In this document: positions 1 through 64,000 of the stretch, piece after piece
Layout: the number at the start of each line of letters is the position of its first letter
Position numbering within the stretch: position 1 is the first letter of the stretch
Assembly (NCBI GenBank): GCA_963782525.1
Contig: CAWAKC010000001.1
Span: 32,001 to 96,000, forward strand
From: Candidatus Bathyarchaeota archaeon
GTDB lineage: Archaea > Thermoproteota > Bathyarchaeia > Bathyarchaeales > Bathycorpusculaceae
Length of the DNA stretch: 64,000 nt
Direction: 5' to 3'
The notes under the pieces: model-generated
What the model saw: the letters and a program-made list of their open reading frames with translations, nothing else
Database searches by the model: none
Told to the model about the DNA's origin: nothing
Position numbers and translations under genes: made by a program

Positions 1-2
1 AG

Positions 3-1283
3 TTCCTCGAGAAACTTCATAATGAAACAGGTCTCAACGTGAATGTTATTTCGGGACAGGAAGAAGCCCGCTTGATTTGCGTAGGCGTGTCAAGCGGAGT
101 TGATATTGGCGAAGAGAAAGCTATTTTCATCGATTTAGGTGGAGGCAGCACGGAAATTGCCATCGGCAATCAGCACGAATGTTTCTCCGTTGACAGTCTT
201 AGGCTGGGGGCAATCAGATTAACAGCCAAGTTTATCGGCGAAGGTTGGACTGGTCCAATTGATAATAGTGTTTACAAGCGGATAAAACAATACGCCGAAG
301 ACAAAGTTCGTCCATTAAAACCGAAAATTCAAGAGTACGGTGCCCGACGAGCATGGGGATCATCAGGCACAATAATTAACCTAGCGGAAGTTGCGAACAA
401 ACTTTTCAAGAAAAATGGGAATGGCGGTGCTCTTACGCTGACAAGGAGGAATCTGAAAAAGCTGGCACCGATTCTCTATTCGCTTCCACTTGAAGAAAGA
501 AAAAAGCTTCCTGCCTTAAACCCCGATCGAGCTGACATTATAATTGCGGGTGCAGCCACGATTGAGGTAATTATGGAAGAGTTCGGCCTCGAGGAAATCC
601 GTGTTAGCCATAGAGAGCTTCGAGATGGATTACTTGTCGAGTACTTGTCGAATTTTGAGGGTTTCCGAGAACTACAAAAGACACCCATGAGAAACAGGAG
701 CATTTTGCATTTGGGCAGGTCATGCAATTTTGATGAGAAACATTCAGAAACCGTAGCAACTTTGGCTTTGATGCTATTTGACAGCGCAAAACAAATTGGG
801 CTACATAACCTCGGCGAGACAGAGAAAGAACTCTTGAAATACGCAGCAACCTTGCATGATGTCGGTGATTTTCTCTCATTTAATGATCACCAACTTCACT
901 CACACTATATCATCTGCAATGCTGAACTTCTCGGTTTTGACAAAAAAGAAATTCAAATAATGGCAAATATAGCGCGTTTTCATAGGAAAAAATTGCCTTC
1001 TAAAAAAGCTCTGAAGAATACAGGATTAGACGAAAAAACTAATCAGGCCATCGCAGTTCTTTCCACGTTTCTTCGGTTCGCAGAAAAGCTTGATCGAAGT
1101 CACTGTTTCCTAGTAAAGAAGGCGGAATTTATTAAAAGCAGCAAAGAACAGGTACTGCTCTCATTTTATTCTGACTCAGATTGCAGCTTAGAAGAATGGA
1201 GCATCATTCAGAATCGGCAAGCATTCTATGAAGCCTTCGGAAAAGAGCTAAATGCCCATTGCACAGTGACACCTATCGCATAA
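3..1283 (+). CDS. ppx: Ppx/GppA exopolyphosphatase with C-terminal HD-like domain (5' truncated by window edge)
   Basis: ISGQEEARL, DLGGGSTE, GSSGT, RADII, LRDG and LHDVG motifs; frame is open back to the window start (FLEKLHNETGLNV). Confidence 0.93.
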   Translation, partial: FLEKLHNETGLNVNVISGQEEARLICVGVSSGVDIGEEKAIFIDLGGGSTEIAIGNQHECFSVDSLRLGAIRLTAKFIGEGWTGPIDNSVYKRIKQYAEDKVRPLKPKIQEYGARRAWGSSGTIINLAEVANKLFKKNGNGGALTLTRRNLKKLAPILYSLPLEERKKLPALNPDRADIIIAGAATIEVIMEEFGLEEIRVSHRELRDGLLVEYLSNFEGFRELQKTPMRNRSILHLGRSCNFDEKHSETVATLALMLFDSAKQIGLHNLGETEKELLKYAATLHDVGDFLSFNDHQLHSHYIICNAELLGFDKKEIQIMANIARFHRKKLPSKKALKNTGLDEKTNQAIAVLSTFLRFAEKLDRSHCFLVKKAEFIKSSKEQVLLSFYSDSDCSLEEWSIIQNRQAFYEAFGKELNAHCTVTPIA

Positions 1284-1300
1284 TCAGAATTTGGAAGCGC

Positions 1301-2203
1301 TTATTCCTTTTCAAGTTCAGTCTTTGCTTTTTCCAAAGCTTCACATTGCTCTTTACTCAAAACAGGATATTTTAAATCCAACTTTTTAATTTGCGAAAGG
1401 ATAATGTCAGAAATCGATGCATGTGTAACCCATTTCTTGTCTGCAGGTATAATATACCAAGGTGCCCATTCGGTGCTTGTTTTGTTAAGCATATCCTCGT
1501 ACGCCGCCATGTAATCAGCCCATTTTGAACGTTCTGAAAGGTCTGTGAGCGAAAATTTCCATTCTTTATCTGGATTTTCAAGGCGTTTAAGCAAACGCTG
1601 TTTTTGCCTCTCCTTTGAAACATTAAGGAAGAATTTCAGCACTACCGTGCCGTTCCGAACCAGATGACGTTCAAAGAGATTTATGTCCTCGTACCGCTGA
1701 TTCCAGAAAAGTTTCCCTCCCTCGTCAGAAGGCAACTTCTGTTTTTCAAGAACTTCAGGTCGAACTTTAACTATCAACACATCCTCGTAGTAGGAACGAT
1801 TAAAAATTCCTATGCGCCCCCGTTCTGGAAGAGCTTTTTCGTGCCGCCACAGGAAATCGTGGTTTAGTTCCTCTTCGGTTGGAGTTTTGAAGCCTGTAAC
1901 TTGGCAGCCTTGCGGGTTAATGCCGGACATTACATGTCTGATTGTGCTATCTTTGCCTGCAGCATCCATCCCTTGAAGAATAATTAACATTGAATAGGTG
2001 CCGCTTGCCCAAAAAAGCTCCTGCATCTGAACCAATTGTTTTCTGTTTGTGTCAAGAATAGCTTGAGCTTGTTCTTTGACGCTTTTTTTGCCTTCTTTTT
2101 CTTCTTGTTTCTTAGCCCATTTTGGAACCCAACCTGAATCAAAAGAGTCCAAACTGACCGTTTTTCCGGCAGGCACTTTGAAGTTTACCGCATCAATCGA
2201 CAT
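1301..2203 (-). CDS. ppk2: Polyphosphate kinase 2 family protein (class III-like)
   Basis: LQGMDAAGKDS Walker A, FNRSYYED, KFFLNVSK, APWYIIPADKK; ATG at 2203 preferred to TTG at 2218. Confidence 0.92.
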   Translation of the reverse strand: MSIDAVNFKVPAGKTVSLDSFDSGWVPKWAKKQEEKEGKKSVKEQAQAILDTNRKQLVQMQELFWASGTYSMLIILQGMDAAGKDSTIRHVMSGINPQGCQVTGFKTPTEEELNHDFLWRHEKALPERGRIGIFNRSYYEDVLIVKVRPEVLEKQKLPSDEGGKLFWNQRYEDINLFERHLVRNGTVVLKFFLNVSKERQKQRLLKRLENPDKEWKFSLTDLSERSKWADYMAAYEDMLNKTSTEWAPWYIIPADKKWVTHASISDIILSQIKKLDLKYPVLSKEQCEALEKAKTELEKE

Positions 2204-2309
2204 ACAAAACCGTCTCAAAGAGATTAAGTTATGGCGCCTAATATTAGCTGTGGCATAGGCAAAATGAGACTAAGTCTCTAAAGTTCGGAAATTGCTTTGA
2301 GTTGTTGGG

Positions 2310-2954
2310 TTAGCCTAAGTTTACTTTTTCACCTGTCACTATGTACACGATTGATTCGCAAATGTAGACTGCGTGGTCAGCAATACGCTCTAAATACCTA
2401 GTCATTAAAGCGCTCGATAAAACGCATTTACTATTGGCTTGCTCTCCTTTGATTAGCTTGTGAAGGTAATCAAAGTACATTTTGTCGACCTCGCGTTCAG
2501 TTTCTGAAACCGTTTTGGCAAGGATAATGTCCTGTTTTTTTAGGGCGTCTATGCTTATTTTAACCATTGAGAGGACTTTTTCGCTCATCTCGTCAATGTA
2601 GTCGCTTGTCCAAGTTTCACATTCTTTTAACCCATTCAATTGGTCGCTGATGAATGATATGTCAAGGGCATATCTGCCGTATCTTGCAAAGTCGTTGCCT
2701 ATTTTCATATAGGATTTGATAATTCTGAGGTCTGTGGCGACGGGTTGGAAGCGGGCAATTAACTGGAAAGTTTGGTCTTCAACTTTATCAGCCATTGAAA
2801 GGAGCATGTCTGAAAGTTCTCTGACTTGTTCTTGAACACTTTTGCCTTCGAGGTAGCCATGTATTGAAAAGGCAAGGGTTTCGTAGGTTAACTCGCCCAT
2901 CCTAACAATTAGCACTGATTGTTCTTCTAACCCGCGGTCAATTATTCTGCTCAT
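2310..2954 (-). CDS. phoU: Phosphate transport accessory protein PhoU
   Basis: ARFQPVATDLR and YLERIADHA repeats; directly downstream of pstB. Confidence 0.92.
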   Translation of the reverse strand: MSRIIDRGLEEQSVLIVRMGELTYETLAFSIHGYLEGKSVQEQVRELSDMLLSMADKVEDQTFQLIARFQPVATDLRIIKSYMKIGNDFARYGRYALDISFISDQLNGLKECETWTSDYIDEMSEKVLSMVKISIDALKKQDIILAKTVSETEREVDKMYFDYLHKLIKGEQANSKCVLSSALMTRYLERIADHAVYICESIVYIVTGEKVNLG

Positions 2955-2965
2955 TCTAAGCTCTC

Positions 2966-3763
2966 CTATCCGAATTCTCCTGTTATGTATTTTTCCGTTA
3001 ATGGATTTTTGGGAGATTCAAAAATGTCTCTGGTTGGTCCAAACTCAATCAGTGAGCCAAGGTACATAAAAGCTGTAAAATCGGATACACGCGATGCCTG
3101 CTGCATGTTATGGGTTACGATGACAACTGTATAATTGCGTTTAAGCTCAACTACCAACCGCTCAATCTTAGCAGTAGCAATCGGGTCCAAAGCTGAACAA
3201 GGTTCATCCATCAAGATGACCTCAGGCTGCAACGCGATAGCTCTTGCAATGCATAGACGCTGTTGCTGTCCCCCAGAAATGCTGGTCCCTGGCTTTTTCA
3301 ACTCATCTTTGACCTCATCCCAAAGGGTTGCTTGCTCTAAACTTCGCTTGACTACTTCGTCGAGATTTTTGCCCTTCTTTGTTCCCGTTAACTTTAAACC
3401 AGCAGCTACATTGTCATAGATGGACATTGTTGGGAATGGATTGGGTTTCTGGAAAACCATGCCAACTCTTCGGCGAACCTGTACGGAGTCAACCTGTTTG
3501 TCGTAGATGTTTTGTCCATCCAAAAGAATTTGCCCAGTCATTTTGGCGTTTGGAGTGAGCTCGTGCATTCGGTTTAGACAACGGATGAAAGTGGATTTGC
3601 CGCATCCTGAAGGGCCTATTATGGCGGTTACCGAGTTAGCTTTTATGTTTATGTTTACGTCTTTTAATGCTTGCTTGGGACCGAACCAAGCGTTCAAGTC
3701 TATACTCTGCATTTTCATTTTTGTGTCAACGACTTTTTCTTGAGAATTAATTGTGCTTGTCAT
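2966..3763 (-). CDS. pstB: Phosphate ABC transporter ATPase
   Basis: [51 protein letters not shown]. Confidence 0.97.
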
Positions 3764-4590
3764 CTTTTGTTTCTACCTCTAGTTGCTAATCTAACGATTA
3801 TGTTAAGGCTTAACACCATCAAAATTAAGATAAGCGCTGCGCCCCAACCCTGTGCCTGCAAGTTGGCTTGTGGCTGTAGGGAATCGCGCCAGATTTCAAG
3901 GGGCAGGGCAGCCATGGGTTGGTTTAAGCCTTGGAAAAAGTACCTGTTACCCAAAATAGTCATTATTAATGGTGCGGTTTCTCCGGCAATTCGGGCAACA
4001 GCAAGAAGTGTACCCGTCAACAGTCCTGCTTTGGCTGTGGGTAACACGACGCTTAGGGTTGTTCGCCATTTGTGTGCGCCCAGCGCTAATGAGGCTTCTC
4101 GGACACTGTTTGGAACGAGTTTTAGGGATTCTTCAGTTGTTCGGGCCACGATTGGGATGAGGATGAAAGATAATGCGATGGCGCCGGCAATGGCCGAGTA
4201 ATGACCGATTAACCCAATTACGATTACACCATAGGCGGTTATGCCGACGACGATGGAGGGAAACTCGGTTAAGACGTCGTTGATTGAGCGCATAGCGGTT
4301 GCATACTTGTTGTTCCCGAACTCTGCAAGGTAAACGCCAGAGAGTATGCCCACGGGGATACCGATGACGCTAGTTAATCCAATCAAGATAAGGGTACCCT
4401 GTATTGCTGGTCCGATGCCTCCTGCGGAATTGTTGTTTAGCAGAAAGCCAAGGCTCAGTACAGGTGCGCCCCTTACAATGACTTCCCAAAGGATGCTAAT
4501 CAGAGGCGTAACCGCTATTATTACGCAAGCTGCACAGAGAATGAAGAAAAGGCGGTTCTTAAATTTCCTAAAAGCGTAATTGGAGATTAT
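3760..4590 (-). CDS. pstA: Phosphate ABC transporter permease PstA (probable ATA start overlapping the pstC stop)
   Basis: [25 protein letters not shown]; frame stays open 68 codons upstream of the called TTG, encoding the first TM helix and [10 protein letters not shown]. Confidence 0.9.
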
Positions 4591-5576
4591 TCGATTGCGC
4601 CTCCTTTAACCTTCAAAACTCGATGAACCATAATGCCTGCGCCAATGTTGATAAGTAAACTGATTATGAGCAAAATTAAGCCGACGCCAATGTAAGCCGA
4701 AACCTGCAAAGAACCTGTGGCTTCCAAAAACCCGTTAGCGATTAGTGAAGCCATGGTTTGACCCGGACGAAAAAGCGATGTCGGCATAGCCGCTGGTCCC
4801 GTGGCGTTGCCAATAAGCATAGAAACCGCCATCGTTTCACCGACAGATCTACCTAAGCCTAAGATGACAGCACCAAAGATGCCAGAACGACCGTAACTGA
4901 TAACCCAATGACGTATGGTCTCCCATTTGGTGGCTCCGATGCTGTAAGCGCCTTCACGGATGCTGTTGGGAACTGCGCTTATGACTTCTTTTGAGATAGA
5001 TGCAACTGTTGGAATTATCATGATTGCCAAGATTATTCCTGCAGTAAAAATATCCAAGCCAAAGGGTGTTCCACTGAAAATTGGAATCCAACCAAGGTAT
5101 GTAGAAATTGGTTTTTCTATATAGTCAAGAATCCAATAGCGGAAGATAAACAAGCCCCAGAGCCCATAAATTACGCTTGGGACAGCAGCCAATAGCTCAA
5201 CTAAGTATCCGATTGGCACTCTTAGCGTTCTAGGAGACATTTCAACAAGAAATATCGCTATACCTAAACTCAAGGGTACACCTATTAAGAGTGCAATGCC
5301 TGAGGTAACAAGTGTACCCATCACGTATGGGAGTGCACCATAGATTTCTCTGCCTTCAACTGGGTTCCAAGCGCTGCCAAAGAAAAAGTTTGCTCCAAAC
5401 TTTTGCACCACCGGCACGGATCCAGTTACAAGAACGTAACCTGTTACCATTAAGATAACAACTGCTGAAGCCGCTATGATTGCGGCTAAATTCTGGAAAA
5501 TGAAGTCGCCTGTTAATTTTGATTTAATTTTAGTAAAAAACTTTTGGGGGTGGGGCTGATTCAGAGCGTTATCCAC
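4587..5576 (-). CDS. pstC: Phosphate ABC transporter permease PstC
   Basis: ELLAAVPSVIYGLWG, LAIMIIPT, LGLGRSVGETMAV. Confidence 0.96.
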   Translation of the reverse strand: MDNALNQPHPQKFFTKIKSKLTGDFIFQNLAAIIAASAVVILMVTGYVLVTGSVPVVQKFGANFFFGSAWNPVEGREIYGALPYVMGTLVTSGIALLIGVPLSLGIAIFLVEMSPRTLRVPIGYLVELLAAVPSVIYGLWGLFIFRYWILDYIEKPISTYLGWIPIFSGTPFGLDIFTAGIILAIMIIPTVASISKEVISAVPNSIREGAYSIGATKWETIRHWVISYGRSGIFGAVILGLGRSVGETMAVSMLIGNATGPAAMPTSLFRPGQTMASLIANGFLEATGSLQVSAYIGVGLILLIISLLINIGAGIMVHRVLKVKGGAIE

Positions 5577-5577
5577 C

Positions 5578-6696
5578 TTATGTTGTTGGGAGGTGTTGTC
5601 CGTTGAATGTTATGGATTGTATGGTTGTTTCGTCGATTTGCACTACGTTTGAGGGTAACTTTGCATAGGAAAGTCCTGGTGCCAAGTTTTGACCATCGTG
5701 GACGACGTACCAGAGGAATTGGACGAGTGCTGTGGCTTTTTCATTTGTCATGTCAGAAAGCACGTTGAGTTCCTTGTATACAATAAGGTAAGTAAAGCTG
5801 ACGATGGGGTATGCGTTTGCGTCTGGAGCGTTAAGGAGACTTACGCTTGTCCAACTTGCGTTGCCTGCGTGGCAAGCCGTTGATGCGCCTGACTGCACGG
5901 CTAATTGCGTTGAATCAAGACTGGGCAAAACCCAGTTTCCAGAGGGATTTTGGACCGCAGCTACAGTCATGTTGTTCTCGAGTGTATAAGCTAATTCGAC
6001 ATAGCCGATAGAATATTGATTCCCCTGCACTGATGAAGCAACACCGGTATTGCCGCTTGAACCTATTCCAACTGGCCATGACACTGATTTACCCTGTCCA
6101 ACCGAGCTGTTCCAAGACGTGCTTGATGCACTAAGGTAGCTGGTAAAGATAAAAGTCGTTCCTGAACCATCAGAACGGTGAACAGAGTTAATTCCCTGTG
6201 CTGGAAGAGTAGTATTTGGATTTAGGTTTTGGATTGCGGGGTCATTCCACATTGTTATTTTGCCTTGGAAAATGTCTGCGATTATTGGACCAGTTAAATG
6301 GAGACCAGAAGATACGCCTGGCAAATTATAAGCAATTGTAACTGCACCGATAGTTTCAGGAATATGCAACGCATTGGGCACATTAGCTGCATCAGCGGAT
6401 GTAAGAGGAGCATCGGAGGCTGCAAAATCCACAGTCGCTTGCGACAACTTGTAAGCAGATATTCCACCACCGCTACCGATTGGTTGATAATTTACTTGAA
6501 CGTTGGGCTTCACGTTTGCTGTGTAGTTCGTTATCATCGAGTTAAGGAGAGGGTAGGGAAATGTTGCCCCCGCGCCCTGCAAAGTTATCGATGAAGATGA
6601 AGACGAGGGTCCTGAGAGGGAAATGTACGCCACAACTGACCCGAGAATAATTGCGATTGCCACTATTGCTATCACTACGGCATATTTAGTGTTCAT
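5578..6696 (-). CDS. pstS: Phosphate-binding protein PstS (copy 1, N-terminal membrane anchor)
   Basis: GAGATFPYP, GSGGGI, DFAASDAPL, HRSDGSGTT, IGYVE, YPI; ATG at 6696 (MNTKYAVV) avoids overlap with the divergent gene. Confidence 0.95.
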   Translation of the reverse strand: MNTKYAVVIAIVAIAIILGSVVAYISLSGPSSSSSSITLQGAGATFPYPLLNSMITNYTANVKPNVQVNYQPIGSGGGISAYKLSQATVDFAASDAPLTSADAANVPNALHIPETIGAVTIAYNLPGVSSGLHLTGPIIADIFQGKITMWNDPAIQNLNPNTTLPAQGINSVHRSDGSGTTFIFTSYLSASSTSWNSSVGQGKSVSWPVGIGSSGNTGVASSVQGNQYSIGYVELAYTLENNMTVAAVQNPSGNWVLPSLDSTQLAVQSGASTACHAGNASWTSVSLLNAPDANAYPIVSFTYLIVYKELNVLSDMTNEKATALVQFLWYVVHDGQNLAPGLSYAKLPSNVVQIDETTIQSITFNGQHLPTT

Positions 6697-6720
6697 ATTT
6701 TTTATCCTCGTTTTTGTATA

Positions 6721-6792
6721 ACTAACTAATGTACAGTGGTTATATAGTAAATCTCCATAAAATTTATAGACTATATAGAGATACCTAATATA
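6721..6792. promoter_or_regulatory. Divergent pstS/phoU promoter with repeated TATAG boxes (candidate phosphate boxes)
   Basis: TATAG with ATAG at 6744, 6766 and 6775 in AT-rich intergenic DNA; the same motif recurs at 9401-9433 and 9770-9800. Confidence 0.45.
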
Positions 6793-7878
6793 ATGACAAC
6801 CCATAAAAAGAGTTACTTGGAGTCAAGCGTGTCAAAAGAACCAGAAAAAGTAAGCGAAGAGCAACGTAAACTTCAGGTAACCGGCGGCTCAACATTCATA
6901 CTTTCCTTACCTAAAGATTGGGCAACCAAAAATGAACTCAAACGCGGAAGTGCAATGATTGTCCGCGAAGAAGAGAACGGCTCACTATCGATCGCCCCGT
7001 CAAGTTTTCCCAAACAAGAAAAACAAGACGAAGCATTCATCAAAGCATCAATAAACGATAATCCTGATGCAGTCATGAGAACAGCAATATCCGCCTATTT
7101 GAGCGGCTTCAACGTTCTCCACATCAGAGCACAAGGACAAAAAGTGCTTTCCTCAAAACTTAGAAACCACCTCAAAAGCTTTGCCAGAAACTACTTAGTC
7201 GGAACAGAAATCGTAATCGACACTCCAGCCGAATTAACCCTACAGGTCTTACTAAACTATCCTGAACTTACCGTTCAAAACGCATTAAGCAGGATGGGAA
7301 TAATCGCTTCATCCATGCATAAAGAAGCCATCGCAGCACTAAAAAAACTCGATTATCCCAGTGCTAAAGCTGTAATAGAAACTGACCGTGAAGTAAACCG
7401 CTTCAGCCTCTACATTGTAAGGCTTCTGAAATTGGCTGTTTCAAACCAGAGAGTCGTCAAAGAAATCGGTTTAACTAACCAAAAAGAATGCCTAGGCTAC
7501 CGACTCATAACAAAAGCCGTTGAAAGAACCGCTGATCACGCAACAAAAATGGCAGAAAATACCCTGCAACTAAAAGAACCCGTAAATGAAGACCTTTTAG
7601 AAAAGATAAGCGAGCTGAGCGGTTTAGCTATTTCAATGTTTGAAAGTTCCATGGAAGCGTTATTTAAGCACGATTTTAACTTGGCTGAAAGCGTGATCGA
7701 AAAACTAAGCCAAATTCATAAGGTTGAGAAGGAAGCTGTTTTGTGTTCGCAGACGGCTAAGGTTGAAGAAATCGTTAACTTGAGACTGCTGATTGAGAGC
7801 GTTAGACGAACCGCAGAATATGCCAGCGACATTTCAGAAGTTGTTTTAAACTTGAATGTCGAATCGGTCCTGAGTTAA
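6793..7878 (+). CDS. Archaeal phosphate uptake regulator (AbrB-like N-domain plus two PhoU domains)
   Basis: RKLQVTGGSTFILSLPKDW AbrB-type start; VERTADHA and VRRTAEYA PhoU motifs. Confidence 0.9.
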   Translation: MTTHKKSYLESSVSKEPEKVSEEQRKLQVTGGSTFILSLPKDWATKNELKRGSAMIVREEENGSLSIAPSSFPKQEKQDEAFIKASINDNPDAVMRTAISAYLSGFNVLHIRAQGQKVLSSKLRNHLKSFARNYLVGTEIVIDTPAELTLQVLLNYPELTVQNALSRMGIIASSMHKEAIAALKKLDYPSAKAVIETDREVNRFSLYIVRLLKLAVSNQRVVKEIGLTNQKECLGYRLITKAVERTADHATKMAENTLQLKEPVNEDLLEKISELSGLAISMFESSMEALFKHDFNLAESVIEKLSQIHKVEKEAVLCSQTAKVEEIVNLRLLIESVRRTAEYASDISEVVLNLNVESVLS

Positions 7879-8063
7879 CCTAAGATTTTTTTCTTTTGTC
7901 AACTTTTTGCTTTTGAATTCAAAAAAATGCTCGTACGGACCTCCCTCGATAGCGGTACGGCAATAATTGGAAATATGTCCTAAAGAAACTTGATTCAAGG
8001 AACTTAATGATGAAAAACGCAAAATTTTTTTGTTGCAGAAAAATAAAAAGTGGGGTAGATTGT

Positions 8064-9332
8064 TTAGGTTGTTGGCAATGTTTGCCCGTTGAAGGTTATT
8101 GATTGAATGGTTGCTTCATCGATTGTTACGACGTTTGCTGGTAGCTGTGCGTATGCTTGTGCTGGTGCTTGGTCTTGGCCGCCGTGTACCATGTACCATA
8201 GGAATTGTACTAGTCCTGTAGCGTCACTTTGAGTCATGCCTGGAATCACATTGAGTTCTTTGTAAACAATTGTGTAGCTGAAGCTAACTATTGGGTAAGC
8301 GGTTGCTTCTGGTGCGTTGAGTATGTTTACGTTTGACCAGCTTGCGCTTCCTGCTGGTAACCCTGCTGAAGCGACTGATTGACCGGCAACTGTTGTTGAT
8401 TGTAGGGAGGGCAAGATGAAGTTTCCTGAGGGGTTCTGTACTGCTGCAACTGTCATGCTGTTTTGCAATGCATATGCCAATTCAACGTAGCCTATTGCAT
8501 ATGGTTGTCCGTGAACTAATGACGCAACGCCTGTGTTACCGTTGGAACCAAGCCCTGTTGGCCATGAAACTGCTTTGCCTTGACCAACTGAGGTGTTCCA
8601 GGCTGAACTTGAGAGGCTAAGGTATCCAGTGAAAACAAATGATGTTCCTGAGCTGTCTGAGCGGTGAACTACCACTATGGATTTTGCTGGAAGAGTCACG
8701 TTAGAATTTAAGGCTGCAATTGCTGGGTCATTCCATACTGTTATGGTGCCTTGGTATATGTCTGCGATGATTTTGCCTGTTAAGTGAAGGCCTGAAGCGA
8801 TTCCTGGTAGGTTGTATGCGATGGTTACTGAGCCGATGGTTTCTGGAATATGCAGTGCGTTGGGTATGTTTGCCGCGTCAGTTGCGCTTAAGGGTGCATC
8901 TGAGCATCCGAAGTCAACTGTTTTTTGGGTTAGCGCTGAGATTCCGCCGCCGCTGCCGATGGATTGGTAGTTTACTTGTACGTTCGGTTTTGCATGTGTG
9001 TAATTGATTATCATGGCGTTAAGTAATGGGTATGGGAATGTTGCTCCTGCACCAGTCAAAGATACTGGCGCTGGGGTTGGGGTTGGACTGGGCGATGCTG
9101 TTGGTCCCGCTGGGGGAGTTGGGGAAGCTGTCGGGTGAGTGGTTGGGCTTGTGGTAGGTGCTAGTGTTGGTACAGAAGTTGGGCTAGCCGTTGGCGCGGT
9201 AGTGGGTGCTGGGGTTGGCGTTGGTGTGGGCTGTGTGCCTGTATTTGAACCTAAATAAGTGTAAGCTGCTACTGAGCCAATTATTATGGCGATTACAACT
9301 ATTGCTATTGCGATTGAATATGTTGCTTTCAT
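8064..9332 (-). CDS. pstS: Phosphate-binding protein PstS (copy 2, long Pro/Thr linker)
   Basis: Same motifs as copy 1 (GAGATFPYP, RSDSSGTS, IGYVE); C-termini nearly identical; ~55-aa PT-rich stalk. Confidence 0.94.
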   Translation of the reverse strand: MKATYSIAIAIVVIAIIIGSVAAYTYLGSNTGTQPTPTPTPAPTTAPTASPTSVPTLAPTTSPTTHPTASPTPPAGPTASPSPTPTPAPVSLTGAGATFPYPLLNAMIINYTHAKPNVQVNYQSIGSGGGISALTQKTVDFGCSDAPLSATDAANIPNALHIPETIGSVTIAYNLPGIASGLHLTGKIIADIYQGTITVWNDPAIAALNSNVTLPAKSIVVVHRSDSSGTSFVFTGYLSLSSSAWNTSVGQGKAVSWPTGLGSNGNTGVASLVHGQPYAIGYVELAYALQNSMTVAAVQNPSGNFILPSLQSTTVAGQSVASAGLPAGSASWSNVNILNAPEATAYPIVSFSYTIVYKELNVIPGMTQSDATGLVQFLWYMVHGGQDQAPAQAYAQLPANVVTIDEATIQSITFNGQTLPTT

Positions 9333-9546
9333 ATTTTTTCCCGTTTGTACTTATAGAAAACTGGGTAATATGGTCGCCCAACATAGATTACAAAAGCAAT
9401 ATAGTGCACAATAGTTTAATATAGAATAAATAGAAAAGTGGAATTGATGAATCAAAACAAACACAAATTATAAATTTATAATAAATATAAAAAAAAAACA
9501 AAAAAGCTCTTTCAGTTTTAGGGACCAAGCAGTTTATGCTGCCAAA

Positions 9547-9732
9547 TCATTGAAACGCTGGAATAAAACAAACAACTTCAGGACTCTGATTTATACTGGC
9601 ATTGTCAATTAAGTGTGCTGTACCATCTGGACAGTAGACTTTGTCGCCTTTTTGGGCTTTTTGGTAGCGTTTGTTGCATTCTTTAAGTTTAGAGCAGCCA
9701 TCACAATCTCGCGATAACATTCTTCTATTCAC
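9547..9732 (-). CDS. Small Cys-rich protein (CxxC-x5-C...CPDGxxH), putative metal binder
   Basis: Cys pattern CDGCSKLKEC...YCPDGTAH; GGAG upstream of the GTG start. Confidence 0.55.
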   Translation of the reverse strand: MNRRMLSRDCDGCSKLKECNKRYQKAQKGDKVYCPDGTAHLIDNASINQSPEVVCFIPAFQ

Positions 9733-9882
9733 TTCTCCACTTATTCAACATTAACGTAGGCAATCGTACCTATAGAGATGTCCGCTATAATCTATATAGA
9801 AAAAATAGGTTAGGTACTGAAAAACAGCTAAAATGCACGGGAACCTTTAAGAAACCAGCAAAACACTCAACAAAAGACACAA

Positions 9883-10539
9883 ATGAACCAGAAAAGGTGG
9901 AAAGCAAAGGGCATTTTCCTAGATTTAGACGGTACAATCGTAGACTCCACAGGTGCCTACCTCGAAGCCGCCAGAATCGCTTTCCAAGTCATCGAAAAAA
10001 ACCCACCTGAGAAAGAAAGCCTACTTGAAATTCCCAGAAGAATCGAGCAGCGCCTTACAATCGACGACTTAACTGGAGGAAACTCAAAAGAGTTTATGTC
10101 GGTCTATTTGAAGGCGTACTATTCTGTTACTGAAGCACAAACAAAGCTTATACCTAACGTTTCCGAAGCACTGCAAACATTGTCAACAAGGGCTAAGCTG
10201 GCGTTGATAACCATGCGGCATTGCCCAAATCAAGTCATTCAAAAAGAACTTGACTACTTGGGCATTGCCAAATACTTCACCCACATCGTAACCGCAATGG
10301 ACACCACTAAACCTAAGCCATCACCTGAGGCTTTAATCAGATGCATTGAAGCTTTGGATCTTGAAATGTGCGATTGCATCATCGCGGGTGACTCAGTTAA
10401 TGATGTGCGTGCGGGAAAAGCTGCTGGTGCAAGGACAGTTGCAGTGCTTTCGGGACTGTATAAACGTGATGAACTTGCCAGAGAATGCCCAGATTTGATA
10501 TTGCCCGATGTTACTTTGCTTCCAGAGTTCATGGAGTAA
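9883..10539 (+). CDS. HAD-superfamily hydrolase (phosphoglycolate phosphatase-like)
   Basis: DLDGTIVD motif I, KPKPSP, GDSVNDVRAGKAAG. Confidence 0.9.
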   Translation: MNQKRWKAKGIFLDLDGTIVDSTGAYLEAARIAFQVIEKNPPEKESLLEIPRRIEQRLTIDDLTGGNSKEFMSVYLKAYYSVTEAQTKLIPNVSEALQTLSTRAKLALITMRHCPNQVIQKELDYLGIAKYFTHIVTAMDTTKPKPSPEALIRCIEALDLEMCDCIIAGDSVNDVRAGKAAGARTVAVLSGLYKRDELARECPDLILPDVTLLPEFME

Positions 10540-10640
10540 GCAGTTTTATTCTATATCCGAGTTCGACATATTGCTAGAACCTGCCTAAGCCAGTTATATG
10601 CCGCCGAAAAAATAAGGTTTAATTAAAACCTCAATCTTTA

Positions 10641-11336
10641 GTGAATATGGAGAGGGCTTCAGCGGGAGTAATCATGAACTTTGTAGAGATTATGTTAGGG
10701 GAGAAATTGAAGGATGCGGATCCAGCGCTCGACATAATGGGCTCGGACCGCAAGGTTTTGCAGGTTGCTTGTCAAGACTTCACTAATTACCTCAAATTTC
10801 ATTGGAACCTGATTGGAAAAGAGGCAAACCAATGCGAACTCGTAGAGCGGCTAGAGAAGCTGTTTAAAGAAGACTCCGATGAACTGGATGCTTTTCTAAC
10901 AGTTTGGACGGGCATCTGGTTTAAGAAATGGAAAGAACGAGTCAAACTACTCATTGGAAACCAGAATGCAAACAAATGGAACAAAATGTCCAAAACACTT
11001 GCCGACGTCGAACCCATATGGCAAAAAACCGAGCACAAACAGGAACTCCAAGAAATCGTCGTCTCCACCCTCATAAAGAACGGCGAAATTTGCGGCACGG
11101 AAATCTTGGCTGAGAACCTCTTAAAGATGGAGCTCGGAGAGAAAAACCTCGAAAACGTCAATGACAAAGAGAGAATCTTCATAACAATAAACAATTCATT
11201 GCGTAAAGCTCGAGAAATGGCGCAGAGTCGGGGTCCACTTATTTTTGTCAAAATCGACAAAGGCTACTATAACGCGTATAGATCGACTATAAATTCCAAA
11301 TTTTTGCTTTTTAAGTTTTTTTGGAATCACTTTTAA
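10641..11336 (+). CDS. Hypothetical protein
   Basis: 231-aa ORF with typical soluble helical composition; no family recognised. Confidence 0.65.
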   Translation: MNMERASAGVIMNFVEIMLGEKLKDADPALDIMGSDRKVLQVACQDFTNYLKFHWNLIGKEANQCELVERLEKLFKEDSDELDAFLTVWTGIWFKKWKERVKLLIGNQNANKWNKMSKTLADVEPIWQKTEHKQELQEIVVSTLIKNGEICGTEILAENLLKMELGEKNLENVNDKERIFITINNSLRKAREMAQSRGPLIFVKIDKGYYNAYRSTINSKFLLFKFFWNHF

Positions 11337-11416
11337 ACCCTAAATTCCATGTCAGTGTAATACATAAAATAATCAATTTTGAAAAAGTTAAAATTAGAAA
11401 ATAAAAGTTGGACGAT

Positions 11417-11605
11417 TTAGCAGACTCTTACTCTTTGCAGAGACTTAGTCATCCATTTGTAATGACGCATGGTTTTTTGTTCGCCAAAGCCGCATGCCGC
11501 GCAACGTTTATGTCGCACGTGGTATGCGCGTCTTCCGCAGCGCCTACACATAATGTGGACAGTTTTGCCCTGGCGCTTACCCATTGATGGAGTGCCTTTA
11601 CCCAT
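11417..11605 (-). CDS. rpl37e: 50S ribosomal protein L37e
   Basis: [31 protein letters not shown] zinc ribbon. Confidence 0.97.
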
Positions 11606-11610
11606 TCAAC

Positions 11611-11838
11611 TCACCTGGGTGGAGGCGAAATAAGGACTACGTTGTCTCCGCGAACGATGATTAGTCCCAGTTTCTTTTGTTCTTCAACAACTGTGGTATC
11701 TTCTGTCTCTTCTAGAACAAGGTTTAAGTGTTGATCGAAACCCTTCAGCCTGCCTCTGAGGCTTTTGCCGCCTTTTAAGCGTACAAGCACGATTTTGCTG
11801 AGGTTTTGTTCAAGGATTTCGGTTGTCATTTCGCTCAT
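11611..11838 (-). CDS. lsm: Sm-like archaeal protein (Lsm/SmAP1)
   Basis: Sm1 motif GRLKGFDQHLNLVL, Sm2 motif IIVRGDNVVLISP; upstream of rpl37e as is usual. Confidence 0.95.
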   Translation of the reverse strand: MSEMTTEILEQNLSKIVLVRLKGGKSLRGRLKGFDQHLNLVLEETEDTTVVEEQKKLGLIIVRGDNVVLISPPPR

Positions 11839-11990
11839 ATTGGAATCCTCAAGTATCTTTATGTCTTCTATACTTTATCTCTCTCCATTTAAACCTATCT
11901 CAAGGACTCAGGAAAAGAATTGACTATGTGGAAATGTTTGATGATTTCTCTATCAGCACCTATTCTCGGTAACTCCAAAAGAAACTCAAA

Positions 11991-12036
11991 AGAAGTAGTA
12001 GTCGAAGCGTTTTTTTCCTCTTCGTCGACTACTTCT
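11991..12036. repeat. Imperfect inverted repeat (hairpin) at the left edge of the accessory region
   Basis: agaagtagtagtcga...tcgactacttct. Confidence 0.5.
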
Positions 12037-12611
12037 AAACCTCAAAATTGAGGGCCCGAGTAACCTAATCTTAGTTTCTGTTCATTATCAAAAGAAAAGG
12101 GTTTTTCTTAGCCTTACAAGATCATTTCTTTAATCTTTTTTAAGTTTAAAAAAATAGATTACGGCAGCCCTTTCGGCCGTGCCAAAAACAAGTCAAAAAT
12201 CAAGACACGAAGACCTCCCAAGAAACTAAACCAGTGTTTCAAATGCGTCAGAGTGGGCGACGCAATGACTAAGCATTCACTCGCAGGCGAACATAAACCT
12301 CCATACATATAGCTGTGCATCCAACCCTGCCATGACGAAGCGCCCTTTTTTTGGTGCTCCCCAAACTGCGGCAAATGGAACTACATCAAAACCGAATAAA
12401 AGTACAAATAGCCTCAGAAAATCAAGAACCCAACGTTCAAGTTTTCATACCCACATATTGAAATATGAATCGTTACTCGTAGGATGCACCGCGTTTTATG
12501 TTAATGGGCTGGTACATGAAATTTATTGTTGCAAAAACAACAACCGCCAGTCTTCTCAAGATGCCAGGGGTATATTGTAAAACTATATAGCCTACTCTCG
12601 CCAAAATTTGC

Positions 12612-14136
12612 TTGGTTTCAAACATGCGAAGACTTTCACGAATGGTGAACATGCTCTGCGTGTTAGGTCTAATTTTTGGTTCAGTTGCAGGAATTCCACT
12701 GTCAAGCAGTGCTTTTGAGTCAACTGCTGTGGATGATGGCTTTACTGTTCCTCTGGAGCTTTGGAATTTTACGGTTCCTAATGCTACCGATTCAACAGTT
12801 GGAATCCAGTTGTCAAGACCGGTGGTTGCCGAGGGCGTTGTCTACATACGAGAACTTGACGTCCACACAATATCAGATCCTAATTACCACGATGAATTCG
12901 GATTTGGTCCGCCCCAAAGAACCATACTAACCCTCTATGCATTGAATGCCGCTACTGGGGCTAAACTGTGGAATTACACAACGACCTATTTGGATTACGG
13001 TTTAACAAACCCAATCGTTGCCAACGGCGTTGTCTACATGGCTACTTCAAATACTAATGGAAACGTGTATGCTCTAAGTGCTCTGACGGGCGCTTTACTT
13101 TGGAACCACACAACCCGTACACCGATGTATACTACCTTATCCGTTGTGAATAACAAAATATTTTTCTCCGGAATTGACGTGGGAATTGACCAAGGTTTCA
13201 ATATGTACGTTTGCCGCGCTGAACACATTAAATGGTGAAGAACTTTGGCGTTATTATGTTGGCTATGGAGACTCACCGTTCCCTGTTGCTGCCGATAGCG
13301 TGGTCTATTTTGGGGCAAACAAAGTCTTCTACGCCCTAAATGCGGATAACGGTGAGGTGCTCTGGAATCAATCAATTGGCCCCAATATAGTAGCATCGCC
13401 CACCGTTGCGAACGGTGTCATTTATGTATCCTCAAACAACTACGAGGGTAACAGCAACGTTTACGCGCTAAGCGTTGTGGATGGGCATAAAATTTGGATT
13501 AAACCTGTTTCCAACGAGTCGTTAACAGCCCCCACGGTTAACAACGGTGTGGTTTATTTTGGCTCTGGCAACTACTGTTATGCACTAAACGCTGCAAATG
13601 GCGTTAACCTGTGGAAATATCAAACAAATGATCTTTTGGTAGCCTATCCAAACATAGAATCACCCATCGTATCTGGCAAAGTGGTTTATTTTCGCTCAGG
13701 CGATACCATCTATGCCCTAGATGTTGCAAATGGTGAAAAATTTTGGAGCCATACCACCCCCCACACAGCACCACCAATCGTAACGAAAGATACATTGTAC
13801 TTTGCATCCAGCAACACAGTCTATGCCTTGCAGCTTCCAACAGATCCCATACCAGCAAACCCCACTGTCATGCCCACTCCAACTGCTACTCCAGAAACTT
13901 CGAGTAAAGAACCACCGCAAAATCAATGGCCTATCGTTTTGGCGATTATCGCTATAACTGTTGGAATGATTGTTCTCGTCGTTTTAAAGAAGATTCAGAT
14001 GAAGAAAAAGCCAGAACTACCGCTAAGGCAAAAAAATAACTGGCAAAAAAACGCTTACAATTCCAGCCCAATAAAGGCTTTTGGGCTTAACTATTTTATA
14101 TATTCTAGCTACAAGCAACATTTAATGATGCGTTAA
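12612..14136 (+). pseudogene. PQQ-like beta-propeller surface protein with C-terminal TM, split by a one-base frameshift near 13214
   Basis: Repeats of P.VANGVVY...YAL.A..G..LW in both ORFs; removing one C from tgccgcg restores MYVCALNTLNGEELW. Confidence 0.8.
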
Positions 14137-14177
14137 ATAAACTACCATAGAAATAGTAACAGCGACGGTATTCAAAA

Positions 14178-15212
14178 ATGCGCAAGCTAACTACGTTGAT
14201 TCTAATTGCAGTTATTGTGTCGCTTGTACTCAGTAGCGTTTTGTTTTTGTTCATCAATTATCATCCTTCGAGCTACGACTCGGGGTCCCAGCCGTCTAAG
14301 GAGTATCCCCAAATTTACATACGCTCCAATGGTAACATCGAAACAAATGGTGCCAATTCCTCAGCTATACCAATCAGCCGCAACGGCAACGTTTACACCC
14401 TAAACGCAGCCATGGAATTAGAAAACATGACTATCGAAAAAAGCAACATAGTGCTCGACGGCAACTACGTCCCAATTCAAATAGTAGGACCAGGCGGTTA
14501 CAAACATGGACCGACATTAGCGTACATCAACGTTGTAGGCGCAGAAAATGTTACTCTTCGCAATCTAAACGTTCCCCTGTTCCAGTTGCTGTTTCAAGGC
14601 TGTTTGCACTGCCAGGCATTGAATAGTAACTTTGTTTCAATCATAATGAATAACAGCAGAGCCATCTCAGTTTCTGAAAACAACGTTTGGTATGGCGCAA
14701 CAGTAGACTTGACGAATTCAAGTGATTGCACTGTATCCAACAGCACGGTACAGGGCTTTGGTCTAAAGAACGCTTATAATAACAGTTTGCTCAACAACAA
14801 CATGAGCGTAGTAAAACAGCTTGCAATAAGTATGGTTGATTCAAGCAGTAACCTGTTTTTCGGCAACAGGATCGAGAGGTCAATAAAACTGGTGGAGCTC
14901 ACAGGCAACTCGGGCAACAATCTATTTGTTGGGAACTTTGTACAGGGCTCTTTCAACTTGGACCCCACCATCAACTGCTCAGGAACAAACACGTTCTACC
15001 ACAACAACTTTGTTTACGTCTACTGGAACCAAACTTTACCTTCAACGCATAACAATTGGGACGGTAATTACTGGAATATCTACCAAGGCAAAGACAATAA
15101 TGGCGATGGAATAGGCGATTCTCCGCATCTTATTGACGCCAACAATCGAGATAACCATCCATTGATGACCCCAATTGACCTAAAATCAGAACCCCAACCA
15201 ACAATACCTTAA
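14178..15212 (+). CDS. Secreted right-handed beta-helix (NosD/CASH-like) protein
   Basis: Asn-ladder repeats, NTFYHNNF, GNYW...GDGIGD.P..ID.NN.D.HPLM tail; N-terminal TM. Confidence 0.8.
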   Translation: MRKLTTLILIAVIVSLVLSSVLFLFINYHPSSYDSGSQPSKEYPQIYIRSNGNIETNGANSSAIPISRNGNVYTLNAAMELENMTIEKSNIVLDGNYVPIQIVGPGGYKHGPTLAYINVVGAENVTLRNLNVPLFQLLFQGCLHCQALNSNFVSIIMNNSRAISVSENNVWYGATVDLTNSSDCTVSNSTVQGFGLKNAYNNSLLNNNMSVVKQLAISMVDSSSNLFFGNRIERSIKLVELTGNSGNNLFVGNFVQGSFNLDPTINCSGTNTFYHNNFVYVYWNQTLPSTHNNWDGNYWNIYQGKDNNGDGIGDSPHLIDANNRDNHPLMTPIDLKSEPQPTIP

Positions 15213-15632
15213 CTAATCTTTCAAGAATGTGGTAGGGCTGAGTGCTTGAATAGAAAATTACAATCATGCAACCTTGCAGAACACTTTATGCCGCCTTCCA
15301 TTTAGGTATCAACGCCTTACCACATACAAAAACGGCTTTTCTTCTTGGGAAAGCATCAGTTGTTAGGGGCGAAGATAGGGAGGGGAAATATGATGAGCCT
15401 TCAAGAGGGTCCTCGATGAATTTAGGGGATTTACCTTCTTTGGCTCTGATGATCGTTGGCTCTACCTTAAATCTGGCAATCCGAACCTTTGCGAGAACTG
15501 TTTTGGTCCACTCATTGGCAGTTCAGTTGCTCCAGGCTTGGTTTTCGGTGAAGGCCCAACGTAAGTGGCAAGAGCCCAAAGTCGTCATACAAGACGCTAT
15601 CACAAAAATCTGCACTTAACCCTTCTTTTCTT

Positions 15633-16943
15633 TCATACAATATCTGATCGGTTAAGCTTAGCGCTTTTTCGATACCTAATTATCAAAGCAGCAGAGAAAA
15701 CTGATAAAAGCAAGGGCAGGATCGCTAACCAAGATAACTCTGGGACAGAAGGAGTAGGATTTGTTGGTGAGTTTGATGGTTGTGGTGTCGAATTTGGATT
15801 GGAAACGTCTATTTTTGTCAACCAAGGTGCAATAGCAGTTGTGTTTATGCTTGAGTAGCCTGAGAGTGCGTAGCCGCCATCACTTGTTTGAATCACGCAA
15901 CTGGGTTGCCCAGTAAGATTCATAGCCCATTGTTCCTTACCAGCAGTATCTACTTTAACCAGCCGTAGGCCAGCCAACGCAAAACCCTCGTCACTTGTTT
16001 TAGTCATTGCAAAGGTTGGTCCCGCACCATAATAGTTCGTCCACTGTTCATTGCCCAAAGCATCTGTTTTTGTAATAGCCATGTTTTGGCCTCCTCCGTT
16101 GGAGCGGAGCCATATCCATCCACCTAAAGCGTAACCGTTGTCACTGGTTTGCGCAACAGTGCAAAGAAAGTTCATGTCTTGGTGAACAAAGGTTTTGTTC
16201 CAGTCTTGATTTCCGCTTGAATCAGCCTTAATAAGAAGGTAAAAGGAATTAGGTTGCTGGGTCTGCCCGCCAATAGCATAGCCCCCATCGCTAGTTTGGA
16301 TCAACGAGTTTGCATCCCCTAAACCGTAAGTTTTACTCCATTGCAGACCACCAGACGAATTAGTTTTTACAAGCCAAACTGTGTGGGTATAAGACGGAGG
16401 AGGAAAGACATGTCCTGTATAGTAATTTGAAACGGAAAGCACTGCAAAGCCTCCATCGCTGGTTCGGATTATGGCGCTTGGAATACTGGTTCCTGATCCA
16501 GCGTAAGATTGTCGCCATTGTTCTTTGCCGTATGCGTCTATTTTTATTAATGCTATCTTGTTTTGGTATTCAGCTATTGCTGCAAAGCCGCGGTCTGATG
16601 TTTGAATCAAATATTGTCCGCTGTCAACATCAAAAATAGAGCCAGTATAGCTGCCATTCCATTGCTGGTTACCGTTCGAATCAACTTTAACGATGTAAAA
16701 CACACCGCTAGCGTAGTTCGGGTCGTTGGAATTGTAATTAGTGGACAATAGTGCATACCCGCCGTCTGCAGTCTGAATAATGGTTTTCGATAGTTCGCCA
16801 AAACCAGGGTAAGTTTTGCTCCAAGCAGTCGATTGATTAACCTGAGCGTTAACCCCGGTATTTGTGAATAGACAAATGGCAAACGACGCAATCACGATAA
16901 CTGTTGTAACTTTGATTAGAGATTTAGCCCCATCTGAAATCAT
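15633..16943 (-). CDS. Secreted beta-propeller protein (QTSDGGY repeats) with VPEL-TM-basic tail
   Basis: Repeated IQT.DGGYA...LVK.D..G..QW; C-terminal PSVPEL + TM + RYRK. Confidence 0.82.
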   Translation of the reverse strand: MISDGAKSLIKVTTVIVIASFAICLFTNTGVNAQVNQSTAWSKTYPGFGELSKTIIQTADGGYALLSTNYNSNDPNYASGVFYIVKVDSNGNQQWNGSYTGSIFDVDSGQYLIQTSDRGFAAIAEYQNKIALIKIDAYGKEQWRQSYAGSGTSIPSAIIRTSDGGFAVLSVSNYYTGHVFPPPSYTHTVWLVKTNSSGGLQWSKTYGLGDANSLIQTSDGGYAIGGQTQQPNSFYLLIKADSSGNQDWNKTFVHQDMNFLCTVAQTSDNGYALGGWIWLRSNGGGQNMAITKTDALGNEQWTNYYGAGPTFAMTKTSDEGFALAGLRLVKVDTAGKEQWAMNLTGQPSCVIQTSDGGYALSGYSSINTTAIAPWLTKIDVSNPNSTPQPSNSPTNPTPSVPELSWLAILPLLLSVFSAALIIRYRKSAKLNRSDIV

Positions 16944-17409
16944 TTTTTTCTACTTTCTCTCACCTAAAGCATCTGTGGCGTTATGTTATAAATCTTGACT
17001 AATCCCGGTTCTTAAAATAATTCGAGTCGTTTTTGCAGGAGTAATTGGTTTGTCTAATAGATATGGTTCTTTGGTTAATGTTCTGGTTATGGCAGGCGTG
17101 ACTGTCAATGATGGTGTGATCTCTGCCGATGAAACTGTGGGTGCGGTGGAAGAGCAGTCGCGAATCCTTTACCTGATCCCAAAGAGTGCCCGCTACAGCC
17201 AAAGGAAGACTCAAGCAAGAGAAAGGTTGCAGACAAAAAGCACTAATAGTTTATTAGCCTAAACACGTCAACAAAACTCGAGACGAACACAAGTGTCTCA
17301 AAATAACCCGCGCGCAATTTTTAGACCAAGAGGGCATAGGAAATTATCAGATTTGAGTTTAACAAAAAATTGGCTAAAGGTTGAGCCTAATCATTTTTCC
17401 GAAGTATCT

Positions 17410-17552
17410 CGCTTACTTGCATTAGCACCCATAGGGCTAAGAATGAAATGACCAAGCATTAGCGCGCACGGAGCGAGGAGAAGTAAACGCTTGCTTGCAA
17501 GAGGTTAGCCCGATAAATTACACTAATAAGCGCTTGCTCGTAAGCAATTGCA
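17410..17552 (-). repeat. Vestigial promoter + signal-peptide module, copy 1
   Basis: Aligns with 24020-24163 (gcattagcacc...gcgaggagaa.taaacgcttgcttgcaagaggt...taagcaattgcac); minus strand reads KRLLLLAPCALM...MGANA. Confidence 0.7.
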
Positions 17553-17598
17553 CGGAAGAATATTGGCTAAATTGTTTTCAAAGAATTCTTTGCAAGGA

Positions 17599-17636
17599 TA
17601 ATTAAGAATTATGCTGGTAATTCCCATGATAATTAT
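17599..17636. repeat. TAATTA palindrome family, right-half copy
   Basis: taattaagaattatgctggtaattcccatgataattat matches the right halves of 20547-20607 and 21269-21331; a degenerate copy lies at ~17693-17727. Confidence 0.7.
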
Positions 17637-17876
17637 ACTCAAAAAGCCCAAAGCTATAGTCAGCGTAGAAAGCGGTAATCTCAAGGGGGTTATTAAAAAT
17701 TATACTGTAAAAATAGCGGATAATTATGGGTTTTTAGTTGTCTTACAAGCTAAAAGTTGATAGTTAAAAATATCATCCGATAAGTCTTTTATAGAAACAG
17801 CAGACAATAATCTGTTCGCATCTCATAATTTTACTTCTTCAGTTTTGAAGCGAATCTTCCAAGTCTTTTTGCAACT

Positions 17877-18479
17877 TCAGGAGCATTTCTTGTTAATCTT
17901 TTCAAACAACTCCACAAATGTTTCCTCTGATTGTGCGCCTGTTATTCTGTATTTGCCATTTACAATGAATGTTGGTACACCGCTAATATCGAGCTTTTTA
18001 GCTTCAGCACAGTTATCAGCAAAACTGTTTTGATACAATGGATTCTTTAAACAGTCTTCAATTTCTTTTCTATTTAGACCAATTTTCTCGCAAATTTCAA
18101 AAAGCACAGATTCTTTTCCAATATCAAGACAACGTTCAAAATAGGCTTTGAAGACCTCATGGGTGAATTCTTGATTTTTGCCGACTTTTCTAGCGTATTC
18201 ACCAACTATCAATGCCTTTTTTGAATTCGAAAGGAGTTTAGCATCACAGAAGTTAAGACCATACTCTTTTCCTCTGAACCTGAGATTTTCATACATCTCT
18301 TCTATTCCATAGATTCTTCCGCTTAGGTCTACTCCTTCTTCGGGTGTTTCAGGGTGGATTTCTATGCCGATGTGTTCTATTTCTATGTCGAATTTGTTTT
18401 TGAGTTTCTGAATGATTGCTTCACCCAGATAACAGAAAGGACAAATATAGTCTGAATACATCTTGATTTCAATCTTCAT
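17877..18479 (-). CDS. DsbA/FrnE-family thiol-disulfide oxidoreductase
   Basis: YSDYICPFCY and ISGVPTFIVNGKYRITGAQ. Confidence 0.9.
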   Translation of the reverse strand: MKIEIKMYSDYICPFCYLGEAIIQKLKNKFDIEIEHIGIEIHPETPEEGVDLSGRIYGIEEMYENLRFRGKEYGLNFCDAKLLSNSKKALIVGEYARKVGKNQEFTHEVFKAYFERCLDIGKESVLFEICEKIGLNRKEIEDCLKNPLYQNSFADNCAEAKKLDISGVPTFIVNGKYRITGAQSEETFVELFEKINKKCS

Positions 18480-18503
18480 CTAATCACTTTTAATCTGTTA
18501 GCT

Positions 18504-19268
18504 TTATTTTTGAAGGTTAAGCATCTCCTTGACGAGAGCTAAACCTTTTTGAGTTATGATGTAATCTCCCTTCGATGATTCTTGAGCTATCAACTTTGCA
18601 TTAACCAGTTTCTTTAAGTGGAATGCGAGATGACCAGCTTTGAGGTCTACGATTTTTGACAACTCAGAGAAACTCTTCTTTCCATTGTACACACTAGCTA
18701 GTAATTTGAGCCGTGAATCATTTCCTAAAGGTTCAAACAAGTTCTGCAAAAGAAATGGAATATCTAAAGACTGATTGTTAACCATCTTATCATTGCTAAC
18801 ATCTTTAACCAAGACTATTTCTTGGTACGCTCTTTTTTCACGCTTTAACTTCTTATCAAAGTTAGAAAAACAGTTTCCGCATTGCTGACCTTTGGTCTTT
18901 TCAACCATCAACTCGGTCTTAGCTATTCTGTCATCTAAATCTGCGAGAGCGACTTTTATTCCAGATTGTTTGATAACTTGTGTGTTTTCTTCTATTGTGT
19001 TTTTGTAATGCTCAAGACATTTGTTTCTGTTTTGGCAATCTTCTTTGACTAACAGAGCAATGTCTTGATTTAGAGATTGAGACCTCTGACCAGCATAGAC
19101 CAATAGGTGATTTTGCGAAAGAGTATCTTCAATTGCACGAAGACGTTCCTTTAAAACAGTTTCTTCTACCCTGTTCATGTCTGCTCTTAAACCTTTTATC
19201 TCCATCTTCAACTCAGCTATTGCACCAATTAAGTAATCGGATGATGAATCCTTGCCTGTGTTAGCCAA
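18504..19268 (-). CDS. ArsR-like winged-helix regulator with Cys-containing N-terminal region
   Basis: C-terminal RLKLL...KSFSELS...GHLAFHLKKL...GDYIITQKG; DCQNRNKC and QCGNC upstream. Confidence 0.8.
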   Translation of the reverse strand: MANTGKDSSSDYLIGAIAELKMEIKGLRADMNRVEETVLKERLRAIEDTLSQNHLLVYAGQRSQSLNQDIALLVKEDCQNRNKCLEHYKNTIEENTQVIKQSGIKVALADLDDRIAKTELMVEKTKGQQCGNCFSNFDKKLKREKRAYQEIVLVKDVSNDKMVNNQSLDIPFLLQNLFEPLGNDSRLKLLASVYNGKKSFSELSKIVDLKAGHLAFHLKKLVNAKLIAQESSKGDYIITQKGLALVKEMLNLQK

Positions 19269-19364
19269 ATACTGTACTTCCCTTTCATTTGCTGAGTATA
19301 TTCTAATTCCCTAAAAGTATATTAGAGTTTTGCAGCTATGCTTACATTATAGGATGTGTAAATT

Positions 19365-19763
19365 TTGGTAAGTATACCTAAAGAAGTAATGGATGTTTTA
19401 AGTGCAAGTGATTCAGCGAAAATGATAGCAACTATAGACGATAAAGGCATTCCAAACGTAGTTCCATTATGGTTTGTAGTAGTAGACTCCGAAACTATTG
19501 CGTTCGCAGAAGTTTTCATCAAGAAAACAAAAGAAAATCTTGAAAAAAACAAGCAAGTTGCTCTTGCAGTGTTCAAAGGACCAATGACAGGCTACCAACT
19601 AAAGGGAACATTCAGTGGTTTCCAAACAAGTGGACCAATTTTCGATAACTTCGCAAAGAAGAGTATGGAAACCATGAAAATGAAAATAAAAAGTGTTGGC
19701 ATAATAAAAGTCACAGAAGTCTTCTCTGCTTCGCCAGGACAAGGTAGCAAAAAACTAGCATAG
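19365..19763 (+). CDS. Pyridoxamine 5'-phosphate oxidase-like FMN-binding protein
   Basis: IATIDDKGIPNVVP, KTKENLEKN, GYQLKG. Confidence 0.85.
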   Translation: MVSIPKEVMDVLSASDSAKMIATIDDKGIPNVVPLWFVVVDSETIAFAEVFIKKTKENLEKNKQVALAVFKGPMTGYQLKGTFSGFQTSGPIFDNFAKKSMETMKMKIKSVGIIKVTEVFSASPGQGSKKLA

Positions 19764-19842
19764 ATGCAAACGTTTTACAAAACTCTCAAACACTTTTTTC
19801 TTTTTGTTGTCTATTTTAGGTTCAATATTTAGGTGATTTGAG

Positions 19843-20019
19843 ATGTCAGGTGAGATAGAAAAACAAGTCGAAGAAATCGTTAATGAAAAAGCCACTGCCG
19901 AAAGAATATCAAGTGTTATAGACGTTGCTGGTAAGGAATTTCCCTGCTTAACATGCGCTTCGAGAGATGAATGTGGAAGCTTTAAATGGTTTAATAAGTG
20001 GTTTGGAACAAAAATTTAA
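19843..20019 (+). CDS. Small 58-aa protein with CxxC-x5-C motif (below the ORF-track cutoff)
   Basis: AGGTGA RBS, ATG 19843, TAA 20017-20019; MSGEIEKQVEE...FPCLTCASRDECGSFKWFNKWFGTKI. Confidence 0.7.
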   Translation: MSGEIEKQVEEIVNEKATAERISSVIDVAGKEFPCLTCASRDECGSFKWFNKWFGTKI

Positions 20020-20106
20020 CTCTGGACAAGAGTAGTTATTTCGTAACTTATTGCGGTTTATCCTCTCAGCTTCATAACAAACTCTTGAAACAACGGCACC
20101 TAAGTA

Positions 20107-20160
20107 ATAATTATCCCATCTTTATCCAGTCTAATTAAGGATTATGTTGGTAGTTACCCT
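20107..20160. repeat. TAATTA palindrome family, degenerate copy
   Basis: ataattatcccatctttatccagtctaattaaggattatgttggtagttaccct. Confidence 0.6.
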
Positions 20161-20194
20161 TGTTAGCGCAACCGTTAGCATAAGCTCGGAAAAC

Positions 20195-20500
20195 TTAAGG
20201 AACGCTATCGAGGATTTCAAATATTTCCAGAGTTGGCTGAACTCCGTTCCTTTGGAATAGTTCAATTGCTTTGGGGGTCTTTGTGCTACTTCTCATTTTA
20301 TCTAGAGCGTCTCTGTTTTCCCAAATTGTTTGAATCCTGTAACTTTCAGGGGTCTTGCTGTTCCTTAGAAGTAAGGATGATACTAAGCCTGGCGGAACTG
20401 GCTCTCTTTTAGCTGACGCAAAATTCGCTTCAAATTCCTTGGCTCTTAAATTTGGCACCTTTCCCTCGACTATTGTAATTACTTGCATGAAGAATCCCAA
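20195..20500 (-). CDS. ABM (antibiotic biosynthesis monooxygenase)-like dimeric alpha-beta barrel protein
   Basis: PPGLVSSLLLR...YRIQTIWENRDAL pattern; ~100 aa. Confidence 0.7.
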   Translation of the reverse strand: MGFFMQVITIVEGKVPNLRAKEFEANFASAKREPVPPGLVSSLLLRNSKTPESYRIQTIWENRDALDKMRSSTKTPKAIELFQRNGVQPTLEIFEILDSVP

Positions 20501-20546
20501 TTAAAGAATGAATGTCTTCACTTCATAAGTATTACTTTTGGGCTAA

Positions 20547-20607
20547 TAATTATCAAGGGATTTTCGTCACTAATTAAGAATTATGGTGGTAACTCCCAAG
20601 ATAATTA
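20547..20607. repeat. TAATTA palindrome family, full ~61-bp copy
   Basis: taattatcaaggga...ctaa-ttaagaa-ttatg...tcccaagataatta, with inverted outer arms. Confidence 0.8.
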
Positions 20608-20704
20608 AGCCATTAATTGTTAACTGTTGACCAGGATGGCAAATCTTTGCGCTCGCAGCAAATAAGATAAACTATTTACGTCGTTACCAAATAAGTAGAA
20701 GGCA

Positions 20705-21211
20705 ATGAGAAAGATAACACTCATATCAATACTCATAGGCGTCTTACTAGTCGCATCGGGTTTTGTGTACTTCCAGAGCCTACAAAAACCCTCAGTTCCC
20801 TTGCTTACCCCAACACCGACCCAAGCAACACAAAACCCTTCTCTTATTAAGATCGCGAACTTTTCATTTACTGGCTATTACAACCCAGTGAATCAAGAAT
20901 GGAATTATCAATTCCAAGTCCAAGTCCAAAATGAACAAACAAGTGTCAATAACGGTGCAACTCTGACTTTTGATATTTTGAACAATTATACTATGCATAG
21001 GCAAATTGTAATCGGTGAACCCACAGTCCGCTATTTACCGCCAGGTGAACAATACCTTTTAGGCACAATTAAACCTGGGGAAAAAATAACAGTGAACGGT
21101 TTTATTGAAAACAACTTGGGTGACGATGCCAAACTAAGAGGCAGTACTTTTGTCGCTTACCTTAAGGTCAACAATACTCTTTTCGATGAGAAAAGCATAC
21201 TCTTAGACTAA
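20705..21211 (+). CDS. N-terminally anchored hypothetical protein, probable beta-sandwich
   Basis: N-terminal TM, PT linker, LGTIKPGE motif. Confidence 0.7.
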   Translation: MRKITLISILIGVLLVASGFVYFQSLQKPSVPLLTPTPTQATQNPSLIKIANFSFTGYYNPVNQEWNYQFQVQVQNEQTSVNNGATLTFDILNNYTMHRQIVIGEPTVRYLPPGEQYLLGTIKPGEKITVNGFIENNLGDDAKLRGSTFVAYLKVNNTLFDEKSILLD

Positions 21212-21268
21212 TTTGAATTTCTAGCTAGCGCTGCTGATTCTTGCGCAAAGTTAGCGTAGGTTGGGTAG

Positions 21269-21331
21269 ATAATTATCAGGGGATTTTCAGTGCCAATTAA
21301 GAATTATGTTGACATTTCCTGTGATAATTAT
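21269..21331. repeat. TAATTA palindrome family, full ~63-bp copy
   Basis: ataattatcaggggattttcagtgccaattaagaattatgttgacatttcctgtgataattat. Confidence 0.8.
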
Positions 21332-21638
21332 GCCATCAAACTGTGAGCAATCTAAGCAGTCCTTCGAGCGAGAAACCACCATTTATCTATTCAACAGTCA
21401 AGAAAGTTTGACCAAATCTGGTAACTGTCAGCTCTATCTTAATCAAGGTTTGAGACTGTGTGATAACTCAATTGCTTTTCAAAAAATTGCTGATTTGCTC
21501 GCAAAAAGCAATGGCTGATAAAACGGCTTTTAACAACAATGAAGCAATTTTCAAAATCCAAACTGACTTTTTACACAGTCTCGTTTCTTGACAAAAATAC
21601 CTATAAGGCGATAACTTCATGACTATTTCTGATAAGAA

Positions 21639-22601
21639 ATGAAAGCCTCTATTGCTTTGGTTACTGTGTGCCTCATTGTTTCTCTTTCAATCCTCGCCTT
21701 ACCAGTTAAAGCGCAAGAGCAAGAACCACTAAACCTAACAATCAAGCCAGATGGGAGCATTGAACCAGACACTGATATTGTTTGGCTTCAAAGAAATGGC
21801 ACCACCTACACCTTTATTGTAGATATTTTTGGCACCATAACAGTTCAAAGAGCAGGAATTACAATCGACGGAGCAGGACATACCCTTCAAGGGAACCCCC
21901 GAGAATCGAACTTTCGAGGGATAAATTTGGTTGGACATGATGAGGCTTTCAATGCATATGGCAACGTCTTAGTGAAGAATTTGCGAATTTACAATTTCGC
22001 GGAAGGCATATACACTCCCTCAAACAACAACAGTTTCATCGGCAACTACTTTGACAATGCACGCCTCCACATTATAGGAGGAAGCGATGAAGGAAATATC
22101 GTAAAACATAACATTTTCAATAGCACCGAAATATTCGTTGACTACAATAATGGCGGAAATGATGTCATAACCGAAAACAACTTCATTGACAGTTGGATTT
22201 TTGTTGATTTGGCTAAACCGCCAATTGTTGACAAGAATTACTGGAGCAATTATACAGCAGAATACCCCAACGCAAAGGAATTAGATAATTCTGGAATATG
22301 GGATACGCCAAATGTCTATGACAAATTTGTAGGCGGTAGCCACGGCAACTATTCAGCCATTGATTATCACCCATTAGTTAACCCAATAACCGATTTTGAG
22401 ATTCCCAACTTTAATATCCCTCTTCCATTAGCATCGCCTACTTCACAGCTTACGATTAATACTGGTCCAGAACCACCACAAGCAGAACCCCTCACAACCG
22501 CGATTATTGCCGCTGTGACGCTCGTAGTCGTGTTAGCGGTGGCTGCTGGGTTGTTGGTTTACTTCAAAAAACGCCCACCGAAATCGGGAGGTAAAACATG
22601 A
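21639..22601 (+). CDS. Beta-helix (NosD-like) surface protein with INTG stalk and C-terminal TM
   Basis: Signal peptide, IDGAGHTLQG, NYWS.Y...D.SGIWDTP, TM + YFKKR. Confidence 0.82.
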   Translation: MKASIALVTVCLIVSLSILALPVKAQEQEPLNLTIKPDGSIEPDTDIVWLQRNGTTYTFIVDIFGTITVQRAGITIDGAGHTLQGNPRESNFRGINLVGHDEAFNAYGNVLVKNLRIYNFAEGIYTPSNNNSFIGNYFDNARLHIIGGSDEGNIVKHNIFNSTEIFVDYNNGGNDVITENNFIDSWIFVDLAKPPIVDKNYWSNYTAEYPNAKELDNSGIWDTPNVYDKFVGGSHGNYSAIDYHPLVNPITDFEIPNFNIPLPLASPTSQLTINTGPEPPQAEPLTTAIIAAVTLVVVLAVAAGLLVYFKKRPPKSGGKT

Positions 22602-23704
22602 GGAAGAATGTTGCATTGCTGGTTGTTCTCGTTTTCTTGGCAACTGCATGTTTGACTGCGTATTTGCCCGTGAGGGCTGAATCTAAAACAATCACGGTAC
22701 CAGACGACTCCCCAACTATTCAAGAAGCCATCAACGCTGCAGACGTTGGAGACACAATATTCGTTAAAAGAGGCACTTATGTGGAAAATCCAGTAGTAAA
22801 CAAATCGGTTTCGCTAATTGGAGAAGATAGGGACAAAACTATAATTGACGTGACGGCAGGTTTAAAGGTGCAGAGCAACAACGTAACCATAGCAGGCTTT
22901 ACTATCTATGACGGGTATGACGGGATATCATTAGCTACAAACTACTGCAACATTTCAGGAAACAAGATAACTAATACGACTCATGGCATCGTGGTATTCG
23001 GTTACGAGAATTTGATATCAGGAAATATTTTTGAATCAATCGGGCTTTCATCAGCAATCCAACTGAACTTTGCAAACAGGAATTTTATAAGTAGAAACTA
23101 TATCGCCTCGTGTGTTGAGGGAATCCAGATTTGGCAAAACAGCAACAACAATACTATTAGAGAAAATACAATCACAAACTGTCAGTATACGGCTGTTAGT
23201 TTTCAATACTCAAACGATAACGTGATGATTGGAAATAACATATCCCTTTCAGGTCTTGGAACGTCCATTTATGCTTCTAATAATAACACTATATCCAACA
23301 ATGATTACTTGAAAAATGTCGTTCAATTTTCAGCTAATGAAGATTATTACCTTACATGGGGTGGCAATCGCTCAATTAACACAATTAACCGAAACTATTG
23401 GAGTAACTATAACGGGACAGACGCTAATAGAGATGGCATCGGTGACACTCCATTCATTATAGACTCCTACAATAAAGATAACAATCCTGTTATGTCCCCA
23501 ATTCCAGTTACTTTACCTAATTATGGTCCAACTTCCTCTCCAATCCCAACCATCAATACTGGTCCGCATATGCCAGAAACAGAGCCGTTCCCAACTTCAA
23601 CAGTTTTAGTTGCTGCTTTAATTCTTTTAGCGGTTGTTATCGCATCAGTTTTGCTTTTTAGAAGACATCGAAAAACCTCTAATTTGGGTAAGAAGAGCCC
23701 GTAG
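22598..23704 (+). CDS. NosD/pectin lyase-like beta-helix surface protein with EPFPT-TM tail
   Basis: VPDD.PTIQEAINAA..GDTIFV..GTY.E, Asn ladders, DGIGDTP; ATGA overlap with the upstream gene. Confidence 0.85.
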   Translation: MRKNVALLVVLVFLATACLTAYLPVRAESKTITVPDDSPTIQEAINAADVGDTIFVKRGTYVENPVVNKSVSLIGEDRDKTIIDVTAGLKVQSNNVTIAGFTIYDGYDGISLATNYCNISGNKITNTTHGIVVFGYENLISGNIFESIGLSSAIQLNFANRNFISRNYIASCVEGIQIWQNSNNNTIRENTITNCQYTAVSFQYSNDNVMIGNNISLSGLGTSIYASNNNTISNNDYLKNVVQFSANEDYYLTWGGNRSINTINRNYWSNYNGTDANRDGIGDTPFIIDSYNKDNNPVMSPIPVTLPNYGPTSSPIPTINTGPHMPETEPFPTSTVLVAALILLAVVIASVLLFRRHRKTSNLGKKSP

Positions 23705-23750
23705 CAAACCATAAATTCATTCTATTTTTATACTGCTTATTGGGGTAGCC

Positions 23751-23954
23751 TTGAACAATTTAAGTAGGAATCGTTTGGTCGGTGCGTTCGGAGCTATTGG
23801 TATAGGATCGATAGGTTATGCGATTGTAACATATTTTGTTATTGATTCCAGTAAATATTTACCGTTTGCATTAATCCTATCTACTATTGGTGTTATTTTT
23901 CTAATAACTTCCATAGCAATAAATTCAAAGAAACTGTACCCTGACAAGCAATGA
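23751..23954 (+). CDS. Small two-TM membrane protein
   Basis: Two hydrophobic helices; GGGGT upstream of the TTG. Confidence 0.55.
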   Translation: MNNLSRNRLVGAFGAIGIGSIGYAIVTYFVIDSSKYLPFALILSTIGVIFLITSIAINSKKLYPDKQ

Positions 23955-24019
23955 CCATAAATGACCTTATCCCAAACAAGTTTAGGTTGAGTGCTAAATT
24001 ATTTTTGTTTTGGTGAATC

Positions 24020-24163
24020 TCTCCTGCTTGCATTAGCACCTTTGGGGCGAAGAATGAAGCTACAAAGCATAGCACGCACGAAGCGAGGAGAATTAAACGC
24101 TTGCTTGCAAGAGGTCTAACTCGAATAATTAACTAATAATCGCTTGCCTTTAAGCAATTGCAC
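24020..24163 (-). repeat. Vestigial promoter + signal-peptide module, copy 2
   Basis: Homologous to 17410-17552; minus strand reads KRLILLASCVLCFVASFF. Confidence 0.7.
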
Positions 24164-24239
24164 CAGAAATAGTGAGCAAATTACTCTCTGCAAAGTAACA
24201 AAAATTTGCACTAACCCTCTTTTTTCTATGGGCTCTTTA

Positions 24240-25041
24240 CTAACTTAGGTTACTAATGTAACGCGCCATTATTCTATAGGTTGGAGTGTCAGGGGCAACA
24301 TGGATATAGAGAGTGTTGCCGCTTGTGACTATGTTTTTAGACCCAGTATATTGCCAATTTGAGAACTGCCATTCACCATGGGGGATAAAAGAGGGGGCGC
24401 CCTCATTAGTCATTATTTTGGGTACTGTCACGGTGTGATTAGTTCCAAGATACCAATGGAAAACATAAGACATCTCTCTACTGTAATTGGCTCCATCAAC
24501 GGTCATCGAATAGCAGGGTAAGTCATCCCAAGGGGAAAACGTAAACACGAATCCGATTGGAGTAGTAAAGGGGTAAATTAAGCCAGTTGAATAGTACTCG
24601 GTCGTTTGCGCCAAGTTATAGACATCTATTCCAGCGTTAAATTTTCCTTCCTTCCAATTAAGCGGTATCATGGGAAGAAACGTTACCGTTTCAGAGGAAC
24701 CACCTGCTATTTCCAAAGTAGTGGTATTATCGGCGAGTTCCATCATATTGCCGTTTGGTTCTTGAATTTCCATAACAACGAGGACTTTTTCCTTTTGTTG
24801 CCCATTATTGCGAATCTCAGCTGTCACGTTAACTTGTCCTGGTGTGTCATTTGAGGGACTAACGGTTGCAGTAGTGACAACGAATTGCTTTGGCTTAGCT
24901 GAGGGATAAGAAGTGGGGGATTGAGTAGTTTGTTGTCCAGAGAGTGATTGAAGATTTATTTCTGTAACGATGCGGAGCTAGCCCAATAGCAATTACAAAA
25001 ACCAATATTACGGCAGCAACTATAACCCATTTTCTCTGTAT
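24240..25041 (-). pseudogene. N-terminally anchored surface protein, frameshifted near 24975 (possible ATA start)
   Basis: Upstream frame IQRKWVIVAAVILVFVIAIGLA joins the frame IVTEINLQSLSGQQTTQSPT...NVTAE of the called ORF only by a frameshift. Confidence 0.6.
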
Positions 25042-25393
25042 TGCTCTTACCTCTGAAGCCGCAAATGAACCATACTTACAGGCAGACCCATTTTCAATAA
25101 AAGCTTTCTGGGCAAATTTCCTTAACTAAACTTAGACAAGGTTTCTTGACAAAGCAGTTAAGACCTTGGTGAATCGAATGTATGGCAATTTTACTAATGT
25201 TCAGGTTATGGCAGCCGTGACTGACAGCGATTGTTTGAACCCTGCGATGCTGAGTTGATCACGTACTTGGTAAAGCCTGATTCAAATTAACCTCTCTAAA
25301 GGATAATCAGATTTCATCCAACGATGAGTTGAATCGAACTAAGCTCAGATAATTCTGCTGAGCTAAAGAAATAAACCTAATACGGAATCTACA

Positions 25394-25470
25394 GAAACCT
25401 TGACTAAGCCCAGGCAGAAAGTTTGACAAATAATCACTTAAGCAGCTTAACCTCATTATATTACAGGAAT
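25394..25470 (+). promoter_or_regulatory. Module B promoter (repeated WWGAC boxes + cacttaag TATA-like box)
   Basis: gaaaccttgactaagcccaggcagaaagtttgacaaataatcacttaagc. Confidence 0.65.
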
Positions 25471-25491
25471 GTCAAATTCCAGGTGCCTAAA

Positions 25492-26238
25492 ATGAAGCGA
25501 ATGCCTCTGGTGATGGCGCTATTGATTCTATCCATTACTGTAATTATTTGCCAAGTAGGCGAGGCAACAGCAGAAACAAACGCAAACGCATCAGCTTTGA
25601 TAAGCCATTTTAACGCAAATATTATTTATGCCAATGCCTCAGCAAACTATGTTTTTGCAGAAGTTGACGTCAACTTGACTCGAATCCCAGATCAAATTAT
25701 ACCTGTCGAAGGTGTAACAGACTTCTACAAGATTGAACTAATCTCAAACGGTAAAGTTATAGGCTCAAACATAAGAGGATGCACAATTGGTGCAGGTCTA
25801 TCCATGGATAAGATGATGGGGCTAAGTATGAGTTATGGACACATAGGCACTTCTACTATTAATGGCAACCAAACCATAAGAAAATGGGATGTCTGGTATG
25901 ACCCAATGAATCCAACTTTCGTAGAACCCCTAGCTATTCGTTTGAGCAGAGTGGGATGGGCTATTGTAAATGGCAATGATACATCCATTAATCTCAATTT
26001 AAATCAAGGAGTCCAAGAGGTTTATCTAGCGAAGAGCGATAACTCATATACCTACGGCAAACCTACCCAAAATGACACCCTGACTTCAATTACTCCCGCC
26101 CCTACCACTTCTCCATCTCCGTCACCTATAGAAACTGAATCTTTTCCTGCTACAACTGTAGCAACTTTCTCCTTAGCAATTGTGCTCGCAATAATTGCGG
26201 GTGTGCTGGTTTACTTTAGGATAAGAAAGGGAAGCTAG
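25492..26238 (+). CDS. Secreted protein with C-terminal TM and YFRIRKG tail
   Basis: Signal peptide MKRMPLVM..., ESFPAT stalk, TM, basic tail; the ORF-track start lies inside module B. Confidence 0.75.
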   Translation: MKRMPLVMALLILSITVIICQVGEATAETNANASALISHFNANIIYANASANYVFAEVDVNLTRIPDQIIPVEGVTDFYKIELISNGKVIGSNIRGCTIGAGLSMDKMMGLSMSYGHIGTSTINGNQTIRKWDVWYDPMNPTFVEPLAIRLSRVGWAIVNGNDTSINLNLNQGVQEVYLAKSDNSYTYGKPTQNDTLTSITPAPTTSPSPSPIETESFPATTVATFSLAIVLAIIAGVLVYFRIRKGS

Positions 26239-26330
26239 CAAGTAAGCCAAACCTAGTACGAGAACCCAAGTAAGCAAACCCTACTTCCTTCAGCGCACAA
26301 CATAAACGGCTCTACTTAATGCAAGAAATA

Positions 26331-26360
26331 TAAAACTTCATAAGGCAACAACAACCAATT
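26331..26360 (+). promoter_or_regulatory. Module A promoter/leader repeat
   Basis: taaaacttcataaggcaacaacaaccaat. Confidence 0.7.
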
Positions 26361-26366
26361 GATTAT

Positions 26367-27248
26367 TTGGTCTTGATGGCAATAAAGGCAAGGACATTGA
26401 TTTTAGTTGTTGTTTTATCGGCATTTGGCGCCGCAGCCCACTATGTTACCCCCCAAGATTCAGCCCCTGGCAAAAAACTAGGTAAAGGCATGATTATGGC
26501 AATCTTTGTTATCATTATGCTTTCTGCTTTGGCAGCAGCTTTCATCTTAACCAGACCATTTGATAAAATAGCGCCTGAAGCTACTCCAGGACCGACTACG
26601 GCTTCTGTTCCATATGACTTCAAAATATCCATTGACCAGCCAAGTTTCACCATACGACAAGGTTACAGCTGGGTTGTTACCCTAAGCTTAGAAAGTATCA
26701 GCCGAAACACACAAAATATCGATATGTCCACTGTCAACTTTACTGCCGACTATGACGCAAGCAAAATAAAAGCTGACTTCGGAGTGACCGACTTTCTCTA
26801 TAATGAAAATTTGGGCTCTGAAAACGGAAATGGCACGACAATACCCGCTGGATTTTCAAAGCAGCTAACAATAACCGTTCCGAAATCAACGCCAACAAAC
26901 AACTATACGGTAACTGTATCGGCTTGGGTCGGTTCGGTTAACCATAATACTTCTATTTTGGTTGGGGTTGAAAGCGCTACAGTTTCAGTTCATGGAACAG
27001 TTAGCCCTGGAAAGACGGGTTTGTTTCCAACTACAATTCGATTCCATGACTTGGTATCTGGAGAAATGTTTTCGATAGCAATCCAAGGTAACGGTTACTC
27101 TATTGCAATTCCTAATCACCGAACTTATTCGGTGGCTGCTTGGGAATTTAGAGTCCAGTGGTGGACGTGCGATAGTAATTTCTGGTTAGAAGTAACCCCT
27201 GGAAGTTCTTCATTGAACAAAGATTTTACACTTGTTGAACGCAGTTAA
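26367..27248 (+). CDS. N-terminally anchored multi-beta-sandwich protein (paralog of 38261-39418)
   Basis: Shares SVPYDFKIS, LTITVP.STPT..Y, SATVSV.GTV, YSI..PN.R.Y and KDFT with the paralog. Confidence 0.75.
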   Translation: MVLMAIKARTLILVVVLSAFGAAAHYVTPQDSAPGKKLGKGMIMAIFVIIMLSALAAAFILTRPFDKIAPEATPGPTTASVPYDFKISIDQPSFTIRQGYSWVVTLSLESISRNTQNIDMSTVNFTADYDASKIKADFGVTDFLYNENLGSENGNGTTIPAGFSKQLTITVPKSTPTNNYTVTVSAWVGSVNHNTSILVGVESATVSVHGTVSPGKTGLFPTTIRFHDLVSGEMFSIAIQGNGYSIAIPNHRTYSVAAWEFRVQWWTCDSNFWLEVTPGSSSLNKDFTLVERS

Positions 27249-27373
27249 TCGTTTAGAACGGGTGCGTACACGCCGCTCCGCAAATAAATATGGACATGGC
27301 ACACGCAAGTGATTAGGAAAATTTATAGTCTAATGAGCGAAAAATGCTCTCATTAACGTAAGAACATTGGTGC

Positions 27374-27530
27374 AAAGCTTCATAAGGCAACAGCAACCAA
27401 TAGCCGATTGTTAGATATGAAATAGTTTCTGCTTTTCCTTATGTTCTTCTGTTACCCTCTAACTTTTTGTCAGCCAGAAACCTTGACAAACCATAGACAA
27501 GAAAGCTTGACAACAAACCTTTTAGGCGCA
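27374..27530 (+). repeat. Empty cassette: module A + signal-peptide stub + module B (degenerate direct repeat of 50544-50700)
   Basis: aagcttcataaggcaacagcaaccaatagcc...ttcttctgttaccctct....ttttgtcagcca...ccttgacaaaccatagacaagaaagcttgac. Confidence 0.7.
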
Positions 27531-27541
27531 TCCCAGCACAC

Positions 27542-29389
27542 TTGGGGTGGGGTGAAACGGTGCGAAACAGGTTGAAGCATAGACCACTATGTGACGCCTC
27601 TTTGTACCTAAAAGGCGTAGCTGCAATGGCTTGTTTTATGATCGTTTTGGGGGCTTTCTATACTTTGCCTGTAAAGGCCGATGGGACTATGTTTCGTGGC
27701 GATCTCAACCGGACCGGTGTAGCTTCCGGTCCCGCGGTTTTTGCCGTTTCCTCTCTCTGGAATTTTTCGTCAGGTGATATTCGGGCCTCACCAGTCGTTG
27801 CAAACGGTATCGTATACGTTGTTTCTTTGGACAAAAACCTCTATGCTCTCAACGCAACAACCGGAGTTAAACTTTGGAATTTCAGCGACGCTTACGCGTT
27901 GTATTCAGCCCCTTCAATAGTAGAGGGAATTGTCTATTTTGGTGGGCTCAGTTGCGTCTGGGCTTTGAACGGTACAAGCGGAATGCTGATTTGGAGAGCG
28001 GCTACTATTTCGCCAAACAGTACTGTTCAATCGTCTCCCGCGGTTGTTGATGGAGTCGTTTATGTTGGTTGCTCTGATCAAAATCTTTACGCGTTGAGTG
28101 CAGATACAGGAAACAGAATTTGGGCTTTCCAATCCTCAGGTCAATTCTATTCGTCTCCAGCGGTAGTTGACGGAGTTGTCTATGCTGGTTCAAGCAAGGG
28201 GTACCTTTACGCAGTTGACGCTTATAGTGGCAGATTGCTTTGGGCCTTCCAAACTGGGGGACCTATTGATTCTTCCCCTGCAGTCGTCGATAGGATTGTT
28301 TATTTTGGCTCTTGGGATGGGAATGTGTACGCTGTCAACGTCGCTAACCATGCAAAACTGTGGAGCTACTCCACAGGCGACCAAGTCAGTTGTTCAGCAG
28401 CCGTGGCAAATGGTGTGGTCTACATTGGTTCTGAGGATAACAATTTCTATGCTTTGGATGCAATTAACGGCAGTAAACTGTGGAGTTACACTGTAGAAAA
28501 CGTAATTTACTCATCCCCAGTTGTAGTGGATGGTGTGGTGTATTTTGGCGATGGGAACGGAAACGTTCTTGCCTTGGATGCAGTCAATGGCACACAAATT
28601 TGGTGTTACACAACAGTTGGAGGCGTCTTAGCATCACCAGCCATCGTTAACGGTATTGTGTATATCGCCGCACTCCGAGGCCCGCAGCAGTACAGTACTA
28701 TCCCAACGTTATACGCTTTAGCGGCATCCTCAACTCCCGGACCGTTTAAGACCATGCATATTAGATTTCCACTACCCACTACGCAACCAACGCCAACCTG
28801 GAGCCCCAGCCCAACCGCTACGCCTCTGCAATCACCGATGCCCACCTCTCAGGCAACGTCGAAACCAACTGCTAAGCCCTCACCAACCCCAACTTCATCG
28901 ACTAATTTAACAGCAACAACAGAAAACGGAACTACGTTGTTCCTTGAACTCAGCGGAAATATAACTGAAAGTCAAGTAAGTAGAGCTACGTTGGCCGTAA
29001 ACCAATCTGCGGCAACCACAACACTCTCCTTCACTTTAAACGGGCAAAGTGGCACTGTCGGGTTTAGCAACATAACGATCCCAAAAGCGGTCGTCCTCAC
29101 AGGATCAACACCAATGATTTGGGTAGATACTCAACCTGCCCAAAATCAAGGCTTTACTCAGGATGCCCTTAATTACTACGTTTGGTACACGGCGCATTTC
29201 AGCAGCCACCAAATAGCGATAGTTTTCAGCGCAGATACTTTGCCAAGCCCAACGACGATAAATGGAAGTTTGGGGGGCCAAATTACTTGGACTCAAATAA
29301 TCTTCGGAGTCCTTGGTGCCTTGGTTATTGTATTAGTCACCGTTGGAGTGCTAATACTCGTCAACCGGGAGAGACGCAGAAACCCTTGA
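27542..29389 (+). CDS. PQQ-like beta-propeller surface protein with PT stalk, accessory C-terminal domain and TM
   Basis: MFRGDLNRTG, ~8 SSPAVVDGVVY.GS.D...YA repeats, G.SG..GF.NITIPK...VWYT.HFS.H domain, TM + RERRR. Confidence 0.88.
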   Translation: MGWGETVRNRLKHRPLCDASLYLKGVAAMACFMIVLGAFYTLPVKADGTMFRGDLNRTGVASGPAVFAVSSLWNFSSGDIRASPVVANGIVYVVSLDKNLYALNATTGVKLWNFSDAYALYSAPSIVEGIVYFGGLSCVWALNGTSGMLIWRAATISPNSTVQSSPAVVDGVVYVGCSDQNLYALSADTGNRIWAFQSSGQFYSSPAVVDGVVYAGSSKGYLYAVDAYSGRLLWAFQTGGPIDSSPAVVDRIVYFGSWDGNVYAVNVANHAKLWSYSTGDQVSCSAAVANGVVYIGSEDNNFYALDAINGSKLWSYTVENVIYSSPVVVDGVVYFGDGNGNVLALDAVNGTQIWCYTTVGGVLASPAIVNGIVYIAALRGPQQYSTIPTLYALAASSTPGPFKTMHIRFPLPTTQPTPTWSPSPTATPLQSPMPTSQATSKPTAKPSPTPTSSTNLTATTENGTTLFLELSGNITESQVSRATLAVNQSAATTTLSFTLNGQSGTVGFSNITIPKAVVLTGSTPMIWVDTQPAQNQGFTQDALNYYVWYTAHFSSHQIAIVFSADTLPSPTTINGSLGGQITWTQIIFGVLGALVIVLVTVGVLILVNRERRRNP

Positions 29390-29448
29390 GAGTTCAAAAA
29401 TTGCTTATTAGATTGGCATACCATGGCTGATTTGTCTCGACCAATCAG

Positions 29449-29487
29449 GTAAAACTTCTTAAAGTAACAGCAACCAATAGCCGATTG
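29449..29487 (+). promoter_or_regulatory. Module A repeat
   Basis: gtaaaacttcttaaagtaacagcaaccaatagccgattg. Confidence 0.65.
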
Positions 29488-29570
29488 TACATATGAAAGG
29501 TGTAGTGTTCTCTTAGGGGAACGGGCTGTTCTTTGGGGAGAGCTAAAAGGTTCTTCAACATTAACTTGTT

Positions 29571-30284
29571 ATGATAGAAGTGTCAAGAACAAAGGTAACC
29601 CAAATTATGGCATTAGTTCTCTTACTATTCAGCAATAGTTTGGGTTATGCCAGCTGCAACATTGTGTTTACAGCGAAAGGGCCTGATTTGGTTGCTACAA
29701 CTTCCCCATACATCATCTCTCCAGCCAATCAGACCTACAATTCAGGATTACTCAATCTGAACGTCAGTTTCAAGGGGTTTATTTGGGGAAATATGTACTT
29801 CTCGATGAACTATAGCTTAGATGGAAAAGACAACCAAACAATTCCTTTAACACCACACTATTTTGGGAGCTTTTTGCAAGGAGACCCCGATAAGAACTAT
29901 TGGGATGGTTCGATAGAATTGCCAGCCCTCCCTAGTGGTTCGCATTGTTTAACGGTCTACTTGGAGGTGATCTGGGAGACCTTTGACTCTTCGGGGTCCC
30001 ACAACCAAACCGAGATTGATCGCCAAACTGTAGATTTCGCAGTCTCTTCGCCAATTCAGTTGCTAATGCCACAGCAACCCACAAACACTTCCTCAACTCT
30101 CCAGCGTCAAATATCCATAAGTCCAACCCCGCTTACAGCAACACAAACACCTCCAAACAATGAACCAACCGCATTAGTACTCTATCCACAAACCCAGATT
30201 GCAGTTGCTTCTGTAGTTTTGATTGTAGCAATTGCTTCTGTCACATGGGTTTACATCAAGAGGCGCAAGTCTAAAACATCTTAG
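29571..30284 (+). CDS. Array surface protein, Ig-like domain + TM (KRRKSKT tail)
   Basis: IISPANQTY...LNVSF...YSLDG...LP.GSH.LTVY. Confidence 0.8.
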   Translation: MIEVSRTKVTQIMALVLLLFSNSLGYASCNIVFTAKGPDLVATTSPYIISPANQTYNSGLLNLNVSFKGFIWGNMYFSMNYSLDGKDNQTIPLTPHYFGSFLQGDPDKNYWDGSIELPALPSGSHCLTVYLEVIWETFDSSGSHNQTEIDRQTVDFAVSSPIQLLMPQQPTNTSSTLQRQISISPTPLTATQTPPNNEPTALVLYPQTQIAVASVVLIVAIASVTWVYIKRRKSKTS

Positions 30285-30292
30285 CAAAAAAC

Positions 30293-30330
30293 GTAAAACT
30301 TCATAAAGCAACAGCAACCAATAGCCATCG
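30293..30330 (+). promoter_or_regulatory. Module A repeat
   Basis: gtaaaacttcataaagcaacagcaaccaatagcc, ending a few nt before ATG 30338. Confidence 0.7.
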
Positions 30331-30337
30331 TGTAACT

Positions 30338-31042
30338 ATGCAAAAAAGAGTCTTGCTCGCTGCTTCCATTCTCGTATTATCTCTGCTTGTTATGCTACAA
30401 GGCTTGCTAGTCTCGGATGCTAATCCTCTCCCTTGGTTTGCTGACCCTCAAATGAGTGTGTCTATCCAGTTTCCAACGAATGGAACCATTACTTCTCTTC
30501 CTGTTTGGGTGAATTTTACTTCTCTGGGTGATGGACAGTTTACTGTCTCTGATGACACTACAAAAGAGTGGGTTAGATCATTCTTCTACGTCATAGACGA
30601 GCAGAATATGAAGACGTCGGGTTTGAGGTTTGAAACAAAAAACACCACAATCACAGGTCCAAGCGCACCAAAATATTGCAGCAACTTTAGTGGGCAAGCG
30701 TGCATAACGAACTTGGAAGATGGCCCGCATACAATAACGGTCTATTATGGTGCAGTCAATAGAATTAGTTATGTTGGTACTCCACAAGAAAGCATATACT
30801 ATAGTCCATACTGGCAAGCTACTGCTCAATTCTATGTTGATAGTAACCTTGCCTCAGGTCTCACTATTACTCCAAGCCCAACCCCAACCCAAAGTATACC
30901 TACAATTAACACAGGTGACACATTGCCTGTTGAGTTGAATCCCTCAATAGTCTATATCACACTGGCCATTGTGACTGCAATAATAGCGGTTGCTTCAATC
31001 ACATTGGTTTACTTCAAGAAACACAAACGCAATGCAGTTTAG
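30338..31042 (+). CDS. Array ANP-type Ig-like surface protein
   Basis: Signal...DANP, core shared with 32581, PTINTGDTLPVELNP stalk, TM, YFKK. Confidence 0.82.
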   Translation: MQKRVLLAASILVLSLLVMLQGLLVSDANPLPWFADPQMSVSIQFPTNGTITSLPVWVNFTSLGDGQFTVSDDTTKEWVRSFFYVIDEQNMKTSGLRFETKNTTITGPSAPKYCSNFSGQACITNLEDGPHTITVYYGAVNRISYVGTPQESIYYSPYWQATAQFYVDSNLASGLTITPSPTPTQSIPTINTGDTLPVELNPSIVYITLAIVTAIIAVASITLVYFKKHKRNAV

Positions 31043-31145
31043 TCGCTGTTTTAGTGATTAAGCAAAGAACTACAAAGTAGACACTATGGGGAAATTGTAA
31101 TATATTTAGTTAATAATTGATATTAAATTAGCTAAGTGACTGCAA

Positions 31146-31373
31146 ATGGAAGACCCGATGGATAGGATACTAATAGACCCAGAAGTTCTCTCTGGCAAAC
31201 CAGTCATTAAAGGAACCCGCATTCCAGTCTATCTTATCCTCGACCTTTTTGCAAGTGGCATGACACAAAAAGAAATCCTAAATCAGTATCCCACACTGAA
31301 AAAAGAAGACATCAAAGCTGCACTTGTTTATGCTTCAAAATGCCTGGAGAATGAAGAAACAATAGTGATCTAA
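31146..31373 (+). CDS. DUF433-family antitoxin
   Basis: IDPEVLSGKPVIKGTRIPV..IL...ASG....IL.QYP.L..EDI.AAL.YA. Confidence 0.92.
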   Translation: MEDPMDRILIDPEVLSGKPVIKGTRIPVYLILDLFASGMTQKEILNQYPTLKKEDIKAALVYASKCLENEETIVI

Positions 31374-31389
31374 TAAGAGCTGCGCATTC

Positions 31390-31749
31390 TTGGTTAAAAT
31401 GATAGTTGATGAAAATATCCCAAGGGATGTGCAGAAATGGTTATCCAAGAAAGGTTTCGAGACAGTAAACATTTCGAAAATTCTTCCTAGAAGTGCCAAA
31501 GACAAAATCATAGTGGATTACGCTATAAAAAACAAATTGCCAATCATCACCCTCGACAAAGGTTTTGCTCAAATCTACCGTACTTTTCAAAAAGGAACCT
31601 CGCTTACAATCTTGATAGTGAAGGCCAACCCTCCAACACCAATTAATATTATTGAAACTTTAAATTTAGCTCAAAACAAAATGAATCTGAAGGAAATACA
31701 AAACAAACTTGTCATTATTACAAAAAGGAAGATACGAATAATCTCTTGA
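31390..31749 (+). CDS. PIN-like toxin (DUF5615/VapC45-like)
   Basis: IVDENIP, D..I..YA, IITLDKGF; downstream of DUF433. Confidence 0.88.
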   Translation: MVKMIVDENIPRDVQKWLSKKGFETVNISKILPRSAKDKIIVDYAIKNKLPIITLDKGFAQIYRTFQKGTSLTILIVKANPPTPINIIETLNLAQNKMNLKEIQNKLVIITKRKIRIIS

Positions 31750-31827
31750 ATTGTTTCTATTAAATAACCAAACTTTTTTGTGCTGCAATTTTCGAATAGA
31801 GCTTACGGGGTTAGTCAAGAAACGGGC

Positions 31828-31900
31828 AAACCTTAGACAAGAAAGCTTGACAAAAAATCTCTTAAGCAAACTCGTTCGCATAATATATCAGGAATGGTAT
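31828..31900 (+). promoter_or_regulatory. Module B promoter
   Basis: aaaccttagacaagaaagcttgacaaaaaatctcttaagcaaactc...ggtatATG; an inverted box ggttagtcaag lies at 31809. Confidence 0.7.
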
Positions 31901-32584
31901 ATGCCAAAGAAACTCTTGGCAACAACAATCATCCTAACAATAGCAATTACAACGTTATCAGCAATACCTACGTCAAAGGAAAATTTTATTCCAGTTCCAG
32001 GATTGTATATTCAATCACCATACGATTCAAAATATTCTGGCTCTCTAAGCAAATCTATTCCACTTTGGATTGAAGCAGGTCTTCCAGCAGGTGCGCCAGC
32101 AGTTGTTTCCATTAGCTACAGTCTTGATGGACGTGCAAACGTTACCTTTCCTAAGTTGACACATGAGACGTATTATCCTACCCCTTGCAATGTTCCGATG
32201 AATCCTGACATTTATTTTAATAGGGATGTAACGTTGGATAATTTAACTGATGGAACCCATACGGTAAAAGCTTATTCTCTTGATGCCAATGGTAATGAAA
32301 TGTCGGCTTCAGTAGTTTTTACAGTTAGCTCATATTTTGATCCAGACATTTATACTAAGGGAATTTATCCATCACCAACCCCAATAGTTAAGGCGGAACC
32401 AACTAAGATTACAGAAACCCCAACCACAAACCCATTAACTGCTTCTCCAACTCCAGATCAAGGCATAGATTCTAATTATTGGGTAAATCCAATTGCTCTT
32501 ATTGCAATTGCTTCTGTGATTGTGATTATAGCTGTAACTTCAATCTCCTTGGTTTACTTTAGGAGAAGGAAGGGGAAGCCATGA
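31901..32584 (+). CDS. Array Ig-like surface protein, MPKKLLA leader class
   Basis: ENFIP, ISYSLDG, L.DGTHTVKAY..D, TM, YFRRRKGKP. Confidence 0.82.
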   Translation: MPKKLLATTIILTIAITTLSAIPTSKENFIPVPGLYIQSPYDSKYSGSLSKSIPLWIEAGLPAGAPAVVSISYSLDGRANVTFPKLTHETYYPTPCNVPMNPDIYFNRDVTLDNLTDGTHTVKAYSLDANGNEMSASVVFTVSSYFDPDIYTKGIYPSPTPIVKAEPTKITETPTTNPLTASPTPDQGIDSNYWVNPIALIAIASVIVIIAVTSISLVYFRRRKGKP

Positions 32585-33261
32585 AGAGAAGATATGCTGC
32601 ATTTGTTGCAATCTTTGTTGTCTCAATATTGACTGGGATACAAGCAGTGGAGGATGTGAATGCTAATCCAGTTCCTCCTCCTTGGATGAATGCAAAACTC
32701 TCGGTTACTATTGAAAGCCCAGCAAACGGCTCAATCCAAAGTCGGTCATTTCTGGTTAGGTTTCATGCCGATGGCTCTCAATTTTCACTCACAAATAGTA
32801 GCATTGGAGGTTATGGTGGAGATTTCTTCTATATTTTAGATAGTCAACAATGGAGCGATATGCGTTATTCAGGAGCAAAAATATGGGATACCAAAATTGA
32901 CGATAACCATAATTTTACCGGACAAGTTTACCTGAGTAATATTGCTGCGGGAAGCCATTCCATAACCGTCTATTGGGGGGTAAAAGTCAACGTTGGAATA
33001 TTAACTGATGCAGCTTGGGCTGGAACTTCACAATTTAGTGTGGACTCAAAGTTGACACCCCAACCAACAAACAACCCAACAGCAACCCCCACACAAACAC
33101 TCTATCCATCACCATTAGAAATCTCATTGCCAACGGCAAATCCGACCGTGACTTACTTGTTGACAAATTCAACGTTTCTAACTGCAATAGTTGTTGTAAT
33201 TGCAACAGTGGCAATTGCTTCAATCTCAATAGTTTACTTTAGAAGAAGAGGGAAGCCATGA
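32581..33261 (+). CDS. Array ANP-type Ig-like surface protein, MKRRYA leader class
   Basis: NANP, IESPANG, GSHSITVY, TM, YFRRRGKP; ATGA-coupled. Confidence 0.82.
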   Translation: MKRRYAAFVAIFVVSILTGIQAVEDVNANPVPPPWMNAKLSVTIESPANGSIQSRSFLVRFHADGSQFSLTNSSIGGYGGDFFYILDSQQWSDMRYSGAKIWDTKIDDNHNFTGQVYLSNIAAGSHSITVYWGVKVNVGILTDAAWAGTSQFSVDSKLTPQPTNNPTATPTQTLYPSPLEISLPTANPTVTYLLTNSTFLTAIVVVIATVAIASISIVYFRRRGKP

Positions 33262-33899
33262 AGAGAAGATATGCTGCATTTGTTGCAATCTTTGTTGTCT
33301 CATTATTGATTGGGATACAAGCAGTTGAGGTAGCAGATGCTAATCCGTATGGGTTTACTTTTCCCACCAGTACCTCTCCACCTGACGCCTTTGTTGTTTC
33401 CATCAAAGTCCTAAGCCCAAAAGAAAATGCAACCTATACAACTGATACAATCAACGTTTGCTTCACCAAAGAAGTCAATAGCCTCCCTGGAATAACCACC
33501 TATGTGCATATAATAAGCACTTATCAGGGAGATTGGATGAACAGCAGTAAATGGTGCCCCTTCCCACCTGGGGCAGATGCGGAGCATTGGAACAGTTTTC
33601 AGGTCTTACAGCACAACTTTACCCTTACCCAAGTACCCCAAGGATACCACACGCTGACCATCGACGCTGAGGGACAAGGGAATTATAATGTAAACGGAAC
33701 AGAGTATAACTTTGGCCTCCAAAAGAAGGTAGACGTGCACTTCTACATAGATTCAAAGAATAATCAAACTTCAAATCCTGCTACCATAAATCCAACTCCC
33801 TCAATCCCAGAGTTCTGCATAGCAAGCGCCATATCTGTGCTAGCTGTTGCGTCTGTTTGTTTGGTTTCCTATAAGAGGCGCAAGCCTAAAACCGCTTAG
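33258..33899 (+). CDS. Array ANP-type Ig-like surface protein with IPEF-TM tail
   Basis: DANP, SPKENATY, TYQGDWM, PQGYHTL, PSIPEF + TM + YKRRK. Confidence 0.82.
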   Translation: MKRRYAAFVAIFVVSLLIGIQAVEVADANPYGFTFPTSTSPPDAFVVSIKVLSPKENATYTTDTINVCFTKEVNSLPGITTYVHIISTYQGDWMNSSKWCPFPPGADAEHWNSFQVLQHNFTLTQVPQGYHTLTIDAEGQGNYNVNGTEYNFGLQKKVDVHFYIDSKNNQTSNPATINPTPSIPEFCIASAISVLAVASVCLVSYKRRKPKTA

Positions 33900-33904
33900 G
33901 CAAA

Positions 33905-34246
33905 TCACTGTGGGTTGGCTTGCTGGTTAAAAGTTGATGGGGGTCTGTCGAGTTCTACCTTAATGTATCTGTCGACTAAGATTGTGGCTAATGCTATAGT
34001 AACTATCGAAATAAGGATAAGTGAGCCAAGATATAGTGGATTTTTTGTGAATAGCCAAGAAGTAAGTAACAGCGCTATGATCCCTCCTGTTAACCCGCCA
34101 CCGGCTGCGCCAATTGCGCTGTTGGTGCCCTTGTTCTTTACGCTCACCCTTGCTTTGCAAACTTGGCAGGTTATGGAGTTAAGGTTTGTTAGGAAGAAGA
34201 TTTTACGGTACTGAAGTTTGCTACCACAATTAGGGCAAATTACCAA
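33905..34246 (-). CDS. Zinc-ribbon (CxxC...CxxC) two-TM membrane protein, opposite strand within the array
   Basis: CPNCG...CQVC followed by two hydrophobic helices. Confidence 0.75.
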   Translation of the reverse strand: MVICPNCGSKLQYRKIFFLTNLNSITCQVCKARVSVKNKGTNSAIGAAGGGLTGGIIALLLTSWLFTKNPLYLGSLILISIVTIALATILVDRYIKVELDRPPSTFNQQANPQ

Positions 34247-34318
34247 GATATCCCCGCTTTAGTTTAATCGTACTCTGCTTATAGTTTTTTCAGTCAAAGG
34301 GTCCAAAATGAAGGAAAT

Positions 34319-34356
34319 GTAAAACTTCATAAGGCAACAGTAACCAATAGCGATTG
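34319..34356 (+). promoter_or_regulatory. Module A repeat
   Basis: gtaaaacttcataaggcaacagtaaccaatagcgattg. Confidence 0.7.
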
Positions 34357-34362
34357 TTGGAT

Positions 34363-35001
34363 ATGAGTAGAATAGCTGTTTTAGCTGTACTTCTTACAGT
34401 CTTTATATTGGTTGGCATAGGAGTAGTTGGTATAGCAGATGCTAACCCCTTTGCTTTCTATTCACCTATCGAACCAATCCAAGGAACAATTCCGCCAGTC
34501 ATCACCATTTATAGTCCAAAAAACGACTCAATCTATCCAGGCTCAATTGACGTTGGCTTTAACGTTAGCAAACCAGAATTAGAAGACGCATACTTGACAA
34601 ACGTTGTTAGCGTTACCTACTCTTTAGATCAAAATGAAAGCATTGAAGTCTACTCCAACTACATCCAAGGACATGGGACAGAAGGAATACCAGCGTTTAA
34701 CACGACTTTTACGTTACCTCCGTTGCAAGCTGGAAATCATAAGTTAACAGTGACAGCAACTGGAGTAGTGCTAAAAGCACTAGTACCGAAACCTCAAGGA
34801 TTTGGAGACATAGGCGTTTTTTACGTAAAAAGCAACTCAACAATCCTTTTCATGGTAGGCACTCCAACGATACCGCCACAAGCTTCAGCTAACACACTTG
34901 AGCCAATATTGCTTATTGCAATACTTGGGATAGTGACGATAGTAATTGTTGCGGCAGTCTTATTGGTTTTCTTTAAGAGGCGTAAGTCTAAAACTGCTTA
35001 G
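34363..35001 (+). CDS. Array ANP-type Ig-like surface protein
   Basis: DANPF, GTIPP.I.I.SP, YSLD, AGNHKLTV, TM, KRRKSKTA. Confidence 0.82.
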   Translation: MSRIAVLAVLLTVFILVGIGVVGIADANPFAFYSPIEPIQGTIPPVITIYSPKNDSIYPGSIDVGFNVSKPELEDAYLTNVVSVTYSLDQNESIEVYSNYIQGHGTEGIPAFNTTFTLPPLQAGNHKLTVTATGVVLKALVPKPQGFGDIGVFYVKSNSTILFMVGTPTIPPQASANTLEPILLIAILGIVTIVIVAAVLLVFFKRRKSKTA

Positions 35002-35003
35002 CC

Positions 35004-35087
35004 AAAACCTTGACTAACCCCAGACAAGAAAGTTTGACAATAAACCACTTAAGCAAACTCTATCTCTTAATAGCAATAGGAAGGTAT
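35004..35087 (+). promoter_or_regulatory. Module B promoter
   Basis: aaaaccttgactaaccccagacaagaaagtttgacaataaaccacttaagcaaactc...aggaaggtatATG. Confidence 0.72.
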
Positions 35088-36059
35088 ATGCCAAAGAAAC
35101 TGTTGGCAACAACAATCATCATTGCAACAGTCATAGCGTCAGTCGTTAGCACACTTGGTATTGAGACAGTGAATGCCAATCCCTTCCCCATGTCTACTAT
35201 GGGAATTGGTTCCCCACAAAGTTATACCACGTTCATCTATCAAAATACAACTATTCCTCTCACAAATGCATTAAATCTTTGGAAGGATGATACTTCAGGG
35301 GCTTATCCTCAAATAACTCGCGTTACGTACAGTTTGGATAATCACGAGAACATAACAATATCAGAAATTCCCAAGTCAGGAACAGAAACCCCTCAAAGAA
35401 ACATTTTTGGGACAATTAAAGGATATATTCTTACTATATTAGTTAAAGCAACACTAACCAATCTCTTAGAGGGCAAACACACACTCAATGTATATTCATT
35501 TGATACTACAGGTGCAGCATTGTCAGATTCTGTTACCTTTGCTGTTTTAACCTCCTATAGTATACCTGAAGTGACAATTATTTCGCCTCAAGACCAAGTC
35601 TACAGAACCAGCGAAATCCCATTAACTTGCGCTGTAAAAGGAGATTATGAGCAGCTACGTTATACAATAGATTACCAGTATAACGTGACATTTTCGAGAA
35701 ATACAACCATAAACATATCGGGCTTACAAAATGGATGCCACACGATAACCGTTCATGCCACCACTCCTGGACGCTATGGCGGTTCAAGTTGGACCTACTT
35801 TATTGTTGGCACGATAAATTATTCCCTGCCAAATCCCACGGCTTACCCAACCAACCCTGCCCCTTCACCAACAGAAACAATCAATTCTACACCAAGCCCA
35901 ACCTCAAGCCAGAGTATGCCTACAATTAACACAGGTGCTACATTGCCTGTTGAGTTGAATCTCCCCATAGTCTATATCGTACTAGCTATCGTAATTGTAA
36001 TAGTGGCTGTTGCTTCAATCTCACTGGTTTATTTTAGGAGAAGAAAGGGGAAGTCATGA
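35088..36059 (+). CDS. Array two-Ig-domain surface protein, MPKKLLA leader class
   Basis: NANP, two YSLD/Y.ID...G.H.L.V repeats, PTINTG.LPVELN stalk, YFRRRKGKS. Confidence 0.82.
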   Translation: MPKKLLATTIIIATVIASVVSTLGIETVNANPFPMSTMGIGSPQSYTTFIYQNTTIPLTNALNLWKDDTSGAYPQITRVTYSLDNHENITISEIPKSGTETPQRNIFGTIKGYILTILVKATLTNLLEGKHTLNVYSFDTTGAALSDSVTFAVLTSYSIPEVTIISPQDQVYRTSEIPLTCAVKGDYEQLRYTIDYQYNVTFSRNTTINISGLQNGCHTITVHATTPGRYGGSSWTYFIVGTINYSLPNPTAYPTNPAPSPTETINSTPSPTSSQSMPTINTGATLPVELNLPIVYIVLAIVIVIVAVASISLVYFRRRKGKS

Positions 36060-36817
36060 AGAAAAAATATCCTTTATTTGCAGTAATCTTTGCAGTTTCA
36101 ATGTTGATTGGGATACAAGCAGTTGAGGTAGTGGATGCTAATCCGGTTCCTTGGCAGTTCACACCTAATCTAGAAAAGCCATTTTTAACAGTGATGGGTC
36201 CTCAAAACCTAACGGCCTATCCTACTTACAATATTCCAATTACTTATTCAGTGGTCAAACCTAGCTCATGGGATGCAACCTATTGGTATTGGCAATATAT
36301 TGGAGAGATAGATTCAGTTGATGTTAGGATGGATGGAGAACCTGTTGCTTACTATACAAAGTCCCAAGATGTTACTTATCAAGGTGGAATCAATAAAACG
36401 GTGTACCATTCAGAATCAGAAAAAAACCTATTAAACAATACAATAACACTCAATCAAACAACTATTGGTTTCCATACACTAAGCATTACCATTCTTTCCT
36501 ACACCTATTACAAGGGTCCTCTCTACTCAAATACTGACACTAAAACTTCTACAACCTCAAATGGGCAACCAATCTATCAACACCCAGTAATTGTATCTTC
36601 AACCATGTCCTTCACTATGAATTCAAATGGTTTGATTATTATTGCTCCAACTTCAACTCCTACTCTTAGTCCTACTGTAGAACCCCCAACCTCAGCTAGC
36701 GAAAATCCATCTATGGCTTTTTCTTCAAGCAATTTAGTAATAATAAGTTTGGTTGTAATAGTGGCAGTTGCTTCTGTCTCATTGGTTTACTTTAGGAGAA
36801 GAAAGGGAAAGACATGA
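36056..36817 (+). CDS. Array ANP-type Ig-like surface protein (ANPVPW subfamily)
   Basis: VVDANPVPW, KP.SW, NQT..G.H.L, TM, YFRRRKGKT. Confidence 0.82.
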   Translation: MKKKYPLFAVIFAVSMLIGIQAVEVVDANPVPWQFTPNLEKPFLTVMGPQNLTAYPTYNIPITYSVVKPSSWDATYWYWQYIGEIDSVDVRMDGEPVAYYTKSQDVTYQGGINKTVYHSESEKNLLNNTITLNQTTIGFHTLSITILSYTYYKGPLYSNTDTKTSTTSNGQPIYQHPVIVSSTMSFTMNSNGLIIIAPTSTPTLSPTVEPPTSASENPSMAFSSSNLVIISLVVIVAVASVSLVYFRRRKGKT

Positions 36818-37395
36818 AGAGACTTAGGTTAATGCTGACAGCATTATCTCTTTGCTTGTTGGTTGGTTGTTTGATGAGTATTGAAGTGGGAGAGGCTAAC
36901 CCTTTCATTTTCAATAAAATAATGGACCCAGTTGAAGGCACCATTCCCCCTGATATCTCTATTCTAAATCTAAGAAATCAATCAACTTACTCAGATGTAA
37001 TTAACGTGAATCTTCATGTAGATAAGCCTAGGTTGAATTCATCTTGGGCTTCTATAACATCCGTATATTACACGTTAGACTCAAATAAAAAAGTAGAAGT
37101 CTATTACTGTCTTGCCAATGGAGCGAAAACCAAAGGAGTTCAAGAGTATGATAATGCCTTTAACTTATACTTCTTGAGTGCAGGAAATCATAGCTTAACC
37201 ATAGAAGCAAATGGAGTAGTGATGCCCAATGGTGAGGGCTTGAGTTCAGACTTGTTCTGGATTAGCAGCAGCTCAACAATCAACTTTAATGTTGGAAACC
37301 AAGCCTTTCTCATAACAACAATTGTTTTAATTATTTTAGTACTGACTGCTTCCTTTCTGTTAGTTTACTTTAAAAGAAGGAAGAAGAAGCTATGA
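36814..37395 (+). CDS. Array ANP-type Ig-like surface protein, RLRLML leader class
   Basis: EANPF, GTIPP core shared with 34363, TM, YFKRRK. Confidence 0.82.
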   Translation: MKRLRLMLTALSLCLLVGCLMSIEVGEANPFIFNKIMDPVEGTIPPDISILNLRNQSTYSDVINVNLHVDKPRLNSSWASITSVYYTLDSNKKVEVYYCLANGAKTKGVQEYDNAFNLYFLSAGNHSLTIEANGVVMPNGEGLSSDLFWISSSSTINFNVGNQAFLITTIVLIILVLTASFLLVYFKRRKKKL

Positions 37396-38159
37396 TAAGA
37401 AGAACTGCTCCGTTTGCTGCAATACTTGCAATCTCAATATTGATTGGGATACAAGTTGTTGAGGTAGTAGATGCTAATCCTGTTCCTTGGCTGTCTACGC
37501 CTAACCGAGAAAAACCTACTCTTACCCTTCAATTTCCAACAAATCAAACAACGTATAAAACCGAAGTTCCTGTCGACTTTAATGTGACTGCGCCTGAATC
37601 GTGGGCTACATACGCTACGCGATTGGTTGGAACCAATCACTATGTTGGAGAAGTGAAGTACATCGCGGTTTACTTGGATTCCAAACCTCTCATCAATTAT
37701 ACTACGGGCAGAATCGTGTCATATTTTTACGGAAACAAGACAAACTATTATATTAGTGGATTTGACGGTAAAAGTGCTCATTATTCGTTTAACTTGAATC
37801 AGACTACCTCTGGAAACCATGCGCTTAATGTTACTGTTTTCTCCTATACATATGCGGATGGAGACCCCACCGATGACACTGCCATTGCTTTCGAAACTGG
37901 TTTAATCAACGGCGAACCCATCTACGCGTACAAGTACCCTAATGTCGTTTCTGAAGTAGTTCACTTTACGGTAGAGCAACCAACCCCAACCCAAAATCCA
38001 AATGCTAACGGCTCTGCTTATTTGCTAAATCAAACAAATCTTATTTTGATAGCTATTGTGATTGTAATATTGGCTGTTGCTTCAATCTCGTTGGTTTACT
38101 TTAAGAGAAGAAAGGGCAAGCTGACAAGTAAGCCAGCCATAGTAAGAGAACCCAAGTAA
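37392..38159 (+). CDS. Array ANP-type Ig-like surface protein (ANPVPW subfamily, IVREPK tail)
   Basis: VVDANPVPW; the 3' end lies in the exact 214-bp repeat. Confidence 0.82.
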   Translation: MIRRTAPFAAILAISILIGIQVVEVVDANPVPWLSTPNREKPTLTLQFPTNQTTYKTEVPVDFNVTAPESWATYATRLVGTNHYVGEVKYIAVYLDSKPLINYTTGRIVSYFYGNKTNYYISGFDGKSAHYSFNLNQTTSGNHALNVTVFSYTYADGDPTDDTAIAFETGLINGEPIYAYKYPNVVSEVVHFTVEQPTPTQNPNANGSAYLLNQTNLILIAIVIVILAVASISLVYFKRRKGKLTSKPAIVREPK

Positions 38160-38241
38160 GCAAACCCTACTTCTATTAGCCCATAACACTAACGGCTCCG
38201 CTTAACGTAAGGAATGTAAAACTTCATAAGGCAACAGCAAC
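38028..38241 (+). repeat. Exact 214-bp direct repeat, copy 1 (TM/tail coding + intergenic + module A)
   Basis: Identical by manual comparison to 45841-46054; a diverged third copy lies at ~26205-26356. Confidence 0.92.
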
Positions 38242-38260
38242 CTAACGCTAATTGGTGGAT

Positions 38261-39418
38261 ATGAGAAAGCTATTGTTGGTTTGCATAGTGATTGCGGCTA
38301 TTGCGATTTTGAGCATAGCAATGGCTGAGACCGAAAATTTTCCAGCACTCACACCTGCAGCTACAGCTTCGCCTTCACCTACAGCAACACCAACACCTAC
38401 GCCAACAATAGAACCAGGAAGCAATCTCACGTCTATCCCGATTAGTGTTCCATATGATTTCAAAATATCCGCTATTTCCAGCTTTAACATAACTCAGGGC
38501 AATTCCATGACTACCCAAATAGGACTATCAACAATTAGCGGAAATGCTTCAAGTGTAGATCCGCAGGATATCCTATGGAGAGCAGATAGCGGTTCAAGCG
38601 ATATGCACTTCGATTTCAAGACGTCATATAGTTACGAAAACGAATATTGGGCAATTTATTTTCCTGATAGATTCACCCCTAATGGTTTTAGTTGTATGCT
38701 CACGATTACTGTTCCAATTTCAACACCTACTGACAGCTATGGCATAAATATAACAGCTAAAATAGGCTCAAATAGTCACAGCATTTCTATGCTGGTTTCA
38801 GTTCCAAGTGCTACAGTTAGCGTTTCGGGAACAGTCGATACAAGCATCTTAGGCATAACCCCCTCCCAAATTGCATTTCGAGACCAAGCATACCCAAACA
38901 CTTACATCTACAAGGGAACACTAACAGGAAACACTTATTCAATTTCTGTTCCCAACAACCGAGAGTATCTTGTTATGATTAGTGACAGTACTGGATCTGT
39001 AAGCGGCTTAGGATGGTCCAACTGGATTAGTGATTCGTGCAGTGTAAAAGTACCTGTTGGAAGTACAGCGATGACCAAAGACTTCACGGTTCCCCCAAAA
39101 TCGGTCAATCCAATCGTTACAGTTTCGGGATCAATCATCGATGGCATCTCAGGCATAAAGTGGTCTCACTTGCAATTTCAAAACAGAGCAGCGCCTGCTA
39201 AAGTCTACTATGGGTCAATAACTGAAAGCGGAACATATTCGATCGACCTTCCAAATTATAGCGACTATCAGGTATGTATTGATAACGGCACAGCACCTTG
39301 GCATCTTGTTGAAATCGATTTCTCGGTGAAAGTCCCTGCTGAAAGAGTGACGCTGACCAAAGATTTCACGGTACTCCAACCTGTCACTTTCCCTGACCCT
39401 GACAAAATAAACCGTTGA
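38261..39418 (+). CDS. N-terminally anchored/secreted multi-beta-sandwich protein with duplicated C-terminal domain
   Basis: Paralog of 26367; two VSG....TYSI..PN...Y.V...SVKVP....TKDFTV repeats. Confidence 0.8.
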   Translation: MRKLLLVCIVIAAIAILSIAMAETENFPALTPAATASPSPTATPTPTPTIEPGSNLTSIPISVPYDFKISAISSFNITQGNSMTTQIGLSTISGNASSVDPQDILWRADSGSSDMHFDFKTSYSYENEYWAIYFPDRFTPNGFSCMLTITVPISTPTDSYGINITAKIGSNSHSISMLVSVPSATVSVSGTVDTSILGITPSQIAFRDQAYPNTYIYKGTLTGNTYSISVPNNREYLVMISDSTGSVSGLGWSNWISDSCSVKVPVGSTAMTKDFTVPPKSVNPIVTVSGSIIDGISGIKWSHLQFQNRAAPAKVYYGSITESGTYSIDLPNYSDYQVCIDNGTAPWHLVEIDFSVKVPAERVTLTKDFTVLQPVTFPDPDKINR

Positions 39419-39531
39419 GCCCAGAAATACAGATAAATTGCCGGCCGACTGATTAAGCAGTTCTGTTAACTATTTTTACTGTCTCTTTGCTTATCTTGAG
39501 AGACAGAGTCTAAACTTGCCTATGCAGGAAT

Positions 39532-39570
39532 GTAAAACTTCATATGGCAACAGCAACCAATAGCGATTGG
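39532..39570 (+). promoter_or_regulatory. Module A repeat
   Basis: gtaaaacttcatatggcaacagcaaccaatagcgattgg. Confidence 0.7.
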
Positions 39571-39575
39571 TGACT

Positions 39576-40472
39576 ATGAGAAGACCGCTTCTTTGCGCTT
39601 CAATCCTTGTTTTTTCACTGTTCGCAGTCCTTTGTATATCGTTAAGCACCGTTGTTTTAGCCAATCCCGTCGGTATGGTCTTTCAGGAAAAAGAGATTTC
39701 TCCGACAGCAGTAAATGCACAACCGCCACAAATTATGTTTCAATCCCCAAAAGTCAATGCAACCTGTGGCGCTACCGTCTTACTGCGATGCAACATTACT
39801 GGCGGGGTATTCCAATCCAACAAGACGGCATTCATAAGCTACCTTAGCTATAAAGGAGATTGGGAGCAAGCTGGCACCGCAGTCCAGTTTAAGGGCGCTT
39901 GGGGAATAGATAAGCTGTATGTTAAAGGAGACTTAACTTATTTTTCTACGAACTTAACGGTGCCAGAAGGAAAGCATAGCATCACAGTTTGGGCAACCGA
40001 AGGAGGCAGCTATGAGCAGGATGCAGGTCAGAAATTTCAAGGCTCAGAACTTATAACAATATACACATTCCATTTAAGCGCCAGCCAGACAGTCGATTTC
40101 ACGGTTGACAGCACCTCTCCGACAATTTCGACCATAGCAAAAGAAAACACTACCTATACTACAAGTGATGTGCCTCTTGTCTTCAATGTCAATGAACCCG
40201 AAGCTACTTTTGCCTACTGCTTAGATGGACAGCCAGCAATGTCGATCGTGGGAAATAGTACCCTTAACAATCTGCCTAATGGATGTCATAGCATCGTAGT
40301 CTACGCTACTGACAAAGCCGGGAACGTTGGCGTTTCAGAGCCAGTGGTTTTCACGGTGGATGCGCAGCTTTTCCAATCTCTACAAGCTGTTGAAGCTGCT
40401 GCAATAGCAATGGTCGTCGCTGCGACCCTGATAATTCTTTTTTTCAAGAGGCGTCGGTCTAAAACTGTTTAA
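39576..40472 (+). CDS. Array two-domain Ig-like surface protein
   Basis: LANP, PEGKHSITVWA, second domain Y.LDG...GN.TL..LP.G.H...VYATDKAGN, KRRRSKTV. Confidence 0.83.
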   Translation: MRRPLLCASILVFSLFAVLCISLSTVVLANPVGMVFQEKEISPTAVNAQPPQIMFQSPKVNATCGATVLLRCNITGGVFQSNKTAFISYLSYKGDWEQAGTAVQFKGAWGIDKLYVKGDLTYFSTNLTVPEGKHSITVWATEGGSYEQDAGQKFQGSELITIYTFHLSASQTVDFTVDSTSPTISTIAKENTTYTTSDVPLVFNVNEPEATFAYCLDGQPAMSIVGNSTLNNLPNGCHSIVVYATDKAGNVGVSEPVVFTVDAQLFQSLQAVEAAAIAMVVAATLIILFFKRRRSKTV

Positions 40473-40475
40473 CCG

Positions 40476-40557
40476 AAACCTTGACAAACCCTATCCAAGA
40501 AAGTTTGACAATAAACCACTTAAGCAAACTCTGTCTCATAATAGCACAGGAAGGTAT
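40476..40557 (+). promoter_or_regulatory. Module B promoter
   Basis: gaaaccttgacaaaccctatccaagaaagtttgacaataaaccacttaagcaaactc...aggaaggtatATG. Confidence 0.72.
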
Positions 40558-41403
40558 ATGCCAAAGAAACTCTTGGCAATAATAGCTATAGTTTTTTTAG
40601 GGATTACAAGTCTATCCACTGAGTCTTTTGTTACTGCCAATTTTATTCCAACTCAACCAGAAATTAAAATAAACACGCCTATGCAGACAGAACTGAAAAT
40701 CTACCAGAACATTTCAGTGCCTCTACTTGTTGATATCAAAGAAACAGTAACTTCCTACATGCCCCGTCACTTTCCAGAAATAAGTCACATATACTACAAA
40801 TTAGATGGGCAAGAAGCTAAAGAATTTACCAACATAACAAAGTCTGAGGAAGATTGGTTTAGCGGCAGATGCATGCAGTATTTTGCATATACAACTTTAG
40901 ATAACTTAGACGATGGGAATCATACCTTAACTGCTTTCTGCCAAGATGATACTGGAAGACAACTAAGGTGCTCAAGAATTTTTGAGTACAGTACTCAATT
41001 CACAGCTCCAGAGGTTGGCCTGCTATCACCTATAAACAAAACATATCCTATAACAGACAAATTGCCATTAACTATTGTTGCTGATGACTTTATCACCTTG
41101 AGATATTCATTGGATGACAACACACTTTTAAATCACTGGTTTTCTCAAGATAACACAACCCTGACAGGACTAACAGAGGGCAAGCACACGTTATATATCA
41201 ATGTGCATACCAGAAGAGGGTTTGTTTCCCAAACAGCTAACTTTATTCTAAGTAACAATACTGATGATTCCCAGAACTTACAACCTTCTATGACGACAGA
41301 AGAAGCTGCATTAATTATTCTAAGTACTATAGTGGTTGCAGTGGTCTTAGCTGTTGCTTCCTTGTTATTGGTTTACTTTAAGAGAAGAAGGGGGAAACCA
41401 TGA
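40558..41403 (+). CDS. Array two-Ig-domain surface protein, MPKKLLA leader class
   Basis: TANFIP, core shared with 43450, TM, YFKRRRGKP. Confidence 0.82.
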   Translation: MPKKLLAIIAIVFLGITSLSTESFVTANFIPTQPEIKINTPMQTELKIYQNISVPLLVDIKETVTSYMPRHFPEISHIYYKLDGQEAKEFTNITKSEEDWFSGRCMQYFAYTTLDNLDDGNHTLTAFCQDDTGRQLRCSRIFEYSTQFTAPEVGLLSPINKTYPITDKLPLTIVADDFITLRYSLDDNTLLNHWFSQDNTTLTGLTEGKHTLYINVHTRRGFVSQTANFILSNNTDDSQNLQPSMTTEEAALIILSTIVVAVVLAVASLLLVYFKRRRGKP

Positions 41404-42104
41404 AGAGAAGGATAGCTACCTTTGCTGTACTTCTAGTAATCTTGATGCTGGTTGGAACAGAAGTAATTGGTGTTGTTATTGCTAATCCTATGGTCCCAAA
41501 AAATTCAGATAGCGGTTTTGAGAAACCAGCTATAATAATAAAAAGTCCACTAAACAATGAGGCGCTAAATAACACTAGCAATCTGTACCTTAACTTTGTT
41601 GTTAACTATCCCCCATCATGGAAAAAGATACAGATTGATAATTATACTCTAGGGCATGTAGATTCATTAGATGTATGTATTGATGGAGTAGTAAGCGACC
41701 ACTTTGTTAATAGCTATAGCTGCACTGATTCTAATTACAACTTTACAGATTTCTGCGTTAACTTAAAGACTTTAGACCCCGGCTCTCATCTAGCTAATGT
41801 TACAGTCTACACTCACTCATATTCCCTGGGATATATTGCGGGGATTAGCGACACTTCTTTTCCTCCCTTAGACACCTCTTTTGGGACTATGTATGGCTTC
41901 CCCATAACTGTCTTTGAGACAGTAAATTTTACTCTAAATGAACAGATTCTACCAAGCCCAACATTAGCCCAAAGTATACCTACAATTAACACAGGTGACA
42001 CATTGCCCGTTGAGTTGAATCCCTCCATACTGGCTATCGCAATAGTAATAGTGGCTGTTGCTTCAACCTCACTAGTTTACTTTAGAAGAAGAGGGAAGCC
42101 ATGA
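41400..42104 (+). CDS. Array ANP-type Ig-like surface protein
   Basis: IANP, KP.I.I.SP.N, PGSH.ANVT, PTINTGDTLPVELNP, YFRRRGKP. Confidence 0.82.
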   Translation: MKRRIATFAVLLVILMLVGTEVIGVVIANPMVPKNSDSGFEKPAIIIKSPLNNEALNNTSNLYLNFVVNYPPSWKKIQIDNYTLGHVDSLDVCIDGVVSDHFVNSYSCTDSNYNFTDFCVNLKTLDPGSHLANVTVYTHSYSLGYIAGISDTSFPPLDTSFGTMYGFPITVFETVNFTLNEQILPSPTLAQSIPTINTGDTLPVELNPSILAIAIVIVAVASTSLVYFRRRGKP

Positions 42105-42781
42105 AGAGAAGCTATGCTGTATTTGCTGCAGTATTTGCTGTTTCAATATTGATTGTGGTGCAAACAATTGAGGCAGCAAAGGCCAATCCTGTTCCTTGGC
42201 CTTCTGCACCAATCTTCGATAAGCCTACTATAACAGTGCAGACTCCGCAAAACAATACAGTGTTTGCTTACAACGCCACCGATGTTTGGCTCAACTTCAC
42301 AATAGCAAAGCCTGACTCGTGGACGATACAGCATTTGGTTACAATTCCGATGGTGAAAGAAGAATCAGTGGAAGCCCAGTTGGATGGAAACGCAGTTTAT
42401 CGTGGATGGTCCCGAGAAAAGGTCGCCGTCAAACTGGATTTAAATCAGTCAGCCCCAGGGCTACATACGTTGAATGTAACTATCCTTATGAACAGTTATT
42501 ATAGGGGGGCAGCATACAACGGCTCCCATATTGTCTCCGATATCTATAGTAGTAGCGGTCCAGTCTACCAGTATCCCTGGGCTACCTCCCAAATAGTTTA
42601 CTTTGCAGTTGAGCAACCAACCCCAACCCAGACCTCACCTACAAATTCGGGTTCAATGTTGCCGGTTGAGTTGAATCCCGCAATCCCCTATATCATCTTA
42701 GCAGTTGTCATCGCTATAGTAGCTGTTGCTTCTATTTCATTGATTTACTATAAGAGAAAGAGAGGGAAATATGAGACTTAG
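42101..42781 (+). CDS. Array ANP-type Ig-like surface protein (ANPVPW subfamily)
   Basis: KANPVPW, KPDSW, PGLHTLNVT, LPVELNP, TM. Confidence 0.82.
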   Translation: MKRSYAVFAAVFAVSILIVVQTIEAAKANPVPWPSAPIFDKPTITVQTPQNNTVFAYNATDVWLNFTIAKPDSWTIQHLVTIPMVKEESVEAQLDGNAVYRGWSREKVAVKLDLNQSAPGLHTLNVTILMNSYYRGAAYNGSHIVSDIYSSSGPVYQYPWATSQIVYFAVEQPTPTQTSPTNSGSMLPVELNPAIPYIILAVVIAIVAVASISLIYYKRKRGKYET

Positions 42782-43328
42782 ATTAATGCTAACAGCATTA
42801 TCTCTTTGTTTGTTGGTTTGTTGTTTTACTATTGTTGAAGTGGGAGATGCTAACCCCTATAGTTACCCTTCATTATGGATAGAATCACCTAAAAACACAA
42901 TTTACAATACAACAGATGTCAAAATAGCATTCCACACAGACACACCAATTAGATACCCAGAAATTGTTAAAATGTCTTACAGTCTTGATGGTACAGCCAA
43001 CACAACACTAAGCATCTCAAAGACGCAGACCTTCCAGTTTGGAAGTTTTAGCGCTAGCTCACGCATTTCATACGTAGGAACAGGACTTTTAACGGATCTC
43101 AGCAATGGCACTCATTCACTTGACGTGTATGCACTTGATTCTAAAGGCACAACAATGACCTATCCCACAGGAAGAACTTTTCAGGTAAATATTACCCCTA
43201 AAAATGAACAGCCTCTACCAATAAGCAACATAACAATCATTCTAGTGATAACTATAACTGCTGTGACAATAAGCTCAGTTTTAACCGTCACACTTCTTAA
43301 TAGAAAAATGAAGAGAGCCAACAAGTAA
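42771..43328 (+). CDS. Array ANP-type Ig-like surface protein, RLRLML leader class
   Basis: DANP, IESPKN, MSYSLDG, NGTHSLDVYALD, TM. Confidence 0.82.
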   Translation: MRLRLMLTALSLCLLVCCFTIVEVGDANPYSYPSLWIESPKNTIYNTTDVKIAFHTDTPIRYPEIVKMSYSLDGTANTTLSISKTQTFQFGSFSASSRISYVGTGLLTDLSNGTHSLDVYALDSKGTTMTYPTGRTFQVNITPKNEQPLPISNITIILVITITAVTISSVLTVTLLNRKMKRANK

Positions 43329-43369
43329 GCAAAGTTCTCTCTAATTTGGTAGTGTTACTAATCATCGAG

Positions 43370-43449
43370 AAGCCTTGCTTATCTTAGAAAAGCAGGTTTA
43401 ACAAAAAGCACTTAAGCAAACCTATTCTGATAGCATAATAGGGAATTAG
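43370..43449 (+). promoter_or_regulatory. Module B promoter (degenerate)
   Basis: ccttgcttatcttagaaaagcaggtttaacaaaaagcacttaagcaaac before MPKKLLA. Confidence 0.55.
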
Positions 43450-44319
43450 ATGCCAAAGAAACTCTTGGCAACAACAATCATCCTTTTGATAGCAATTACT
43501 ATGTTACCCTTAACTCCTGTCGCACGAGGAAATTTTATTCCTCCTACAAGTCCTGAAATTATAATTCTTGAACCAAAACGTCAGAACGTTATAATCTACG
43601 AAGACACGCCTATTCCCATAATAGTAACTATAACGGAGCCAGAAAACGTTTCACACTACCACCAAATCACTAACATCACCTATAGCATAGACGGAAAACC
43701 AGAAGTGGAAATTACCAACATAACAAAGAAGACCAATCAGGCATATTTTAGCGGAAAAACAGCCACTGATTATCTTGCATACGCTACCATAGACACCGTT
43801 GAAAGAGGCAGCCATATCTTATCGGTTTATGCCCTCGATGATGCTGGAAACCGTTTGCCAACAAAAACAGGATTTGCATACCAAAGCATTGACAAATATC
43901 CAAACGTCACCATTTTTTCTCCCTTAAATACGACCTATTTTAACACAACCAAATTGACCCTAAATTACACGGCTGATAACTTCATAATGGCATCTTATTC
44001 TTTGGATGGTGTAGACAATGTTTTTTATGACGCCCAAAATGGAACTGTGCACTCACGCTCAGGACTAAACAACGGAGAGCATACAATTCTGCTACGTGTA
44101 TCTACTGAATTTGGATGGTTCTCACAAACAATCAAATTTGCGGTATATGGAGCAGATTTCCAGGCACATTATCAGAATCTACCACTGATACCTTCTAGAG
44201 AAACTTCCGATAGAAGCCCAGTCCCGATTGTTTTGATTATCGTGGTTGCGGTTGTGGTTTTTTCAATTGGGGGTTTGCTGGTTTTCCTTAGGAGGAAGGG
44301 AATTAATGAGGCAAAGTAG
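43450..44319 (+). CDS. Array two-Ig-domain surface protein, MPKKLLA leader class
   Basis: GNFIP, YSIDG and YSLDG domains, TM, RRKG. Confidence 0.82.
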   Translation: MPKKLLATTIILLIAITMLPLTPVARGNFIPPTSPEIIILEPKRQNVIIYEDTPIPIIVTITEPENVSHYHQITNITYSIDGKPEVEITNITKKTNQAYFSGKTATDYLAYATIDTVERGSHILSVYALDDAGNRLPTKTGFAYQSIDKYPNVTIFSPLNTTYFNTTKLTLNYTADNFIMASYSLDGVDNVFYDAQNGTVHSRSGLNNGEHTILLRVSTEFGWFSQTIKFAVYGADFQAHYQNLPLIPSRETSDRSPVPIVLIIVVAVVVFSIGGLLVFLRRKGINEAK

Positions 44320-45223
44320 TGCTCTTTTTGCCGCGGTATTTCTGGTCTCAATGTTGATTGGGATACAAGCAGTTGAGGTAGTAGATGCTAATCCTTACAT
44401 GTTCCTGCAATTTACAAGAATAAAGATTCATTCGCCTCAATCCCATGTCTATGTTTGTCCTAACGTAGACTTATCTTTTGACTATTACACAGAAACTAAT
44501 TCGCCCAAAGTTGATTCTTTCTCATATAGCTTAGATGGCAAAGCTAACTCTACATTGGTTAGTAGCAAATCAAGTATTCTTCATTTTATCAAGTATTCTG
44601 TCTTTAAGACTTTAGAAAACTTATCCAACGATAATCATAAGCTAATAGTTTATGCTCATTTTTCTAACAATACAGTATTTTCAATTTTGGACCAAAAAAT
44701 AGTTGTAGACACAGCATACATTCAACCCACTCCCTTTATGATTTCTCCTTTAAACCAAACAACGTATAATGCTAGAGAAATAGATGTAGCTTATACAATA
44801 GATGCAAAAATATTCTATTATAGGTATGACTTAGATAACAGATATAACAAATATTATGATTCTTCTAAATCAATAAGTGTTAATGATAGTGCAACCTTAA
44901 CTAACGTAGGTCTTGTGGGCAACACAACGTTAATTAACCTCTCTGACGGTTCCCACAAGCTAAAATTAATTTTGACAATACAGCCCTATGAACGCTATTA
45001 CTCTGAAACATGTTTTGTAACAGTCTACTTTAATGTGGATTCAGATGAGCCAAGTCCAAGTCTAACCCCAAATACTACTGCCTTGATGCCCACTGTAAAT
45101 AGTGGTCCATATGTAGATTTGGCTATGAGTTATTTTCCATATATCGTTGGATTGGTTGCTGTTGTAATTGTACTCATTGTGGGCTTATTGGTTTACTTTA
45201 AGAGGAGAAAGGGGAAGCCATGA
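44306..45223 (+). CDS. Array two-Ig-domain surface protein
   Basis: MRQSSALF...IGIQAVEVVDANP, FSYSLDG, LSDGSHKL, YFKRRKGKP; ATG at 44306. Confidence 0.82.
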   Translation: MRQSSALFAAVFLVSMLIGIQAVEVVDANPYMFLQFTRIKIHSPQSHVYVCPNVDLSFDYYTETNSPKVDSFSYSLDGKANSTLVSSKSSILHFIKYSVFKTLENLSNDNHKLIVYAHFSNNTVFSILDQKIVVDTAYIQPTPFMISPLNQTTYNAREIDVAYTIDAKIFYYRYDLDNRYNKYYDSSKSISVNDSATLTNVGLVGNTTLINLSDGSHKLKLILTIQPYERYYSETCFVTVYFNVDSDEPSPSLTPNTTALMPTVNSGPYVDLAMSYFPYIVGLVAVVIVLIVGLLVYFKRRKGKP

Positions 45224-45972
45224 ACCGAAAATATGCTGAATTTGCTTCAGTGTTATTGGTCTTTTTTGTTATTAGTGAATTTGGCAGCTTTTTTGCTGCT
45301 GCAAACTGGGCGCCCATCTATGCTAACGTAGAAATCTCACCTCAGAGCGTTGGGGCAACACCGCCAACTATCACCTTTCTATCTCCCGAAAATGACCGAA
45401 CATATGGAAGAAACCTAACGTTGCACTGCAACATAAGCGTTGGAACCGTTTCCCACCAAAACATGTCTTGCGGCATAGAAAACCTCTACTATCAAGCAGA
45501 CTGGGAAACTCAACCGACAAAGGTCATACGGCTGCAGTTAAGCAAGGACGGTTATGAGTGGGATACGATAATAACAGGCACCGTAAACTCTGACTTTACC
45601 GAATACTCAAACAACCTAACAGCCCCCACTGAAGGAAAACATAGCATAACCTTCTGGGCAGCTGAAAAAGGAAGCTACCAAGTGGACATTGGAAAACAAT
45701 TCCCCGCAGAGAGAATAAACGTCTACACCTTCCATATCAACAGTTCCCAAACAGTAGCTTTCACCGTGAGCAACTCTCCACCAGTTGAGCAACCAACCCC
45801 AACCCAAAACTCAAACGCTACTGAGTCCGATTATTTGCTGAATCAAACAAATCTTATTTTGATAGCTATTGTGATTGTAATATTGGCTGTTGCTTCAATC
45901 TCGTTGGTTTACTTTAAGAGAAGAAAGGGCAAGCTGACAAGTAAGCCAGCCATAGTAAGAGAACCCAAGTAA
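45220..45972 (+). CDS. Array Ig-like surface protein (core of 39576, tail of 37392)
   Basis: AANW, EISP..V.A.PP, EGKHSIT.WA.E.GSY, IVREPK tail. Confidence 0.82.
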   Translation: MNRKYAEFASVLLVFFVISEFGSFFAAANWAPIYANVEISPQSVGATPPTITFLSPENDRTYGRNLTLHCNISVGTVSHQNMSCGIENLYYQADWETQPTKVIRLQLSKDGYEWDTIITGTVNSDFTEYSNNLTAPTEGKHSITFWAAEKGSYQVDIGKQFPAERINVYTFHINSSQTVAFTVSNSPPVEQPTPTQNSNATESDYLLNQTNLILIAIVIVILAVASISLVYFKRRKGKLTSKPAIVREPK

Positions 45973-46054
45973 GCAAACCCTACTTCTATTAGCCCATAAC
46001 ACTAACGGCTCCGCTTAACGTAAGGAATGTAAAACTTCATAAGGCAACAGCAAC
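45841..46054 (+). repeat. Exact 214-bp direct repeat, copy 2; ends inside module A
   Basis: Identical to 38028-38241; sequence after ...gcaacagcaac is unrelated to module A. Confidence 0.92.
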
Positions 46055-46222
46055 TGAACTTGATTTGATTCTTGCTATAACTACGAATTATTTAACGCGT
46101 TGTTGAAATTGCTATCGCTAAAGGCAGGAAAAAAACGCTCCAGCATTGCTCAAAATTGTTTCTATGTGCAAACAAGCAATCTGTCGACATGTTCAAATAT
46201 GGTGAGTTATCGTGTGTTTCAT

Positions 46223-47542
46223 ATGAGAAAGGGCAACGCAGCAGTAATCATTTCTGTAATTATGATGAGCGTAACATTTTTTGCAGAAGAAACTTTGGTA
46301 ACGGCTAACCTGAATCCACCAGCAATCGAATGGAGCAAGAGCTATTCCTACGGCACGTACAGTGGAATCTACGCTATGATTCCAACAGCGGACGGCGGCT
46401 TCGCTTTGGGTGGCACTGTAACTCAGTTGGGTACGCCTGGAGCGACTACCAGCGATATGTGGCTGCTCAAGGTTAACTCCCAAGGCGATAAGCTGTGGGA
46501 ACAAGGCTTAAGCAGTGCATATCTCAATTTGGGGGGAATCGTCTCCCTTGTTCAAGCCGATGATGGTGGATACGTCTTAGCAGGCGAATCAGTGTTCGGC
46601 AGCTCGCATCTTGTCAAGACCGATTCGTCAGGTAATGTAGTTTGGACTCGGGCCTACGATAACATAGCTTTACAGACCGTCATAAAATGTCGAGATAATG
46701 GATATGCAGTCGCTGGCACAATTAACAATGGCAACTCAGACTTCTGGCTGGCTAAAATTACAGAATCCGGCGCAATGCAATGGAATCAAACTTACGGAGG
46801 CATAAACATTGACTTGTGCAACTCACTAATTCAAACTAGTGACGGTGGCTTTGCGCTTGCAGGTTCAACCTCTAGCTTTGGTTTAGGAAATGCAGACATG
46901 TGGCTAATCAAAACTGATAGTTACGGTTCAATGGTTTGGAACCAAACATATGGCACTCAAGAGAACGATGCTGCAGATTGTGTGATTCAAACCACTGATA
47001 ATAATTACGTGTTATCAGGATACACGATGCACACCTCAGGAAACAATTTTGAATCTTTTGCATTGTCTATGATTAAAACTGATTCCTCTGGTAAGGTTCT
47101 TTGGAGCAAAACCTACAGCCAACACATCGATACCACGTATTTATCTGTAATCAAGACGAAGGATAGCGGGTATGCTCTAGCAAGCGATTTTGGGATTATA
47201 AAAACCGATTCGTCGGGGGCAATTCAGTGGAGCCTACCCTATGGAGGGACGTATTCCCTAATTCAAATCGACAACGCCTACATCCTCGCTGGCACCACTT
47301 CTGGTTCGTCAGCAGCAAGCGGCTGGATAGCGAGCACAACTGAAACACAGACTATAGTTTCTCCGAGCACTCAGCCTGCCACATCCTCAAGTCCAACCTC
47401 TGCAGTGACACCGACAACACCTATAACTGGGCTATTATTCTATCAAGAAACCATGATAGCGGTTGCTTCTATGATCATAATAATAGCCGTTGCTTTTGTC
47501 ATATTCGTTTATTACAAGAGGCGTAAGTCTAATGCCGCTTAG
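46223..47542 (+). CDS. QTSDGG-repeat beta-propeller surface protein with array-type TM tail
   Basis: TANLNP, repeated D.WL.K.D..G...WNQTYG, YYKRRKSNAA; ATG 46223 preferred. Confidence 0.85.
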   Translation: MRKGNAAVIISVIMMSVTFFAEETLVTANLNPPAIEWSKSYSYGTYSGIYAMIPTADGGFALGGTVTQLGTPGATTSDMWLLKVNSQGDKLWEQGLSSAYLNLGGIVSLVQADDGGYVLAGESVFGSSHLVKTDSSGNVVWTRAYDNIALQTVIKCRDNGYAVAGTINNGNSDFWLAKITESGAMQWNQTYGGINIDLCNSLIQTSDGGFALAGSTSSFGLGNADMWLIKTDSYGSMVWNQTYGTQENDAADCVIQTTDNNYVLSGYTMHTSGNNFESFALSMIKTDSSGKVLWSKTYSQHIDTTYLSVIKTKDSGYALASDFGIIKTDSSGAIQWSLPYGGTYSLIQIDNAYILAGTTSGSSAASGWIASTTETQTIVSPSTQPATSSSPTSAVTPTTPITGLLFYQETMIAVASMIIIIAVAFVIFVYYKRRKSNAA

Positions 47543-47551
47543 CCAAAAAAT

Positions 47552-47590
47552 GTAAAACTTCATAAGGCAACAGCAACCAATAGCGATTGG
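47552..47590 (+). promoter_or_regulatory. Module A repeat
   Basis: gtaaaacttcataaggcaacagcaaccaatagcgattgg. Confidence 0.72.
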
Positions 47591-47597
47591 TGGATAT

Positions 47598-48455
47598 ATG
47601 CGCAGTTTATTGTCGCTGCTGACAATTCTGGTCCTACTCGGGGCAACTGCAGGCATGTTTTTACCCGTTAATGCTAACCCGAATCTAATTTTAGATCCAG
47701 TTCCAAGTGCGCCGGCTCCAGCGGGCGTCCAAATCATCTTTGACATGGAGGCCCCAAAAGAAAACGCAACATACGTCAACGGAACAGTTAACGTGGTCTT
47801 CAACGTAACAGTTGACGGACCAAGTCAAATTAACGGACAACCGCTCAACAAGCACCTTATGTTGACGACCTACCAGGGAGATTGGATGCAAAAAAGTGAA
47901 TGGGCGCCTTCGAGGATTTTCCAAACCTTACAATTCTACCCATATAACTTTAGCATCTTTGGCATACCATTTGGAGAGCATACTCTAAACTTCACGACCC
48001 ATGCACAAGGCAATTTTGTCTTAGCAAATTACTCTGGTCGCGTTTATAATCTGGAAAAAACCATCTCTTGCAAGTTCTTTGTTCTCGCAAATCCCATTAT
48101 TGAATTCTCTTTACCTCAAAACGCCAACTCCACAACCTCGTCTTTTCCCTTGAACTTCACCATTGACCACCCTGTTACAGAAATGTCTTACCGGTTAGAT
48201 GGGCTAGAATCCGTTCCAATCACCGGAAACACCACGTTAACCGACCTACATTATGGTCAACATAATGTTACTGTTTACGCAACCGACGAGTTTGGCTATA
48301 CTGGCAAATCAAACACTCTCCTCTTCAACGTTAACTCTCCAGAGGTTGGAGAATTTTCATTGGTGCCCTCGGTGGTTCCTTTCGCGATTGCCGCCATCGC
48401 GTTAACTGTTGCCGGCTTGTCGGTTTATTTTAAGAGAAGAAGAGGGAAGGTATGA
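47598..48455 (+). CDS. Array two-domain Ig-like surface protein (first domain shared with 33258)
   Basis: NANP, PKENATY, TYQGDWM; second domain SYRLDG...GNTTL...G.HNVTVYATD. Confidence 0.83.
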   Translation: MRSLLSLLTILVLLGATAGMFLPVNANPNLILDPVPSAPAPAGVQIIFDMEAPKENATYVNGTVNVVFNVTVDGPSQINGQPLNKHLMLTTYQGDWMQKSEWAPSRIFQTLQFYPYNFSIFGIPFGEHTLNFTTHAQGNFVLANYSGRVYNLEKTISCKFFVLANPIIEFSLPQNANSTTSSFPLNFTIDHPVTEMSYRLDGLESVPITGNTTLTDLHYGQHNVTVYATDEFGYTGKSNTLLFNVNSPEVGEFSLVPSVVPFAIAAIALTVAGLSVYFKRRRGKV

Positions 48456-49057
48456 AGAGTAGGATACCTCTTTTTACCGTGATACTTGCAATCTCATTAT
48501 TGGTTGGAGAATTAAACATTGAAGTAACAAATGCTAACTTTTATCCAATCCCTTCAATATACATCATAGGTTACAATCCAACCTATCCAAATGGCAACAA
48601 CTATACCTTCACTGTGGAAGCGCATATTTCTATGGATGCCCCAGGAATTGTTTCCATCAGCTACAGCTTAGATGATAAAAAGAACATCACCTCTTCTAAC
48701 TTAAAATACACCACTTGGATGAAAGATAATGGACCAAACAATCACCAAATTTACTCCATAACAGAATACCTCTATAACTTAGAGATTGGAAACCACACAA
48801 TCAATGCTTATGCAACGGATTCAACGGGAAAAGTACAATCAACTAATCATCAGTTTACAGTGGACAACTCAAATATCTCTAATTCAATTACTCCAACTAT
48901 AAGCCAAAACCCCCCAACAATTAACACCGGTCCCAAAACGCAAGTTGGGTTAAATCATTCTATAGTCTATATCACACTGGCCCTTGTGATTGTGATAGTT
49001 GCTGTTGCGTCAATCGCATTGGTTTACTTTAAGAGGCATGAGTGTAGAATGCCTTAG
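48452..49057 (+). CDS. Array Ig-like surface protein
   Basis: NANF, ISYSLD, GNHTINAYATD, PTINTGP, TM. Confidence 0.8.
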   Translation: MKSRIPLFTVILAISLLVGELNIEVTNANFYPIPSIYIIGYNPTYPNGNNYTFTVEAHISMDAPGIVSISYSLDDKKNITSSNLKYTTWMKDNGPNNHQIYSITEYLYNLEIGNHTINAYATDSTGKVQSTNHQFTVDNSNISNSITPTISQNPPTINTGPKTQVGLNHSIVYITLALVIVIVAVASIALVYFKRHECRMP

Positions 49058-49101
49058 AAACTATGGTTTGACGAAAAGCACAAAAACCAACCAATAAATA
49101 A

Positions 49102-50541
49102 ATGATCAAGATGACTGACAAATCATTATCGGCATCGCATGCGATATCTGGACAGACAATCCAAGAGGTAGCCGCATTATTTCTTGCTGTTCTTGTAATC
49201 TCGGCAATATTCGCTAATAGCGGATTGGCGAATGCACAGTCAACACAATGGAGCGAGTCATTCTCCTATAGCTATGGCAGCGGAAACTCAATAAACCGAT
49301 GTACCGATGGAAACTATGTGATCGCCGGAGAAAGCAACAGCCAATTTCTTATGGCAAAGGTCACACCATCTGGTGACTTGCTATGGTGGAAGGCCTACCA
49401 GAACGGTAAAGCCAATTGTGTCATAGGCACTTCTGATGGCGGGTATGTCCTAGTAGGGAGTGGCGATGTAAACTTCATCAAGACTGATTCGACAGGCAAC
49501 CTGCAGTGGACTAAAGCGTTTAACAAAAATGGCGTTTCCTTTTAAATCGAAAGCGCCATACAAACATTGGACGACGGATACCTTCTTGCCGGCTACACAC
49601 CCGCAGGAAATACACCCAGTTGGGATTGGACCTTAAAAATTGATTCAAACGGAAATAGCCTTTGGAATAAAACCTATGGAACTCGGTCTGGGCAATCATT
49701 AGCAACAGCTGTTGTTGAGGAATCGGGCGGATACGTTCTTGCTGCCAATAGCCAACTCTACAAATTGGATAACGAAGGGGCAGTACTATGATACCAATCA
49801 ACCGCACTTGCGAGTTCACTTGTAAAGACTGCCGACGAAGGGTACCTCTTAGCTTCTTCTACTGGTTCTATATTGGTTAAATTTGGGTCTGATGGCAACA
49901 TTTCATGGAGTAAAGACTTAGCTTACCCTCCTAACCCCAAGAAGATGCCCACAAGTTCTCCGACTTTTCTCCATTCAGCGATTCAGGCTCAAGACGGTGG
50001 CTATCTAGCTGTTGGAATGGCATTTCCTCTCTATGATGGGGTAGCTTGGATGGTTAAGACTGATTCAGCGGGTAACCAAGTATGGAATTGCGCATCTGAG
50101 GATTATACTGGGCACAACTGCAACATCAACGCAATAGTTGAATCGGCTCCCGGCGAGTACATATTAGCAGGTTCAATCTCCAGCGTAACAAACGGCGCCT
50201 ACAGGGAGGTTTGGATTGCCAAAGTCTCAAACACCATTCCATTGCCATCCAGCATCCCCTCGCCCAACAGCCCTGCAACTACACCGAAACCGGACCAAAC
50301 GACAACGCCGATGCCAACTAGCGGTTTGTCTCCAATACCAAATGTTAATCCAAGCTCCATAGAAAAGACACCCACAAACCCTAAAACAACACCTTCACCA
50401 ACCTCAAATCAAACCGCCGTATCAAATTTCTCATCTAACTCAATAGCACAAGTTGCAATAGCTTCCTTCGCTATTCTAATAGCGATTATTTCGACGTTAT
50501 TGATCTACAGACAGCTTAAGTTAAAGACCACTAAGAAATAA
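49102..50541 (+). pseudogene. QTSDGG-repeat beta-propeller surface protein with two in-frame stops (TAA 49543, TGA 49789)
   Basis: The three ORF pieces are in one frame and read through as GVSF*IESAIQTLDDGY and GAVL*YQSTALASSLVKTADEGY. Confidence 0.82.
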
Positions 50542-50543
50542 GC

Positions 50544-50700
50544 AAATCATCATAAGGCGACAACACGCAGCTAAGCCAATTGAACTAAGAAAGCTGACTC
50601 CGCACGCTTTCTTCTGTTACCCTCTGTCTTTTTGTCAGCCAAAAACTTGACTAACCTTAGACAAGACAGTTTTATAAAAAACCACTTAAACAAACATAAC
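50544..50700 (+). repeat. Empty cassette (degenerate A + signal stub + B) at the right end of the array
   Basis: cataaggcgacaac...ttcttctgttaccctctgtctttttgtcagccaaaaacttgactaaccttagacaag...accacttaaacaaac; no gene follows. Confidence 0.68.
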
Positions 50701-51031
50701 TCAAAATATAGCTTGAACTTAAACGACAAAAAAAACTCTTAGTGCCACCTGACGTATTTTGGAACTTGCACTCGATTGCCCTCTTGGGCTTGGCAGCAAA
50801 CTCTACTTTCTCAGGGACAGGCAACTAGAAGAGTCCGCCTAACCCAACCTTCCCCAGACGCACCCAACCGAATCCAACCGCAACCAAAACCTACCCCACA
50901 ACCCAATCAACAAAACCAACCCAAACCAAACCCCCCACAAAATGCAACACCAAGTCGTCTTCTTCTTCAAAAGACAAAACGCATCAGTTCTGTGATCGCA
51001 CTTACTCTTTTTTATTAATGAAGATAATTGA

Positions 51032-51310
51032 TTAAAAAGGTTCTAGAGTAACATTCAACACATAGCCCGCAAGCTCAACTCCTCTATTTTGCATCAGAGC
51101 CATGTTTGTTTTGGGGATGACGATTCTACCGTCTTGGCTCATCCTTGCCAAAAAAACCTGTAAAGTACTCCATACACCAATGACATTGACGGTTACTTTT
51201 AGGGTTTGATTTGTTTCGAGCTTGTACTTCCACCGAACGTACTTGGAGACTTGGAAACGGTTTCCCCTCTGCAGCTTCGTGGTAAAGCTTACCCTCTCAT
51301 AAAGCGGCAA
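51032..51310 (-). CDS. Small tandem AbrB/swapped-hairpin-like DNA-binding protein
   Basis: Two repeats: FTTKLQRGNRFQVSK and FLARMSQDGRIVIPK. Confidence 0.72.
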   Translation of the reverse strand: MPLYERVSFTTKLQRGNRFQVSKYVRWKYKLETNQTLKVTVNVIGVWSTLQVFLARMSQDGRIVIPKTNMALMQNRGVELAGYVLNVTLEPF

Positions 51311-51452
51311 CTAGACCAATCCTCCATTCCCAACCTTTCGCAGACGGACAAAGACGCAACCAAAGTCAACTCCCAAGCAGAAACGATAAAAGCAACTTAG
51401 AACAAACGTCCCCATTTTTTTGCTACAGCGGTGTTGTTGTTCTTTTAACATG

Positions 51453-54096
51453 TTATCCTCCTGGTTCATCAAACTGTTGCTGGTCCTCGATTAACTCAAA
51501 ACCCTCCCTTTGGCAGGTGTTGGCGACTTCCGTGAAATGGCTCACAGCCTTATCATGACAATAATAGCCTCTGCCAAGTTGGTATTTGGCTTCTCGTGCG
51601 CAGCCATATTTTTCACATGGATGAGGCTCATTGGGCGGCAGGATGTGGTAGTGGATTGGCTCAGGCATTATGAGTGCAGTCTCTTTAGGTTCAATCGGTA
51701 GATCTGCAAAAGAAGAAGAAGATTGATGCACGAGCACTTCTTCTTCTACCAATTCTGTTTTTTGATCGGATGCCTCAGCTACCGCAGATATCGCAGGTTT
51801 TTGAACATCGCAAAATATTTCGCCAGCGGAGCTAAGATTTTTTTGAAAATTAAAATTATCTGTGGTATCTGTGGTAGTTGTGGTGGTATTTAGTTGTGTT
51901 TGGTAGTTCTCAACTGGTTGATCGTTTGAAATCTTGAGTCGTATGCCTTTAAAGCCTCGGCCTTCCCTGCTGGTCTCATGATCCTTAACCTTTGGAGTAT
52001 CTCGCAGCCGCTGATAAAACCGGCGTTCAGTCTCTGGAGCCTTTCCAAGTTCCTGGTCAGCGTAGTTTTTGTAGTCTTCAAAGGCTGCTTTGCGTGACAC
52101 GAAACCTTCAGCATCATAGATGCAGTTGTCCTCTATCCAGGCGCTTATGGGATCGGAGGTTCGTTTGAATTCCAACATGACTTCTTGAGTAGTCTTGCTA
52201 ACCGAGAAATCATTGTTCTTCCAAAGGCGGTGCAACCCCTCGAGCATCCAATTGAAGATTCCTGAAACTTCCGCTGGGTCGCTTAGCCAGGTTTGCTCTA
52301 TGTTGTCGATTTGGTCTTTGCCCCTAAACGAGTTTGGAAACTTCAAAATCAAAGTTCGCTCTTGAAACGCTACCGATGAGTCGTTGATTTTTGGGAATTC
52401 GTTGCCTAAAACAAACACTTTGGCGACGTTACGAAAGCTGAGGCGTTTTTGTTTGCCCTTAACTTCCGCATCTAAGCTGTCTTCGCCCGTAATTTTCTTT
52501 AGAAGCGCAGTCTGCAGTTTTACGACGGTTGAGGGTTCATTGCAGACATTTACGAGCTTGCCGTAGAGTTGAGCGACTGAGAATCGGTGGTCACCGTCTA
52601 ATTCGCCCAGTTCGAGGTGGTAGCAGTTTTCTCCTCCTATGATTGCTTCTAGGGTGGCGATGACTCTGCCTTTGCCGTTTCTGCCGCCGCCGTAGAACCA
52701 CATCATCTTGTGCTTGGGCATAATCGGCAGCAAACAGTAGCCTAAGTACTCCTGTAGAAGTGCATGATCTTCCACGGGTAAAATTTGTGAGAGAAAACTC
52801 AGCCATTTAGGGCATTTAGCGGACCCGTCAAAGTGTACGTTGAGTTTGTAGGTGTAGATTAAATCGGAGTCGAAGGCTCTCAGCTCAAGGGTTTTCAAAT
52901 CTAACAACCCGTTCTGTACTGGAACAAGCCCTCGGTAAAGATTGAATTCGCCTCGATCCACAAAGCTTGCTCTGCGCAGGTGCTCTAAGATCTCGGTAAC
53001 AAAATGGCTGCTGACCGAAGCACCATACTCCCGCTCCAGCAAGCCCTCAACCAAACATTCCGCTGGTTTGTAGATGCCTTCACAGTAATAGTAGAGGTCA
53101 CGCAGGTCCATGGGCGTTTTAAAGGTGTACTCGTTGTGTAGGCGCTCTAAGACTTCTTCGAGTTTTTGCTCCTTGGCCTCTTTGGCGACACTTAGGCTTG
53201 CAAGTTTGCGCACACATCCGCCGCATTTGTCTTGGCTAAATCCAAAGACTTGGAACAACGGCGTACTGACGTGTCCCGTCTCTTGGTTCATCTTAGCGGT
53301 GCAAGGATGCGGTCTGCCCCCACGTTCATGGAAGCTGCGTGCACTGCCAATTTGGCTCTGCGTTATGCCCTGGTTATAGTCTCGCCTTGCTTCGGAGCTG
53401 TAGATTGTTTGGAAGAAGTCATGGATCTCATCATCCGAAAAATCCTTCGAAACCATAAACTGCGCTAAAGCCAACCGCTGAAGATGATCAAGCCGAATGT
53501 GCTTGCGGTCCACAACAGCGCACACACAGTTGAAACGCAAAAAATCGTAGCGCTCCAACTGTTCATCCAGAAACTTTTTGGTATCGGCTATTATGGTGTT
53601 GTCAACTTTTATGGGTGCATCAAACATCTTGATGTAGGGCTGTTTTTGGCCCTCACAATCTTCCGCAAACCCGCCGACGGCAACGTAGCCGCCGTTCTCA
53701 AACTCCATGTGCAGGTTTCGCTTGAACGGACTACTGTTCTCTTTCTCGGTGGTGGTGTAGAGCATGCGGTAACCCTTATTTGGCGTTTGGAACGTCAAGG
53801 TCTTAGCACGTTCAGCAAAGTGCTTACTATAACGGTAGGCTAAAAACTCCCAATCCCAATCCAGACAAACCAAACCCCCCAAGCCCGGTTCGGGGACCAA
53901 AATTCCAAGCCTCAACCTCACAGCCCAGCGCTCTTTCAACAAGCGCCTCCAAATCCTCCATAGACTGACAAGTCAAATCTTTCCAGGCACCTACCAAACG
54001 AGAAGGATTCTTCGACTTATCCCCAAGCAACAAAACCCAATCCGGATGAACACGCTTGAGCTCATAGAGCTGCGCTAAATCAAAAATAATTGTCAC
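51453..54096 (-). pseudogene. Prim-Pol + D5/P4-like SF3 helicase replicase of plasmid/virus type, with a one-base frameshift in a G6 run near 53878
   Basis: KNP...W...WNFGPRTG in ORF 53827-54096 joins GGLVCLDWD, TPNKGYRMLY, NGLLDL, QEYLGYCL, GGGRNGKG Walker A, LKKITGED, RNVAK. Confidence 0.85.
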
Positions 54097-54434
54097 TCAA
54101 CGCATCCTACCTTTTTTCGCTAGACGAATAATGCTCCATATGAGTGCCAATCTGTTGTCTAGCCTTATATCGTATTTTGTCAGATAGCACCAAGCTTGCT
54201 AAAACAACGAAACAGAGCTAAGCTTGATTAACCAAGTTAATTATCCTTAGTTCAGTAGGACAAAATAGTTTATAAGCAACCCTTATGCCTGCGGCTTTTC
54301 TTGGGTCATTGTAGCAGTTTAACTTCTTTTACTGAAAAGGCTGTTGTTAGGCTATATGACGCGATGATTCGAGGGCGAGCAATTATGGAAATGCTTATGA
54401 CCTTATAACAGCTAAGCAAGATTGAGTATAGACA

Positions 54435-54944
54435 ATGTCTATAACAAGAATACAGAATAATTATAAAATTATCGCAATTATAATAATCATCTTGATAGTT
54501 CCATCGATTATTGTTGCCTACAATTGGCAATCAATCTTTCCATCAGAATATCCGATCGCTCTCAGTAACATCATCTTTTCAACGGACAAACAAATTGATT
54601 CTGTAACAATAGGTATCCAAACCGAAAAAGCAAACGAAACGAGCATAACAAATGTCATAGCTCTTAATACTACAGGCTTAGAGCCGTTAGCGACACCTCA
54701 AAACATTCCACAAGGCGGTAAATATGCAACATCAGACTACATAACACCAACAAAATACTCCATAGGCCAAACAGTTGTAATTGATAGAACATCTAACACT
54801 AGCCAGACACATGAACAGTTAACATTAACGATTACTTCCAAAATGCTACAATATACAGCAGGCTACTACGTTAACATGAAAACAACACCGGATGGTTACG
54901 CGATCGCGGTACCTATGAATGCGACGTGGGTTTCAATTCTGTAA
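54435..54944 (+). CDS. N-terminally anchored hypothetical protein
   Basis: Single N-terminal TM followed by a Thr/Asn-rich domain. Confidence 0.65.
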   Translation: MSITRIQNNYKIIAIIIIILIVPSIIVAYNWQSIFPSEYPIALSNIIFSTDKQIDSVTIGIQTEKANETSITNVIALNTTGLEPLATPQNIPQGGKYATSDYITPTKYSIGQTVVIDRTSNTSQTHEQLTLTITSKMLQYTAGYYVNMKTTPDGYAIAVPMNATWVSIL

Positions 54945-54996
54945 TTAGAGCGCATTTAAACTAAAATTCCATTAGGTTTACATGCGCGCTCGATTG
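54942..54996. repeat. Imperfect hairpin directly after the stop codon, between convergent genes
   Basis: gagcgcatttaaactaa-aattcca-ttaggtttacatgcgcgctc. Confidence 0.5.
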
Positions 54997-55126
54997 AATT
55001 TATAAACTAATTTAGTACAGAGGCTAGAGCAATTGTCTTATGGGTACTACTGGTAATGTTGCAATAGCGGTTTTGATTTTTCTGAACCTTCAGGGCAAAA
55101 AACTGATTAGCAAATTTATAAAAAAC

Positions 55127-55663
55127 CTATACGCTATAGGTCAGATCAATTTGAATAGACACTGTTTTGGCATCTACACTTGCGCTACCGAACATTATAA
55201 AATAATTTCCACTTGATAAAGTAACATTGATGTTGCCTGCTGCCATGGGGAACAGGTCTTTGTTATAACATGGGCTGGAATCATGGCCGCTTAAGTAATT
55301 GATGAATTCCTTTTGACTCCATACTGTTACCACTACGTTGTTATTCGTGCTATTGCCCGTCGAAGTAAAGTTCCCCTGGAGAACTGGATTTAAAGCGTCT
55401 TCTGGAACACCAAAACCCGTGAAGTAGGCACCAGACATTGGAGTCAGAACTATTGCCCCTGAAATTATTTGTATAGGCATAGCGGGGGTATAGTTTGGGT
55501 TGATATTTTGGTTGCCGCTGTTTGTTGTGGCGCCACTTAATATTGCCGAAGTTAAAATTGCTGTGACCATGACTGCTACCACGACTTCTAAAACCAAGTT
55601 TCTAGCAAAATGACTTTTAGGTTTAATCGGGGTTTGTACAGGTAACGCTTGGAATGCTAACAT
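55127..55663 (-). CDS. N-terminally anchored hypothetical protein (beta-sandwich-like)
   Basis: TM, then F.VP.....LQGNF...GNINVTL..G.Y...F. Confidence 0.7.
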   Translation of the reverse strand: MLAFQALPVQTPIKPKSHFARNLVLEVVVAVMVTAILTSAILSGATTNSGNQNINPNYTPAMPIQIISGAIVLTPMSGAYFTGFGVPEDALNPVLQGNFTSTGNSTNNNVVVTVWSQKEFINYLSGHDSSPCYNKDLFPMAAGNINVTLSSGNYFIMFGSASVDAKTVSIQIDLTYSV

Positions 55664-56111
55664 CTTGAATCCTAATAGGTATAATAGCTAATTTCCAAAT
55701 TGAGTTCTTGTACGTCTGGATTAGTCCATACAATCCGAAAAAACATGTCAAAGATTAATCGTCAACTATTTAACAAATTTTTGAGGAAGCGCCAATTAAG
55801 AGCTAAATCTTTTTTTGCTCCTGAGTCGTTTTCTGCTTCACAACAGATTACTATCGAAGCTGATTAGTGCCAATGCCAACCCCGTTGCTTCACAACCGAT
55901 TTCCTAATCTTCTTTTGCAAACGTTTATCATGCGCAAAAGTCTACGTTTAGAAAAAACATGGCTAACCTTCAGCACTAACTATTGTTGTAAGCTGGGTTT
56001 TGTTTATTTTAGAAGCGCATTCACGGTGTTCATGGACTTGTCCTTATTAGGTTGAGCAGACGATACTTTTCGGTAAGCCACAACATTAAAGGTAGCTTTG
56101 GGGATTAATCG

Positions 56112-56852
56112 GTGAATTTCAACTTGAACAAAAAAACCGCAGCTGTTTTGACAGCTTTGGCAATTGCGATTTCATTAATCCTGATCGCTCTGGTTTACAT
56201 CAAATTTCAGTTTCCGTTAGATTTTCAAGGAACCTATTTTATCCTTTTCCTCACAGCTTTCGGGTTAAACCTCATACCGTTTGCTGGTCCCTCAAATTTG
56301 TTGATTGCATCTACCGCTGCTATTGGCATCGCAAACGCCAACATGGAAAGTTTGCTGCTTATCGGTTGTATTATAGCGCTTGCAGCTGCGGCGGCAAAAG
56401 GCATCTATTATGTGGTTACCTTCTTTGTTAATAGGCATCTTAGCCAAAAAAGCAGGGCAAAATTAGATGCTGATGCTGTGAAGATTCGGCGTTGGGCGTT
56501 TTGGCTGCTTTTTTTGGCCGCTGCGACCCCAATTCCAGATGAACCTGTCGTTATTCCATTGGGACTTATGAAGTACAGTCCCACAAGATTCTTTACCGCC
56601 TACTTTTTGGGCAAACTCTCAATCACTGTGGCAGGGGCTTTTTTGGGTAGTTTTGCGGGCAGCCTCTTCTCTGAGTGGTTAAGTCCATTGGCTATGATAG
56701 TAGTTTCGATTGTGTTAACTGTCGTTATCACAATTATTCTTTTGAAGGTGGATTTGGGCAAGCTGGCGGAAAAGTACCTGCACAGAAAAAAGCCAAGCCA
56801 AAAACCCCAAGAACCTCAAGAAAAACTAAATAACCCCGTACCAACGCAGTAG
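56112..56852 (+). CDS. VTT/DedA (SNARE-associated) family membrane protein
   Basis: FLAAATPIPDE...IPLGLMKY...FF.AYFLGK. Confidence 0.82.
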   Translation: MNFNLNKKTAAVLTALAIAISLILIALVYIKFQFPLDFQGTYFILFLTAFGLNLIPFAGPSNLLIASTAAIGIANANMESLLLIGCIIALAAAAAKGIYYVVTFFVNRHLSQKSRAKLDADAVKIRRWAFWLLFLAAATPIPDEPVVIPLGLMKYSPTRFFTAYFLGKLSITVAGAFLGSFAGSLFSEWLSPLAMIVVSIVLTVVITIILLKVDLGKLAEKYLHRKKPSQKPQEPQEKLNNPVPTQ

Positions 56853-56862
56853 AGAGACCAAG

Positions 56863-57354
56863 ATGCCTACAAAACAACGCCGATATCCCTTAAAGGCCAA
56901 GGAAGCTAAACAAATCATAGAGGAAGCCTCAAAAAAACTCAAACTCGATTTAGACTTGAAAGCCAATGTGGAAATCGTCGAGTCGGATGTCGGCGAAATC
57001 TACCTCATCGAAGGAAAACCAATCCTCTTCAAGACAGGCGAGAGAGTTTTGCCTACGTTGCTTTTTGCAGAGTTTATCGCTAAAGCGCCAAAAATCGTGG
57101 TTGATATGGGTGCCATTCCATACGTTTGCAAGGGCGCTGCTGTTATGGCACCTGGCATCGTACGCATCGAAGGGGAATTCGCTGTGGGTGACCTCGTTTT
57201 AATCGTGGATATGAAGCATGGTAAAGCCTTAGCGCTTGGCGAAAGCCTACTTGACGCTGAAATCGCCAAACAAACCAAAAAAGGACCCGTAGCAAAAACT
57301 GTACATTACGTTAGCGACAAAATCTGGGATTACATAAAAAATCTAACTGAATAA
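56863..57354 (+). CDS. PUA-domain RNA-binding protein (MCT-1-like)
   Basis: LPTL, VVDMGAIPYVCKGAAVMAPGIV, HYVSDKIW. Confidence 0.92.
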   Translation: MPTKQRRYPLKAKEAKQIIEEASKKLKLDLDLKANVEIVESDVGEIYLIEGKPILFKTGERVLPTLLFAEFIAKAPKIVVDMGAIPYVCKGAAVMAPGIVRIEGEFAVGDLVLIVDMKHGKALALGESLLDAEIAKQTKKGPVAKTVHYVSDKIWDYIKNLTE

Positions 57355-57378
57355 ACTATCTTGATTTTTGATTCGAAA

Positions 57379-58863
57379 TTAAGTTGCCGGATCCAATTTT
57401 GCAAGCGGAAATTCAAGGGTAAACCGCGTGCCCTTTCCAACCTCACTGTCTACACTCACTTTACCATTTAACGCTTCAGTTAACTTCTTGACAACTGCCA
57501 ATCCGAAGCCTTGACCCTTCGATTTAGTTGTGAATAGAGGCTTGAACAGTTTGTCCATAGTTCCCGGTGAAATACCCAAGCCAGTATCTTCAACGCAGAT
57601 AATTATTTTTTCATCTTTTTGGACAGCATCTAAAGTCAAGCGTCCTCCATTAGGCATAGCTTGAATTGCATTTGAGCACAGATTAGTAAGTATCCGCTTC
57701 ATTGCTGAAGGGTCAGTAACTATTTTTTTAAAAAAAGGTTCAATCGAATAAGATGTTTTTGTGTTTTCAGGAATCTTGAGCGCTGAAAAAACGTCGTCCA
57801 CAATCTTTGTTAAATCGGTTTCTTCAAGAATTGGCTTTAGAGGTTTAGCGAAGTCTTGAAGGTCAGTGACAATCTTGTTGATGTAGAATGCGTTATCCTC
57901 GATGGATTGCAAGCATTCTTTAAGACATTTCTTGGCTTCGCTTTCAGGCAAGTCCTCTAGCTCCTTTTTTGAAAGGAACAAATCGCCAATCATAGCTTGC
58001 AACGGATTACGGATATCATGCCCAACCATGCCGGCGGTAGCTCCAATAGCAGCTAAACGTTCAGAATCCCGCAGTTGCGCCTCTAAATTCTTACGCTCAG
58101 TTACATCATTAAACAAGATTGCAACCTTTCGGATTTTTTCTTCGCCCACTGGAAAAGCAAAAACATCATAATAACGATTTAGCGCCTTCGCCTCATTAGT
58201 AAACCTCATTGAATCTCCAGTTAAAGCAACCTTACCGTAGTTCTCATACCAGTAAGCCTCGTGATTGGGAACAAGACCTCGCATCAATTTTCCTTTAACG
58301 TCATGCAGACCTGTCTGCCGCTCAAAAGAGGCATTGACCTCCAAAAAACAATAATCAAAGGGCTTACAAGCCGCGTCAAAAACCATTTCGACAATACAGA
58401 AACCCTCGTCGATTGAATCAAACAATGTGCGGTATTTCTCTTCGCTTGCCTTAAGCGAGAACGTACGATTTTCGAGTGTTTCCTCAAGTTTTTTACGTTC
58501 GACAGCATAGTTTATGGCGCGAACTAATAGCGCTCCATCAATTTTTCCTTTGATTAAATAATCTTGGGCGCCTTTACGCACTGCTTCCAAAGCCAAGGCA
58601 TCATTTGTGAACGCAGTTAAAATAATGATGGGGACTGTCTTAGCTATCGCTTGTATCCTTTCAAAAGTGTTTAGTCCTTGGCTGTCGGGTAATCCAAGAT
58701 CCAACAAAACTGCATCGATGTTTCCCGCTGATAAACGGTCTATTCCTTTTGAAAGCCTATCAGCCCGCTCAACATTATTCACGCCAATATTTTGCTCTCG
58801 CAACATCTCTTGGATGAGTCGGGCGTCGCCGGAATTGTCTTCAATTACGAGGATTTTTAATTT
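57379..58863 (-). CDS. Hybrid sensor kinase REC-PAS-HisKA-HATPase (start uncertain)
   Basis: KLKILVIEDNSGD in frame upstream of the called ATG; LLDLGLPD, GHDIRNPL, NAIQAM, DTGLG, FTTKSKGQGFGL. Confidence 0.88.
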   Translation of the reverse strand, partial: KLKILVIEDNSGDARLIQEMLREQNIGVNNVERADRLSKGIDRLSAGNIDAVLLDLGLPDSQGLNTFERIQAIAKTVPIIILTAFTNDALALEAVRKGAQDYLIKGKIDGALLVRAINYAVERKKLEETLENRTFSLKASEEKYRTLFDSIDEGFCIVEMVFDAACKPFDYCFLEVNASFERQTGLHDVKGKLMRGLVPNHEAYWYENYGKVALTGDSMRFTNEAKALNRYYDVFAFPVGEEKIRKVAILFNDVTERKNLEAQLRDSERLAAIGATAGMVGHDIRNPLQAMIGDLFLSKKELEDLPESEAKKCLKECLQSIEDNAFYINKIVTDLQDFAKPLKPILEETDLTKIVDDVFSALKIPENTKTSYSIEPFFKKIVTDPSAMKRILTNLCSNAIQAMPNGGRLTLDAVQKDEKIIICVEDTGLGISPGTMDKLFKPLFTTKSKGQGFGLAVVKKLTEALNGKVSVDSEVGKGTRFTLEFPLAKLDPAT

Positions 58864-58866
58864 TTA

Positions 58867-59328
58867 TTACTCCTTTGGCGGCAATTTTACTATTGTAAAC
58901 CAGAACTGTTCTAGTGCATGCATGATTTCGACGAAACGGTTTAGATCTACTGGCTTTGTGATGTAGGCGTTTGCATGCAGATTGTACGTCTTTATGATAT
59001 CTTCATCTGCTTTTGAAGTTGTAAGGACCACAACGGGAATATGCTGCAGTTTTGGGTCTTTCTTGATTTCAGCTAATACTTCGCGACCATCCTTTCTGGG
59101 CAAATTAAGGTCAAGCAGAATTAGGTCAGGCATAGGCGCGTTTGCAAAAGAACCTTGCCGATGAACAAATTGCATGGCTTCAACACCATCTCTAGCAACA
59201 TAAATTTCATTCAGTACTTTAGCATCTTTTAGGGCTTCCTTGGTTAAGCGGACATCTCCAGGATTGTCTTCAACCAACAGAATATCTACCGGGCGTGTTT
59301 CAGTTTTTTGGGCAATAAATCGCTTCAT
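58867..59328 (-). CDS. Single-domain response regulator (Rcp1-like)
   Basis: ILLVEDNPGD, PDLILLDLNLP, LTTS, ANAYITKPVD, FWFTIVKLP. Confidence 0.93.
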   Translation of the reverse strand: MKRFIAQKTETRPVDILLVEDNPGDVRLTKEALKDAKVLNEIYVARDGVEAMQFVHRQGSFANAPMPDLILLDLNLPRKDGREVLAEIKKDPKLQHIPVVVLTTSKADEDIIKTYNLHANAYITKPVDLNRFVEIMHALEQFWFTIVKLPPKE

Positions 59329-61535
59329 TTTTCTGAATTGCTCCTTTTTCTTTTACTTAATGTAAAGTAGATAGTTGAACCTTTTCCCACTTGCGATTCT
59401 ATCCAAATCCGTCCTCCATGTCGCTCAACGATTCTTTTACACACTGCAAGCCCAATTCCAGAGCCTGGATACTCTTCTCGGGTGTGCAAGCGTTGGAATA
59501 TTTTGAATAAGCGGTCATAATATTCAGAAGCTATTCCAATACCATTGTCGCGCACTGAAAACAAGTAATCGGTATCTCGTACTTGCGCTGAAATATGCAC
59601 ACGGGGCGCTTCTTCACCATGGAACTTTATTCCGTTTCCAATCAAATTTTGGAACAACTGAACAAGCTGCCCCCCATCAGCCATAACCGTGGGGAGTTTA
59701 TCATGAGTCACCACAGCTTCATTTTCAGCAATAGATGTTTTCAGGTTCAAAAGCACTATTTCAAGCGTAGATTCAAGGTCTATAGGCTCAAAAGGCTTGC
59801 CAAGTCGAGCCACACGAGAGTAAGTGAGAAGGTCATCAATTAAACCTCTCATTCGGTTAGCACCATCAACAGCGTAACCTATGAACTCGTCCGCATCCGA
59901 ATCCAATTTTCCCTTGTACCTTCGCTCAATAAGCTGAACATAACTTGCCACCATCCGCAAAGGTTCCTGCAAGTCATGTGATGCAACATAAGCAAACTGT
60001 TCGAGCTCTGCGTTGGATTGCTTTAGTTTTTCTGATGCTTGCAATATTTCAAATTCCATAGATTTGCGTTCGGTAATGTCTCGGTTGCTGGAGCGTCAAC
60101 CTAACCATTTGCCAGTACCATCAAAAACAGGCTGGCAAGCATGAGAAATCCAACGTACCTCACCATTACGCGTAATGATTCGAAAATCAATCTCATGCCG
60201 ATCCTCTTCAGTTATCAATTCAAAATGAGAGCCAACAAGCGCTCTGTCTTCTGGATGAATAATATTAGAAAACAGCTTAGAATCATCAATATACTCATCC
60301 GGAGTGTAACCAGTAAACTTTACACATGAAGGAGACATGTACAGCATCTTGCCGTCAGGTGCAATCCAGTATTCCAAGTCATACGCAAAGTCCGCAACCG
60401 TCCGAAGTTTTATTTCGCTTTGACGTAAAGCTTCTTCTGCTTTTTTACGTTCAGTAATATCTCTTGCTACAGCAAATACTCCCTGAATTTCTCCTTGAGT
60501 ATTTAGATAAACTCTTGCATTGTACAAAACGTCTATTATTTTACCAGATTTATTCATAATTGCGAGTGGGTAATCCGTGACTAAGCCTTCGGTGAAAACT
60601 TTTTGGTAACCTGCCCTTGCCTGCTCTGGCTCAGTGAAGTAGTCAGAAAAATCGCTGCCGATAAGTTCTTCACGGGAGCAACCGGTAACATCTTCAGTAG
60701 CTTTGTTAACATCAGTGATTTTCCCTTCCTTGCTAATCGTAACCAGGGGATTTAAACTTGCTTCCAGCAAACTCCTAGCGTACAATGAAGCAGCCAACAA
60801 CTTTTCCTCGGCAATTTTGCGGTTAGCGGTCATCTGGTTAAATGCATAGGAAAGCTCACTTACCTCATCCTGGCGCTTTGTTTCTATAACGTAATCAAGG
60901 TTTCCTGAGCTTACAGTGTTGATTCCATTTTGAAGTTCTGACACCGATTTTAAGGTCCTTCGGAAAACTAACAGGTAAATTGTCGCCAACAATGCGCCGA
61001 ATGCGCCTACGAGAGAAACAATGAGTATGGTGTTTGTATCGTTGGCTTGGTGAGCTTCAGTGTCAAATGAAATGGACATTTGAGAAGCGTCAAGGTTAAG
61101 CACTTGATTTTGTTCAGTCATGTTTCCCCATCTATCTTGGAAAGGTTGTAACTCCCTAACACTTACATTTCTAGAGGCGTTTTGCAGGTAGGAAACAACT
61201 TCTCCAAAAGTTATGTTGAGCCCTTGCAGGTCTCGGCTAATATTGGTTGCAAGCTGCTGTTGTTGGTCATTGTTAAGTTTCAAAGTTGAAAGATCACTGG
61301 AGAGGGAAGAAAAGTTGGTTTGCCATTGAACAATTGAAGTGTCTTGTTGGTAGAGAAAGTAATCGATAGAAATGCTGCTCAGATTCCCTGCACCTCTTTG
61401 GATATTGTTGGCGACGTTTTCTTGAGCTTTAAGACCAGCCACTCGCTGCGTGCTCGTCGCTACGGAAGCACCAATAATAACCAAAATTATCGTGAAGACC
61501 ACGATGCAAATTATAAACTGATTTTTTATTTTCAT
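59325..61535 (-). pseudogene. Membrane sensor histidine kinase (TM-HAMP-PAS-PAS-HisKA-HATPase) interrupted by an in-frame TGA at 60096-60098
   Basis: KWLG*RSSNRDITERKSMEF is continuous in frame into ELEQFAYVASHDLQEPLR, NGIKF, DNGIG, GSGIGL. Confidence 0.85.
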
Positions 61536-61924
61536 GTTTCCTGCTCACAAAGTAGTACGTTTGGAGAAAACTTGCCGAACCTTGACTTATTTTCGCAAAC
61601 TCTGACATTTTTTTCCACTAAAGTAAAGCCTCGAAACAAACTCAATTGAACTATAGTAAAAAACTGCATTTTCATAAAAACATTTGCCATAATCACAAAA
61701 ACAGAAACAAATACGTTCAATCTGCAAAAACCCACTAAGGCTGCAAAAAAGGTCTTTCAGTTGACCACCTTTGCAATGCCCTAAAATCTGAAAACATCAA
61801 CCCGATTATCCAGAGTTTTTGGGTACTTGTTGTTTATGCACCCTAACCTACGAAGATAAGAGTGCTAAGAAAAGAAAATAAAAGAAGTTGTTTGCAGCCC
61901 GATGTTGGCTATATTGCTAATGTT

Positions 61925-61941
61925 ATTGGGCTTTGACGTAT
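61925..61941 (-). other. 3' arm of the 16S precursor processing stem
   Basis: attgggctttgacgtat is the perfect reverse complement of 63613-63629. Confidence 0.8.
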
Positions 61942-62005
61942 CCTGTGTTCTGCTCTAATGTTCTCCTTGCTCCTCCAATCAAGCACTTCTATGCGCTTTT
62001 TACTT

Positions 62006-63498
<1,493 letters not shown>

Positions 63499-63612
63499 AT
63501 GCACTCCATATTGATTTCTGCGGATCTTTACTATCATGTTTTTTGTGTGGTACGTTCTGCACTTTTCGCATATCTATGCCTAACTGGATTTGGAGGAAGA
63601 AACATCCACATT

Positions 63613-63629
63613 ATACGTCAAAGCCCAAT
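63613..63629 (-). other. 5' arm of the 16S precursor processing stem
   Basis: Complementary to 61925-61941; adjacent tgtg/caca 4-bp helix (BHB-like). Confidence 0.8.
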
Positions 63630-63807
63630 TCAGACCTAACTGAGCAATTAGTCAGGTCCACATTTCCTATTTTTTGTCCCCGCAATTGGAGGCCAACTCC
63701 GTCATTCCTGCAAGGCGTAATCGCCGTTTCGGTAGGGGTTGAGCCGCCGCCATGTGAAAATTGCGGGGCTAGCAATTATAGCTGAATTCTAACAGAAGCC
63801 TAGTCAC

Positions 63808-63828
63808 CTGATATAAACGTTTCTTTTC
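63808..63828 (-). promoter_or_regulatory. Candidate BRE/TATA promoter of the rRNA transcript
   Basis: Minus strand gaaaagaaacgtttatat ~310 nt upstream of the 16S. Confidence 0.5.
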
Positions 63829-64000
63829 CATCCCCACTAAGATTGACGAATCCACCTGGATGTTGTTATGGTGATTTGTTGAGGTATTGGATAAATAATT
63901 TAGGCGTTTATTATGGTTTTTTACCTTTTTTCAGATTTTTCTATTGCAGGAACACATTTTTTTCCAAGCTAAAATATCTGAGTAACCAGTCGTCGAAACT

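Follow-up and report, generated by a model that had tools for sequence, protein, structure and literature searches.

Does a tandem array of surface-protein genes with similar ends and divergent cores work as a programmed antigenic switch, or has it been reshuffled by more ordinary means? The question was raised by a locus in an uncultured Bathyarchaeota archaeon, lying in a window of 64,000 nucleotides that was analyzed as a whole. Between 25.4 and 50.6 kb of the window, 20 paralogous genes encoding proteins of 185–323 aa (g04, g05, g07–g09, g11–g15, g17–g24, g26, and g27) were found among the 27 plus-strand gene models (25423–50541) derived from the ORF list, with gene starts picked by eye. 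The original prediction of about 20 co-oriented modular genes with a variable Ig-like part was thus confirmed. Bigger surface proteins are interspersed between the paralogues. The genome is 95.8% complete; it and its relatives are metagenome-assembled, the repeats of the array invite misassembly, and some frameshifts or truncations (the g01 tail; g18', g04', and g21' of the sister species G010) may be consensus errors. Among 81 genomes of the genus scanned with the family profile, this one gave the highest number of matches (31), followed by 26, 18, 16, 15, and 11 in the next genomes and 0–6 in the remainder. A literature search of main article texts found no description of the array family in Bathyarchaeota.

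The gene ends fall into a small number of classes, as had been anticipated. The 5' classes are MPKKLLA (g07, g12, g18, g22), MKRRYA..IGIQAVEVVD (g08, g09, g13, g15, g20, g23), and RLRLMLTALSL (g14, g21); the 3' classes comprise GKP/GKS/GKT tails, which carry a 4-nt ATGA overlap, K(S/P)KTA, and IVREPK (g15, g24). Sixteen conserved upstream elements of type-1 or type-2 are distributed along the array, and each transcription unit starts behind one of them. Judged from their sequence, these elements would combine a promoter with a ribosome-binding site, and the 4-nt overlaps, present at nine gene junctions, would couple translation. All 20 genes are full length, each with its own start, leader, and anchor.

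The array (plus strand unless stated) opens with a type-2 element (25391–25472), one of 7 aligned copies, located before g01 (25489–26238), which encodes a leader, a non-YSLDG ectodomain, a Pro/Thr/Ser stalk, a TM, and a YFRIRKGS tail. g01 shares 96% identity with its G010 orthologue and 89% with a paralogue on C9; a ghost of an IVREPK-type tail is visible 3' of its stop codon. A type-1 element (26333–26356) precedes g02 (26367–27248), an N-terminally anchored "module A" protein with 35% aa identity to its paralogue g16. The orphan type-1 element at 27375–27398, followed by a 2-codon ORF, is likely a deletion scar. Behind the next type-2 element (27444–27527) lies g03 (27542–29389), encoding a PQQ-like beta-propeller (Beta-prop_ACSF4, 208 bits; PQQ_2, 152.6 bits) with a Pro/Thr stalk, an extra domain, a TM, and a basic tail. 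The Ig-type members g04 (29571–30284; KSKTS tail) and g05 (30338–31042) follow type-1 elements at 29452–29475, where a 7-codon ORF intervenes, and at 30296–30319, respectively. An inserted DUF433 and DUF5615 (PIN-like) gene pair (31146–31749) does not belong to the family. The type-2 element at 31827–31925 precedes a coupled unit headed by g07 (31901–32584; MPKKLLA leader, one Ig-like domain, GKP tail) and continued by g08 (32581–33261), which overlaps both neighbours by 4 nt, and g09 (33258–33899), both with MKRRYA leaders. A small zinc-ribbon membrane ORF on the minus strand (33905–34246; weak DZR match) is again outside the family.

Further downstream, g11 (34363–35001) is preceded by a type-1 element (34322–34345). 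The type-2 element at 35000–35112 leads into g12 (35088–36059; MPKKLLA leader, two Ig-like domains, GKS tail), g13 (36056–36817; MKKKYP leader, a single larger beta-sandwich core with 80 homologues), g14 (36814–37395; RLRLMLTALSL leader), and g15 (37392–38159; g13-type core, IVREPK tail). The second "module A" protein, g16 (38252–39418), is followed by a type-1 element (39535–39558) and the two-domain member g17 (39576–40472; RSKTV tail). Two coupled units begin behind type-2 elements at 40472–40582 and 43383–43485: the four-gene unit at 40558–43328 (g18, 40558–41403; g19, 41400–42104; g20, 42101–42781; g21, 42771–43328) and the g22–g23–g24 unit at 43450–45972 (43450–44319, 44306–45223, and 45220–45972). 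g25 (46100–47542) encodes beta-propeller-like repeats (an SBBP-type match with E 1.9e-7, far under the cut-off), a Pro/Thr stalk, a TM, and a YYKRRKSNAA tail. A type-1 element (47555–47578) precedes the coupled g26–g27 pair (47598–49057; 47598–48455 and 48452–49057). A broken propeller-like gene ending in a TM and basic tail (49102–50541; ORFs 49102–49545 and 49873–50541), which is fragmented in G010 too, and a degenerate type-2 element with no gene 3' of it (50609–50708) close the array.

The 20 members share one build: an N-terminal leader resembling a signal peptide is followed by divergent beta domains (one or two per protein), a Pro/Thr stretch, a hydrophobic C-terminal helix, and a basic tail with the motif YF(K/R)RRK. 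The Pro/Thr-rich stretch is short or absent in a few members, e.g., g14 and g17. Alignment of the 20 first domains gave the consensus ANP.P..P.I.I.SP.N..Y...I.S..Y.LD...L..L..G.H.L.V with D and H invariant, and so recovered the core pattern I.SP.N.TY...YSLDG...L..G.H.L.V noticed earlier. The AF2 models of the g07 core (pLDDT 88.5) and g13 (pLDDT 78.5) formed Ig-like beta sandwiches, in agreement with the predicted Ig fold of the cores; the best structural matches of both were all Ig/FN3/E-set sandwiches, with a top Z of 8.0 for the Ig/FN3-like matches of g13. A profile of the 20 cores hit 7603 proteins at E ≤ 1e-3, and six of eight scanned hits passed Pfam Big_13. None of the 13 family proteins scanned (of the 20) reached a Pfam gathering cut-off, the top match being that of g11 (Big_7, 23.0 bits, cut-off 24.1); g17 scored 21.7 bits against Big_13 (cut-off 27). 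N-glycosylation sequons occurred at 3.05 per 100 aa in the ectodomains vs. 0.70 in genome-wide ORFs of at least 250 aa, and the ectodomains are probably glycosylated. The family is best read as lineage-expanded, small, single-pass type-I membrane proteins in a flexible tandem array. Their export would proceed via a Sec-type leader, cut probably after V-x-A, directly N-terminal to the invariant N-P; the displayed part would consist of one or two sequon-rich Ig-like (E-set, Big_13/Big_7-like) domains on the Pro/Thr stalk, with the C-terminal helix and short basic, presumably cytoplasmic, tail providing the membrane anchor.

Self-comparison of 25001–51100 by blastn returned 111 matches. Cores account for 54% of this region, yet only 1.3% of the matched bases lay in them. 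The matches concentrated at gene boundaries and did not extend with uniform identity along entire genes. Their median identity was 83.1% (range 68.9–97.7), with at least 90% in 14 and at least 95% in 4 of the 111; hence, the expected conserved ends and divergent cores were found, but the ends are not near-identical as had been claimed. The longest near-identical block (271 bp at 96%) links 37971–38241 of g15, which spans the stalk end, TM, tail, intergenic spacer, and a type-1 element, with its twin 45784–46054 of g24. It runs through the stop codon and spacer and is shared by genes with unrelated cores. In most of the 20 genes the nearest neighbour differed between leader, core, and anchor: g08 and g09 have 90% identical leaders (nt) vs. 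32% for their cores, g15 and g24 have 100% identical anchors vs. 42%, and g12 and g19 have 89% identical anchors vs. 37%. Mantel tests showed no correlation for leader–core (r = 0.08, p = 0.13), anchor–core (r = −0.05, p = 0.75), or leader–anchor (r = 0.07, p = 0.29). The same codon was used at identical residues with a frequency of 0.544 in leaders, 0.538 in anchors, and 0.400 in cores, against ~0.35–0.37 expected from codon usage. Constraints on translation start and coupling, rather than recombination, may partly account for the nucleotide conservation of the ends.

The syntenic locus of the sister species G010, with flank identities of 99.2%, 94.6%, and 95.7%, carries an array that is shorter, differs in gene order, and includes chimeric genes (g04'–g23'–g09'–g18'..g21'–3.1 kb of unique DNA–one chimeric gene), so gene order and content are not fixed. 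In the chimera, the g15 core (88.6%) stands between a 5' end resembling g05 (84.7%) and a 3' end resembling g27 (96%), i.e., the g15 core recurs under a different leader and tail; the g23 core, located before g09', follows a g11-like leader. All 14 alignment ends inside the G010 array lay no more than 100 nt away from the start or stop of a gene, and for 12 of the 20 cores the 40-kb G010 stretch contained no counterpart with an identity of 84% or more across 60 bp or more. The g18–g21 block (40438–43341) and its counterpart in G010 share 96.8% identity. A metagenome contig (L027) carries the g13 core (88.5% nt) under a different leader and among different neighbours, and a G002 gene (L011, 9023–9715) fuses an MPKKLLA leader to an N-terminus resembling g13-type cores. 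The G023 syntenic locus has four array genes. The G010-type g23 leader and junction were present on contigs of two soil metagenomes, which are short and potentially chimeric at shared 31-mers. These relatives are other species, so the comparison spans species and not one population. The dN/dS values of array genes (0.19–1.13, from few substitutions) did not demonstrate positive selection; three neighbouring non-surface genes gave 0.12, below the array genes. Altogether, the discordant modules, the synonymous identity, and the mosaics in relatives support the proposal that recombination has shuffled a repertoire of surface proteins with an Ig fold and a single membrane pass.

The same data bear on two rival explanations. 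The genes might be old tandem duplicates that never recombined, their ends kept alike by the demands of export and anchoring while the cores drifted; signal peptides and membrane anchors are indeed under constraint, and the helix with basic tail is general among the surface proteins of this organism (72 ORFs genome-wide by regex, 22 of them within the array). We consider this highly improbable, as synonymous codons are better kept in ends than in cores, the similarities of leader, core, and anchor are uncorrelated, unrelated cores share the 271-bp 3' block across stop and spacer, and G010 and L027 show orthologous cores under different leaders or tails. The second rival is programmed antigenic or phase variation, in which one or few copies would be expressed and dedicated sequences or enzymes would swap or switch them at high frequency. 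The loci to which the array had been compared, Mycoplasma vsp/vlp and Neisseria pilE/pilS, are likewise gene clusters with variable cores within constant ends, and they possess silent cassettes, phase-variable promoters, or invertases. The tandem arrangement fits such a scheme, and the 271-bp block suggests that conversion or duplication has occurred recently at least once. Nevertheless, the comparison was not supported. All 20 genes are complete, upstream elements occur throughout, and no silent cassettes, homopolymer or simple-repeat tracts, or invertible switch were found in the array, only two weak inverted repeats (72–76% complementary). Tyrosine recombinases had no match inside the window and 8 elsewhere in the genome; serine recombinase and reverse transcriptase had none in the genome at its 95.8% completeness. 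Moreover, the g18–g21 orthologues are ~97% identical whereas paralogous ends are mostly well below 90%, which indicates that homogenisation is rare and shuffling episodic rather than rapid switching. A programmed switch therefore has very little chance of being the right explanation.

Two further proposals are compatible with shuffling by recombination. The C-terminal helix and its Arg/Lys cluster at the extreme C-terminus could be an archaeosortase-like sorting signal leading to cleavage and lipid attachment, in line with the genome's two members of the exosortase/archaeosortase family (112.2 and 51.3 bits) and a PTINTG..LPVELNP stretch preceding the helix in five members. This seems doubtful, as no pre-helix signature is conserved over the 20 members, no NCBIfam C-terminal sorting model matched at E ≤ 1 in seven proteins with this anchor, and both enzyme genes are distant from the array. 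Alternatively, the products of a coupled unit could be subunits of a heteromeric complex and the array a set of alternative complexes. An MPKKLLA-class gene leads, with an MKRR-class gene after it, in 4/4 coupled units, and the nine overlapping junctions would suit this idea, but gene number and order vary among units and species, and we regard it as unlikely.

Systems of this kind are already known. In Helicobacter pylori, the bab/hop outer-membrane protein genes, subject to segmental gene conversion, resemble one another at both ends and diverge in the middle. These paralogous surface-protein genes recombine into chimeras differing among strains, according to PMC3444412. The bab/hop genes are few dispersed bacterial loci, and their products are beta-barrel adhesins of the outer membrane for which host ligands are known, whereas the array has 20 tandem archaeal genes for single-pass Ig-like proteins, with a shared module that extends across the gene junction and the putative promoter. 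Replacement flexible genomic islands, exemplified by the Haloquadratum walsbyi cell-wall island, have conserved flanks, a fixed site, and surface-glycoprotein gene sets differing among relatives, with homologous recombination involved and virus pressure proposed as the driver in PMC4535781 and PMC4033161. Such islands bring together envelope and glycan-synthesis genes that are unrelated, while the array is dominated by one paralogous family with modular ends and reshuffling occurs within it. Recombination-varied archaeal Ig-domain surface proteins are also represented by VARTIG of Thermococcales and the PKD/Ig multi-gene loci of Methanosarcinales, the latter described in PMC8416519 as encoding mosaic proteins and recombination-homogenised C-terminal domains. 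VARTIG centres on a single protein of at least 1000 aa whose C-terminal Ig domain is hypervariable, and the genes downstream of it vary; in the 185–323-aa array proteins the whole ectodomain is variable and leader and anchor are constant. The bacterial Ig-like domains Big_13 (PF19077) and Big_7 (PF17957) of the E-set clan share the fold class of the cores, with weak direct matches, but most of the known members retrieved are giant proteins with many repeats rather than single-domain, membrane-anchored ones.

We therefore favour, with good though not full confidence, a family of surface glycoproteins with fast turnover, whose genes are reshuffled through ordinary homologous recombination at the modules for leader, anchor, and predicted promoter, without a programmed switch. 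The constant modules would be the upstream element with the leader and the stalk end with helix and tail; they lie in direct orientation every 0.6–1 kb, in stretches of up to ~330 bp at 69–98% identity. The enzymes of general homologous recombination would presumably act at these modules, by unequal crossing-over and by gene conversion. Genes would thereby be duplicated, deleted, and reordered, and cores would gain new leaders upstream and new anchors downstream. The resulting mosaic genes are observed. These results suggest that the repertoires vary among close lineages over evolutionary time and not by a rapid programmed on/off switch. The selective driver would probably be cell-surface recognition involving viruses, partner cells, or polymer substrates.

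Between positions 25423 and 50541 of the window, 27 gene models were found on the + strand, together with one small ORF, coding for a zinc ribbon, on the opposite strand (-). Twenty of the 27 models form a single family of 185–323 aa, with whole-protein pairwise identities of 19–47%. Its members start with a basic-hydrophobic leader ending in ..V.A-N-P, followed by one or two beta domains and usually by a Pro/Thr-rich stretch, and end with a membrane helix followed by a tail, YFRRRKGKP being one example. The first domains of all 20 members were aligned over 116 consensus positions with an invariant D and an invariant H, and the alignment reproduced the core motif that the original prediction had ascribed to these proteins. 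Among the remaining models, g02 and g16 code for N-terminally anchored proteins outside the Ig family, g03 for a PQQ propeller and g25 for a propeller-like repeat protein. Another surface gene of the g25 kind, at 49102-50541, is broken into two ORFs and is also in pieces in the sister species G010. A DUF433 and DUF5615 (PIN-like) gene pair, likely a toxin–antitoxin module, is inserted between g05 and g07 (31146-31749, +); the G010 array showed no equivalent of it. At nine gene junctions the reading frames overlap by 4 nt (ATGA). The complex prediction for the ectodomains of g18 and g19 gave a score of 0.12, the mark being 0.34.

Two kinds of conserved upstream element are placed before the transcription units and precede at least 13 genes; we infer that they are promoters with ribosome-binding sites. 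The core of the type-1 element, AAACTTCATAAGGCAACAGCAACC, occurs nine times in the whole genome at up to three mismatches, each time inside the array. The seven copies of the type-2 element stand before g01, g03 and the four genes of the MPKKLLA leader class, with a degenerate copy at the array end. The type-1 elements at 27375-27420 and 29452-29498 are followed only by ORFs of two and seven codons and are probably the scars of deleted family genes. At the 3' side of g01 (26207-26281), the DNA past the stop codon is 85% identical to the 3' blocks of the IVREPK tail class found in g15 and g24. The g01 protein ends in ..RKGS and its G010 orthologue has the longer tail ..KGKLASKPNLVPEPK, so that the g01 tail looks truncated in our genome, unless this is an assembly error.

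Comparison of the array with itself (blastn) returned 111 matches of 68.9–97.7% identity (median 83.1%), at least 95% in four of them. The cores occupy 54% of the region but account for only 1.3% of the matched bases, and no near-identical repeats were found inside them in this comparison. Hence, the originally noticed arrangement of alike gene ends around divergent middles is real and far beyond chance. Many matches span gene junctions, running from the stalk end through the helix, the tail and the stop codon into the leader of the next gene. Of the recent events, the clearest involves g15 and g24, which have a 271-bp block in common (96% identical). This block begins at the stalk, takes in the tail, the stop codon and the intergenic spacer, and reaches into the type-1 element that comes next; the cores of these two genes belong to different subgroups and have 42% nucleotide identity. 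Leader, core and anchor have discordant nearest neighbours in most genes, and their similarity matrices show no correlation with one another. Where aligned residues were identical, the same codon was used with a frequency of 0.54 at both ends versus 0.40 in the cores, the expectation from codon usage being about 0.36. Constraint at the protein level, acting on the leader and the anchor, is not sufficient by itself to account for the discordant neighbours, the uncorrelated matrices and the retained codons; the exchange of end segments is. The end modules also occur at smaller clusters of the family elsewhere in the genome (C1 378–381 kb, C7 115 and 261 kb, C12, C10 and C9), at 73–95% identity.

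Mosaic arrangements were also visible between close relatives. The syntenic locus of G010, a species of the same genus, was read from two stretches (L014 and L015). The upstream 14 kb is 95% identical to our genome, and the flank identities amount to 99.2% (window 16109-21451), 94.6% (21583-30262, including g01–g04) and 95.7% (48973-54346). Between the flanks, G010 has in turn g04', the spacer located behind g21 in our genome, g23' (96.2%), g09' (86%), g18'–g21' (96.8%), 3.1 kb of unrelated DNA and one chimeric gene with a g05-like start (84.7%), the core of g15 (88.6%) and a g27-like end (96%). The g23 core stands there behind a g11-like leader. For 12 of the 20 cores, a counterpart of at least 84% identity is absent from the 40-kb syntenic stretch of G010. 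Of the alignments within the array, every end (14 of 14) falls no further than 100 nt from the start or stop of a gene. The syntenic site of a further genome of the genus (G023) has four array genes. A metagenome scan for related loci gave a single contig of 1.9 kb (L027), which carries the g13 core at 88.5% nucleotide identity with a different leader and different neighbours; an 80% identical homologue (P0003) lies on a 75.6-kb contig. In contigs from two soil metagenomes, g23 has the leader and the following junction of the G010 type. This argues against assembly error as the whole explanation for G010, with the reservation that such short contigs could themselves be chimeric at common words. 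In the public runs, the highest fraction of sampled words in any run was 0.18, the material consisting of assembled contigs throughout. Taken together, the discordance of leader, core and anchor, the codon retention at the ends and the chimera and reordering in G010 support the proposal of a repertoire shuffled by recombination.

The original prediction had likened the array to programmed antigenic variation, and this analogy was not supported. In pilE/pilS-type variation a single expression locus is served by promoterless, truncated silent copies, whereas all 20 family genes are complete, with start codon, leader, core and anchor, and no silent or truncated cassettes were found in the array. 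Families of the vsp/vlp kind have a simple-sequence tract or an invertible element at each promoter; neither was found in the array, where the scans gave no simple-sequence tracts, two weak pairs of inverted repeats only, and 14 short, low-scoring tandem repeats, none of them within a type-1 or type-2 element. Shufflons and invertons carry the gene of a tyrosine or serine recombinase at the locus. No tyrosine recombinase (PF00589) was matched in the window, the nearest of eight genomic matches lying on the same contig at C1:2818-3339, and no serine recombinase (PF00239) was matched in the genome. Diversity-generating retroelements need a reverse transcriptase besides a pair of template and variable repeats, and the genome, 95.8% complete, has no match to PF00078. 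What the array does have in common with a known system is the segmental gene conversion of the bab/hop type: conserved ends, divergent middles and discordant end and core relationships, as well as chimeras and changed copy order between close relatives (the G010 chimera, the leader swap at g23, the reordering and the L027 contig). Antigenic variation is reported to be mediated by babA/babB recombination (PMC3444412). The array likewise resembles a replacement flexible genomic island, with one site, conserved flanks and content that differs in G010 and G023; two papers treat such cell-surface islands as shaped by homologous recombination (PMC4535781, PMC4033161).

The exchange appears to be intermittent. 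The g18–g21 orthologues are about 97% identical and the paralogous ends within our genome are mostly well below 90%, hence homogenisation is occasional. Synonymous divergence from G010 varies along the window from 0 to 1.0, and recombination seems to have made a patchwork of the entire neighbourhood. A surface gene for a beta-helix protein (21639-22601, +) has 75.7% identity with the G010 version (dS 0.53) between flanking genes of 99–100% and looks like a replaced surface-gene allele. Three genes at 17877-19268 and 24240-24827 are 100% identical in the two genomes and genes 30 kb off are 77–90% identical, a pattern that points to recent exchange between two species-level lineages. The dN/dS values of the array genes (0.19–1.13), compared with 0.12 for the primase, a histidine kinase and a VTT-domain gene, are suggestive of weaker constraint and of nothing beyond it.

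None of the 13 family proteins scanned (of the 20 members) reached a Pfam gathering cut-off; the best scores were 23.0 bits for g11 with Big_7 (cut-off 24.1) and 21.7 for g17 with Big_13 (cut-off 27). An NCBIfam scan of 10 proteins gave no match for the family. The AlphaFold (AF2) models were confident for both the g07 core (pLDDT 88.5, pTM 0.80, 20 aligned paralogues) and full-length g13 (pLDDT 78.5, 42 aligned sequences). At E ≤ 1e-3, the core-only g07 model had 11 Foldseek matches, and in each of them the partner was the Ig-like C-terminal domain of a sulfite oxidase; SoxY, Ig domains of cytokine receptors and CARDB came next. The full-length g13 model gave no Foldseek match at E ≤ 1e-3, probably owing to its leader and anchor helices, and only generic Ig/FN3 matches in a wide VIA search (top Z 8.0, rmsd 3.1, 102 residues, a range which that search calls common); its best score in the ESM Atlas look-up was 0.80 (lead level 0.9). 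All structural matches of both models are Ig/FN3/E-set. Among 1.84 billion representatives, the profile of the 20 cores had 7603 matches at E ≤ 1e-3; giant multi-repeat proteins ranked first, and six of the eight hits scanned pass Big_13. The models, the structural matches and this profile kinship thus identify the cores as divergent members of a widespread Ig-like domain class, with an Ig-like beta-sandwich fold and profile-level kinship to Pfam Big_13/Big_7, and it is the small single-pass architecture, not the domain class, that is particular to the family.

N-glycosylation sequons are present at 3.05 per 100 aa in the ectodomains versus 0.70 in long ORFs genome-wide, a density that would fit glycoproteins. 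A type IV pilin-like leader was rejected, since its sole sign was a Pilin_N match in g12 (E 0.52) and the C-terminal anchor better suits a Sec leader. The C-termini have a helix and a basic tail, as in the archaeosortase sorting signals (PGF-CTERM and kin), and two archaeosortase matches (PF09721) above cut-off are present on contigs C9 and C7. No signature motif directly before the helix is common to the 20 members, and NCBIfam gave nothing at E ≤ 1 for seven proteins with the array-type anchor. At C9:4835-6747, one archaeosortase-family gene adjoins an ORF ending in ..LPEYTLG, a hydrophobic helix and YKRK, possibly the cognate sorting signal, of a type different from the array tails. The ending with helix and basic tail is general in this genome: a regular-expression search found 72 such ORFs, 22 of them within the array. 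The surrounding region is dense in predicted surface proteins (phosphate-binding proteins, PQQ-like propellers, beta-helix proteins), many of which carry such a membrane helix and basic tail behind a Pro/Thr stalk at their C-terminus.

The assembly comprises 2.87 Mb in 12 contigs at 43% G+C. A full small-subunit (16S) rRNA gene (62006-63497, minus strand) establishes that the window is archaeal; protein-coding ORFs lie at its 3' side, Rfam found no large-subunit rRNA in the window, and the rRNA genes appear to be unlinked. A stretch of about 60–80 nt at 11962-12042 recurs on many G010 and G023 contigs at 78–93% identity, perhaps as a small dispersed repeat in this genus. Directly after the array, an 829-aa protein with D5_N and DUF5906 domains is encoded at 51453-53942 (-), with small ORFs up to 54100. 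These domains are of the primase–helicase type of mobile elements and viruses, and the gene, 95.8% identical in G010, may be what is left of an integrated element; an integrase was not seen near it. The proximity of this gene raised the possibility that the array was carried as mobile-element cargo, which was rejected because G023 has array genes at the same site without such a gene among the ORFs listed there.

The family profile found matches (E ≤ 1e-5) in 61 of 81 sampled genomes of the genus; our genome had the most, 31, followed by 26, 18, 16, 15 and 11, with 0–6 in the rest, counts that are not exact copy numbers. Queried with g13, 16 genomes belonging to other families of the order gave no match. 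A full-text literature search found no published description of the family in Bathyarchaeota, which supplementary files might list. Expansions of gene families in Bathyarchaeia, and PQQ proteins bearing Ig-like domains, are mentioned in another paper (PMC11697101). Makarova and co-workers described VARTIG in Thermococcales, an Ig protein of at least 1000 aa with a hypervariable C-terminal Ig domain and variable genes behind it, unlike the array members of 185–323 aa, and mosaic Ig proteins in loci of Methanosarcinales; these authors reported finding no Ig domains of comparable variability in other archaea (PMC8416519). We class the array as a known evolutionary process, exemplified by a new family; its scale and its cleanly modular construction are unusual.

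It seems rather unlikely that the array is a cassette-type recognition repertoire of an abundant, uncultured lineage of archaea, in which whole Ig-like ectodomains would be swapped behind constant leaders and in front of constant anchors, both inside a genome and from one lineage to another, giving clone-specific receptor combinations for self/non-self discrimination, partner choice or virus escape. If true, it would functionally be a polymorphic Ig-based recognition system in Bathyarchaeota, adding to VARTIG of Thermococcales. To our knowledge, the cell surface of Bathyarchaeota is apparently uncharacterised, and the literature search likewise found nothing; the locus offers a concrete, testable candidate set of surface proteins. 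It also shows neatly, in nature, how conserved modules for export and anchoring can act as recombination handles, which allow an archaeal surface repertoire to grow, shrink and remix without special machinery. If virus susceptibility, cell–cell contact or attachment to plant polymers turns out to depend on this repertoire, the strain-level diversity of these populations would become easier to explain, and the repertoire would provide markers for strain tracking.

Follow-up and report, generated by a model that had tools for sequence, protein, structure and literature searches.

The window, a 64,000-nucleotide stretch of one contig, contains between positions 30338 and 49057 a series of 21 tandem open reading frames on the forward strand, whose products begin with a basic N-terminus and a hydrophobic stretch followed by x-[A/G/E]-N-[P/F/W/L] (Table 1). 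The organism is an uncultured member of the Bathyarchaeota, and the hosts of the family are soil and sediment archaea. Each gene encodes a Sec-type leader and the motif A-N-(P/F/W), behind which follow an Ig-like ectodomain with abundant N-x-S/T, a P/T linker, a transmembrane (TM) anchor and a basic, YFKRRKGK-like tail; the gene at 38252 is a member of the array without the C-terminal anchor. The genes are grouped in multi-gene operons with stop/start overlap. AF2 models gave the ectodomain fold as a beta-sandwich, and domain searches with the array proteins returned only weak matches to Big_7, Big_13 and OmpL47, all of them under cut-off. The whole genome holds 34 genes of this motif-bearing family.

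Table 1. Positions of the gene array, its repeated DNA modules and the 21 leader-end motifs in the window.
Feature	Position	Strand	Remarks
Gene array	30338..49057	+	21 tandem genes; ORF survey, domain search, AF2 beta-sandwich
47-nt leader core	36098..36144	+	codes S-M-L-I-G-I-Q-A-V-E-V-V-D-A-N-P; other window copies 32623-32669, 33300-33346, 37434-37480, 42143-42189, 44348-44394
Junction module	35975..36151	+	TM anchor and basic tail of gene n, ATGA stop/start overlap, leader of gene n+1; repeat family D2; copies 32500-32676, 33177-33353, 37311-37487, 41319-41495, 42020-42196
MPKK-type leader module	31898..31992	+	follows conserved intergenic stretch; repeat families D10-D13; copies 40555-40649, 43447-43541
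56-nt conserved element	34316..34371	+	upstream of operon-head genes; repeat family D8; copies at 29446, 30290, 38213, 39529, 46026, 47549; putatively promoter-like
276-nt terminal module	37971..38246	+	linker, anchor, long tail, downstream DNA; repeat family D6; 95% identical to 45784-46059
A-N-P, GCT AAT CCT (DANP)	30419..30427	+	operon-head leader
E-N-F, GAA AAT TTT (KENF)	31979..31987	+	MPKK leader; Glu at -1
A-N-P, GCT AAT CCA (NANP)	32662..32670	+	overlap-type leader
A-N-P, GCT AAT CCG (DANP)	33339..33347	+	
A-N-P, GCT AAC CCC (DANP)	34441..34449	+	operon-head leader
A-N-P, GCC AAT CCC (NANP)	35175..35183	+	MPKK leader
A-N-P, GCT AAT CCG (DANP)	36137..36145	+	36137 is the exact joint in a metagenome contig with a different leader
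A-N-P, GCT AAC CCT (EANP)	36895..36903	+	
A-N-P, GCT AAT CCT (DANP)	37473..37481	+	
E-N-F, GAA AAT TTT (TENF)	38333..38341	+	protein without C-terminal anchor
A-N-P, GCC AAT CCC (LANP)	39660..39668	+	
A-N-F, GCC AAT TTT (TANF)	40636..40644	+	MPKK leader; [AG]-N-[FL]-I-P-T kept in 7/7 close homologs
A-N-P, GCT AAT CCT (IANP)	41481..41489	+	
A-N-P, GCC AAT CCT (KANP)	42182..42190	+	
A-N-P, GCT AAC CCC (DANP)	42849..42857	+	
G-N-F, GGA AAT TTT (RGNF)	43528..43536	+	MPKK leader
A-N-P, GCT AAT CCT (DANP)	44387..44395	+	contigs of two runs match from 44386 on, behind a different leader
A-N-W, GCA AAC TGG (AANW)	45301..45309	+	
A-N-L, GCT AAC CTG (TANL)	46304..46312	+	weakly propeller-like passenger; NCBIfam SBBP-repeat match far under cut-off
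A-N-P, GCT AAC CCG (NANP)	47673..47681	+	
A-N-F, GCT AAC TTT (NANF)	48533..48541	+	paralog on contig C7 has same mature part, MPKK leader; homology begins at GCT

The initial annotation had reported about 20 proteins with Asn directly after the leader, between 30418 and 48540; we found 21, with the first motif codon at 30419 and the last motif ending at 48541, in agreement with that range. The spellings are DANP (seven), NANP (three) and one each of EANP, LANP, IANP, KANP, TANF, NANF, AANW, TANL, KENF, TENF and RGNF. That the motif crosses unrelated leader classes was borne out as well: at least four classes (MKRRYA..IGIQAVEVxDA, MPKKLLATT.., MKRLRLMLTALSLCLL.. and the leaders of operon-head genes) all have the A-N end, and the coding described as mostly GCTAAY or GCCAAT applies to 17 of the 21 genes. 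At the Ala position the window uses GCT 13 times, GCC four times and GCA once, with Ala replaced through GAA (two) or GGA (one); Asn is AAT in 14 genes and AAC in seven, and Pro is CCT, CCC, CCG and CCA in six, four, three and one. We counted 35 occurrences of the word GCHAAYCC in the window, 14 of them at leader ends; 100 shuffles gave 12.7 +/- 3.0 and never as many as 35. Under one crude signal-peptide rule, Asn stood at +1 in 20 of 24 scorable family ORFs and in 5 of 87 other C-terminally anchored ORFs.

Two readings of this constancy had been offered, a conserved mature N-terminus and a DNA crossover motif. The first is supported: the Asn proved invariant in all 58 family genes from four genomes (AAT 40, AAC 18), although the codons for Asn, Ala and Pro and the residue at +2 vary. 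Position -1 is Ala in 54 genes (GCT 42, GCC 6, GCA 4, GCG 2), Glu in three and Gly in one; position +2 is Pro in 45 (CCT 24, CCC 14, CCA 4, CCG 3), Phe in ten and Trp, Leu or Tyr in one each. Among this genome's 34 genes, Asn codon use shows no difference from the family background (p=0.20) and the motif is written as 21 distinct 9-mers. Synonymous positions in the A-N-P codons are less fixed than those in the preceding codons of the leader. Searching 1.84 billion representatives with a profile returned 1279 matches at E<=1e-3, and 113 of the 138 new top matches had a Met start and a leader by rule-based assignment. Of these distant homologs, whose leader DNA is unrelated, 107 carry [AGSE]-N (84 N-P, 9 N-F, 6 N-W, 8 other); the absence of Asn in the other six indicates that it is dispensable for folding. 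In 40 diverse homologs with a mean column identity of 25%, the only invariant columns were N29 and W72. The A|N pair persists in other genera and in a second family of the order. It is at the level of the protein, not of the DNA word, that purifying selection maintains the Asn. An N-P or N-F start is found also on NosD/beta-helix proteins with these leaders (P0049, P0047 and an ORF at G000 C10:180426), while the remaining beta-helix proteins of the genome start with Q or E; the motif therefore goes with the leader.

The Asn is most likely residue 1 of the mature protein, because signal peptidase I would accept the residues found at -3 and -1, the cleavage site being placed by the (-3,-1) rule alone. 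Position -3 is V24, A20, S5, G4 or T2 in the family genes; V/A/S/G/T at -3 and A/G at -1, each in 55 of 58 genes, form the classical signature. Signal peptidase I would cut after Ala at -1 with Val or Ala at -3, leaving Asn as residue 1; a Pro or aromatic residue comes next, and then a Pro/aromatic-rich arm of about 10-15 residues before the first strand of the Ig-like sandwich. Asn-Pro may both offer a suitable prime-side setting for leader removal and shield the N-terminus from chemical and proteolytic attack. In the three genes with Glu at -1 the Asn should not be residue 1, since signal peptidase I should refuse Glu. These genes speak against a strict signal-peptidase site, and the hydrophobic part and c-region of the leader are together long (~24 residues) and unusually conserved, as would suit a leader that is not cut at Ala|Asn and is either kept as a second membrane anchor or removed by Asn|Pro self-cleavage through Asn cyclisation. 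Asn-Pro is a self-cleaving pair in some proteins, and FlhB/YscU-type proteins cut their own chain at an NPTH site through Asn cyclisation. The N-F, N-W, N-I and N-L variants are, however, unsuited to chemistry specific to Asn-Pro, the models show no structured domain around the site (residues 23-31 have a pLDDT below 50), and together with the classical -3/-1 signature they leave a retained or self-cut leader next to no likelihood.

A further role for the mature N-terminus would be in assembly, with the Asn and the following aromatic or Pro arm docking in a neighbouring subunit in a donor-strand-like manner or forming an N-terminal cross-link. Several features are in line with such an end: V/I/Y/F predominate at +3 and W/Y/F at +5, many of the paralogs lie in operons, and the residues seen at +2 (P, F, W, I, L, Y) slow deamidation of the preceding Asn and would protect an amide needed there. 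A thread subunit of Sulfolobus acidocaldarius, Saci_0406, sets the precedent of a conserved residue 1 bonded through its alpha-amine: in the parts of the report drawn on here, Asp24, which is residue 1 behind the Sec/SPI site, is conserved together with the YYY motif that follows, each subunit is complemented by the N-terminal strand of its neighbour, and an isopeptide bond connects the alpha-amine of Asp24 with Asn57 (Gaines et al., 2022, PMC9715654). As portrayed in those parts, Saci_0406 resembles the present proteins as an archaeal, Sec/SPI-processed, heavily N-glycosylated surface protein with a beta-sandwich head, whose first mature residue and aromatic-rich followers are strictly conserved. 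It differs in that the conserved residue is Asp instead of Asn, and in that the protein is soluble after cleavage and forms a donor-strand polymer without a TM anchor. We found no relation between Saci_0406 and the present family, either in sequence or in specific fold. Against an assembly end, every subunit here has its own TM anchor, unlike the thread, chaperone-usher and bundling pilins, and AF2 models the mature ectodomain, as a monomer, as a complete sandwich (pLDDT 80.3, pTM 0.74) in which the first ten residues form no strand (mean pLDDT 77). The N-P and N-F starts also occur on beta-helix passengers without the arm, and the invariant columns hold no conserved Lys or acidic partner. We give this role only a small chance.

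At the DNA level, the 47-nt leader cores at 36098-36144 and 44348-44394 are identical in 46 of 47 bases and the identity collapses straight after GCTAATCC, just as the initial annotation had described. A genome-wide search at <=14 mismatches found ten copies of the core, all within leaders and in sense orientation, and no antisense copy. Numbering breakpoints in nucleotides from the Ala codon, we compared 74 gene pairs with >=85% identity over the 36 nt upstream of that codon: 45 pairs lose homology at nt 8-9 and 59 within nt 5-12. Three pairs share the same mature part behind a different leader class, and there homology begins at GCTAAY. Contigs from other metagenomes join 41473 to 36137, and a match starts at 44386 behind another leader. 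Joins also occur in the anchor and linker modules (45190 to 36027, 45781 to 42606). Among 194 stored proteins, 85 pairs have mature parts >=60% and leaders <=30% identical, and 1150 pairs show the opposite pattern. In a quick ML phylogeny of 55 mature domains the leader class has to change 21 times, with a minimum possible of four and a mean of 25.9 for shuffled labels, which is near-random.

A short conserved word inside coding sequence at a constant/variable border is also what one would expect if the constant residues were the translation of a site-specific recombination site, shufflon-like or other. In the R64-type shufflon, which shares this placement in a surface protein, segments are inverted by the Rci tyrosine recombinase acting on inverted sfx repeats. 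Here, all 21 genes and all ten leader-core copies are in direct orientation, and the third positions of the word vary. Eight tyrosine-recombinase (Phage_integrase) matches are present in the genome and none in the window, the nearest lying at C1:2818-3339 where the window begins at C1:32001; no serine recombinase (Resolvase) match was found in the genome, and no recombinase among the 41 window ORFs scanned with Pfam. Breakpoints fall in the linker, the anchor and mid-leader as well. Direct repeats, no window recombinase and variable synonymous sites largely refute the shufflon-like reading, and we consider a site-specific site highly improbable. What survives of the proposed crossover motif is a weaker recombination seam, with leader swaps and mosaic contigs breaking exactly at the Ala and Asn codons.

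We therefore asked how far the seam itself may be under selection as DNA. The A-N-P codons and the 47-nt core could partly be kept as an in-frame homology or microhomology arm, with the anchor as second arm, for the exchange of cassettes and leaders, which would be DNA-level selection for evolvability added to the protein constraint. The breaks at nt 8-9, the leader-swap pairs, the contig joints and the near-random leader classes agree with this. The mature parts of P0001, P0002 and P0003 are 97% identical over 40 residues, and in the two P0003 pairs listed the leaders are 10-24% identical. The loci L067 and L079 have core and mature part in common but unlike 5' leader halves, which gives the core a sharp boundary at its 5' end as well. 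Where residues are identical, their codons agree at a rate of 0.846 (1484/1755) in the leaders of 180 pairs with unrelated mature parts, and of 0.84 in the mature parts of six pairs with related ones. Simple within-genome gene conversion fails to explain this synonymous conservation, because leader DNA is no more alike within a genome (0.709) than from one genome to another (0.735). The Ala codon is GCT in 22 of 31 cases in this genome against a family background of 36% (p=2e-4, overstated as the genes are kin), and GCTAAT follows the core at 15 of 17 metagenome loci, two locus pairs of which are identical over the stretch shown; inside the genus there may thus be a DNA-level contribution. Outside the genus, however, the residues persist while any of the four Ala codons (GCA, GCT, GCC, GCG) and either Asn codon may be used, so the word itself is not the conserved thing. 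RNA structure of the core is not significant (z=-1.29) and covarying pairs number zero, and the missing antisense copy likewise weighs against an arm. Selection for intact cleavage sites after random events would leave exact seams too, and these data cannot separate evolvability selection from its by-product. An exchange arm selected as such is in our estimate possible but unlikely.

Our preferred reading, to which we assign a probability of roughly two in three, is that A-N-(P/F/W) is the cleavage-site end of a surface-glycoprotein leader and a recurrent module seam, not a recombinase site. Each gene is a mosaic of three modules, namely junction plus leader, ectodomain cassette, and linker plus TM anchor plus basic tail, often reassorted by ordinary homologous or microhomology-mediated recombination. 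DNA homology ends at the motif because the A-N-P codons are the last constrained codons of the leader module, and frequent reassortment makes them a recurrent seam. The shared 8-9 bases are probably tract ends or microhomology joins; since breakpoints fall so exactly on the motif, they were likely used as a joint, which would make them more than a module edge.

Constant segments that frame hypervariable ectodomains are familiar from Mycoplasma vsp/vlp and Giardia VSP (constant TM and short tail), where the leader, the anchor or both are constant. The likeness lies in many tandem paralogs and in mosaics formed by recombination between constant parts; here, by contrast, no host immune system is involved and the genes form multi-gene operons with stop/start overlap, and we saw neither a phase-variable promoter nor an invertible element or silent cassette. 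The Pro/Thr-rich linker, TM helix and basic tail also recall archaeosortase and C-terminal sorting-signal proteins (PGF-CTERM, Heimdall-CTERM and others in NCBIfam), and the genome has two Exosortase_EpsH-family genes, but here no conserved tripeptide precedes the TM helix. No curated C-terminal signal model matched at cut-off, with LPXTG at 13.1 bits against 15.9 and Heimdall-CTERM at 11.6 against 24, in one protein each. In the tandem lipoprotein-like (lpl) cluster of Staphylococcus aureus, the portion of the published account used here describes a short, highly conserved intra-ORF DNA segment as a homologous recombination site, and evolutionary units made of an ORF 3' end, the junction and the next ORF 5' end, with incongruent phylogenies of neighbouring segments (Tsuru and Kobayashi, 2008, PMC2568036). 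On that portion of the account, both systems are tandem surface-protein paralogs recombining at a conserved segment within ORFs. In lpl, though, the conserved segment is mid-ORF and the two-ORF unit is variable, whereas here the two-ORF unit (anchor, overlap, leader) is conserved and the ectodomain variable; and the lpl products are bacterial lipoproteins, as opposed to archaeal type-I membrane proteins whose Asn at +1 is invariant. The array genes belong to a large, undescribed Bathyarchaeia family of type-I surface glycoproteins with a known style of modular evolution.

The 21 plus-strand genes at 30338-49057 lie head to tail on contig C1 of an archaeal genome of 2.87 Mb in 12 contigs, and most of them follow a common plan. 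Behind a basic N-terminus and a hydrophobic leader stands the tripeptide [A/G/E]-N-[P/F/W/L]. Next comes an ectodomain with many N-x-S/T motifs, which a Pro/Thr linker connects to a hydrophobic C-terminal helix; a basic tail (YFKRRKGK, for example) closes the chain. The C-terminal hydrophobic stretch with its basic residues is present in 20 of the 21 proteins, the exception being the product of the gene starting at 38252. Thirty-four such genes were found in the whole genome, and a DNA pattern derived from the locus matched 15 stretches, 12 in Candidatus Bathyarchaeota archaeon and three that are bacterial chance matches. The initial annotation had placed an Asn directly after the predicted signal cleavage in about 20 proteins; it stands there, at position +1 if cleavage falls between Ala and Asn, in all 21. 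With a crude signal-peptide rule, Asn was found at +1 in 20 of 24 scorable family ORFs as against 5 of 87 other C-terminally anchored ORFs, which by the same rule favor Gln (16) or His (12). The near-identity described between 36098-36144 and 44348-44394 was likewise reproduced: 46 of the 47 bases are equal, and identity collapses after GCTAATCC.

The array belongs to one large surface-protein island that spans the window from ~12 kb to 50 kb, with more secreted or anchored proteins (PQQ-like beta-propellers, NosD-like beta-helices) ahead of it at 12600-29400. Coordinates of the features discussed here are collected in the table. The DUF433/DUF5615 pair is likely a toxin-antitoxin module, and the D5-like gene hints at an integrated mobile element nearby. 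The three ORFs that follow the array look like one disrupted gene; the 46100-47542 protein, whose repeat style they share, gave a weak SBBP-repeat match below cut-off. Degenerate members were also observed elsewhere. One (G002:C7:9712-10428) consists of leader-only and anchor-only fragments flanked by two intact genes, and in another, at the metagenome locus L080, the leader is followed by an altered +2 codon and an early stop.

Features of the surface-protein array, its surroundings and the second paralogous family (window positions unless a locus or contig is named)
Feature	Position	Strand	Description
Junction module			~180 nt; anchor and tail of one gene, ATGA stop/start overlap, leader of the next
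Terminal module			276 nt; two copies, 95% identical
56-nt upstream element	29446-29501, 30290-30345, 34316-34371, 38213-38268, 39529-39584, 46026-46081, 47549-47604
DUF433 + DUF5615 (PIN-like) gene pair	31146-31749		between first and second array genes
Three ORFs in different frames	49102-49545, 49567-49791, 49873-50541		repeat style as in the 46100-47542 protein
D5-like primase-helicase (D5_N, DUF5906)	51453-53939	minus	just downstream of the array
Archaeal 16S rRNA gene	62006-63497	minus
Examples of the His family	L060:110-2878 (C1:317009); L061:109-2667 (C3:130408)

Two explanations had been offered for the edge of homology at this tripeptide, a DNA crossover motif of the shufflon type and a conserved mature N-terminus. 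The first was not borne out. All genes and all ten copies of the 47-nt leader core are direct and sense, and no antisense or stand-alone copy was found at up to 14 mismatches. The genome contains eight PF00589 (tyrosine recombinase) matches, all outside the window, and no match to PF00239 (serine recombinases); the 41 window ORFs scanned with Pfam include the D5-like primase-helicase and the DUF433/DUF5615 pair and no recombinase. Because the copies are direct and these searches returned neither a recombinase in the window nor a serine recombinase, we rejected the shufflon-like reading. An RNA structure in the leader core was also considered and rejected: RNAalifold, applied to 18 junctions, returned -5.3 kcal/mol and 0 covarying pairs, and the single-sequence z was -1.29.

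The codons of the motif bear on the same question. The word GCHAAYCC occurs 35 times in the window, compared with 12.7 +/- 3.0 expected. The array genes use GCT (13), GCC (4) and GCA (1) for Ala, which is replaced by GAA in two genes and GGA in one; AAT (14) and AAC (7) for Asn; and CCT (6), CCC (4), CCG (3) and CCA (1) for Pro. We extended the comparison to 58 genes, comprising the 34 of this genome and 24 from three other genomes of the genus. Asn is invariant among them, encoded by AAT in 40 and AAC in 18, while position -1 is A54 E3 G1, position -3 is V24 A20 S5 G4 T2 L2 E1, and position +2 is P45 F10 W1 L1 Y1 with all four Pro codons in use. With 21 different 9-mers at the motif in the 34 genes of the genome, the core site is not invariant at the DNA level. 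The Ala codon is skewed to GCT (42/54), and synonymous fixation is stronger in the upstream leader codons, where Ser -14 is TCA in 27/29, Ile -9 is ATA in 21/22, Gln -8 is CAA in 28/28 and Glu -5 is GAG in 25/28. Since these codons are the more fixed at synonymous sites, the A-N-P word is not the center of DNA conservation. In other genera the Ala and Asn codons are GCA, GCT, GCC or GCG with AAT or AAC, and +2 is P, F, W, I or C. The over-conservation of synonymous positions expected of a DNA role therefore holds weakly within the genus, but not beyond it.

The decisive test between a protein and a DNA role is the behavior of distant homologs. A profile search over 1.84 billion representatives returned 1279 proteins at E<=1e-3, and of 138 new top matches, 113 have a Met start and a leader by our rule. 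[AGSE]-N is present in 107 of these 113 (84 N-P, 9 N-F, 6 N-W and 8 other, of which at least two look like artefacts of the leader rule) and lacking in six. The loss of the motif in homologs that would have spoken against a protein role was thus not found. When 40 diverse members were aligned (mean column identity 25%), this Asn and a single Trp were the only columns without variation. A second ectodomain class, represented by the gene at 40558, keeps [AG]-N-[FL]-I-P-T in all seven homologs. A search of the class, covering 301 genomes, gave matches at E<=1e-5 in 44. These 44 include 28 of the 48 genomes sampled in the same family-level group; in two neighboring groups the counts are 7 of 12 and 2 of 6. 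A single-protein search of genome contigs for related loci returned no relative. Our literature search turned up no account of the family, nor of archaeal leaders with a fixed +1 Asn. We explain the motif, in outline, as a probable mature N-terminus conserved at the protein level, placed at the end of a portable leader in modular, recombining surface glycoproteins of Bathyarchaeia.

The edge of DNA homology can be described in terms of modules. Segments conserved between genes, the repeat families D1-D13, flank variable cores, and the unit at each overlap junction joins the end of one gene to the start of the next. Leaders of the MPKK type are preceded by a conserved intergenic stretch, and the 56-nt element, probably the family's shared promoter region, sits 0-70 nt ahead of every operon's first gene in the array. 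At 36024-36058 and other overlap junctions, the purine-rich codons of the tail (R-R-K-G-K) set AGGGG five bases before the next ATG. The 3' end of the 16S rRNA reads ..CACCTCCT, and because its CCUCC can pair with AGGGG, the basic tail codons probably double as a ribosome-binding site for translational coupling.

Seventy-four gene pairs are at least 85% identical over the last 36 leader bases. Counting from the Ala codon, their identity ends at base 8-9 in 45 cases and somewhere within bases 5-12 in 59. In three pairs with the same mature part and different leader classes, the match begins at GCTAAY. Among 194 proteins, 85 pairs share the mature part (>=60%) without the leader (<=30%); the opposite holds for 1150 pairs, and in 44 both parts are shared. 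The mature parts of three of these proteins (P0001, P0002 and P0003) are 97% identical over the 40 residues compared; the leaders are 10-24% identical in the two of their pairs listed, each including P0003. A quick maximum-likelihood tree built from 55 mature domains requires 21 changes of leader class, with a minimum of 4 and a shuffled mean of 25.9, and for the commonest class at least nine changes are forced by well-supported branches alone. Discordant pairs and leader-class changes both indicate that neighboring segments have incongruent histories. Codons agree at 0.846 (1484/1755) of identical leader residues in 180 pairs with unrelated mature parts, as high a value as the 0.84 (236/281) obtained for the mature parts in the six pairs where these are related. 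Leader identity is 0.709 within a genome as against 0.735 between genomes, a comparison that does not support within-genome concerted evolution as the sole cause of leader likeness. Leader DNA is therefore either young or constrained when compared with the mature parts attached to it.

Natural mosaics were present in contigs of four other metagenome runs. Their word share is 0.17-0.21 and they may stem from related organisms, so they show that mosaic forms exist, not how often they arise. One contig fuses a 41400-type leader to the mature region of the 36056 gene (41473>36137); the joint falls precisely on position 36137, where the Ala codon starts. In contigs of two runs, a different leader is followed by a match that begins at 44386, the base preceding the Ala codon. 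Two further joints fall within the anchor (45190>36027, 42738>41367) and one, at which 25 bases are shared, within the linker (45781>42606). The leader-core pattern was present at 17 metagenome loci, two pairs of which do not differ over the stretch compared. Directly after the core, 15 of them read GCTAAT, one GCTAAC and one, a broken gene, GCCAAT. Two metagenome loci, L067 and L079, have the core and the mature part in common but not the 5' half of the leader, which shows that the 47-nt core is sharply bounded on its 5' side too.

The exactness of the seams and the frequency of the swaps suggest that the 8-9 shared bases and the 47-nt core may do more than mark an edge passively, serving as an arm of homology or microhomology where tracts of exchange stop. 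Such a role differs from that of a shufflon site; the varying synonymous positions and the direct orientation of the copies speak against the latter. Variable surface protein families of Mycoplasma and Giardia have a similar plan, with a constant leader and a constant anchor. The closest described logic is that of the lpl cluster of Staphylococcus aureus: recombination takes place at a conserved segment within the tandem paralogs, and the units of evolution extend across neighboring ORFs (PMC2568036). Relative to lpl, the arrangement here is a mirror image: what is conserved spans two ORFs, and what varies is the central part of each.

We next consider what the Asn may do for the protein. The leaders have the features of Sec-type class I signal peptides, the kind cut by signal peptidase I, as judged by residue pattern: a basic n-region, a hydrophobic h-region and small residues at -3/-1. 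NosD/beta-helix passengers that carry these leaders start with N-P or N-F (beta-helix matches of 66 bits for the protein P0049, 23.7 bits at a cut-off of 23.6 for P0047, and 62 bits for the ORF at C10:180426), and beta-helix proteins of the window with other leaders start with Gln or Glu. Judged from this pattern, the motif is a part of the leader. Taken with the (-3,-1) pattern of the leaders, the way these passengers start points to a role of the +1 Asn on the prime side of the site cut by the leader peptidase. Mature chains with Pro or a bulky residue in second position should also resist aminopeptidases and Asn deamidation. The genome encodes two archaeal signal peptidase I homologs. Of 101 genomes in the family-level group, 92 have the second paralog, and these include some that lack the protein family; as the two show no specific co-occurrence, no dedicated peptidase is indicated.

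A second paralogous family was observed outside the window on contigs of the same genome. It comprises 12 large proteins of 800-970 aa, each anchored at the C-terminus, with PQQ-like beta-propeller and Ig-like parts; an invariant His stands directly after the predicted leader cleavage (..NA|H-x-P-x-W-x-x-P-T-Y/W). Such an N-terminal His with its free amine would resemble a histidine brace. Several surface families of the genome thus each fix a +1 residue of their own (Asn, His or Gln).

Structure prediction bears on a different function, that of an assembly end. AlphaFold modeled the full-length 36056 product as a beta-sandwich (pLDDT 73.2), and AF2 modeled its mature ectodomain alone as a complete sandwich whose N-terminal arm is not a strand (pLDDT 80.3, pTM 0.74). 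Sequence matches to Ig-like domains were sub-threshold for Pfam Big_7 (best score 23.0 bits, cut-off 24.1) and Big_13 (21.7, cut-off 27) and for the NCBIfam OmpL47 type (21.8, cut-off 40). Foldseek against the PDB gave no match at E<=1e-3, a wide VIA-align search gave generic Ig/FnIII folds only (best Z 8.4), and a PDB sequence profile search found no solved relative, with one match at E=0.18. An archaeosortase substrate was considered and rejected, as no curated C-terminal signal model (PGF-CTERM and related) reached cut-off in the 21 proteins.

In the Sulfolobus threads, the first mature residue and the aromatics after it are conserved because the N-terminus is a donor strand, and the alpha-amine is cross-linked to the next-but-one subunit (PMC9715654). 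The arm behind the +1 Asn here, which may likewise form a donor strand or a cross-linked assembly end, carries hydrophobic or aromatic residues at +3 and +5. However, the modeled monomer of the ectodomain appears complete by itself, the motif also stands on passengers without the arm, and each subunit has its own anchor (a TM anchor in 20 of the 21 window proteins), so that subunits are not released from the membrane in the manner of donor-strand pilins (threads, chaperone-usher and bundling pili). We consider a donor-strand or thread-like role unlikely. A broader proposal, also unlikely, is that the 47-nt core and the anchor/tail module would be the portable homology arms of an archaeal cassette-exchange system with which Bathyarchaeia reshuffle exposed domains in their membrane-anchored glycoprotein coat at a high rate, with the Asn, its amide-protecting +2 residue and the aromatic arm as a constant docking or cross-linking end that keeps new cassettes compatible with the coat.

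Bathyarchaeia are abundant and uncultured, and to our knowledge their cell surface is almost unknown. The locus defines a large protein family without a Pfam or NCBIfam match above cut-off, recognizable by a leader ending in V/A-x-A, then Asn, then Pro or an aromatic residue, together with a C-terminal TM anchor and a basic tail. The main interest lies in this undescribed family and in the question of why Asn stands at +1. The fixed Asn offers metaproteomics a concrete target in the form of N-termini beginning N-P. In genome annotation, abrupt ends of DNA identity where the leader stops are to be expected in such families, and a special recombination site is not needed to account for them. The array illustrates cleanly, for archaea, how surface-protein genes can be assembled from interchangeable modules, in which the conserved unit is the end of one gene together with the start of the next.
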